Assembly (NCBI GenBank): GCA_037143085.1
Contig: JBAWZJ010000001.1
Coordinates: forward strand, 1-24,084
Origin: Parachlamydiaceae bacterium
Lineage (GTDB): Bacteria; Chlamydiota; Chlamydiia; Chlamydiales; Parachlamydiaceae
Reading direction: 5' to 3'
Length of the DNA: 24,084 bases
Both the position numbers and the translations under genes were made by a program. The notes beneath the pieces were generated by a model that saw only the letters and a program-made list of their open reading frames with translations, was not told the origin of the DNA and searched no databases. Positions 1-24,084 of this stretch are shown in pieces; positions within the stretch are counted from its first letter, which is position 1; each line of letters starts with the position of its first letter.

Positions 1-44
1 GTTCACAAAACTTACAACAACCTAAATAGGAGCTTGCTTCCGCA

Positions 45-1412
45 ATGGATCCAGAAAACCCTTCTCACGATGTATCATCAACTTACGACGAACATCTAAC
101 GGCTTCGGAAAAAGACGCCAATGAACAGTCCAAAAACCAATACACAGGTGACGTCGAAATCACAAAAATCGCTGAAATTCAGCGAATGAACATCGACCAG
201 CTTAACCAATTCGGTAAAAAAATCGGATTGCGGCACCTAGGCTCACTGACAAAATCCCAAATGGTTTTTGAAATTGTTAAAGCCATTTCCGAAAGACCGA
301 ATGAAATGCTCTATGGTGAGGGTGTTTTAGAGATTCTACCGGATGGTTTTGGATTTCTCCGTTCTCCAAACTACAACTATCTCCCCTCCGCAGAAGATAT
401 CTATGTTTCCCCTGCGCAGATTCGCCGTTTTGATCTTAAGAAAGGTGATACTCTGTGCGGTACAATCCGTCCGCCAAAAGAGAAAGAAAAATATTTTGCT
501 CTTCTGAAAGTCGATAGTATCAACGGAAGAACCCCTGAGAAAGCGAGAGAGCGAATACTATTCGAAAACTTGACACCCTTGTATCCTAGCGAACGTATTG
601 TCATGGAAACAACCAAAGACAAACTATCGACAAGAGTTCTCGATTTAGCTGCTCCAATAGGAAAAGGGCAACGGGGTCTGATCGTAGCTCCTCCGCGAAC
701 AGGAAAAACCATCATCCTCCAAAACATTGCTAGCGCTATTGCAACGAATAATCCTGAAATTATTCTTATCGTTCTCCTTATTGACGAACGTCCTGAAGAA
801 GTTACCGACATGCAACGGATTGTCAAAGGCGAAGTTGTTGCATCCACATTTGATGAGCCACCAGAACGGCACGTTCAAGTTGCTGAGATGGTCATCGAAA
901 AGGCTAGACGTCTTGTTGAACATGGTAATGACGTTGTCATCTTGCTGGATTCTCTAACACGTCTTGCTCGTGCCTATAACACGATTCAGCCTCATTCCGG
1001 AAAAATCCTATCCGGCGGTATCGACGCCAACGCTCTGCACAAACCAAAACGTTTCTTTGGCGCTGCACGGAATATTGAGCAAGGCGGCTCGCTAACGATC
1101 ATCTCAACAGCATTGATTGAGACTGGATCGAGAATGGATGAGGTCATCTTCGAAGAGTTTAAAGGTACAGGCAACATGGAGCTTGTGTTAGATCGTCGGT
1201 TGTCTGACCGCCGCATCTATCCTGCTATCGATTTGATTAAGAGCGGTACCCGTAAAGAGGAATTACTCTACCATCCGAACGAGCTTGAAAAAATTTATCT
1301 CCTGCGTCAAGCCGTAGCTGATCTTGCAGCTGTTGATGCAATGAACCTGCTCATTGGAAGATTGAAAAAGACAAACAGCAACGTTGAATTTTTGTTATCG
1401 ATGAAAGATTAA
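45..1412 (+). CDS. rho: Transcription termination factor Rho
   Basis: 455-aa ORF with [18 protein letters not shown]-binding motif, Walker [21 protein letters not shown] and FKGTGNMEL motifs. Confidence 0.99.
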
Positions 1413-1421
1413 GGATTCGCT

Positions 1422-2252
1422 ATGCGTAAATTGTTGATTACTATCACGACTGTTGCACTGGTTGCGGGAGCTAGTTGGTACTTTAGCTATAACGACCAAA
1501 TAGTTAACTTCGTCCAGCAATATGTTGAAAACGGTGAGTTTCTCACCTTAAAGGTGCGCCATACTGCAGATCAGATCATGGAAGCGCATAAGAAGGAACT
1601 CATCGTTGATAGTCAACATTCATATCTGGAACCTACACTTAAATTTCATCCTTATCTTCTGATGGATGTAAAATATTCTCAGCCAGGCAAAAAATCTCGT
1701 GAAGGAACAATCTTGTGGAGTCTAGTCGACGGAGAAATGGTTATTAATTCAGAGACGTGGGAAAAAACCCACGGCTTTGAAGATGCTATCAACGCCGGAG
1801 CAACGCGCAATGACTTCAAGATTATGTATGCGTTAGCAAAAAACAAAGGTTCCGCATCTGTTGACCAAATGGAAAAAGAACTGCGCGTCGACAAAGAGAT
1901 TTTGCATGGAATGATAGAAAGCGCCTTAACTAAACATCTTGTTACATTAAGAGGAAATGAGGTCCAGCTTCATTTCCAGGATCCAAAGATTCTTGTTCAA
2001 CCGGAAACAAAACTGACTGATTGGCTTGTAAAGAAGCCGTACAGTCATGAACAAAAAGTCATAGGACACTACTCTAGCTCTCAAATTCAAAAGATCGCAA
2101 AAGCTGCTTTTGGGGATGATTTTACGGTGAGAAATACGACTGAAGTGTATCTCCCCGTCTACAGTATCGAGGTACTCAACCCTGATGGGTCAACCTTCAC
2201 AACCTACTGGAATGCATTGACCGGCGACAGAATGACTTCCCGTCCTTATTAA
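1422..2252 (+). CDS. Hypothetical protein with N-terminal membrane anchor
   Basis: 276-aa ORF 9 nt after rho stop, AGGA RBS upstream, hydrophobic N-terminus MRKLLITITTVALVAGASWYFSY. Function not recognised. Confidence 0.85.
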   Translation: MRKLLITITTVALVAGASWYFSYNDQIVNFVQQYVENGEFLTLKVRHTADQIMEAHKKELIVDSQHSYLEPTLKFHPYLLMDVKYSQPGKKSREGTILWSLVDGEMVINSETWEKTHGFEDAINAGATRNDFKIMYALAKNKGSASVDQMEKELRVDKEILHGMIESALTKHLVTLRGNEVQLHFQDPKILVQPETKLTDWLVKKPYSHEQKVIGHYSSSQIQKIAKAAFGDDFTVRNTTEVYLPVYSIEVLNPDGSTFTTYWNALTGDRMTSRPY

Positions 2253-2608
2253 CCCTGCTTTCTAGCATCAACGAAGAAGGTATTAATACTCTCGTACTTG
2301 GAACGATTGCATGTATTACAGGATTTGTAGTCGGACAATTTTTCAATCAACAACCTGCCGTTCAACCCCCCGGTAGAGGATCCTAAAAAAACAGCCGTTA
2401 GACAACATTTAGAGTCCTTTTTTCAGCATCCTGTATTAGCAGCAGGCTCACGCTTAACAGCTATGTTTCGGGCTACAATAAGCTTTACTAGTGACGGCGA
2501 AAAATGAACTTTGACTAGGGCTACAACGGATGCAAACGAACTAACTTCTGTCGATATCAGAAACTAAAACGCTCTCAAAAATGTTTTTTTTTTCAGAACT
2601 CGTGACGT

Positions 2609-2691
2609 GACCTCTTGCATCACTCAAGGTTCGTCGATTTTCGGGCTCTTTTGAACCGATTTTCAACGAACCTTGAGTGATGCAAGAGGTT
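2609..2691. repeat. Palindromic MITE-like element, family B (short copy 1)
   Basis: Perfect 25-bp inverted repeat 2610-2634 / 2666-2690 (acctcttgcatcactcaaggttcgt). Left arm matches 21305-21341 at 29/37 positions. Confidence 0.85.
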
Positions 2692-2732
2692 TAATTTTGC
2701 CCGACCCCTAAACTGTCCCTGCCTTTAGAAGA

Positions 2733-3722
2733 TTAACATTGATTAAGCAGCGCTTCTTCAAGGGTGGCAAGTCCATCGCCACGCATCGCGGAAATTTCGA
2801 ACACTAGTTTTGGGTCGAGCTTGAACGTTTGGTTGAATTTTTTGATGTTCTCTTCAGACTCTTCAGCATCAATCTTATTCAGAACAACAAAATAAGGTCT
2901 ATCAAGCATTTCAGGATTATAAGCCTTCAACTCATCTCTCAATACTTTAAAATCGCTAGAAGGATCGCGTCCGTCAATGCCTGAGGCATCGAGAATAAAC
3001 AATAATAGTTTAGTTCTTTCAATGTGTCGTAAAAATTCAAAACCAAGACCACGGTTCCTGTGCGCTCCCTCAATGATCCCTGGGATATCTGCAATATAAA
3101 CACGCGTGAGGTCTTTCTTTTTGATAAATCCAATGTTAGGAAGCAATGTCGTAAAAGGATAAGGAGCTATTTTTACACGAACATGTGCCAAAGAAGAAAT
3201 CAACGTCGATTTGCCTGCGTTTGGAAACCCCACAAGACCGACATCTGCAATTAACTTGAGCTCTAACTCTACCTGAGCAGTCTCCCCTTCAGTCCCTTCC
3301 GTACAGATGTTCGGCGCGCGATTCGTCGGTGTTTTAAAACAGTCGTTACCTTTGCCGCCACGGCCACCTTTACAAATTGTCCATTGATCCTTATCTTCGG
3401 TAAAGTCGTGAAGTATCTCTCCGGTATTTTTATCCTTAACAAGGGTACCACAAGGAACCTTTAGAATCAGATCCTTTCCATTTCTGCCTTGACGGTTATT
3501 GGATGCCCCGGGCTGTCCATTTTCGCCCTTAAGAATACGACGATTGCGAAACCATTCCAAGGAATACACTTCGATATCGGATTCAAAAGTAACTGAAGCT
3601 CCCTTGCCTCCATTACCGCCACAAGGTCCACCTTTAGGGATGAATTTTTCTCGAATCCAAGCAACGACTCCGTTGCCCCCTTTACCGGCGATGAGGTCTA
3701 AAATAACACGATCAACAAACAT
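2733..3722 (-). CDS. obgE: GTPase ObgE/CgtA
   Basis: Gly-rich Obg fold (GKGGNG, GGRGGKGN), G1 GFPNAGKST, G2 YPFTT, G3 DIPG, G4 NKID; lies downstream of rplU-rpmA. Confidence 0.98.
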   Translation of the reverse strand: MFVDRVILDLIAGKGGNGVVAWIREKFIPKGGPCGGNGGKGASVTFESDIEVYSLEWFRNRRILKGENGQPGASNNRQGRNGKDLILKVPCGTLVKDKNTGEILHDFTEDKDQWTICKGGRGGKGNDCFKTPTNRAPNICTEGTEGETAQVELELKLIADVGLVGFPNAGKSTLISSLAHVRVKIAPYPFTTLLPNIGFIKKKDLTRVYIADIPGIIEGAHRNRGLGFEFLRHIERTKLLLFILDASGIDGRDPSSDFKVLRDELKAYNPEMLDRPYFVVLNKIDAEESEENIKKFNQTFKLDPKLVFEISAMRGDGLATLEEALLNQC

Positions 3723-3751
3723 GAAATACCTGATTATAAAAAAACATATAC

Positions 3752-3779
3752 CTTGACAGTGTACTAGTACACTGTCAAG
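3752..3779. repeat. Perfect 28-bp palindrome centred on CTAG
   Basis: cttgacagtgtactagtacactgtcaag equals its own reverse complement. Confidence 0.95.
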
Positions 3780-3929
3780 CTTGAATTTTGGGGTTTGGCT
3801 TGCGCGAAAGCTCCCGGGGTTGAACGATCAAAAAAGGGGTAGTATTAGTCAATACAACCCTTTTTTCGATCGATTCAACCGCGGGGCTTTGGCGCAGCCA
3901 AACCCCAAAATTCAATCTTGACAATGTAC
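3765..3929. repeat. Long palindromic element, family A (copy 1)
   Basis: Outer arms 3767-3800 / 3896-3929 pair with 2 mismatches, plus nested inner stems. Aligns with 21105-21270 with a single indel. Confidence 0.9.
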
Positions 3930-3940
3930 AGTGTCTAAAA

Positions 3941-4258
3941 TAGACCACTTACATAACTCAGAGGCTGGGAAAAAATTGGCAACCGCCGAAATTTGACCGT
4001 ATTTTTTGTCAGAATCCGAAAACTGCAAATTTTCTAACCACAGGCTGGTTAATGATTTACGATTTTCTGATTCTTGCGAAAAAGATGCCAAAGTCCGTGC
4101 ATTGACGATTTTTTCCCAGCCTCTCAGGCTCTGTCAATTTTCAACTTCAAATTGCAGGGGCAATATCAACTTTCGTATATGGCCCCTGTAATTTGAATAG
4201 AAAAGCGGGCAAAATAATCCCGAAAAAACAACGAACTCTGAGTTATACAAAAGGTCTA
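3941..4258. mobile_element. Long MITE-like structured element with family B termini
   Basis: Termini tagacc-acttacat-aactcagag / ctctgagttat-acaaa-aggtcta match the short family B copies. Internal 17-bp perfect stem 3960-3976 / 4108-4124 and 15-bp stem 4146-4160 / 4183-4197. No convincing ORF. Confidence 0.65.
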
Positions 4259-4283
4259 ATTAAGCGAATTCGCTTAATTAGAC
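4254..4283. repeat. Perfect 30-bp palindrome
   Basis: gtctaattaagcgaattcgcttaattagac equals its own reverse complement; 39 nt downstream of the rpmA stop. Confidence 0.95.
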
Positions 4284-4322
4284 ACTAAAAATGTATATCA
4301 TCGGTATATATTGAACGAGCGC

Positions 4323-4574
4323 TTAAGCTCCGGTGACGATAGAGATGTATGTTCTATCACTCTTACGGAATGCTACAATACCATCTGCCAAAGCAAAAAG
4401 AGTATCATCAGACCCTCTACCAACATTTTTCGATGGGAGCCATCTAGTTCCTCGTTGTCTAACGAGAATGCTTCCGGCTGTAACAGCCTGTCCACATCCA
4501 ACTTTCATACCCAAACGTTTTGAATGAGAATCGCGACCGTTTCGTGTAGACCCTTGTCCTTTCTTATGTGCCAT
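4323..4574 (-). CDS. rpmA: 50S ribosomal protein L27
   Basis: [24 protein letters not shown]...[12 protein letters not shown]...[12 protein letters not shown]. Confidence 0.99.
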
Positions 4575-4585
4575 GCTGTCCTTCC

Positions 4586-4894
4586 TTAACTTGCAATTTC
4601 AGTAATTTTCACACGTGAGTAGTGCTGGCGATGGCCAATCTTCTTACGGTGATTTCCCGGAATATATTTAACACTTGTAATTTTCGGCCCTGCAGAATAG
4701 CCAACAAGCTCACCTGCAACAAAAGCCCCCGGAACGCTAGGTTTGCCCACAACAGCTTTTGAGCCGCTATTAACAAATAGCACTTCGGTAAATTTCACAT
4801 TGGAACCAACTTCTTCTTTAAGCAATTCCACATCGATCTCATCGCCAACAGCAACGCGATACTGTTTTCCACCTGTTTTAATAATGGCGTACAT
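4586..4894 (-). CDS. rplU: 50S ribosomal protein L21 (true start at 4894, not 5008)
   Basis: [14 protein letters not shown]...[14 protein letters not shown]; AGGGAG RBS upstream of ATG 4894. Confidence 0.97.
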
Positions 4895-5041
4895 TGTTCT
4901 CTCCCTTAAGAGTAAATTTCGGCTTGCTTTCCTGCAAATTTCCAGGTCGCAAAACCATTCGTTTTCATCAGAATCACCAAGGATAACGAATCGGCTGTTT
5001 GAAATCAACTGAAAAACTTGTCTTTTACAAAACCGCCTATT

Positions 5042-8000
5042 TTACCCTCTCTCTTTCCCTGGTGAAAGCCGATCCATCATCACGTAAATCACTGGTGTTA
5101 TAAAAAGAGTTATCAACTGAGAAAGGAGCAATCCCCCAATAATCACTAAACCCAAAGGACGCCTAGCCCCGGCATTCGCACCGATACCTATAGCAATAGG
5201 CAAAGCTCCAAAGATCGCCGCCATCGTTGTCATCATGATTGGCCTAAAGCGGACCATACAAGCATCAATGATAGCATCTTTTGAGTTCATCTCTCGACTC
5301 CGAATGTTTTCCAACGCAAAATCGACCATCATAATCCCATTTTTTTTAACAATACCTATCAATAATACAATCCCAAGAAAAGCATACATAGATAATGGAA
5401 GTCCAAAAAGAAGTAATACTAATAATCCGCCCAGTGTTGCAGGGGGAAGGGTACTGAGTACTGTCAATGGATGAATGAAACTCTCGTAAAGCATCCCTAA
5501 AATAATATAAATCACAAAAATCGATACTAACAATAAAATCCCTGCACTAGAAATCGACTCTTGAAATGTCTCTATCGCTCCAATAGATTGAACCAAAACC
5601 CCTGGTTCAACAACTTCCTGTTTCAATTCTTCCAGTCTATCCAACCCATCGCCTAACGAAACTCCTGAAGCAAGATTGAAATCGATGGTAACGGAAGGAA
5701 ATTGGTCAATGTGATTGACACTTGAAGGACCAAGCCCTTCGCTCCACTTGGCAGCAGCACTCATCGGTACCAATTTATTTGAAATAGAGGAACGCATCCA
5801 TAGAAAATTAAAGGTGTCTGCGCTTTTTTGTTGCTCGGGAAGCAATTCTAGGATGATGTCGTATTGATCAATCGCCGTTTCAATTCTTGTTACATAGTTA
5901 TACGAGTATGAATGCATAAATGCCGTTTCGATATCCGTTGCAGTGATCCCATAAGAGGAAGCTTGGTCTCTCAAAATATTGACGTTAATCTGTGGAGAGT
6001 CAATTTCTAGGTCGCTATTCACCCCTTGAAATGTCGGATCTCCTTGCATCCGGCTGATTAATTTTTTTGCCGACGCATACACTTTGTCTGGATAGATGCT
6101 CTGCATAGCCAATTGATAGTCTCCACGGCTCTCTTGCCCTGTTGACAAATCGATCAAAGGAATATTTTTCATAAACACCTGTATTCCAGGAATTTTTCCA
6201 ATCTGTTGATTCAACTCTTTGATTACCTCTTTAATCGGCAGCCGTTTAGTTAAAGGTTTGAGTCGAATGAGATTTTGACCTTTCCTATATTCAGAGTAAG
6301 AACTGATAGCAACGGAAGATTCAACAGCTGGATTTTCTTTGATAATATTCATCACCTGTTTTTCATATTCCAGTAACTGGTAGGAAGACCCCGCCTCCTG
6401 CGTTTGGGTGTAGGCAATGAAAAATCCATCATCTTCATCGGGAAGGAAATCGATAGGGAGATAATAAAACAAAAATATCGTAGCCAAAAGACAAGCAGCA
6501 CCAACAAATAACGCCATGTATTCATGGTCTAAAACGGGAATTAACATTTTGCGGTAGCGTTCTCTCATTCTCAGATTGACCTTGTCTCCCCATTGCGTTA
6601 GCTTCCCTTTATGTTGCGTTACAGATAGAAAACGACTACATAACATAGGAGCTAAAGATAGCGACACAATACCGGAGATCACCGTAATCGCAGTCAACGT
6701 TAAAGCAAACTCCCTAAGAATTTTTCCTAATAATCCAGACATCAATAACATCGGAATGAATACAGCCACCAGAGATAAAGTCATCGAAACAATCGTAAAG
6801 CAAATCTGTCTGGCACCTTCAATAGCAGCATTGAAACGAGACATCCCCTGCTCTTGATGGCGCACAATATTTTCCAAGACAACAATGGCATCATCGATAA
6901 TAAACCCTACGGCAAGGATTAATCCTAGCAACGAAAGATTATTCAGGGTGAACCCCAAATAATTCATCACTATAAATGTACCGACAATAGAAATTGGTAA
7001 AACAACCGCTGGGATAATCGTGTCGGCGATTTTGCCAAAATAAAGAAAAATCACAACAACAACGAGGGCTATAGCCAAAATTAATGTCATATTGACATCG
7101 CTAATCGTCTCCCTAATAGATTCAGATCGATCAAAAAACGGTTTTAATGTAACAGCCGCCGGCAATTCTGTTTTTAGAGTATCTAGAAGGGCGTGAATTT
7201 GGTCGGAAATGGCAACAGTGTTAGCATTAGGCTCTTTTTGAATCGCAAGGAGGATTGTTGGCCTAGCACCGTCTGCATCGACATACTGAACATTAATTTT
7301 ATCATTTTGAAAACTCTCCACAGCTTGCCCAAGATCCTTAATCCGCAATGGTGTGCCGTTGCGGTAGGCTACAATGAGCTGATTCCACCCCTCCCCTGTC
7401 ACAATTTGACCGTCAACAGCTACATTTGGCGCTTCAATGGCTCCGTCAAGCTCCCCTGTCGGCAAGTTTGGGTTTCCCAAACTCATCGCTATAGCCAACT
7501 CTTCTAAAGTGATATCGCTAGCGACCATCCTCGCTGGATCAACTTGGATTCGAATCGCTAAAGGAGATCCAAAAACGGTCACTTGTGAGACGCCGCTAAG
7601 CATGGAGATCCGTTGTCCTATCAAATTATTTGCGTACGTATACAGATCATTCAAACGCATGGTTTCAGAAGTTAAGCTAATATAGATGATCGGCAACTCC
7701 GCCGGATTGACTTTTCGATACGTAGGGGCATAGGGAAGCTGTGGGGGTAATGTCGGCTGTGCTGTGATGATCGCAGATTGCACATCTTGAGCTGCGATCG
7801 TCATATCCTTTTCAATATCAAATTGAAGAACGATGCTGCTGCTTCCTAGAGTATTATTCGACCCCACAAATTTCACCCCGGGAATCGCCATAAACTGTTT
7901 TTCAAGAGGTAAAGCTACCGCTTGCGCCATCGTCTCCGGTGTTGCTCCCGGGTAGGAAACGCTAACATTAATCGTTGGATACGTGACGTCTGGCATATTG

Positions 8001-8104
8001 CTAATAGGTAAATTAATGTAGGCAAGTACACCTGCAAAAACAAGAGCAACAGCTAATAATGTTGTCATTATCGGTCGTAAAATAAACGGTGCTGACAAAT
8101 TCAT
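5042..8104 (-). CDS. RND efflux permease, MdtB/MdtC-like (paralog 2)
   Basis: 1020 aa; MNLSAPFILRPIMTTLL, YRKVNPA, GFIIDDAIVVLENI, GIVKKNGIMMVDFAL, RFRPIMMTT motifs. Confidence 0.96.
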   Translation of the reverse strand: MNLSAPFILRPIMTTLLAVALVFAGVLAYINLPISNMPDVTYPTINVSVSYPGATPETMAQAVALPLEKQFMAIPGVKFVGSNNTLGSSSIVLQFDIEKDMTIAAQDVQSAIITAQPTLPPQLPYAPTYRKVNPAELPIIYISLTSETMRLNDLYTYANNLIGQRISMLSGVSQVTVFGSPLAIRIQVDPARMVASDITLEELAIAMSLGNPNLPTGELDGAIEAPNVAVDGQIVTGEGWNQLIVAYRNGTPLRIKDLGQAVESFQNDKINVQYVDADGARPTILLAIQKEPNANTVAISDQIHALLDTLKTELPAAVTLKPFFDRSESIRETISDVNMTLILAIALVVVVIFLYFGKIADTIIPAVVLPISIVGTFIVMNYLGFTLNNLSLLGLILAVGFIIDDAIVVLENIVRHQEQGMSRFNAAIEGARQICFTIVSMTLSLVAVFIPMLLMSGLLGKILREFALTLTAITVISGIVSLSLAPMLCSRFLSVTQHKGKLTQWGDKVNLRMRERYRKMLIPVLDHEYMALFVGAACLLATIFLFYYLPIDFLPDEDDGFFIAYTQTQEAGSSYQLLEYEKQVMNIIKENPAVESSVAISSYSEYRKGQNLIRLKPLTKRLPIKEVIKELNQQIGKIPGIQVFMKNIPLIDLSTGQESRGDYQLAMQSIYPDKVYASAKKLISRMQGDPTFQGVNSDLEIDSPQINVNILRDQASSYGITATDIETAFMHSYSYNYVTRIETAIDQYDIILELLPEQQKSADTFNFLWMRSSISNKLVPMSAAAKWSEGLGPSSVNHIDQFPSVTIDFNLASGVSLGDGLDRLEELKQEVVEPGVLVQSIGAIETFQESISSAGILLLVSIFVIYIILGMLYESFIHPLTVLSTLPPATLGGLLVLLLFGLPLSMYAFLGIVLLIGIVKKNGIMMVDFALENIRSREMNSKDAIIDACMVRFRPIMMTTMAAIFGALPIAIGIGANAGARRPLGLVIIGGLLLSQLITLFITPVIYVMMDRLSPGKERG

Positions 8105-11100
8105 ATTTTCAAGGTTACCCTTTCGTTAATACGCTCCATAGCCAAGTAAATAATTGGCGTAACAAATAAAGTCACTAACTGAGAAAAAAGCAATCCTCCG
8201 ATAATCACCAATCCAAGTGGACTACGCGCAGAAGCATTAGCTCCCAAACCAAGTGCTATGGGCAAAACACCAAAAATTGCTGCTGCTGTCGTCATCATGA
8301 TTGGACGGAAACGAGCAGTGCACGCATCTAAAATGGCATTTTCAGGAGACATCCCTTTATGGCGAATATTGTCCAAGGCAAAGTCGACAACCATAATCCC
8401 ATTTTTCTTTACAATGCCTATCAGCAAGACTATCCCTAAGAAGGAATAAAGAGATAACGGCAAGCCAAAGATAAGTAAAGTCAAAAGTCCTCCAAATGTT
8501 GCTGGTGGCAATGTGGTCAATATTGTAATCGGGTGAATGTAACTTTCGTAGAGAATGCCCAAAATAATATAGATAGCGAAAATGGTCAATAGGAGTAAAT
8601 ATCCCGCACTTTTAATCGATTCATTAAACGTTTGAGCGGCGCCAATTGGACGCGCAGTGATGCCTGGCAAAACAACCTCTCCTGTAATTTTTTTAATTTT
8701 CTCAAGAGCTGTCTCTAAGGCCACCCCCGGCGCAAGATTAAATGAAACGACGACGGAAGGGAATTGGTTGATATGATTGACACTAGAGGCTCCTAATCCG
8801 ATATCTATGTCAATCGCTGCACTCAAAGGAACCAATTTATCCGATATTATGGAGCGGAGCCACACATTATTCAAAATATCCACCTGCCGTTGATATTCCG
8901 GATAAAGCTCCAAGATCACGTAGTATTGATCAATAGATGTTTGTATTTTCGAGATAAAATTTCCTGAAAAGCTATAGGAAAAAGCTTCTTCTATATTATT
9001 TGCCGTCAGCCCCAACGTCGATGCTTTGTCGCGTAAAATATTGATATTGACCTGAGGAGTCGTCACTTCCATATCACTATTGACTCCTTGAAAAATAGGA
9101 TCTTTCTTCATCTTCTCTATCAAATCCCCTGCCGATCGGTAAAGCTTATCTGCAGATAGTCCTTGCAAGGCAAATTGATATGCAGCCCTACTCTCTTGCC
9201 CTGTTGCCAGGTCTATCAAAGGGATGTTTTTGATAAAACCTTGCAAACCATCGATTTGTTGCATATCTTTATAAATCCCTTGTATCACCTGCTGCATCGG
9301 CTGCCTTTTATCTAAAGGTTTAAGATGAACAAGGTTTAATCCCTTCCGATATTCCGAATATGAGCTAATAGCCACTAACCTATCGACCGCCGGATTATTT
9401 CTAAGGACATGGGCTAATTTATTTTCGTTTTCCAACATACTATAAGACGATCCCCCCTCTCTCTCCTGTGTATAAATCACGAAGAAACCAAGATCTTCAT
9501 TCGGAACGAAATCGGTTGGGAGATAGGAAAGAAGCAACACAGTCGATAGTGTACACAACAGGGCGACGACGATGGCTGTCAAACGATGGTGAAGAACAGA
9601 GACGAGGGCTTTGCGATATTTTTTTTCCATCCATCCATTCAGTCGATTCGACCACTCAGAAGCCTTAGCCCCATTTTTTCGAGGCGGAATAAAACGACTG
9701 CAAAGCATTGGCGTCAATGTCAATGAAACTATTCCAGAAATCAAAGTAATTACCGTCAATGTGATAGCAAACTCCTTGAAAATTTTACCGATCAATCCTC
9801 CCATAAAAAGCATGGGAATAAATACAGCAATGAGGGAAAGGCTCATCGATACGATAGTAAAACAAATCTGACGAGACCCTTCCATTGACGCTTGAAAAGG
9901 AGTCTCTCCCGACTCTATACGTCTAATGATATTTTCTAACACCACAACGGCGTCATCAATAATGAATCCTACAGCCAAGGTTAACGCCAAAACAGAAAGG
10001 CTATCTAAAGTAAAATTAAGCACAAACATCACTATAAATGTGGCTATCACCGATGCCGGAAGTGCTAAAGAAGGAATAATCGTATCCCTGACTTTCCCCA
10101 AAAAAAAGAAAATCACCAATATGACAAGAAGTAACGAGACAACCAAAGTCTTCATTGCATCATCAATGGCTTCTCGAACAGCAATCGAGCGGTCAAATAC
10201 AATGTGAAGATCAATCGCCAGCGGAATCTCTGTTTTTATCGAATCTAAAAGCTTATAAATGTTATCAGCTATAGCAACAGTATTCGCATCCGGCGCCCGT
10301 TGTATCGCAAGAGTAACCGTAGGTTCGACCTCATCCCCTTCAATATATTGGGAATAAATCTTATTGTTTGCGAAATTGTCTATGGCACGCCCAAGATCGC
10401 GAATACGGACAGGTGAACCATTTCGGTAAGTCACAATCATTTGTTCGTAATCTGCACCTGTCATCAGTTGTCCATCGACAGACACTATAGGAGCCGCAAC
10501 ATCTCCATCAAGCTGCCCTGTAGCAATAAAGGCGTTCTGTAGTTTGATCATGTCAGCAAGCTCATTCAATGTGACATTATGGGTAACAAGTTTCCCCGGA
10601 TCAACTTGGACCCTAACAGCCAACAAAGAGCCAAATGTTGACACTTGAGAGACCCCTTCAATCATAGAGATCCGCTGCCCTATCACGGTATTACCATAAG
10701 TATAAAGGTCTGCACGCGACATGGTCTTTGAAGTCAGAGAAATGTAAATGATGGGCATTTCTGCAGGGTTAACTTTCCTGTATGTCGGACCAAAGGGAAG
10801 ATTCGGAGGCAAATAGGGAATCGCACTTGTAATTGCTTCTTGAACATCTTGAGCCGCTGTTGTCATGTCTTTGTCGATTTCAAACTGCAAAATAATGCTT
10901 GTATTTCCAAGAGTGCTATTTGAGCTTACAAGACGTAACCCTGGAATCCCCATAAACTGTTTTTCTAGAGGTAGAGCAACAGAATTGGCCATCGTTTGCG
11001 GTAAGGCTCCGGGAAACGAAGTTTTAACATTAATTGTCGGATAAGCAACATTTGGCATGCTGCTGATAGGCAAAGCATTATAAGCTAATATCCCAGCAAC

Positions 11101-11166
11101 AACCAATGCCAACATAGCCAAGGTGGTCATCACCGGACGTCGAATAAATGGAGCAGAGAGATTCAT
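8101..11166 (-). CDS. RND efflux permease, MdtB/MdtC-like (paralog 1)
   Basis: 1021 aa with the same RND motifs (IIDDAVVVLENI, GIVKKNG, RFRPIMMTT); 4-nt overlap with the downstream paralog. Confidence 0.96.
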   Translation of the reverse strand: MNLSAPFIRRPVMTTLAMLALVVAGILAYNALPISSMPNVAYPTINVKTSFPGALPQTMANSVALPLEKQFMGIPGLRLVSSNSTLGNTSIILQFEIDKDMTTAAQDVQEAITSAIPYLPPNLPFGPTYRKVNPAEMPIIYISLTSKTMSRADLYTYGNTVIGQRISMIEGVSQVSTFGSLLAVRVQVDPGKLVTHNVTLNELADMIKLQNAFIATGQLDGDVAAPIVSVDGQLMTGADYEQMIVTYRNGSPVRIRDLGRAIDNFANNKIYSQYIEGDEVEPTVTLAIQRAPDANTVAIADNIYKLLDSIKTEIPLAIDLHIVFDRSIAVREAIDDAMKTLVVSLLLVILVIFFFLGKVRDTIIPSLALPASVIATFIVMFVLNFTLDSLSVLALTLAVGFIIDDAVVVLENIIRRIESGETPFQASMEGSRQICFTIVSMSLSLIAVFIPMLFMGGLIGKIFKEFAITLTVITLISGIVSLTLTPMLCSRFIPPRKNGAKASEWSNRLNGWMEKKYRKALVSVLHHRLTAIVVALLCTLSTVLLLSYLPTDFVPNEDLGFFVIYTQEREGGSSYSMLENENKLAHVLRNNPAVDRLVAISSYSEYRKGLNLVHLKPLDKRQPMQQVIQGIYKDMQQIDGLQGFIKNIPLIDLATGQESRAAYQFALQGLSADKLYRSAGDLIEKMKKDPIFQGVNSDMEVTTPQVNINILRDKASTLGLTANNIEEAFSYSFSGNFISKIQTSIDQYYVILELYPEYQRQVDILNNVWLRSIISDKLVPLSAAIDIDIGLGASSVNHINQFPSVVVSFNLAPGVALETALEKIKKITGEVVLPGITARPIGAAQTFNESIKSAGYLLLLTIFAIYIILGILYESYIHPITILTTLPPATFGGLLTLLIFGLPLSLYSFLGIVLLIGIVKKNGIMVVDFALDNIRHKGMSPENAILDACTARFRPIMMTTAAAIFGVLPIALGLGANASARSPLGLVIIGGLLFSQLVTLFVTPIIYLAMERINERVTLKI

Positions 11167-12254
11167 TATTTTGAAGCCGGTGCGGTGATAACGATCATCC
11201 CCGGAGCAATGTTGATTTGACCATCAACGACAACGCTGTCGCCAACCTTCAAGTCTGGGGAAGCCACTGCTATATACGCTTCGGTACGAGTTAAAACATC
11301 AACATTATGCGCTGAAACTTTCTGTTCTCCATCCATTTTATAAAGGTACGCACCGTTTTTACCAATTAAAACGGCTCCGGGAGGTACGACAAGAGCCATT
11401 GGAGCGGTGGATTGCAACACCTTAACCTTAATAAATTCTCCGGGCCATAACACCCACTCCGAATTCGAACACCTTCCTTTTAAAAGGATTGTCCCTGTGT
11501 CCTGGTTCACCTGATTATCGATGAAATAAGTCTTTCCTTCGAACGGTATTTTAGGTTTTTCCGGCAAAACGGCAATAAAAGGCCATATTCCTTCATTTCC
11601 CTGTTTCAGACGAATGGCTTCAAACTGCTGCTGAGATAGCGAAAACATGATATCTATTGGATCAAACGGACGGATCACCGTGATCGCAGTTGGATCGTAT
11701 GCTGTGACCACATTTCCTGGATAAATATTGAAGTAGCTGATTTTTCCGGAAACGGGAGCAAGGACCTGGCAGAAATCGAGATTAATTTGAGCTGCAACAA
11801 TAGCAGCAATATCCAATTCGACTTGCGCCTGGGCAGCTTTGGCATTTCCTTCATACTGTTCCCATGTCAACTGCGAGATAAAATCTTCTTCGACAACGGT
11901 TTTATATCTCTTCACTGTGAGTTCAGCAACTTCCAATAAAGCCTGGTCATGGAGCAGCTGAGCTTTTGCTTCATCTAAAATAGCTTGATAAGGGCGCGGA
12001 TCGATCATATAAAGGAGATCGCCTTCCTTTACGATTGCCCCTTGCTCGACATAAGCTTTCAACAACTTTCCTTGCACTTGCGGACTGATAGCAACCTCTA
12101 CCGGAGGAATGACTTGTCCAATCGTGTCGATATAAACAGGAACGTCATACTGTTGCACAAGAGCTGTAGTCACATTTGGAGGATCATTTTTTGGTTTTGG
12201 CGATCCATGACATCCAGTCACCAACAATACAATTAAAACTAATACGAAATTCAT
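11166..12254 (-). CDS. RND periplasmic adaptor (MdtA-like membrane fusion lipoprotein)
   Basis: Lipobox LVTGC, lipoyl-like motifs QVQGKLLKAYVEQGAIVKEGDLLYMIDPRPY and APVSGKI, IDNQVNQDTGTILLKG, LWPGEF. Confidence 0.95.
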   Translation of the reverse strand: MNFVLVLIVLLVTGCHGSPKPKNDPPNVTTALVQQYDVPVYIDTIGQVIPPVEVAISPQVQGKLLKAYVEQGAIVKEGDLLYMIDPRPYQAILDEAKAQLLHDQALLEVAELTVKRYKTVVEEDFISQLTWEQYEGNAKAAQAQVELDIAAIVAAQINLDFCQVLAPVSGKISYFNIYPGNVVTAYDPTAITVIRPFDPIDIMFSLSQQQFEAIRLKQGNEGIWPFIAVLPEKPKIPFEGKTYFIDNQVNQDTGTILLKGRCSNSEWVLWPGEFIKVKVLQSTAPMALVVPPGAVLIGKNGAYLYKMDGEQKVSAHNVDVLTRTEAYIAVASPDLKVGDSVVVDGQINIAPGMIVITAPASK

Positions 12255-12257
12255 AAG

Positions 12258-13829
12258 TCAGCTCTCAGCTTTATCTTTAAAAGGAATATTAAATAATTCT
12301 TTAGGAGGCGTTTCTCTCCAGTGCCCTTTGGTCTCATCCAAAACACCAACGGAAAATGCTAGGTTAGCCAGTGAGGCAGCCCACTGGGTCCTTGTCACAA
12401 TAAGCTGAGCGCGGGCATTGCTCAGTGTTGTCAAGGCATTGAGAACATCAAGAATAGATGCCGTCCCCACCTTGTACTGAGATAAATAGCCTCTAAAGGC
12501 GCGCTCGCTAAACTCTAAATTAGCTATACTTGATGGCAATGCCGCAACAGCGGAGGTAAATGCATAGTAATTGGTCACAACTTCGCTAGCAACCGTCGAT
12601 AGCTGAACATCTAGATTAGCCAATGCCTCCTGCACCTGATTGCGCATCTGCTTGAGCTGGTTTTTGTAATAAAACCCTTGAAAGATTGGGACGTTTAAGT
12701 TGATGGAGATGTTGTTGTTATGCCCATCGGCAATGGGATTATGGATAAAATGCAATCGACTCCATTGCGCGTTGGTCGAGACTGTGGGCATTCCTGCAGA
12801 AAAAGAAATATCCCTCATCGCCTCTTGTTGTTTTACAACAGCTATCGCTGCACCGATATCCGGTCGTTTATGCTTGGCTACCTCTAAAAGATGATCCAAG
12901 TCGCCTGATATTTCAATTACAGGAAGTTGATCCGGTAGGCTTTCAACAGATAATTTTGTTTCTGGAGCTAACCCCACAGCAATTACTAGCTCCCCAAGAG
13001 ATGTTTTTTCTTCCCCTTGAGCGTAAATAAGGGTTGTCCGTGCTTGTTCAACAGCAGCTTGAGCTTGCAACACATCTGTCATTGTTGCCAAACCGGCATT
13101 TCGCATCGTCAAGGCTGCCTTCAGAGACATTTCAGCATCTTTCAGATTTTGTTCATCAGCGGCGACAAGAGCTTTATTTCCGTTATAACTTGTATAATAG
13201 TCCAACACATTCATCATTACCTGCTGCAATGTGAAATTGTGTTGCCAATTGGCTTGATAGAGTGTTTCCAATGCCAATGTTGCTTGTGCATCTCTACCGC
13301 CAAAATCGAACATCAACCAGCTGGCTGTCACCTCATTGAAATTTGTATCTATTTGACTGTTCCCCGATATAGCAGCAGTAGTCGGTCCCCTTGCTGTCGT
13401 TCCGGTATTTGAAAGAGCTGTAGCTTGAGTGGCGCTCGTCACTGTACTTCCGGAGCTAGCTCCAATGGTATCACTCTCTGCCGTTAACGTTGAAGTGAAG
13501 GCTATAGCCGGATAATATTCGCTTAAGGAAGTCCGGTAAGCATAGGCAGAAGCCCTGGCTGCATACCAACTTGAGCGTGTGGAAGGATTATTGAATAAAG
13601 CAATATCGAGCAATTTAGCGACAGATATTGTTGAGGAGAGATCTTCTGCAGTAAAGGGGCGTACAACAGTCTGCTTGGGGTAAGTGATCGACTTTCCTTT
13701 CCACTCAGATCCAGGAGAACTTGGAGCGTCACCACTAAAAGAAGGATCATAGGTAAACTCGTTACACCCCACCAACAAAGACAGCAAGAAGGCACTAAAA
13801 ATGGTGTATACCGAAAGCGATTGAAGCAT
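12258..13829 (-). CDS. TolC-family outer membrane efflux lipoprotein
   Basis: IALFNNPS, WLMFDFGG, RPDI, LNVPIFQG, YKVGTASILDVLNA motifs; lipobox LVGC 22 aa after ATG 13829. The ORF track extends to 13925, so the start is uncertain. Confidence 0.92.
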   Translation of the reverse strand: MLQSLSVYTIFSAFLLSLLVGCNEFTYDPSFSGDAPSSPGSEWKGKSITYPKQTVVRPFTAEDLSSTISVAKLLDIALFNNPSTRSSWYAARASAYAYRTSLSEYYPAIAFTSTLTAESDTIGASSGSTVTSATQATALSNTGTTARGPTTAAISGNSQIDTNFNEVTASWLMFDFGGRDAQATLALETLYQANWQHNFTLQQVMMNVLDYYTSYNGNKALVAADEQNLKDAEMSLKAALTMRNAGLATMTDVLQAQAAVEQARTTLIYAQGEEKTSLGELVIAVGLAPETKLSVESLPDQLPVIEISGDLDHLLEVAKHKRPDIGAAIAVVKQQEAMRDISFSAGMPTVSTNAQWSRLHFIHNPIADGHNNNISINLNVPIFQGFYYKNQLKQMRNQVQEALANLDVQLSTVASEVVTNYYAFTSAVAALPSSIANLEFSERAFRGYLSQYKVGTASILDVLNALTTLSNARAQLIVTRTQWAASLANLAFSVGVLDETKGHWRETPPKELFNIPFKDKAES

Positions 13830-14048
13830 TGAGTTTAGACTGACACAAAGTTTTTTACGATCGCATGATCGTAAATTTAACGCAGTCGAAATTTCAATTT
13901 TTGAACCTCGCTTGGTATAACTCATGAAATTTGTAATCCAGGTTAAAATATAACCGATCCTGGCATTGTAAAAAAATATTTACTAATATATCAAGAAATA
14001 TACTATTCATAGCTCAAAATGAGAATTTTGGCTAACGTCAAAGGTCTA

Positions 14049-16307
14049 CTAATCGAAATGGCACTCCGTATTCCCTGTGGTCGAACTGAAGGAACATCTT
14101 TGGTACCCGAATTTCGTCTTAAACAGAAAAAACTTATTGTTTTTTTGCATCTCCGCCCAGTATCGGTCACAGACATAATGTGTCGTTCGCAGCTTGATCA
14201 GTTTCTCATAGCCGTCACGAAAATAAAACAACACCTTTTCTGCCCCTTTTCTGTTGAGGAGATATGCTGAACAAGTTGTACATTCCTGATAAGATAGCAA
14301 AAGGAGGTCGTCGTATTCTTTTATTTCGTGATATTTGCTTGAATTCAGCAAACAAACTTCATAATCGTACTGTCTATCGAAAAACAGTTTCAACCTCTTT
14401 AAATTACCTTCTATATCAGCTGTAAATGTAACGTCATCTTCTAAAATTAGACACGTCTGATGGATCCCTTTCAAAAAGTCTTCGACCATATTCCCATGAT
14501 TTTTTGTACAACTCGCATGGGCATCAAAAGATTTATCACCAGTGATAGACTCTCTTTTAACCTTATAATGACAAATTCGATTTAACGGAGCCCTCACCCG
14601 ACAAAGTTCAGAGAGTATCTCCATGTAACGGTCAACTCTTTCCTCCAAATTCAAAATATAAACAACCCCTATGGATTCCCAAGCTGGATCATATTCAAAT
14701 TTGGAATGCTTCAGGTCTTTAAAATATAAAGGATGACGCCAAATTTTATTGCTATAGGGTAAGTTGTTGTGTGCATGGTGATAGTTTCCATAAACGATAA
14801 CCAATTCATTATCTTTCGGTTCTCTAAGAGGGTCTGTCGTCGCAATAATTTGCCGACCTGTCTCCCTTAGTTTATCTATCAAACCATTGCTATGTTCAAT
14901 AATCGATTCATCAACAAGAAGGCAATCGAAATATTGATATAGCTGACACGCCTCTTCTATCTTATTTTGAGAAACTAATTCGTTAATCGATGAGAGGAGT
15001 TGTTCTCTATTTAAGACCCTGAAATCATCAACGCTTATACCATCATCAGAATTATTTAGAGCTGTTGCTAAAGGAGAGTAAGACAACACAGAGAAAAGCG
15101 TTATTAACATGAAGAAAAACATAGCAAATCGATCTGAGATCATATATCGAAACCTTTTAATAGTGATACGGAACAAAAGTAAAGGTAACTGCCAGAGACT
15201 GGCGAGATTAAATTCATTCGCCAGTGTCGTCGGATAGGTAAAAAACTGCAAAAGCAATGAACTGGAAGGATACAGTCGACGATGCGCGCACCAAATCCTT
15301 TTAAAATGCCATAAAATCACACTTTTTGGTTCTATAGTCATGTATTTTTCCTTTGTCACAACTGCATATTCGAAATGTTCAAATTGCGAAAATGGAATCT
15401 TTTGCAAATCTTCTAAAACTGATGCAGGAATGTGAATATCACATTCTTTTTGTAGAAACTCAAGACTTTTGAAAAGGCGCAAGCTAACCTCCCGCTTTTT
15501 TGCCTCCTCTAACAGGGAAGGCCAAAGGATCTGATCTCCTGCTTTTTTCACGATCATATGCGCATCGACAATCCAGCGCATTGGATGCAAAAGATTCCAC
15601 CGATATCCATGCATACATGTGTGGAACAAATGATCGGTATGTGAAAGGGTCAATGTCGGTTGGGACCTAAACATCAAAGGAACAGCCCGCTGCCAAAACA
15701 CCCCATCATCACAATATTCAGGAAAAAGACGCCAGTGCAAATCGAGTTCATACCCTTTGGGATCGACAAATGTACAAGCGTGTGAGGACTGCTTATAATT
15801 TTTCTTCAAAGGCATTGTTTTAACAACATGTGCATGAGAATGAGCTTTAATCTGCCATCCGTTTTCCAGCAACAAATCTATAGCTTCATCAACACGGTCA
15901 AGAGGGATCAAAACATCACCATCAACCATGGCACGAGTATAGGGATCAGGATAATACACATAACTTAGTGCCACCCCTTTTAGCAATATTGTAGGAATAT
16001 TTTTTGCATGAAGAACTCCTAAAACACGCTCTACAGAGTGGAATAACATTTGGTTGCAGAATAAATTCCTTTTATAAATCCCTTTGAGTTTTTGCATATC
16101 AGGATCGTCCGCAGAAGCGCGCTGTAACGTATAGTAAAGCATCGGCAAAAGACGAAAAACAGAATCATCGATACTCTCTAAATTAGATTCCTTTTTCCAT
16201 TCACCCCAGGCAGCAGCAACGTTTGGAGACTCAGACAAACAGATTTTTATCAGTTCCAACTGTTTCTGAGTGGGTAGGCATCCGCCGATGTTTTCTGTGA
16301 TATGCAT
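14049..16307 (-). CDS. Nucleotidyltransferase (NTP_transf_5-like) fused via a hydrophobic segment to a GT25-like glycosyltransferase domain
   Basis: N-half ILLKGVAL..R-M-D-DVLI, ELDLHWRL, HTCMHG..RWIVD. C-half VYILNLEERVDR, SCTKNH, LILEDDVTF, AYLLNRKGAEK. Confidence 0.85.
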   Translation of the reverse strand: MHITENIGGCLPTQKQLELIKICLSESPNVAAAWGEWKKESNLESIDDSVFRLLPMLYYTLQRASADDPDMQKLKGIYKRNLFCNQMLFHSVERVLGVLHAKNIPTILLKGVALSYVYYPDPYTRAMVDGDVLIPLDRVDEAIDLLLENGWQIKAHSHAHVVKTMPLKKNYKQSSHACTFVDPKGYELDLHWRLFPEYCDDGVFWQRAVPLMFRSQPTLTLSHTDHLFHTCMHGYRWNLLHPMRWIVDAHMIVKKAGDQILWPSLLEEAKKREVSLRLFKSLEFLQKECDIHIPASVLEDLQKIPFSQFEHFEYAVVTKEKYMTIEPKSVILWHFKRIWCAHRRLYPSSSLLLQFFTYPTTLANEFNLASLWQLPLLLFRITIKRFRYMISDRFAMFFFMLITLFSVLSYSPLATALNNSDDGISVDDFRVLNREQLLSSINELVSQNKIEEACQLYQYFDCLLVDESIIEHSNGLIDKLRETGRQIIATTDPLREPKDNELVIVYGNYHHAHNNLPYSNKIWRHPLYFKDLKHSKFEYDPAWESIGVVYILNLEERVDRYMEILSELCRVRAPLNRICHYKVKRESITGDKSFDAHASCTKNHGNMVEDFLKGIHQTCLILEDDVTFTADIEGNLKRLKLFFDRQYDYEVCLLNSSKYHEIKEYDDLLLLSYQECTTCSAYLLNRKGAEKVLFYFRDGYEKLIKLRTTHYVCDRYWAEMQKNNKFFLFKTKFGYQRCSFSSTTGNTECHFD

Positions 16308-16308
16308 T

Positions 16309-16995
16309 TTATACTTTTCGCCTGCGATCTAACATTGCTTTAACAACATGTAAATACTCATACCGTTGATGTTTTAACTGTATCCCCATGTTGTTACCAT
16401 GAATGCGACGTCGAGCAAGCACATCTTTAATCAACAGACTTTTGCACCCTTTATCTTTAGCCCTGCCATACCAATCAAGAAATTCTCCAATTTCAATATG
16501 GGTTGGGAAATTTCCAGCGTGCAAGAGAGCCTCTTTCCGGATCATTAAGGTGGAAGCACAATAACCTGCCATCACTTGTCCATCCCCTTTTATTCGTTTT
16601 TTACGCTCCTCATCCAGTTCAGAACTTATGAATTGTTCTATCATAGTAAAAACCATCGAAACATCAGGATATAGCAACAAAGTTTCCAATTGCTTTTCAA
16701 GCTTTAAAGGATGCCATAGATCGTCTCCGTCAAGGAACGTCACCACATCACCACGAGCGAGGGCAATTCCTGCATTTCGTGCAGCCCCTAACCTCTGGTT
16801 CGTTTGATAGTGATAGATTAATTTATCGCCGTAAGATCTAGCAATATTTCCTGTATTATCAGTAGAGCCGTCATCAACAACGATCAATTCGAAATTTTTC
16901 CATGTTTGCGCAAGCACGCTTTCAATCGTATCGGCTAAATATGCCTGGCTATTGTAAGCATTAATAATCACGCCCACTAAACTGTCATTTTTCAT
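16309..16995 (-). CDS. GT2 (GT-A fold) glycosyltransferase
   Basis: VIINAYN, IVVDDGSTD, ARNAGI, FLDGDD, RRRIH motifs. Confidence 0.95.
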   Translation of the reverse strand: MKNDSLVGVIINAYNSQAYLADTIESVLAQTWKNFELIVVDDGSTDNTGNIARSYGDKLIYHYQTNQRLGAARNAGIALARGDVVTFLDGDDLWHPLKLEKQLETLLLYPDVSMVFTMIEQFISSELDEERKKRIKGDGQVMAGYCASTLMIRKEALLHAGNFPTHIEIGEFLDWYGRAKDKGCKSLLIKDVLARRRIHGNNMGIQLKHQRYEYLHVVKAMLDRRRKV

Positions 16996-17692
16996 GCATT
17001 AGCCCTTCTCGTTGCCTTACTATCGATTTTCTAATTATATGCAAAAGATCACGATGCAAGGGAACAACGTTAGCCGATTCATTAGCATTATGTATGCGTT
17101 TGTAAAACAAAATATCGGGCATGTGCCCTACCGGAATTTTCATATCTTTGGCAGTAAAAAACCAAGCCGAATCGTCACCTCCGCTCCGATACTGTTCGTC
17201 AAAGAATCCCACCTTATTAAACACACTCCTACGTCCAAGCAATGTGCCTAGCAAATAACCAGCATGGTCTCCTTCCAGCCTCTCCGGGTTAAGCCAGCTT
17301 GGACAAGACATTCCTGATTGAACAAATAACTTTTGCCTACATAATACGTAATCGATATTTTGATTCATTTCGAGATAAAAGACTTGTTTCGATGTTTTAT
17401 CCGCAGTCCAGATATCATCCTGATCAAGAAAAGTGATAAACTCCCCTTTTGCGTTTCTCAACCCTACATTTCTCGCAACGGCCACACCTCTATTCTTTTG
17501 CACAATCAGTGTAACCTTATCCTTAAACTTAGATACAATATCAAGACTTGTATCCGTTGATCCATCGTCTATTAAAAGGATTTCCATTGGGTTATAATCT
17601 TGTGCAAACACACTCTGAAGAGTTTCTTCTAGATAAGCCGCTCCATTATAAATAGGTATAATAACACTGACAAGCGGTCTATTTAGCATCAT
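16985..17692 (-). CDS. GT2 (GT-A fold) glycosyltransferase
   Basis: VSVIIPIYNG, IDDGSTD, ARNVGL, FLDQDD, KRIH. GGAG RBS before tandem ATGs at 17692/17689. Confidence 0.95.
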   Translation of the reverse strand: MMLNRPLVSVIIPIYNGAAYLEETLQSVFAQDYNPMEILLIDDGSTDTSLDIVSKFKDKVTLIVQKNRGVAVARNVGLRNAKGEFITFLDQDDIWTADKTSKQVFYLEMNQNIDYVLCRQKLFVQSGMSCPSWLNPERLEGDHAGYLLGTLLGRRSVFNKVGFFDEQYRSGGDDSAWFFTAKDMKIPVGHMPDILFYKRIHNANESANVVPLHRDLLHIIRKSIVRQREGLMHEK

Positions 17693-18410
17693 CAAACTCC
17701 GAAAGAGGTACAAGATTTAAGGCTTTACCCTGATTCATCAATTGACGGCGATTGATGGATCGCTTCAAGGCTGAAAAAAATGTGAGATCGTAATGGTTAT
17801 TCTCTCTAGTCATATTTGAAGAATGTTGTTGATAGAGGAGATTGATTTCTTTCATAATCGCAATTTTAATTCCAGACTCACGAACGCGGAAAAACCAATC
17901 AAGATCCTCAGCAAATCGTAGCGATTCGTCAAAAAGACCCACTTTATCAAAAACTTCTTTGTGAACTAATAGAGCTCCCAAATTGACATTTAAAAGTCCG
18001 TTCTCTTCGCCGTGATGAATAGGCATATTTTTTGCCCCTTTTAGCCTGATATATTTTATACGACCTGTCACAATCTTAAGCGAACTATCAGACCTCAACC
18101 TGGCCAATTGCAACGCAAGTTTATCATCCGGCCATTCGTCATCCGCATCCAGAAAAGCGATGATGTCGCCTTTTGCCTGTTTAATTCCAAAATTTCGCGC
18201 AGCAGCAGGTCCTTTGTTATTTTGTCTAAGGAAAATGATATCTTTGCCTAAAGTTTTAACTCGTTCTCCGATATTGTCGCTTGACCCATCATCAATTAAA
18301 ATAATCTCTAAAAAAGGGTAATTCTGCCTTCTTATACTTTTAAGGGCTTCTTCGATGAACTGACCTGCATTAAAATAAGGGATGATGACACTAATACTCC
18401 ATTCAGCCAT
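17679..18410 (-). CDS. GT2 (GT-A fold) glycosyltransferase
   Basis: ISVIIPYFN, IDDGSSD, ARNFGI, FLDADD, EDLDW. ATG 18410 overlaps the kinase stop (translational coupling). Confidence 0.95.
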   Translation of the reverse strand: MAEWSISVIIPYFNAGQFIEEALKSIRRQNYPFLEIILIDDGSSDNIGERVKTLGKDIIFLRQNNKGPAAARNFGIKQAKGDIIAFLDADDEWPDDKLALQLARLRSDSSLKIVTGRIKYIRLKGAKNMPIHHGEENGLLNVNLGALLVHKEVFDKVGLFDESLRFAEDLDWFFRVRESGIKIAIMKEINLLYQQHSSNMTRENNHYDLTFFSALKRSINRRQLMNQGKALNLVPLSEFDDAK

Positions 18411-19479
18411 TAGAACGCTCCAAGAAATCAGCAATAAGATAAGGAATTTGCTCCACATCTGTACCTAGGTCTAGCCAAAAATTAGGGACAGATGTTGTAA
18501 GTAAGCGCATTTTATCAAAAGCTATCTTACCATCCCCCTCAAGATGCAACACCGTTGTTGGAGCAAGCGCCAACAACGATTCGGCGCTACTGGCTTGTCG
18601 AATCCTGGAATTTTTTTGGTGAGTCACACGCGGCAAAAATATAGCCTTAATTGGGAATCCTGCAGAGAGCTTCTCTGGAAAATGTTCATTCAGAAAAAAC
18701 AAAGCTTTTTCGCTAGACAAACTCTCTTTATTGCTAATTTTTTCAGATAGATGAGGCAGCATGTTTACACTATTAGGAACGAGCTTTCCAGTATTATAAA
18801 GGCTATAGACAAAAGGAATTGGTTCATTAGAAATCATCACATAATCATCACCCACATACTTCAAACCTGACCGAACACAGCTGAGGGCTGTTGTCGATTT
18901 TCCCGATCCACTTTTCCCCGTTAATAAAATTCCCCCTTTATCGAAGCCTACAGCCCCCGCGTGGACTAGCTGGAAAGGACGGAGCTTGCTCCACCAGTGA
19001 ATGATACAACGCATCGGGAAACTCATCTCCCAATAAGGCAGTATTCTCGGATGTTGCATCCAATAGATTCCGAGCCGACGACGGTTGTTGTACATGTGCA
19101 AGATAGAGTTATCAGGATTATAAACAGTTCGTATGACCTCATTGTTAAAGCCTTGAATATGCCCCCTTGGACCGTAAGCTGTCATCAGCCATGGAGGTGG
19201 AGGCATGGGAGTATCTGTAGAGTCGCAGTCCCAACAATTAATAGTTAATGAAGGGAGACAAGGAGGAAGTTCAAGATGAGAAAACGCCATGGATAGCGAT
19301 TTTAGCAGAGCTTCACCTGCAAACCTCAAACAAAGAACCTCGGATCCCAACCGGTAATAACGGCGTATATCTGCAGAGTTTGACACCGCCTTTTCGAAAG
19401 CAATTTCCACTTCCTCAAAATAGCCTTCGGGACGTCGAGTAGCTGGCAGAACAAATTCCGCTATTTGCAGGGTTTCCAT
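18403..19479 (-). CDS. HPr kinase-like serine kinase
   Basis: LVHAGAV...GILLTGKSGSGKSTTAL...YVGDDYV, the HprK-type His / Walker A / DD arrangement. GAAGGTG RBS before ATG 19479. Confidence 0.9.
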   Translation of the reverse strand: METLQIAEFVLPATRRPEGYFEEVEIAFEKAVSNSADIRRYYRLGSEVLCLRFAGEALLKSLSMAFSHLELPPCLPSLTINCWDCDSTDTPMPPPPWLMTAYGPRGHIQGFNNEVIRTVYNPDNSILHMYNNRRRLGIYWMQHPRILPYWEMSFPMRCIIHWWSKLRPFQLVHAGAVGFDKGGILLTGKSGSGKSTTALSCVRSGLKYVGDDYVMISNEPIPFVYSLYNTGKLVPNSVNMLPHLSEKISNKESLSSEKALFFLNEHFPEKLSAGFPIKAIFLPRVTHQKNSRIRQASSAESLLALAPTTVLHLEGDGKIAFDKMRLLTTSVPNFWLDLGTDVEQIPYLIADFLERSNG

Positions 19480-19487
19480 AAACACCT

Positions 19488-19928
19488 TCAAAATTTTTCT
19501 AGAGTGTTCTGAGCAAAATGAGGCCACCCCTGTTCACTGATTTCATGAATGGGGTCGAGCAATAACAGCTCTTGCATATCGTTAAAAACAGTCAATTCTG
19601 GAGGATTGTAAACCATCTCTTTTGACTCTACCATTACCTGTTCTTTCACAGGTAAAGTCTCAACCGAAATAATGAGTTGTTCTTCTAAAAGATGGTCTAA
19701 AAAAACCTTCAAAGAAGCTTTAGCGGTCTCAGAAGATATCGAGAACTGTTCGCTCATAATCGCAGTTATTTGTTCCTCATTGAATCCATTTTGGATAAGC
19801 TGCCAGAGATAAGCTCCAGAGTCATTCATTGAATAATAATTCCCGTGTTCTAGATTGATAACGACAGCTTCGCCGTCGATAACTTCGTGAATTACGTTGA
19901 GATGGCTAATGTAATATCTTGAAGACAT
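19488..19928 (-). CDS. PqqD-family RiPP recognition element with C-terminal peptide extension (146 aa)
   Basis: VIHEVIDGEAVVINLEHGNYYSMNDSGAYLWQLI...FLDHLLEEQLI is a typical RRE pattern. AAAGGA RBS before ATG 19928; the track start at 20120 is an over-extension overlapping the divergent gene. Confidence 0.9.
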   Translation of the reverse strand: MSSRYYISHLNVIHEVIDGEAVVINLEHGNYYSMNDSGAYLWQLIQNGFNEEQITAIMSEQFSISSETAKASLKVFLDHLLEEQLIISVETLPVKEQVMVESKEMVYNPPELTVFNDMQELLLLDPIHEISEQGWPHFAQNTLEKF

Positions 19929-20030
19929 AAGATGATATCCTTTAAACATAAAGAGGTTTATGACTGGAAATCTAACAAAAGAATATTTTACATGTAAAGT
20001 CGTAAAATTTTGACTGCAAAAGGAATTTCG

Positions 20031-21038
20031 ATGGTTTTTAAAAAGGAAAAAGGACGTATCTTTTATTTCTGTCCAGATTCTGCTATTCCCTCCGGGGGCA
20101 TAAAAAAGATCTATCAACATGTCGATCTACTAAACGAGCTGGGATTTTCAGCATTTGTTGTGCACAACAAACCCGGATTCCGCTGTTCCTGGTTCGATAA
20201 TACAACGCCGATAGCCTATTTGTATAAGGTTGAAAAATCCCTACTTATTCTTGGTCCAGGAAAACAGCAAAAACAACTAGACGCACTTTCTTCAGAAGAT
20301 ATTCTTGTTTATCCTGAAGTCACCCCAGAAAAAACAATACAACAGGTGATGGATTTAGGATTTTACACAGTTATTTTCAACCAAAACGCTTATTATACGT
20401 TCCTAGCCTCCTCCTCTATTTACAAAGGCGAAAATGTCTTAGGAGCAATCGTGGTCTCAGAAGACAGCAAGAAGTATCTAGAGTACACTCTACCCTCTCT
20501 CAGCACTTTCCGGATTCATATATCTATTGATTTCAACATTTTCTCTTTTCAAGTAGCGAAGAAAAAACAGATTGCCTATATGCCACGTAAATGTGAAAGC
20601 GATTCCCATCAGATTATTAGCATATTAAATGAGCGTGGTCTGTTAAAAGATTGGAAGGTCGTGCCAATTGATAATATGTCTGAAAGAGAAGTCGCCCATA
20701 TTCTTAAAGAAAGCGCTATTTTCCTCAGTTTTTCTCATGCAGAAGGGTTTGGTTTGCCTCCGGTAGAGGCTATTTCATGCGGATGTCTTGTCATCGGCTA
20801 TCACGGAGGCGGAGGGAGAGAATATTTCCAAGGAGATTCGATTTTTCCCATCGTTCAAGGAGAAATCATCGAGTATGTCAAAACTGTTGAAAAAGTTACC
20901 CTTAATTACAATCAGGAAGCGACACATTACGCTGAAGCAACAGCATTGGCGAGCATCCTGATTCAAAATATTTACTCGCTCAAAAAAGAAAAAGAGGACT
21001 TAAAAAACGCCTGGGAATCGATTTTATACCGAAAATAA
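20031..21038 (+). CDS. GT4-like (GT-B fold) glycosyltransferase, divergent from the PqqD gene
   Basis: PSGGIKKIYQHVDLLN, IAYMPRK, EGFGLPPVEAISCGCLVIGYHGGGG. AAAGGA RBS before ATG 20031. Confidence 0.92.
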   Translation: MVFKKEKGRIFYFCPDSAIPSGGIKKIYQHVDLLNELGFSAFVVHNKPGFRCSWFDNTTPIAYLYKVEKSLLILGPGKQQKQLDALSSEDILVYPEVTPEKTIQQVMDLGFYTVIFNQNAYYTFLASSSIYKGENVLGAIVVSEDSKKYLEYTLPSLSTFRIHISIDFNIFSFQVAKKKQIAYMPRKCESDSHQIISILNERGLLKDWKVVPIDNMSEREVAHILKESAIFLSFSHAEGFGLPPVEAISCGCLVIGYHGGGGREYFQGDSIFPIVQGEIIEYVKTVEKVTLNYNQEATHYAEATALASILIQNIYSLKKEKEDLKNAWESILYRK

Positions 21039-21049
21039 TTCAAAATTTA

Positions 21050-21110
21050 GCGTTTCTAGTGCTCCAAAACTTTCCAAATTTCAACAGGAACTAGGGAGTG
21101 TACCTAGTAC
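21050..21110. repeat. Short repeat, family C (copy 1)
   Basis: gcgtttctagtgc..cca...tttcaac.ggaactagg-N7-cctagtac; an inverted counterpart lies at 22717-22767. Confidence 0.75.
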
Positions 21111-21270
21111 ACTGTTTCACTTAAATTGTCTGATTTGGCTAGCGTGAAAGCTTCCGCGGTTCGAAGGTCGAAAATGGGTTAGTATGAGGCAATACAACCC
21201 CATTTTCGACCTTCGAACCCCGGGGCTTTGACGCAGTCAAATCAGACAATTTAAGTGAAACAGTGTACTA
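21105..21270. repeat. Long palindromic element, family A (copy 2), CTAG at both ends
   Basis: 36-bp outer stem 21105-21140 / 21235-21270 with one G-T pair; perfect 15-bp inner stem 21162-21176 / 21201-21215; homologous to 3765-3929. Confidence 0.9.
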
Positions 21271-21302
21271 GTATATTTGAGAAAAATAAACCGTTATAAG
21301 AT

Positions 21303-21394
21303 TAGAGCTTTTGCATAATTCAAGGTTTGTTGCTTTTCAGGATTATTTCGAAAGAACCCGAAAAGCGACAGAACCTGAATATGTAAGAGGTCTA
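21303..21394. repeat. Palindromic MITE-like element, family B (short copy 2, degenerate)
   Basis: tagagcttttgcataattcaagg...aacctgaatatgtaagaggtcta; imperfect full-length hairpin. Its terminal CTA coincides with the TAG stop of the YVTN gene. Confidence 0.75.
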
Positions 21395-22621
21395 TTGTAA
21401 AGACACACTTATAGAAGGGCTTTCAGTACCATTGGAGTTGAACGATGTGATGGAATAGACTGTCAGTACATTTTTTTGCTGATTGTGCTGGATGTACTGC
21501 AATGTCGAAGCACTCACACTGGCAATTTTGGTGTTATTTTTATAAATGTTATATCCAACGACTCCTGAAGAGGAGCTTGGCCCCCATTGAATAGTATTAT
21601 AAAATTCTGTCTGTGAGAGAAATTGGCGTTTCTTTTGGGTGCCGTTCAAATAGGTTGGGGGCAATAGATTTGTTGGAGTTATAGCCATTCCCTGAGGAGC
21701 ATTTCCGACTCCAGTTTCACCAACAACGGTATGGGTAGCAGTTTCAATCTCTTCAACACTATTGTCATCACTGTCGGCTACATAAGCAAAGCTACTGTCA
21801 TCTGTAAAAACAACACTGAAAGGAGAATTTCCTACTGATATGACATCTGTAACAGTATTCGTATCAGTATCGATAACAGAAACAGTATTATCCTCCTGAT
21901 TGGGAACATAAACTAAATGAAGTGTTGGAGCAGCTGCCAAATAGCGAGGATTGTTGCCTACAGAAACTGTTGTTAAGACAGTCCTTGTCGTAGTATCAAT
22001 GACGGAGACGGTAGCATCAGATAAATTAGAAACGTAAGCGAAGCTGCCATCAGGAATTATGGTGATACCAAAAGGAGAAGTGCCAACAGAAATGGAGCCT
22101 ACAACGGTATTATTTGCTGTATTAATAACAGAAACAGAATTGAAAGAGGTGTTGTTATTAGTCACGTAAGCGTAGCTGCCGTTAGGAGTTACTGCTATGG
22201 ATACAGGCCATGTACCGACTGTAACTGTAGTTGTGACAGTGTAAGTTGTTGTATCAATGACAGCAACAGTATTGCTTCCATTATTAGCGACATAGGCAAA
22301 GTTACCATTGGGCGTAAAGGCGATCCCTAAAGGTCCTGATAAAAGACCCGAAGAAATTGTGTTCACTACGTTGTTATTGGCGGTATTGATCACAGAAATT
22401 GTATTATCAAAGTAACTCGGAACATAGGCGTAGCTACCATCAGGAGTAATGGCAACAGTTCCAGGTTCAGTCCCCACAGTGACAGTGGCAATCACATTAT
22501 TGGTATCGGTGTCTATAACCGATACGGTATCCTCGCCTGCATTTGCAACGTACACGCTATTTGCAAAACATTGACTCAATGAGAGACAAAACACTATAGT
22601 TAATAGTGGGGTAAGCTTCAT
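21392..22621 (-). CDS. Secreted YVTN/YncE-type beta-propeller protein with C-terminal FN3-like domain
   Basis: Signal peptide, about seven repeats of ~42 aa (YV.N....VSVIDT.T..V..TV.VG..P..IA.TP.G), then IQWGPSSSSGVVGYNIYKN. Confidence 0.92.
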   Translation of the reverse strand: MKLTPLLTIVFCLSLSQCFANSVYVANAGEDTVSVIDTDTNNVIATVTVGTEPGTVAITPDGSYAYVPSYFDNTISVINTANNNVVNTISSGLLSGPLGIAFTPNGNFAYVANNGSNTVAVIDTTTYTVTTTVTVGTWPVSIAVTPNGSYAYVTNNNTSFNSVSVINTANNTVVGSISVGTSPFGITIIPDGSFAYVSNLSDATVSVIDTTTRTVLTTVSVGNNPRYLAAAPTLHLVYVPNQEDNTVSVIDTDTNTVTDVISVGNSPFSVVFTDDSSFAYVADSDDNSVEEIETATHTVVGETGVGNAPQGMAITPTNLLPPTYLNGTQKKRQFLSQTEFYNTIQWGPSSSSGVVGYNIYKNNTKIASVSASTLQYIQHNQQKNVLTVYSITSFNSNGTESPSISVSLQ

Positions 22622-22716
22622 TATACGACCTAAAGTTGAATTTTTAATCCTAGAGATAAAAGATCATAGTGAATAAAGTCAATTTTTTTCATTACAACCT
22701 ATTCAGTGTTGATAAC

Positions 22717-22767
22717 GTACTAGGGAATGTACCTAGTTCCAGTTGAAAGTTGGTGCACTAGAAACGC
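22717..22767. repeat. Short repeat, family C (copy 2, inverted relative to copy 1)
   Basis: Reverse complement gcgtttctagtgcaccaactttcaactggaactagg-tacattc-cctagtac matches 21050-21110. Confidence 0.75.
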
Positions 22768-22909
22768 CAGTTTTTGAATTACGTTCGGTATAATCCCATG
22801 TACAGAATTAGGATGAATCAAAAAAAATAGATAGACAATTATATTTAGAACTTTCATCTTCCCTATTTTGGTTAAACACTAAACAACACTACATACCAAT
22901 ATTATTAAA

Positions 22910-23866
22910 ATGATAAATATCTTTAGAAAAAAATATTTAATTTTGGCAGCTACAGTGATCATGAGCATAAGTCAAGGCTTCTTATCCGCAACTCCCGCTT
23001 GCGAGAATGGTTCTGCGGATGAATGTGAGTGTGATGAACAATCTGAAAATTCATGGATAAGCGGCGATTTATTATATTGGAGAACCCGTGAGGACGGTTT
23101 TGGATGTGCTTTTGGCTCAACAGAAATTGAAACAGCAGTCAGCAACGGGATGGTTGTTACAGATATCAGCGAAAGAGATGGGGATATTGATTTTGATTGG
23201 GAATTAGGTTTCAGCTTAGGGGTTGGACATGACTTTGACTGCAGTTGCTGGGGCACCTCTGTATATTGGACCCATTTTAATGAAGCTGGAAGGGGCCATG
23301 ATTGTAATAACCATGCGAAATGGAAATTAAGATTCGACGAAGTTGACGCTGTGTGGGGGTACAAATTGAATTGCGGTTCCTTTTTCGGCTTTAGGCCATT
23401 TTTTGGAGCTCGTTATGCGCAAATTAATCAAAGTCTGTCGACCCATTTAGTAACGGAAATTCTAGATTCTTCAACAGGCGAAAGCTCCATTGTTGTATCG
23501 ATAAAAAAAGGCGACGAATATTTTTGGGGTGCAGGTCCATTATTGGGATTTGAAGCAGAATTTTCCTTAGGATGCGGTTTTAGTGTGTATGGAGATCTTG
23601 CGGGCGCTTTTTTGTATGGTAATTTCAAGGACAAATTTTATGACAGCGATCTTTTTACAACCACGGTCAATAATTGCCATTCTATAAAAAACACTCGCAA
23701 CGTCCTAACATGTTTTGATGCTGGATTGGGTGTGCGCTATGAATGGTGCCGCGTGGCTTTTCAATTAGGTTTGGAGCATCATAGTTATTTCAATTTCAAT
23801 CACATAGGCTGCTGCGCCGATTTGAATTTATATGGGGTCAACGCCTCGGCAATTGTGCGTTTTTAG
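22910..23866 (+). CDS. Cysteine-rich outer membrane beta-barrel, Lpg1974/MOMP-like porin
   Basis: Signal peptide, DLLYWR, DFDWELGFSLGVG, FWGAGPLLG, alternating beta-strand pattern, C-terminal Phe, 14 Cys. Confidence 0.8.
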   Translation: MINIFRKKYLILAATVIMSISQGFLSATPACENGSADECECDEQSENSWISGDLLYWRTREDGFGCAFGSTEIETAVSNGMVVTDISERDGDIDFDWELGFSLGVGHDFDCSCWGTSVYWTHFNEAGRGHDCNNHAKWKLRFDEVDAVWGYKLNCGSFFGFRPFFGARYAQINQSLSTHLVTEILDSSTGESSIVVSIKKGDEYFWGAGPLLGFEAEFSLGCGFSVYGDLAGAFLYGNFKDKFYDSDLFTTTVNNCHSIKNTRNVLTCFDAGLGVRYEWCRVAFQLGLEHHSYFNFNHIGCCADLNLYGVNASAIVRF

Positions 23867-23949
23867 AGCGTCACTAGCCACGAAGACTGTAACAAGAAAA
23901 TAGATCTCTTGGGAAAAATCTAATATTCTTATTTTCTTTTGATCTTATT

Positions 23950-24084
23950 TTAAGGGGTTAGTTGTAAAATTGCAATCGAAGCATTCACGTTTGCTTCCGT
24001 ACCACCTATAACAGATGCAAGTGTCACAGCGGCAGCAGAAGTGTGGTTTTCCAAAGTTAAAACGTCTCCTGCACTCATCGAGAA
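23950..24084 (-). CDS. 3' end of a gene resembling the BclA C-terminal domain (truncated by window edge, not in ORF track)
   Basis: Manual translation: FSMSAGDVLTLENHTSAAAVTLASVIGGTEANVNASIAILQLTP*, stop at 23950-23952. Confidence 0.7.
   Translation of the reverse strand, partial: FSMSAGDVLTLENHTSAAAVTLASVIGGTEANVNASIAILQLTP

Follow-up and report, generated by a model that had tools for sequence, protein, structure and literature searches.

Two hairpin elements of a Parachlamydiaceae genome are probably non-autonomous DNA transposons with a conserved, slightly asymmetric core common to a family across many environmental Chlamydiae

The closest described counterparts of the hairpin elements reported here are found among small mobile and palindromic repeats of other bacteria. 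RUP, which in Streptococcus pneumoniae goes together with IS630-Spn1, and the IS630/Tc1-mariner-derived "Stowaway-like" MITEs are likewise small, non-coding and present in high copy number, with inverted-repeat ends (TIRs) and a TA duplication; IS630 classically inserts at CTAG. Correia elements (CREE/NEMIS) of Neisseria and the ERIC/YPAL elements of enterobacteria are likewise 100-170-bp palindromic intergenic repeats that insert at TA, occur in many copies, are conserved across related genera, and exist in long as well as internally deleted short forms. In addition, quasipalindrome template-switch correction in E. coli and arm-to-arm conversion in large palindromes produce mirrored arm changes irrespective of strand, as seen here, even though quasipalindrome correction is a mutational mechanism and not an element family. 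Unlike RUP and the IS630 MITEs, the entire element described here is one hairpin, and its interior, which does not derive from the insertion sequence, is shared with families that duplicate TWA or 5 bp of target; one sister family, D, does have an IS630 end match (22 of 26 nt), while the likeness to RUP is architectural only. Correia and ERIC/YPAL elements belong to a different host phylum and their likeness is likewise architectural only; to our knowledge, neither asymmetric conserved GC-rich boxes nor module shuffling between end classes has been described for them. A search of the accessible literature found no description of these hairpin elements, and a blastn search of a plasmid collection found no match to the element.

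The window analyzed here, i.e., a stretch of 24,084 nucleotides from a lake-water Parachlamydiaceae bacterium that belongs to a k=141 assembly, contains two elements of what we designate family A. Both exist where the initial annotation had placed them, with the element proper covering 3767-3929 and 21107-21268, and both are probably non-autonomous DNA transposons (MITEs) with short inverted-repeat ends and a TA duplicated within a CTAG target. The + strand of copy 1 was taken as the "top" strand on the basis of box orientation, and the features are as follows.

3751..3764, + strand: solo right end, ccttgacagtgtac, left over from an earlier family A copy; adjoins copy 1
3765..3766, no strand: left target-duplication TA of copy 1, within CTAG 3764-3767
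3767..3929, + strand: copy 1, probable family A MITE, 163 bp, GTACACTGT...ACAATGTAC; covariance model score 156.9 bits on + and 127.8 on -
3802..3819, + strand: left core box of copy 1, gcgcGaaagcTcccgGgg; bears a G that takes part in the G.G mismatch, a bulged T, and G at the third asymmetric site
3842..3855, + strand: apical helix and loop of copy 1, gtattagtcaatac; semi-conserved [A/G]TATTA..AATA[C/T] apex
3879..3895, + strand: right core box of copy 1, ccgcggggctttGgcgc
21105..21106, no strand: left target-duplication TA of copy 2, CTAG 21104-21107
21107..21268, + strand: copy 2, probable family A MITE, 162 bp, near-perfect hairpin; covariance model score 177.9 bits on + and 137.4 on -
21142..21159, + strand: left core box of copy 2, gcgtGaaagcTtccgCgg
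21218..21234, + strand: right core box of copy 2, ccCcggggctttGacgc
21269..21270, no strand: right target-duplication TA of copy 2, CTAG 21268-21271

Each of these elements (162-163 bp) is a single continuous hairpin of about 80 bp without coding capacity, with folding energies of -115.5 (copy 1) and -124.5 kcal/mol (copy 2) versus approximately -44 for shuffled sequences (z of -16.7 and -21.9, respectively). The ends GTAC[A/G][C/T]TGT...ACA[G/A][T/C]GTAC were observed in every complete family A copy; the family A end sequence is TAGTACACTGT and, with its target, reads CTAG followed by GTACACTGT. Among 14 elements with GTAC[A/G][C/T]TGT ends, 13 are embedded as cTA-GTAC...GTAC-TAg in flanks that are otherwise unrelated. 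The one exception is copy 1, where positions 3930-3931 are AG and the right-hand TAG is missing because another repeat abuts there; the description of the two copies as aligning with one indel thus holds for a single internal indel, but differences at the ends have to be added. On its left, copy 1 forms a 28-bp palindrome at its junction with the solo remnant, for which C226, where family A copies stand in tandem, end to end, with CTAG held in common, provides a comparison.

The directly observed target duplications argue against REPIN or IS200/IS605-like elements, which a Y1 (RAYT/TnpA) enzyme moves in the form of a folded single strand. While hairpins with conserved mismatches and a bulge do bring to mind how IS608 ends and REPs are recognized by their structure, Y1 elements make no target duplications, whereas TA, TWA or 5-bp targets are duplicated here; in addition, no Y1_Tnp domain (PF01797) was found in the genome, element orientation relative to the GC-skew strand is balanced (92 versus 89), with no lagging-strand or other replication-strand bias, and single 165-bp hairpins are unlike REP doublets. 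We therefore regard the REPIN-like substrate proposed in the initial annotation as extremely improbable. A corresponding test of replication orientation in complete genomes had too few copies per genome to show anything. An attC-like reading of GTTGAAC/ATTCAAC was also rejected, as these motifs stand in the wrong order and lack conservation from copy to copy. A cyanobacterial MITE was likewise discarded as a reading, since Rho and Legionella_OMP genes together with matches in Chlamydiae revealed the host.

With regard to the enzyme that would mobilize the probable MITEs, we infer that IS630/Tc1-mariner-type transposases acting in trans may be the source of the TA/CTAG insertion signature of family A. 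Genome G099, from a related chlamydia, carries an intact, TA-flanked 1115-bp IS630-type insertion sequence, and it is the ends of this element that match those of family D, with none of 2000 shuffles scoring as high. A DDE_3 (PF13358) IS630 gene was found neither in the genome that contains the window (89.5% complete) nor in five near-complete carrier genomes (G041-G045); across the phylum sample, 59 of 201 genomes had PF13358 matches. The search for an autonomous element with family A ends found none. Several candidate partners were rejected, including the IS630 of G157, with end similarity to family A no better than shuffles; an IS630 fragment in G143, with no significant match to family A ends; four DDE_Tnp_1 contigs of the same genome as the window, with unrelated ends; and the 0.7-3.9-kb intervals between family D ends in that genome, which contain ordinary genes.

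Family A is part of a superfamily of whole-length hairpin elements that measure 160-168 bp in all families. nhmmer identified 162 loci in the 2.3-Mb genome, and counts of family ends imply that the genome probably contains approximately 450 elements; complete family A copies number about 16, in addition to fragments. A covariance model gave 135 matches among the 150 candidates scored (of 1235), with families B to E matched end to end. The target duplication varies by family (TA, TWA or 5 bp), as do the ends, while the core is the same, namely GCGNGAAAGCTCCCGCGG...CCCCGGGGCTTTGGCGC, in which G.G and C.C mismatches and a bulged T are preserved. A member consists of family-specific ends and outer arms, a conserved pair of GC-rich boxes, a variable inner stem, and a semi-conserved AT-rich apex. 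In the phylum sample, the core pattern was detected in 42 of 301 genomes and 32 of 165 genera, while a control with the reversed pattern yielded 0 matches. Hairpin elements make up roughly 3% of the genome, and because many copies sit at contig ends, they are probably one main reason why the assembly is broken into 433 contigs. Conserved gene junctions, e.g., rpmA-obg, are padded by elements; the obg-rpmA spacer measures approximately 600 bp here as compared to approximately 84 bp in the same-genus genome G001, which is without the whole stack, though an identity of about 75% precludes base-by-base alignment of the junction. No exact pair of filled and empty sites was found for either copy in the window, including among lake metagenome contigs; contigs from public lake-water DNA runs showed joints induced by repeats and no empty site, and other assemblies with the same L27 protein all represent the same strain, with contigs that break or misjoin at repeats.

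The two copies in the window differ at 9 of 18 positions of their outer left arms, and all nine changes are mirrored in the right arms, just as the initial annotation had reported; the outer arm of copy 1 has one additional C/A mismatch, at arm position 5. That annotation was also correct in its wording of all conserved boxes, in the inner stems having been rewritten with pairing retained, in the replacement of gcgc/gcgc in one copy by gcgt/acgc in the other, and in the presence of the G.G mismatch and the bulged T in both. Its central claim, that pairing rather than stem sequence is maintained, is supported by comparisons of arms across elements, which were performed on aligned arms because a gapless version underestimated pairing through 1-nt offsets, as well as by covariation across 29 CTAG-type elements from many genomes, among which 93.3% of cells pair, versus 72.9% in shuffles, and both sides have changed at 50 of 69 pairs.

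Covariation this strong, together with very low folding energies, could be taken to indicate a structured non-coding RNA, i.e., small-RNA genes or cis-regulatory elements with stems that co-vary under selection for RNA folding, and the apex of copy 1 does resemble a two-way terminator (A-run, GC stem, T-run). The elements, however, number in the hundreds, have inverted-repeat ends flanked by target duplications, and lie in no preferred orientation to neighboring genes (33 same, 43 opposite). G.U-type pairs, moreover, are rare (approximately 45 G-U cells versus 397 double changes) and, on the top strand, no more common than A.C; G.T and A.C mismatches number 249 versus 244 in the outer arms and 126 versus 184 in the inner stems. 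Rfam contains no family that reaches threshold, with hits limited to miRNA-hairpin models at 25-40 bits versus thresholds of 60-90, and hybrid elements with unpaired outer arms persist. An RNA function as the basis of the pairing, which the initial annotation had also put forward, is hence very unlikely.

Compensation between arms is not universal. In this genome, 4 of 12 family A copies combine a left outer arm of one type with a right outer arm of another, and across the genome's own copies approximately 15% have discordant outer arms, which in every case join arms of known families. Further copies with uncompensated changes, which had been named as evidence against maintained structure, were thus found in part, but they resemble recombinants and not decay. 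Hybrids are also present in a long-read genome, and hybrid copy C256 is not an assembly chimera of copy 2 in the window, its nearest relative over the shared part, since the two are only 95% identical. A second class of exceptional copies has symmetrized boxes, in which one whole box has been swapped for the exact complement of the other; three copies with two left boxes (LL) and four with two right boxes (RR) were found here alongside 64 canonical copies (approximately 10%), and one symmetrized copy is in a long-read complete genome. Among the three mechanisms that had been suggested for the mirrored changes, templated copying from arm to arm is consequently the best fit, and the mirrored-change mechanisms described above agree with these LL and RR copies as well as with how few wobble intermediates there are. 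Strand-symmetric covariation, absence of orientation bias, hybrids, and symmetrized boxes together point to a palindrome that is maintained as DNA, with recombination taking place at the boxes. Templated correction within the element (through quasipalindrome or foldback copying), a spread that favors well-paired masters, or the two together may keep the arms alike; modules would be reshuffled into hybrids where the conserved boxes recombine or suffer deletion, and central deletions would give rise to short derivatives.

Quasipalindrome correction alone cannot account for the surviving asymmetries of the boxes; if neutral correction between arms were frequent it would have erased them, whereas all three persist in approximately 90% of copies, phylum-wide, which suggests that some other constraint acts on the boxes. 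The core (the apex together with the boxes, including their G.G and C.C mismatches and bulged T) might be a functional module under selection, a reading that is compatible with the elements being MITEs but that we put forward tentatively and consider somewhat unlikely. Candidate roles would include a hairpin, cruciform or duplex site for a host or element-encoded protein, or a stabilizer or terminator, and the core might represent cargo exchanged among MITE families that different transposases move. Consistent with such a module, the same boxes, each time with all three asymmetries, recur whether a family duplicates TA, TWA or 5 bp, and are found in the 32 genera mentioned above; the G.G mismatch is kept in 194 and the C.C mismatch in 177 of 198 elements, while the adjoining stems are merely 57-60% alike between elements; total length is constant over all families; and the top strand scores approximately 30-40 bits higher than the bottom strand with the covariance model. 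By contrast, the lack of orientation bias relative to genes or replication strand and the lack of solo cores argue against a functional core, and conservation could in part be due to a few master copies that spread horizontally not long ago. A core that is itself an independent, nested mobile element was rejected, as there are no solo cores and each core lies between arms of a known family.

The probable MITEs in the window are an ordinary kind of selfish DNA, yet have a conserved, slightly asymmetric core that is common to the family across many environmental Chlamydiae. It is possible, if doubtful, that this core, recognized by a protein in its folded or duplex form, has been passed between MITE families of at least three transposition chemistries (TA, TWA and 5-bp) throughout environmental Chlamydiota; if this is true, the superfamily would be defined by its cargo and not by its transposase, and the boxes would also serve as the sites at which recombination shuffles arms. 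Annotation of chlamydial metagenome-assembled genomes would benefit from a covariance model of the family, with which spurious "structured RNA" candidates would be masked by the hundreds. What stands out as unusual for the biology of mobile DNA is the occurrence of one asymmetric conserved core in families with differing ends and target duplications, and the elements provide a tractable case for learning how long palindromes stay paired and what the interior of a MITE does.

The hairpin elements of the window are IS630-style, TA-inserting miniature inverted-repeat transposable elements (MITEs) that form a new family of ordinary nature; the feature is real and statistically overwhelming. Both elements lie where the initial annotation had placed them:

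3767-3929: family A MITE copy 1, element proper
21107-21268: family A MITE copy 2, element proper
3930-3937: agtgtcta, first bound of a further element directly 3' of copy 1
4279-4286: tagacact, second bound of that element

The sequence features reported for the two copies were also correct, including all of the quoted conserved boxes, the 9 differences among 18 outer arm positions that are mirrored in the opposite arm, the rewritten inner stem, the change from gcgc/gcgc to gcgt/acgc, and the common G.G mismatch and bulge; copy 1 has one additional arm mismatch. Each copy forms a nearly continuous hairpin of ~80 bp, with folding energies of -115.5 and -124.5 kcal/mol as compared to approximately -44 kcal/mol for dinucleotide shuffles (z of -16.7 and -21.9).

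With the two window copies as seeds, blastn and nhmmer identified 162 non-overlapping loci, many at contig ends, in the genome of which the window is contig C1 (2.3 Mb in 433 contigs, 41% GC, 89.5% complete); counts of family ends suggest ~450 elements, or ~3% of the genome. Family A is complete at ~16 loci, where its ends read CTAGTAC[A/G][C/T]TGT...ACA[G/A][T/C]GTACTAG, and the remaining loci have only the interior GCGNGAAAGCTCCCGCGG...CCCCGGGGCTTTGGCGC in common with family A, their ends being different:

Family B ends: TATACTGGTTCCAG
Family C ends: GGGACTGG
Family D ends: TATACCGAACGT
Family E ends: ACTCACCTTACGCAAA

A covariance model made from CTAG-type elements matched families B-E end to end, and the spacing of complete end pairs is almost always 160-168 bp.

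Thirteen of 14 elements with family A ends show the context cTA/GTAC...GTAC/TAg in otherwise unrelated flanks, which is a TA duplication within a CTAG target. Only window copy 1 differs, its right-hand TAG having been lost to an abutting repeat. TA also flanks families B and D, while family C (ends GGGACTG) has 3-bp TWA duplications and family E has 5-bp duplications in at least 10 copies. Older copies offer new ones a landing site in their terminal CTAG, hence the tandem stacks (e.g., on contig C226) and the small palindrome left of copy 1. Short derivatives are present as well, including a 61-nt perfect palindrome without core (C333) and others that retain only part of one box. Four 77-nt derivatives of a D-like family in one long-read complete genome (L144, G041:C1:347726-347802, and three similar sites) appear to have arisen when the sequence between two GGGGCT direct repeats, one in the left arm and one in the right box, was deleted; given their four occurrences, they may themselves have transposed.

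In the phylum sample, 59 of 201 genomes have IS630-type (DDE_3) transposase genes; none was found in the window genome or in any of five near-complete carriers. One genome (G099) carries an intact, TA-flanked IS630-type copy of 1115 bp, whose ends TACCCAAGGAAATTCAAAAGTTGGCA are identical to those of family D in 22 of 26 positions, a score equaled by 0 of 2000 shuffles. No partner transposase was found for family A; an IS630 end of genome G157 (GTACTTCCACTTGAAACTT) was rejected as its similarity was not significant, as were four DDE_Tnp_1 contigs of the window genome, the ends of which are unrelated.

Several further elements were observed in the window. The ~320-350-nt element that follows copy 1 (3930-4290) occupies the place of its right TAG, and its interior has copies at many sites in a genome of the same genus (G001). 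Family D ends (TATACCGAA...) at 21025 and, inverted, at 22792 bracket copy 2 and a beta-propeller gene; the left family D arm near 21025 is truncated and followed by a B-type right-arm remnant and then family A (21025-21103), and the D-ended interval was rejected as one composite unit, representing a stack of broken elements (right end about 22750-22792). Metagenome contigs matching the window to ~14033 continue there into GCTTCAAAGCCCCGGGATTGAAAAATCGCG, a core of the superfamily to which families A-E belong (window 14027-14033), and also show a joint of 14027 to 21134; a further copy or fragment therefore probably lies upstream of the gene at 14049-16307, around position 14000. Right arms of types 1 and 3 (window 3918-3923; right arms of C226 and C73) terminate in cTTGACAgtgtacTAg, an outward-facing -35-like TTGACA ~9 nt from the element end, which could combine with -10 boxes in the flanks into hybrid promoters.

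Neighbouring genes include rho, obg, rplU/rpmA, acrB, and a Legionella_OMP-family gene, a set that rules out a cyanobacterial host; the obg-rpmA spacing is 600 bp in the window genome versus ~84 bp in G001. Glycosyltransferase and nucleotidyltransferase genes form a run at 14049-21038, where only 20010-21038 was confirmed, as a GT1/GT4-family gene. The core pattern matches >116 stretches of the species-representative collection, nearly all from environmental Chlamydiae metagenome-assembled genomes (Parachlamydiaceae, Waddliaceae, Rhabdochlamydiaceae, Simkaniaceae, and Protochlamydia). When the phylum was sampled evenly, 42 of 301 genomes (32 of 165 genera) contained the pattern, and it was absent from all 30 genomes of a family with 1.0-1.4-Mb genomes, taken to be Chlamydiaceae; a control with the pattern reversed gave 0 matches. 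Some carriers are fragmented environmental assemblies with implausible names ('Chlamydia trachomatis isolate MaH-04nov19-293', 'Waddlia chondrophila WSU 86-1044 isolate MH-21oct19-270'), and other carrier records (among L011-L090) are labelled Verrucomicrobiae, Acidobacteriota or archaeon; the implausible names probably reflect chlamydial bins with wrong taxonomic labels. No description of such elements in Chlamydiae emerged from full-text literature searches; in the Waddlia genome paper (PMC2878342), only repeats >200 bp were counted. The organism itself comes from lake-water metagenomes, and no public RNA run contains it.

Pairing is maintained, since the two arms within an element are 85-89% complementary, whereas between elements, homologous arms agree at only 57-60% (198 distinct elements). 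Among 29 CTAG-type elements aligned from many genomes, 93.3% of cells are paired, versus 72.9% in shuffles and 33-47% with partners slid; double changes occur in 50 of 69 pairs, with 397 double-change cells versus 130 in shuffles. The initial annotation had proposed a structured ncRNA, a REPIN-like single-stranded DNA substrate, or arm-to-arm templated copying as the source of such compensation. The covariation signal is, however, symmetric between strands: G.T plus T.G number 249 versus 244 A.C plus C.A in outer arms (126 versus 184 in inner stems), with ~45 G-U cells among 1987 in the 29-element alignment. The boxes give every element an unambiguous orientation, which shows no relation to the direction of neighbouring genes (33 same and 43 opposite; 34 convergent and 36 divergent) or to the GC-skew strand (92 versus 89). 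Symmetric mismatches and the lack of orientation bias argue against both an RNA working in one strand and an IS200/REPIN-like single-strand mechanism; Rfam gave no family at threshold, and the window genome has no Y1 transposase gene.

Arm-to-arm templated copying, by contrast, fits best, in view of symmetrised copies, in which one box is exchanged for the exact complement of the other so that all three asymmetries are gone at once. The window genome has 3 copies with two left-type and 4 with two right-type boxes, versus 64 canonical copies, and a long-read genome has one more; such copies testify directly to templated conversion, either arm to arm or by inverted copying. Modules are also shuffled: left and right outer arms are of different types in 4 of 12 family A copies of the window genome, inner-stem types combine freely with outer-arm types, and discordance among the genome's elements reaches 15% for outer arms and only 2% for inner stems. 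In each discordant case the two arms come from different known families or subtypes (e.g., E-left with A-right at C62), with breakpoints at the conserved boxes; no solo cores were found among the genome's elements. Three observations make assembly artefacts an unlikely general cause of these hybrids: the window's own contig was assembled at k=141; hybrid C256 shares only 95% identity with the copy closest to it over their common part, window copy 2; and one hybrid is also found in a long-read complete chromosome. The hybrids could simply stem from deletion or conversion at the shared core, between neighbouring or dispersed copies. The data indicate that compensation acts at the DNA level, with module shuffling alongside.

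If such correction were frequent and neutral, the box asymmetries should vanish, yet they are kept: the G.G mismatch in 194 of 198 elements, the C.C mismatch in 177 of 198 (the same site is G.G in window copy 1), and a bulged T as well. The asymmetries hold in all families and across genera, and the asymmetric core is common to the TA, TWA, and 5-bp duplication families. Three explanations are conceivable: preferential spread of asymmetric masters, instability of cores with perfect pairing, or a role of the boxes as a binding site. The asymmetric core is the one interesting question raised by an otherwise ordinary MITE family.

Follow-up and report, generated by a model that had tools for sequence, protein, structure and literature searches.

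What do a lasso-type RRE protein, an HprK-like kinase and a PF14907 nucleotidyltransferase do among a series of glycosyltransferases when no lasso core enzyme accompanies them? We examined this question in a 24,084-nucleotide stretch of DNA (the window) from a Parachlamydiaceae genome. Its chlamydial origin, already suspected in a preliminary description of the locus, is borne out by a Rho protein 88-89% identical to Parachlamydiaceae and Protochlamydia proteins.

Organization of the gene cassette

Six tightly packed genes on the minus strand encode a PqqD-type RRE protein, an HprK-like kinase, three GT2 glycosyltransferases and a PF14907 nucleotidyltransferase (NTase) fusion, while a GT4-like gene lies on the opposite strand, divergent from the RRE gene and 102 nt away from it. 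This is the layout first described; with the most likely start codons the successive junctions measure +8, -8, -14, -11 and +1 nt, and the corrected starts fall at 19928 for the RRE gene and 20031 for the GT4-like gene. The RRE protein (19488..19928, minus strand; 146 aa, 16 kDa) matches Pfam PF05402 with E 1.2e-15, and the P-loop kinase (18403..19479, minus; 358 aa) is recognised by the Pfam Hpr_kinase_C domain (E 1.1e-7) together with its P-loop. The GT2 enzymes all match PF00535: enzyme a (17679..18410, minus; ATG at 18410, 243 aa) with E 1.7e-34, enzyme b (16985..17692, minus; ATG at 17692, about 235 aa) with E 3.1e-32, and enzyme c (16309..16995, minus; 228 aa) with E 6.8e-35. The DxDD motif is intact in all three, and enzyme a also keeps the family's D. 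The PsmN-type NTase domain forms residues about 1-390 of a 752-aa fusion (15138..16307, minus; PF14907 E 2.7e-46) and conserves K110-G111, D129-x-D131 and D189-x-H191, thereby keeping the DxD pair that PsmN requires (PMC6993621). Stand-alone homologs of this domain, 340-440 aa long, end the cassette in other loci.

The HMM search thus agreed with the initial domain assignments in all cases except GT25. The remainder of the fusion, a hydrophobic linker and C-terminal module in frame with the NTase (residues about 391-752; 14049..15137, minus), scores 20.7-23 bits against PF01755, under the Pfam cut-off of 24 bits, and can therefore be called only GT25-like. It shares 62% identity with the C-terminal part of a protein in which it is fused to a GT4-type domain (P0122) and 44% with part of another (P0124); in three other loci, true GT25 genes stand in the cassette as members of their own. 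The GT4-like (GT-B) glycosyltransferase (20031..21038, plus; 335 aa) matches PF00534 (Glycos_transf_1) with E 3.3e-10 in its C-terminal half only, at residues 220-300. The nearest related locus has no homolog of it at the matching position, nor does this genome's other cassette, and of 27 loci with sufficient flank 11 contain a GT4 gene. The GT4-like gene and the GT25-like module had at first been counted as regular members; they are variable accessories that the cassette does not conserve. All cassette reading frames are intact and keep their catalytic motifs, and none of the seven proteins matched a PADLOC model of anti-phage defence.

Genes absent from the locus and its surroundings

The genome is 89.5% complete, which limits the genome-wide absences reported here. 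The window contains no lasso cyclase (PF00733), and the whole genome only a sub-threshold match of 18.9 bits on contig C3; the B2 peptidase (PF13471) has no match in the window or the genome. These results set the locus outside the lasso peptide clusters. Nor does the window hold an ABC exporter, including the MsbA-like LppD type, a radical SAM gene, or room for a precursor ORF, so that the absences noted earlier were confirmed. A signal peptidase I of the LppS type was found neither among the cassette genes nor among the conserved neighbours in the 95 cassette loci described below. Assignment to a classical Wzx/Wzy- or ABC-dependent polysaccharide locus was likewise rejected, as the window and the recurrent neighbours provide no initiating phosphoglycosyl transferase, Wzx/flippase, Wzy/polymerase or ABC-2 transporter.

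Pfam assigns the genes beyond the cassette to an efflux set on the minus strand: an OEP (12258-13925) begins 123 nt downstream, followed by a membrane-fusion protein (11166-12254) and two AcrB-type RND pumps (8101-11166 and 5042-8104). The second cassette of this genome, on contig C35, also adjoins an OEP-MFP-RND set; no such neighbour was seen in the other 94 loci. The adjacent RND set (5042..13925) is a possible export route, suggested by two loci in one genome.

Distribution and conservation of the cassette

The RRE, the kinase, a GT2/GT4 enzyme and the NTase co-occur in 95 loci, which come from Chlamydiota, cyanobacteria, Chloroflexi, one MAG of an alphaproteobacterium and metagenomes; all 15 loci derived from genomes keep this core quartet, and so do most of the 80 from metagenomes. 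When the kinase alone was used to retrieve loci, 60 of 68 had an RRE immediately upstream, 53 of 58 had a glycosyltransferase immediately downstream, and 26 of the 27 with enough flank had an NTase. The clustering is far beyond chance, and the gene set recurs without lasso enzymes. The association of RRE, kinase and NTase with glycosyltransferases thus holds across phyla, and it is tightened further by kinase-GT2 fusion proteins in four related loci (L059, L087, L088 and L092). An MsbA-like ABC exporter accompanies the cassette in 17 related loci, and the variable glycosyltransferase sets of some include sulfotransferases and sugar epimerases.

The family can be defined by an RRE of about 140-160 aa that ends in [YF]xxPxL..LLxLDPxH..GWP, stands immediately before the kinase gene and is accompanied by one or more GT2 or GT4 genes and a PF14907 NTase; the present locus fits this definition. 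It is a large, cross-phylum family that is unnamed and unstudied, its kinase alone forming 2,929 clusters at 50% identity (E <= 1e-30). This genome is not alone in its phylum in carrying the cassette, which qualifies the initial view: it was found in 11 of 300 sampled genomes of the phylum, at no fewer than four separate positions on the kinase tree, and the second copy in our genome is very divergent from the first.

These data bear on whether the locus is merely what is left of a lasso or LPP cluster after the loss of its cyclase, peptidase and precursor, and no longer forms a working unit. The lasso core enzymes, the peptidase and the ABC exporter are indeed missing from the window; however, thousands of clusters in different phyla conserve this reduced set of genes, the frames here are intact with catalytic motifs kept, the genes are translationally coupled, and the same genome holds a second, independent copy. 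We regard decay as highly improbable.

The RRE protein carries a conserved C-terminal tail

The RRE protein consists of an RRE domain (residues about 1-90), a variable linker and a conserved C-terminal tail. Its best profile match is TbiB1 (5v1u; E 1.7e-17), and its AF2 model (pLDDT 85.8) matches TbiB1 (5v1v) in Foldseek with a target-normalised TM of 0.91, which places the domain nearest to lasso B1 proteins whose structures were solved with [Y/W]xxP leaders. The tail has a fixed length of 30 residues and the family consensus [YF]xxPxL..[YF]x[DE]MxxLLxLDP[IV]H[ED]V..GWP; in the present protein it spans residues 107-136 (19521..19610, minus) and reads Y-N-P-P-E-L, F-x-D-M-x-x-L-L-L-L-D-P-I-H-E and G-W-P. 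DPxH and GWP are present in the RRE tails of all 79 relatives (79/79) and [YFW]xxPx[LVIFAM] in 74 of the 79, while all 77 distinct tails have D125, P126 and H128 without exception. The invariant Asp125, followed by Pro, stands at the register of the polyphosphorylated Ser of LPP, 18 residues after the motif aromatic.

The same 77 tails contain no invariant Ser, Thr or Tyr at any position. At the sole Ser/Thr-rich site, position 116, 63 of 77 tails have Ser or Thr, but our protein has Asn and the second copy Ala; the stretch after GWP has no Ser/Thr in 31 of 77. A model in which a tail serine is phosphorylated and then glycosylated is therefore not backed by conservation, and neither is any classical hydroxyl phospho-acceptor on the tail.

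The tail could also be a regulatory or displaceable element, with the cassette modifying a separate peptide or protein encoded elsewhere that bears a [YF]xxP leader. Separate precursors are used by the LPP and lasso systems (PMC13381572), and the incomplete assembly leaves some room for such a gene. Nevertheless, no small conserved ORF accompanies the cassette in the 95 loci, there is no precursor in the intergenic gaps, which measure 102 and 123 nt, the DPxH..GWP motif is confined within the genome to the two cassette RREs, and a motif fused in cis would outcompete a ligand in trans. A trans-acting precursor accordingly seems improbable.

A predicted complex between the RRE tail and the kinase

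The kinase is modelled by AF2 (pLDDT 93.8) as a two-domain, PEP-carboxykinase-like fold. PEPCK is its best match among PDB folds (E 2e-10), with a query-normalised TM of up to 0.58 for the whole-protein superposition, and its P-loop region matches HprK/P 1jb1 (E 1.4e-5). Across 31 homologs there is no change in H173, G188-x-x-G-x-G-K-S195 or D212, and the His, the P-loop and the Asp appear to be spaced like the HprK/P catalytic residues.

In the AF2 model of the RRE protein, residues 101-120 have a pLDDT of 82-90, and a strand at 112-115 directly follows the xL of the motif. This strand mirrors the extension of the PbaB1 sheet by residues -9 to -7 of the PbaA leader (PMC13381572). When the kinase is left out, the model is poor for residues 121-146 (pLDDT 55-62). 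The RRE-kinase complex model reached ipSAE values of 0.82, 0.82 and 0.80, against 0.01 for the best control; this score expresses the model's own confidence, on input alignments built in this analysis, and 58 of 80 solved complexes attain this level, compared with 2 of 110 mismatched pairs. The predicted interface comprises tail residues 115-122 and 133-138 and P-loop residues 189-190 of the kinase. In these models the tail motif is thus predicted to dock in cis on its own RRE, and the distal tail on the kinase.

Proposed mechanism and nature of the acceptor

The explanation that we favour, with a likelihood slightly above even, is that the kinase, the NTase and the glycosyltransferases decorate an acceptor with a phosphate-linked sugar while it is bound by a complex of the kinase with a self-leadered RRE. 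The RRE would be self-leadered in that the lasso-type [YF]xxPxL motif of its own tail would occupy its groove in cis; the distal tail, with its amphipathic helix and invariant D-P-x-H and G-W-P, would enter the cleft of the HprK/PEPCK-fold kinase and so join RRE and kinase in a complex. The kinase, the PsmN-like NTase and the variable GT2/GT4/GT25 enzymes would then add a phosphate-linked sugar to the acceptor. This acceptor is most probably the tail of the RRE itself, an identity that would account for the lack of a separate precursor gene. Export may proceed through the MsbA-like ABC exporter found with many copies, for which the adjacent RND efflux set may substitute here.

A more specific version of this model is doubtful. 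It treats the RRE as the substrate or scaffold of a RiPP-like pathway, with recognition element, leader and 'core' in one polypeptide, the core being conserved like that of a cofactor precursor and not variable as in antibiotics, and Asp125 as the site of chemistry. Either phosphoryl transfer to the Asp125 carboxylate would be followed by NTase- and GT-dependent sugar addition, or cleavage of the Asp-Pro bond could free a short conserved peptide for export. With regard to phosphorylation at Asp125, relatives of the kinase already phosphorylate an anionic phosphate.

The acceptor may instead be a sugar, a lipid-linked glycan or a polysaccharide, with the tailed RRE serving as kinase adaptor or pseudo-substrate and the RiPP parts having been borrowed by a glycan or glycolipid pathway. 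We consider this possible, though on balance unlikely. The tail lacks an invariant hydroxyl residue and has an invariant Asp at the LPP phospho-Ser register, and capsule loci house LPP and paeninodin clusters (PMC13381572). The full-length kinase has a fold like PEPCK, a small-molecule kinase, and the variable glycosyltransferase sets with sulfotransferases and sugar epimerases resemble glycan loci. MsbA-like exporters can flip lipids too. No peptidase is a conserved neighbour in the 95 loci, which leaves the release of a small exported peptide unexplained and fits a glycan acceptor. On the other hand, neither the window nor the conserved neighbours include an initiating phosphoglycosyl transferase, Wzx or Wzy, and no role in glycan pathways is known for an RRE fold that has a leader-type motif bound to it. 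Moreover, every characterised RiPP-cluster relative of the kinase phosphorylates a peptide Ser (PMC6993621, PMC13381572).

If the favoured explanation is correct, thousands of bacterial lineages, including cyanobacteria, soil phyla and intracellular chlamydiae, would carry a peptide-type phospho-glycosylation machine that lacks a free precursor peptide. Standard RiPP mining would miss it, because such mining seeks small precursor genes. LPP chemistry would extend beyond Bacillota, and the natural fusion of an RRE to its own ligand would help in working out how substrates pass from RREs to enzymes. For chlamydia-like endosymbionts, the presence of two copies, acquired separately and lying beside outer-membrane efflux sets, is a hint of a glycoconjugate, secreted or at the surface, which may matter for life within amoebae.

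Comparison with known systems

Two further candidate memberships were rejected. HprK-related kinases A and B (TIGR04352, TIGR04355) and the SynChlorMet system (ScmC/ScmD) likewise pair an HprK-like kinase with a PqqD-family protein outside lasso clusters, but our proteins score 25.4 and 36.8 bits against the former (curated cut-off 200) and 26.8 bits against ScmD (cut-off 100), with no radical SAM/SPASM partners (ScmE, ScmF). HprK/P itself differs in that the cassette has no HPr or PTS context, the N-terminal domain of our kinase is unrelated to it in sequence, and the predicted partner here is the RRE tail.

Among published systems, the LPP family of Bacillota, with its lppA-K-B-S-D-N clusters, comes closest (Popov et al., Nat Commun 2026, PMC13381572). 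In this family a discrete RRE of the lasso type already occurs with an HprK-like kinase and a PF14907 NTP-transferase but no macrolactam cyclase, so the combination picked out in the preliminary description has a precedent. LPP clusters are also embedded among glycosyltransferases, their MsbA-like exporter has counterparts in many relatives of the cassette, their leader motif YxxPx[VL] resembles YNPPEL in our RRE tail, and the offset of +18 from Y-16 to Ser3 equals that from Y107 to D125. The LPP precursor, YxxPxVLxHQxIxFETxxS, is phosphorylated at Ser3, and LppS is a signal peptidase I of the archaeal kind (PMC13381572). By contrast, the cassette has neither an SpI-like leader peptidase nor a separate precursor; its motif is fused to the RRE and followed by the invariant LLxLDPxH..GWP instead of HQxIxFETxxS, with Asp in place of Ser at +18. 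GT2 genes are fixed members, the distribution spans many phyla whereas LPP is confined to Bacillota, and the RRE matches LppB (9x8z) at E 1.9e-6, more weakly than TbiB1.

With paeninodin and pseudomycoidin tailoring (PadeK/PsmK, PsmN) the cassette shares the HprK-like kinase, PF14907 NTase and B1-type RRE families (PMC6993621). These had been called a tailoring trio; the term does not fit, since the P. dendritiformis paeninodin cluster has no NTase (PMC6993621) and the RRE is a core lasso part. Unlike those systems, the cassette has GT2 and GT4 enzymes dedicated to it; neither the window nor the genome yielded a cyclase, a B2 peptidase or a core peptide, and the C-terminal Ser of the lasso substrate has no conserved equivalent in the tail. 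The B1-type RRE and [Y/W]xxPxL-type leader of lasso clusters are both present, but the YNPPEL motif lies in cis. PsmK and LppK polyphosphorylate a Ser, and hexose addition to the phosphate needs PsmN (PMC6993621, PMC13381572). Within the explanation that we hold to be just on the probable side, the cassette would be an evolutionary relative of the phospho-glycosylation enzymes of paeninodin/pseudomycoidin-type lasso peptides and linear LPP.

Gene content and organization of the cassette

ORF listing and Pfam searches of the window revealed six co-directional genes on the minus strand. These encode a PqqD-family protein (the RRE, 19488-19928), an HprK-like P-loop protein (the kinase, 18403-19479), three GT2 proteins of about 230-240 aa (17679-18410, 16985-17692 and 16309-16995), and a 752-aa protein (14049-16307) whose first ~390 residues match the PF14907 nucleotidyltransferase family, NTP_transf_5 (NTase; E 2.7e-46). 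With the most plausible start codons, the junctions within this run measure +8, -8, -14, -11 and +1 nt. On the plus strand, 102 nt from the RRE start, lies a GT4-like gene (20031-21038) that matches PF00534 in its C-terminal half only. The DxDD motif of the GT2 family is retained in all three GT2 proteins, and the NTase keeps D129-x-D131, like the pair that PsmN needs (PMC6993621). In the kinase, His173, the Walker A loop (188-195) and Asp212 are kept, as they are without exception in 31 homologs.

Throughout the assembly (433 contigs, 2.3 Mb, 89.5% complete, 0.29% contamination), of which the window is the entire contig C1, there was no match to PF13471, and PF00733 gave only a match of 18.9 bits. 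The gene content, the tight packing and the absence of lasso core enzymes reported in the preliminary description were thus confirmed by ORF listing, Pfam and genome search. The Rho protein encoded in the window is 88-89% identical to Parachlamydiaceae and Candidatus Protochlamydia proteins, so that, judged by sequence, the host genome is chlamydial. Promoter and terminator scans gave counts not above those of shuffled controls. PADLOC returned no match for the cassette proteins, on which basis a defence system was rejected. The cassette is flanked by genes for a YVTN/lactonase-type seven-bladed beta-propeller (21392-22621, minus strand) and a Legionella_OMP-family porin (22910-23866, plus strand), and a 276-aa ORF without a Pfam family lies 3' of rho (1422-2252, plus strand).

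In the 752-aa protein (14049-16307), the NTase is joined in frame to a GT25-like module through a hydrophobic stretch (residues ~385-420) that includes an internal Met and has the look of a signal peptide or a membrane helix. Over the last ~330 residues the GT25 match scores 20.7-23 bits, short of the cut-off of 24. The homologous NTases, 340-440 aa in length, stand alone, and the GT25-like module is attached to other N-terminal domains in the homologs P0122-P0125; in P0122, where its partner is a GT4-type domain, it is 62% identical. In P0121, called from another sample, the gene begins at Met323 of the NTase fusion. The NTase and the GT25-like module may be one protein or two. Nothing corresponding to the GT4-like gene occurs in the nearest relative, the metagenome contig L006, and both this gene and the GT25-like module are variable accessories.

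Recurrence of the cassette across bacteria

Relatives of the kinase number more than 1,000 in 90% clusters, and 2,929 representatives of 50%-identity clusters were obtained at E <= 1e-30. A search of genome contigs with the single kinase returned one locus only, and a wider survey of genomes and metagenomes was used instead, yielding loci from a Planktothrix genome, an alphaproteobacterial MAG, a metagenome contig, a Chloroflexia MAG and ten other genomes of the window's phylum, together with 80 metagenome loci. All neighbourhoods were fetched through the kinase alone, and hence blind to the other cassette genes, and their ORFs were classified with profiles made from the window's proteins. An RRE lay directly upstream of the kinase in 60 of 68 cases and a GT directly downstream in 53 of 58, and the NTase was present in 26 of the 27 loci with enough flank. 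These recurrence counts define an invariant core of RRE, kinase, at least one GT2 or GT4, and NTase. GT4 genes were present in 11 of the same 27 loci and an MsbA-like ABC exporter in 8 (17 among all loci); separate GT25, sulfotransferase and sugar epimerase genes occurred sporadically, and no peptidase, initiating phosphoglycosyl transferase, Wzx or Wzy was recurrent among the retrieved loci.

Fusion proteins of kinase and GT2, about 570-620 aa long and in both domain orders, were found in loci L059, L087, L088 and L092, and further ones are P0068, P0277, P0279, P0330, P0362 and P0386. Longer multi-domain kinase forms also occur (P0320, 941 aa; P0350, 854 aa), and some cassettes carry two PF14907 genes (L003 from Planktothrix, L060, L067, L072 and L076). 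A 691-aa ORF in L108 (81-2156) contains two RRE-like domains followed by a kinase and starts with the ...GWP end of the upstream RRE; we gave it no weight as a multi-RRE-kinase fusion, since it may include read-through from that RRE after loss of a stop codon.

Distribution within the phylum and a second cassette in the same genome

Of 300 sampled genomes of the phylum, 11 carry the kinase, this genome counted, and it was found in none of 31 others from the window's family. A FastTree phylogeny of 86 kinases placed the phylum's copies in at least four positions, with the window kinase and that of L006 beside the alphaproteobacterial MAG, an arrangement that is indicative only. The scattered occurrence, taken with these several tree positions, suggests repeated horizontal acquisition of the cassette.

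The same genome holds a second, very divergent cassette on contig C35 (L021:3922-9370). It comprises, on the minus strand, an NTase (8051-9370), a kinase (7026-8099) only 25% identical to that of the window, an RRE-like protein with the C-terminus ...ADPIHDV..GWPVL (6591-7016) and a GT2 (5893-6606), together with two unrelated divergent GT genes, one TOD1/MUCI70-like (3922-4854) and one of the Glyco_trans_1_2 type (4851-5858). Accessory GTs common to both cassettes were considered and rejected, as they are not homologous to each other.

Both cassettes adjoin a set of OEP, membrane-fusion protein and AcrB-type RND genes (window 5042-13925; L021:2-3633), and the window's set resembles MdtABC-type pumps in having two RND genes. 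Across the other 94 loci no OEP, MFP or RND gene adjoins the cassette, and many of these loci carry the MsbA-like ABC exporter instead. A general link between the cassette and RND efflux was therefore rejected; the neighbourhood is specific to this genome and may reflect an export route peculiar to the lineage, or chance.

A conserved C-terminal tail on the RRE

The RRE proteins of the cassettes are all about 136-160 aa long, whereas ordinary B1 proteins, the RRE proteins of lasso clusters, have about 85-95 aa. In the alignment, a PqqD domain is followed by a variable linker and a tail of fixed length with the consensus [YF]xxPxL-x-x-[YF]-x-[DE]-M-x-x-L-L-x-L-D-P-[IV]-H-[ED]-V-...-G-W-P, after which come 2-16 variable residues. 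All 79 RREs contain DPxH and GWP, and 74 of the 79 contain [YFW]xxPx[LVIFAM], while D125, P126 and H128 (numbered as in the 146-aa window protein) are invariant in all 77 distinct tails. Genome-wide, the two cassette RREs are the only ORFs with the DPxH..GWP motif.

The best solved relatives of the RRE domain are lasso B1 proteins crystallised with leaders, namely TbiB1 (E 1.7e-17; Foldseek target-normalised TM 0.91), PbaB1 (9x90) and LppB (9x8z). The AlphaFold model of the window RRE (pLDDT 85.8; 82-90 over residues 101-120) places a strand at 112-115, directly after Y-N-P-P-E-L. In PbaB1-PbaA, leader residues -9 to -7 extend the RRE sheet (PMC13381572, section 8), and the strand of the window RRE is in the same register. 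From model confidence and secondary structure, we infer that the tail motif would dock on the RRE in cis.

Predicted RRE-kinase complex

Models of the complex between RRE and kinase reached ipSAE values of 0.82, 0.82 and 0.80, against 0.01 for the best control. This level was attained by 58 of 80 solved complexes and 2 of 110 mismatched pairs, a calibration that holds only roughly here because custom alignments were supplied. The predicted interface involves strand residues 13-33 of the RRE, helix residues 115, 117-118 and 121-122 of its tail and residues 133-138 around GWP; on the kinase it involves the N-terminal domain (92-142), P-loop residues 189-190 and the C-terminal helices (297-329). 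The catalytic domain of HprK/P is PEP carboxykinase-like. When the kinase is modelled alone at full length (pLDDT 93.8), both of its domains superpose on PEP carboxykinase (Foldseek E 2e-10; query-normalised TM up to 0.58), so that the likeness is not confined to the HprK catalytic domain. Interface and two-domain fold together point to a tail lodged between the two domains, in the cleft that serves such kinases for substrate binding. The most likely mechanism, which we favour with moderate confidence, is that a self-leadered RRE would dock its own tail into the kinase, and that the docked complex would nucleate a phospho-glycosylation pathway.

The acceptor

A separate precursor in the window was rejected, the gaps of 102 and 123 nt being too short. 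No recurrent cluster of small ORFs was found in the 95 loci, the best being an 80-aa ORF on the opposite strand in 3 loci. Position-by-position alignment of the 77 distinct tails likewise rejected a Ser/Thr acceptor as a conserved tail feature: neither Ser, Thr nor Tyr is invariant at any position, and none of the candidates proposed in a companion to the preliminary description (Thr113, Ser131 and Thr142) is conserved. At position 116, 63 tails have Ser or Thr, but the window has Asn and the C35 copy Ala, and the stretch after GWP is free of Ser and Thr in 31. The lack of a conserved hydroxyl acceptor speaks for a different reading, less probable in our estimation, in which the RRE would be an adaptor only and the acceptor would not be a peptide.

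The invariant Asp125 lies at +18 from the aromatic residue of the [YF]xxPxL motif. This is exactly the offset in LppA between Tyr-16 and the polyphosphorylated Ser3 (PMC13381572, sections 6-8). The role of Asp125 may be that of acceptor, that of a phospho-mimic turning the tail into a pseudo-substrate, or that of one element in a cleavage site.

Comparison with known systems

In pseudomycoidin, PsmK polyphosphorylates the C-terminal Ser and PsmN is required for addition of hexose on the phosphate; the paeninodin cluster of P. dendritiformis has no NTase gene (PMC6993621). The linear polyphosphorylated peptide (LPP) clusters of Bacillota (lppA-K-B-S-D-N), described in 2026, lack a cyclase and often lie inside GT-rich capsule loci (PMC13381572); the trio of RRE, kinase and NTase without lasso core enzymes has therefore already been published. 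The preliminary reading of the locus is supported in part: the linkage of the trio to GTs without lasso enzymes holds, and a trio without a lasso core has a precedent. Our search of the open-access literature returned papers on LPP and lasso tailoring only, with no description of a cassette with a tailed RRE, and the cassette proteins score below the curated cut-offs of HprK_rel_A/B and ScmD. LPP clusters and the cassette family have the trio and the leader logic in common. Unlike LPP, however, the cassette family has no peptidase and no free precursor, its leader is fused in cis to the RRE and followed by a different conserved continuation, its GTs are obligatory, and its range crosses phyla, whereas LPP clusters belong to Bacillota.

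Follow-up and report, generated by a model that had tools for sequence, protein, structure and literature searches.

A PqqD-family protein encoded in the genome of a Parachlamydiaceae bacterium appears to carry, in the same chain as its RRE, a leader-like [FY]xxPxL element, as a first-pass annotation of this DNA had proposed. The proposal is supported by conservation of the motif, by AlphaFold models, by covariation with a putative Tyr-binding residue and by the occurrence of one such motif per RRE in multi-RRE relatives. Behind this element lies a second, distal motif that is predicted to dock on the HprK-like kinase encoded next to it.

The best explanation that we can offer, which we favour tentatively and with belief falling a little short of doubt, is that the protein is a self-loaded RRE acting as a docking adaptor for the HprK-like kinase. 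Y107xxP110xL112..F115xD117 would fill the protein's own leader-binding groove in the fashion of lasso and linear polyphosphorylated peptide (LPP) leaders, adding a strand beside strand 3, and the RRE would be permanently occupied with no need for a separate leader peptide. The segment D117-M118..LLLLDPIH..GWP136 would not take part in this and would join the outer face of the RRE sheet in clamping onto the N-terminal domain and the C-terminal region of the kinase. The adaptor would then assemble or activate the kinase in a conserved phospho-glycosylation machine of kinase, NTP_transf_5 and GT2 enzymes, the product of which would be exported. We infer both the adaptor rather than acceptor role and the nature of the final product.

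The RRE and its C-terminal tail

The protein has 146 aa and is encoded on the minus strand at positions 19488–19928 of the window (the whole 24,084-nt stretch of DNA that was analysed), starting from an ATG at 19928 that agrees with the N termini of homologues. Pfam PqqD (PF05402) matches the product of this open reading frame over residues 20–86 (E = 5.7e-16, 59 bits against a cut-off of 23.4). The RRE domain spans residues 1–89 (19662–19928, minus strand) and is modelled by AlphaFold at pLDDT 85–96 with three strands (residues 12–17, 20–25 and 30–34) and three helices (36–46, 51–61 and 66–82) plus terminal strands. The three strands and three helices are those of a winged-helix fold, and the best matches of the model in the PDB are RREs: the top Foldseek matches are the lasso RREs TbiB1 (5V1V/5V1U, TM by target 0.87–0.92) and 6JX3 (0.85). 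Profile comparison likewise matches the domain to TbiB1, PbaB1 (9X90) and LppB (9X8Z), the lasso RREs giving 30–63 bits. By these model and profile comparisons, the RRE is nearest to the lasso B1 proteins.

A variable linker, residues 90–106 (19611–19661, minus strand), differs in length and sequence among homologues and leads to the proximal leader-like motif, Y107-N-P-P-E-L-T-V-F-N-D117 (19578–19610, minus strand; consensus [FY]xxPxLxx[FY]xD), which is delimited by conservation and the AlphaFold model. Its first six residues, Y107-N-P-P-E-L112, are encoded by codons 19610–19593, and downstream of them extends a tail of 34 aa (residues 113–146), which includes DMQELLLLDPIHEISEQGWP. Within this tail, the distal motif M118–P136 (MQELLLLDPIHEISEQGWP; 19521–19577, minus strand) is marked by its conservation and by a predicted interface as a putative kinase-docking segment; the C-terminal end, residues 137–146 with the stop codon (19488–19520, minus strand), is unconserved and is missing from some homologues. 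The layout described in the first-pass annotation, YNPPEL at residues 107–112 followed by a 34-aa tail with T113, S131 and T142, is thus found as such in the minus-strand open reading frame at 19488–19928.

Conservation of the tail

Shuffling this protein yields a strict Y..P.L in 2.2% of cases and a loose [FYW]..P.[LVIFM] in 15%, frequencies that would leave room for a chance motif on an ordinary C-terminal extension that has nothing to do with the RRE groove or with the genes nearby. The doubt that attaches to a motif in a single sequence is removed because the motif is conserved among homologues, and we give almost no credence to the chance reading, which is contradicted by conservation in a tail-blind search, by the motif that accompanies each RRE, by natural fusions and by the predicted complex with the kinase.

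Our first set of homologues comprised 63 proteins of 138–179 aa, except for one truncated copy of 113 aa. Among 37 homologues aligned from this set, which had been recruited through words of the tail, P110, D117, L121–124, D125, P126 and H128 are invariant and L112, M118, I127, G134, W135 and P136 are conserved at 90% or more, with residues 88–106 differing in length and sequence. The alignment thus has the pattern that had been anticipated for it, YxxPxL and DMxxLLLLDPIH..GWP being conserved and the linker varying. A word-index search with the RRE alone returned only 2 proteins; the first set was therefore biased by the words of the tail, which led us to put conservation to the test again in an exhaustive HMMER search blind to the tail (query residues 1–92, 1.84 billion representatives, 4645 hits at E ≤ 1e-3). 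The tail is present on 110 of the 149 best of these 4645 hits, 94 of which have a type-1 tail ([FY]xxPxL..DM..DP[IVL]H..GWP) and 16 a type-2 tail (YxxPxL..DM..LLALDPPxP..W); 20 hits among the same 149, all shorter than 120 aa, have no tail. The conserved core in this unbiased set consists of P110, D117, M/L118, D125, P126, H128 and G-W-P, and the LLLL run varies there.

The first-pass annotation mentioned similar LLLLDPIH..GWP tails on other PqqD-family proteins, and such tails do occur: when one genome per species was scanned, 579 genome stretches encoded LLLLDPIH[ED], and 565 of these belong to the RRE-tail family. The family is present in at least 565 species genomes of many phyla, among them Chlamydiota, Chloroflexota, Acidobacteriota, delta-proteobacteria, Cyanobacteria, Verrucomicrobiota, Bacteroidota, Nitrospirota, Gemmatimonadota, Actinomycetota and Clostridia.

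The same 2.3-Mb assembly holds a second copy on contig C35, where genes for an NTP_transf_5 protein, an HprK-like kinase, a 141-aa RRE-like protein and a GT2 enzyme are followed by two glycosyltransferase-like genes on the opposite strand and then by OEP, HlyD and AcrB. The RRE-like protein encoded there has diverged beyond the reach of Pfam PqqD, and its proximal motif no longer has the proline; this paralogue retains ILLADPIHDV..YGWP and its kinase neighbour, and the distal motif is therefore the most persistent element of the tail. Both copies are also present in one related genome. Within the lineage the gene is patchy: 2 of 24 same-family genomes searched have it, and 14 of 300 genomes from the phylum contain a relative of the paralogue.

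A candidate ligand for the protein's own groove

RREs of the lasso and LPP type bind the consensus [Y/W]xxPx[L/V/I/F/A], taking its aromatic and aliphatic residues into separate pockets, and the residues after this motif form a strand against strand 3 of the RRE, where the LppA and PbaA leaders pair (PMC13381572). The AlphaFold model of the protein alone resembles this arrangement. Residues 101–110 have a pLDDT of 85 and residues 111–120 a pLDDT of 79, and a strand at 112–115, placed as the first-pass annotation had expected, follows directly after P110-x-L112; residues 121–146 are unstructured (pLDDT 41–54). We infer from the model that Y, P and L would make the pocket contacts in the protein's own RRE groove. 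With its conserved [FY]xxPxL motif, predicted to dock, the protein has what a RiPP precursor would need as a recognition sequence for the RRE of its cluster.

Docking in the groove looks alike in the model whether it takes place within one chain or between two copies.

Covariation adds to this picture. Of all 92 positions of the RRE, residues 64 and 72 are the ones with the highest mutual information with residue 107, and D, E, Q or N occupies position 72 in 15 of 27 sequences with Y/W107 against 4 of 89 with F107 (Fisher 1.5e-8, uncorrected for phylogeny); phylogeny-controlled covariation of the two positions is not significant, there being only 2 independent pairs on supported branches and hence no power. 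In a profile alignment to 9X8Z, residue 72 falls opposite LppB D70, the side chain of which hydrogen-bonds the leader Tyr in that crystal (PMC13381572), and residue 35, among the ten best in covariation with 107, falls opposite LppB N33, the residue that holds the leader in its kink at the proline (PMC13381572). We take the covariation between 107 and 72 as supportive, not as proof, of a built-in leader.

The strongest argument for a built-in leader is that the motif is repeated with the RRE. In proteins with two or three RREs, 29 of the 35 RRE domains are followed within 60 residues by a [FYW]xxPx[LVIFM]-like motif of their own; with the proline required, 24 of the 35 match (chance 0.067 per 60-aa window), and the extended form of the motif, with P, A, L or F allowed at the proline position, is matched by 20 (chance 0.005). 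The distal motif occurs only once per multi-RRE protein. In the AlphaFold model of a two-RRE protein, both proximal motifs have pLDDT 86–88 and each opens a strand right after PxL. Because nearly every RRE of these proteins has its own motif, RRE and pseudo-leader form an evolutionary unit.

The same observations bear on the alternative raised in the first-pass annotation, an autoinhibitory mimic, here taken as the idea that the cis motif is an autoinhibitory or placeholder ligand, closing the groove or keeping the RRE soluble until a true precursor displaces it. The motif does fit the [Y/W]xxPx[L/V/I/F/A] leader consensus, a built-in ligand could stabilise the fold of a domain whose counterpart LppB is insoluble without its leader (PMC13381572), and the proximal motif has decayed in the paralogue. 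Against this, a motif that accompanies nearly every RRE of a multi-RRE protein looks more like a structural module than a switch, an intramolecular ligand would be far ahead of any ligand in trans in effective concentration, and no candidate for the displacing precursor was found near the cassette in 82 related loci or as a standalone tail-like peptide. We regard a mimic as quite unlikely.

A predicted kinase-docking segment

The gene for the HprK-like kinase (18403–19479, minus strand; 358 aa from an ATG at 19479) begins 8 nt downstream of the RRE-tail gene. Its product matches Pfam Hpr_kinase_C and NCBIfam HprK_rel_B/A, both below their cut-offs, and the Walker A residues G191, G193, K194 and S195, as well as D211-D212, are invariant in 40 orthologues. 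The DM..LLLLDPIH..GWP segment of its neighbour is the best-conserved part of the RRE-tail protein yet is modelled as disordered when that protein is folded alone (pLDDT 52–54), as would be expected for a motif that folds on a partner.

Structure prediction for the pair gives a complex of kinase and RRE-tail protein with a score of 0.84 (0.85, 0.80 and 0.84 in three runs), against 0.00 for the best of three controls, the kinase being supplied as a 40-row alignment. In calibration, 58 of 80 solved complexes attained this mark, as did 2 of 110 mismatched pairs, a guide that is only rough here with self-supplied alignments. On the side of the RRE-tail protein, the confident part of the predicted interface includes residues 13–33, which form one face of the sheet, and tail residues 115, 117–118, 121–123, 131 and 133–138; on the side of the kinase, it includes residues 85–142 of the N-terminal domain, which stand near the conserved D84, W97, G106 and W140, as well as residues 297–329 and residue 189, a neighbour of the Walker A loop. 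The prediction supports the earlier suggestion that the tail meets the adjacent kinase.

An interface of this kind suits a substrate as well as an adaptor, and kinase residue 189, next to the P-loop, lies within it.

Natural fusions provide independent support, from gene architecture, for a link between tail and kinase. In three of them (P0076, P0082 and P0189), the RRE-tail module, two further RREs and an HprK-like kinase form one chain; P0076, of 781 aa, is found on 13 contigs. A fusion of an RRE with a GT2 enzyme also exists (P0161). In the two informative loci with type-2 tails (L100 and L101), the RRE lies beside GT4 genes, and no kinase is seen on these short contigs. This hints that the distal motif is partner-specific, a lead only, drawn from two loci; DPIH..GWP would possibly serve HprK-like kinases and DPPxP..W would possibly serve GT4 enzymes.

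A putative phospho-glycosylation cassette

Downstream of the kinase gene, and on the same minus strand, lie three genes for GT2 glycosyltransferases, at 17679–18458, 16985–17713 and 16309–16995 (Pfam Glycos_transf_2, E = 1.7e-34, 3.1e-32 and 6.8e-35, respectively), and a gene for an NTP_transf_5 nucleotidyltransferase (14049–16307, E = 2.7e-46) with a weakly GT25-like C-terminal part (Glyco_transf_25, E = 4e-4, below cut-off). Directly downstream of the cassette, Pfam identifies an OEP, an HlyD-type fusion protein and two AcrB genes (5042–13925, minus strand), which are possibly the export route in this genome. On the plus strand, a divergent GT4-type glycosyltransferase with an uncertain start codon is encoded at 20010–21038 (Pfam Glycos_transf_1, E = 3.3e-10).

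The core of this arrangement recurs. The RRE-tail family is almost always accompanied by an HprK-like kinase, GT2 enzymes and NTP_transf_5, and often by an exporter. In most of 82 related loci the kinase gene adjoins or neighbours the RRE-tail gene; NTP_transf_5 is present in 56 of the 82 and GT4 genes are present in a minority. An MsbA-like ABC exporter is encoded in 32 of the 82 loci and in none of the genes of the window, which has the RND system in its place. We considered RND efflux as a general partner and discarded it: such genes accompany only the two cassettes of this genome, with fragments in one other locus. The gene families conserved across the 82 loci include neither a protease nor an oxidative enzyme.

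HprK-like kinases of lasso and LPP clusters place one or more phosphates on a single precursor Ser (PMC13381572), and the NTP_transf_5 homologue PsmN is required for the addition of a hexose to that phosphate (PMC6993621). By analogy with this published chemistry, the cassette most likely performs phospho-glycosylation.

The setting also raises the possibility that the tail is the precursor of a conserved small product, DPIH..GWP being excised, modified to a cofactor or signal like PqqA or MftA, and exported. The distal motif is more strongly conserved across phyla than is usual for RiPP cores, exporters are common in the cassette, and the GT2 genes match the mycofactocin glycosyltransferase model, although far below its cut-off. 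We nevertheless hold this origin to be very unlikely. The cassette has no conserved protease or oxidative enzyme; the tail is internal in the RRE–kinase fusions; the distal segment lies within the predicted kinase interface; and the replacement of DPIH..GWP by a type-2 DPPxP tail beside GT4 genes, seen at two loci, is better explained by a partner-specific docking peptide.

Adaptor or substrate

The first-pass annotation had proposed an RRE–precursor fusion that presents its own tail to the adjacent kinase and transferases, which would explain the missing standalone precursor. The absence of such a precursor held up. A search with residues 100–146 found no standalone tail peptide, a tail HMM run over 84 loci matched no other ORF of at least 30 aa, the conserved clusters of small ORFs in related loci are all antisense shadows inside longer genes, and no standalone precursor is conserved in the 82 related loci. 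The leader-like motif in cis and the predicted meeting with the kinase are also supported; the part of the proposal that fared badly is the tail as modified substrate.

If the protein were its own substrate, the kinase would phosphorylate the chain that it binds, and NTP_transf_5 and the GT2 enzymes would build a glycan on the phosphate. The known chemistry fits, with HprK-like kinases phosphorylating a precursor Ser and PsmN needed for the hexose (PMC13381572; PMC6993621). The predicted complex places the tail and the RRE sheet on the kinase, including residue 189 beside the P-loop, and the 82 loci conserve no separate precursor. Two positions of the family are rich in hydroxyl residues, position 116 (S/T in 87%) and S33 (S/T in 98%).

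None of the candidate acceptors withstands comparison, however. T113, S131 and T142, the sites named at the outset, are unconserved. Position 116 holds the only frequent hydroxyl of the tail, but the protein studied here has Asn there and the paralogue has Ala; the position lies just ahead of a predicted helix at 118–121 and might cap it, since S, T, N and D are typical capping residues. S33 belongs to the predicted interface, but the kinase-linked paralogue has Gly in its place, and type-2 relatives beside GT4 genes (two loci), for which no kinase is seen on the short contigs available, retain it. The tail is, moreover, internal in the natural fusions, where two more RREs and the kinase come after it, and the cassette has no conserved protease, yet exporters of the small-molecule or glycan kind are common in it. 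The unconserved acceptors, the internal tail and the lack of a conserved protease favour an adaptor over a substrate, as judged from sequence comparison, and are compatible with modification at variable sites. We therefore regard self-modification as unlikely, though it deserves to be kept in view, and favour the self-loaded adaptor.

Relation to known systems

The lasso B1 RREs (TbiB1–TbiA, 5V1V/5V1U; TfuB1/FusB1, 6JX3; PbaB1–PbaA, 9X90) share the fold of the RRE-tail protein (TM by target 0.85–0.92) at 15–29% identity, and share its ligand motif, [Y/W]xxPx[L/V/I] with a sheet-extending strand after it. In lasso systems, however, the leader comes as a peptide of its own and the leader-bound RRE brings in a B2 protease and a lasso cyclase, whereas in the RRE-tail protein the motif is in the same chain. 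B2 protease, lasso cyclase and precursor genes are missing from the window and from the families conserved in the 82 loci, and the NCBIfam lasso PqqD models score below cut-off (52.7 against 80 for lasso_PqqD_Bac NF033536; 32.3 against 70 for NF033530).

LPP clusters combine the RRE LppB with the kinase LppK, the NTP transferase LppN, the peptidase LppS and the exporter LppD (PMC13381572, Popov et al. 2026), and thus bring together an RRE, an HprK-like kinase and NTP_transf_5, as does the RRE-tail cassette. The LPP leader has YxxPxV and a further conserved stretch off the RRE that is thought to address the enzymes (PMC13381572). LPP clusters are, however, confined to Bacillota and have a separate precursor of 35–200 aa and an SpI-type leader peptidase (PMC13381572), whereas the RRE-tail family has neither of these and spans many phyla, with the motif fused to the RRE and GT2 genes almost always added. 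No peptidase domain occurs in the genes of the window, and neither a separate tail-like ORF nor a conserved small ORF was found to correspond to the LPP precursor, which has YxxPxVLxHQxIxFETxxS. The tailoring pair of paeninodin and pseudomycoidin, consisting of the HprK-like kinase PsmK and the NTP transferase PsmN (PMC6993621), is the same enzyme pair and suggests the chemistry of the cassette; PsmK and PsmN decorate a lasso peptide, however, and the RRE-tail cassette has no lasso machinery or known acceptor.

Another parallel in gene content is HPr-rel-A (kinase TIGR04352, PqqD-type chaperone TIGR04353), which is likewise an orphan cassette of a PqqD-type protein and an HprK-related kinase with no known precursor. 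The proteins described here stay far below its thresholds, scoring 17.8 where the chaperone model requires 35 and 25.6 where the kinase model requires 200, and the TIGR04353 model, of 74 positions, is tail-less, unlike the RRE-tail protein. By the defining features of each, as read from sequence, the RRE-tail family is outside the lasso, LPP and HPr-rel-A systems.

Enzymes have been engineered to carry a leader in cis, by fusion of the leader to LctM or LynD; they are permanently leader-bound and act on leaderless substrates. Those fusions are laboratory constructs, whereas the RRE-tail protein would be a natural and ancient version with a kinase-docking motif in addition. Literature searches on PqqD, HPr kinase and glycosyltransferase returned lasso and LPP work only, and a text search for the strings LLLLDPIH, LLDPIHE and LLDPIHD found no occurrence; the arrangement of an RRE with a leader-like motif in cis and a docking tail is without a description in the literature searched.

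Implications

RREs are a handle for mining peptide natural products, and each is assumed to await a separate precursor, an assumption that a built-in ligand would break. A 2025 survey found that 21% of PF05402 proteins exceed a discrete RRE in length, for reasons left unexplained, and flagged PqqD-only proteins of more than 110 aa as unexplored (PMC12710340). The family described here counts at least 565 species-level genomes, and its relatives in the databases run to thousands; it would explain a sizeable share of these orphan proteins.

It is a decided possibility, which we doubt somewhat more than we believe, that the family is a natural leader-in-cis class, both ancient and widespread, in which RREs with their own pseudo-leader and a partner-specific docking peptide would make tailoring enzymes leader-independent, and in which either the adaptor itself or a non-peptide or leaderless export target would be phospho-glycosylated. 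If true, this would be a RiPP-derived modification pathway without a precursor gene; should the RRE-tail protein serve solely as an adaptor, the kinase would act on some other substrate. The self-loaded adaptor provides a concrete model for how HprK-like kinases may be recruited, and its short docking motifs could become portable enzyme-recruitment tags. For the organisms themselves, the finding points to an exported phospho-glycosylated product in bacteria from Chlamydiota to Cyanobacteria.

Gene boundaries in the window

The public gene call of the window RRE-tail protein, P0001, comes from a 1.5-kb contig and covers 19488–19826 (minus strand; 113 aa). It begins at residue 34, so that the gene is N-terminally truncated in its database copies. 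The longest open reading frame of the neighbouring HprK-like kinase begins with a GTG and shares its first 40 nt with the 3′ end of the RRE gene (19480–19527, minus strand); an ATG at 19479 agrees with the alignment of orthologues, in which M1 is invariant. The gap of 8 nt that this start leaves to the RRE gene suggests that the two genes are translationally coupled. Elsewhere in the cassette, the gene at 14049–16307 (minus strand) carries a C-terminal part of about 370 aa, with a weak GT25 match, fused to NTP_transf_5; in the closest relative, locus L001, NTP_transf_5 is separate (398 aa) and has no such fusion.

A second cassette in the same genome

A second, divergent cassette lies in the window's own genome, on contig C35 (locus L090, 1–9370), with genes for NTP_transf_5, an HprK-like kinase, a 141-aa RRE-like protein and a GT2. 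The RRE-like protein keeps the tail ILLADPIHDV..YGWP and lacks the proline motif. Genes for OEP, HlyD and AcrB come after this cassette, as they do after that of the window. Among the related loci compared, this association with an RND system was not seen outside the phylum; cassettes of other phyla are commonly accompanied by an MsbA-like ABC exporter instead.

Domain architectures and tail types among relatives

Two or three tandem RRE domains occur in relatives P0065–P0071, P0080, P0119 and P0159 and at locus L100 (8001–8810), with an [FYW]xxPxL-like motif downstream of each RRE and a single distal motif per protein. P0076, P0082 and P0189 are natural single-chain fusions in the order RRE-tail, RRE, RRE, HprK-like kinase (loci L103 and L104, 8001–10346). 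Clustered with them are genes for a radical SAM protein, for GT2 enzymes and, in two copies, for NTP_transf_5. The cluster also encodes an ABC-2 (Wzm/Wzt-like) transporter, an exporter type typical of polysaccharide export. In P0161, a tail-less RRE is joined directly to a GT2 domain, a fusion that physically ties this RRE clade to GT2 enzymes too.

Finally, P0088, P0103, P0105, P0113 and others carry a sister tail, YxxPxL..DM..LLALDPPxP...W, in place of DPIH..GWP. In both informative loci (L100 and L101, both short contigs), the genes with this tail adjoin GT4 glycosyltransferases and no kinase was seen on the contig, which suggests that the distal tail motifs are partner-specific docking peptides.
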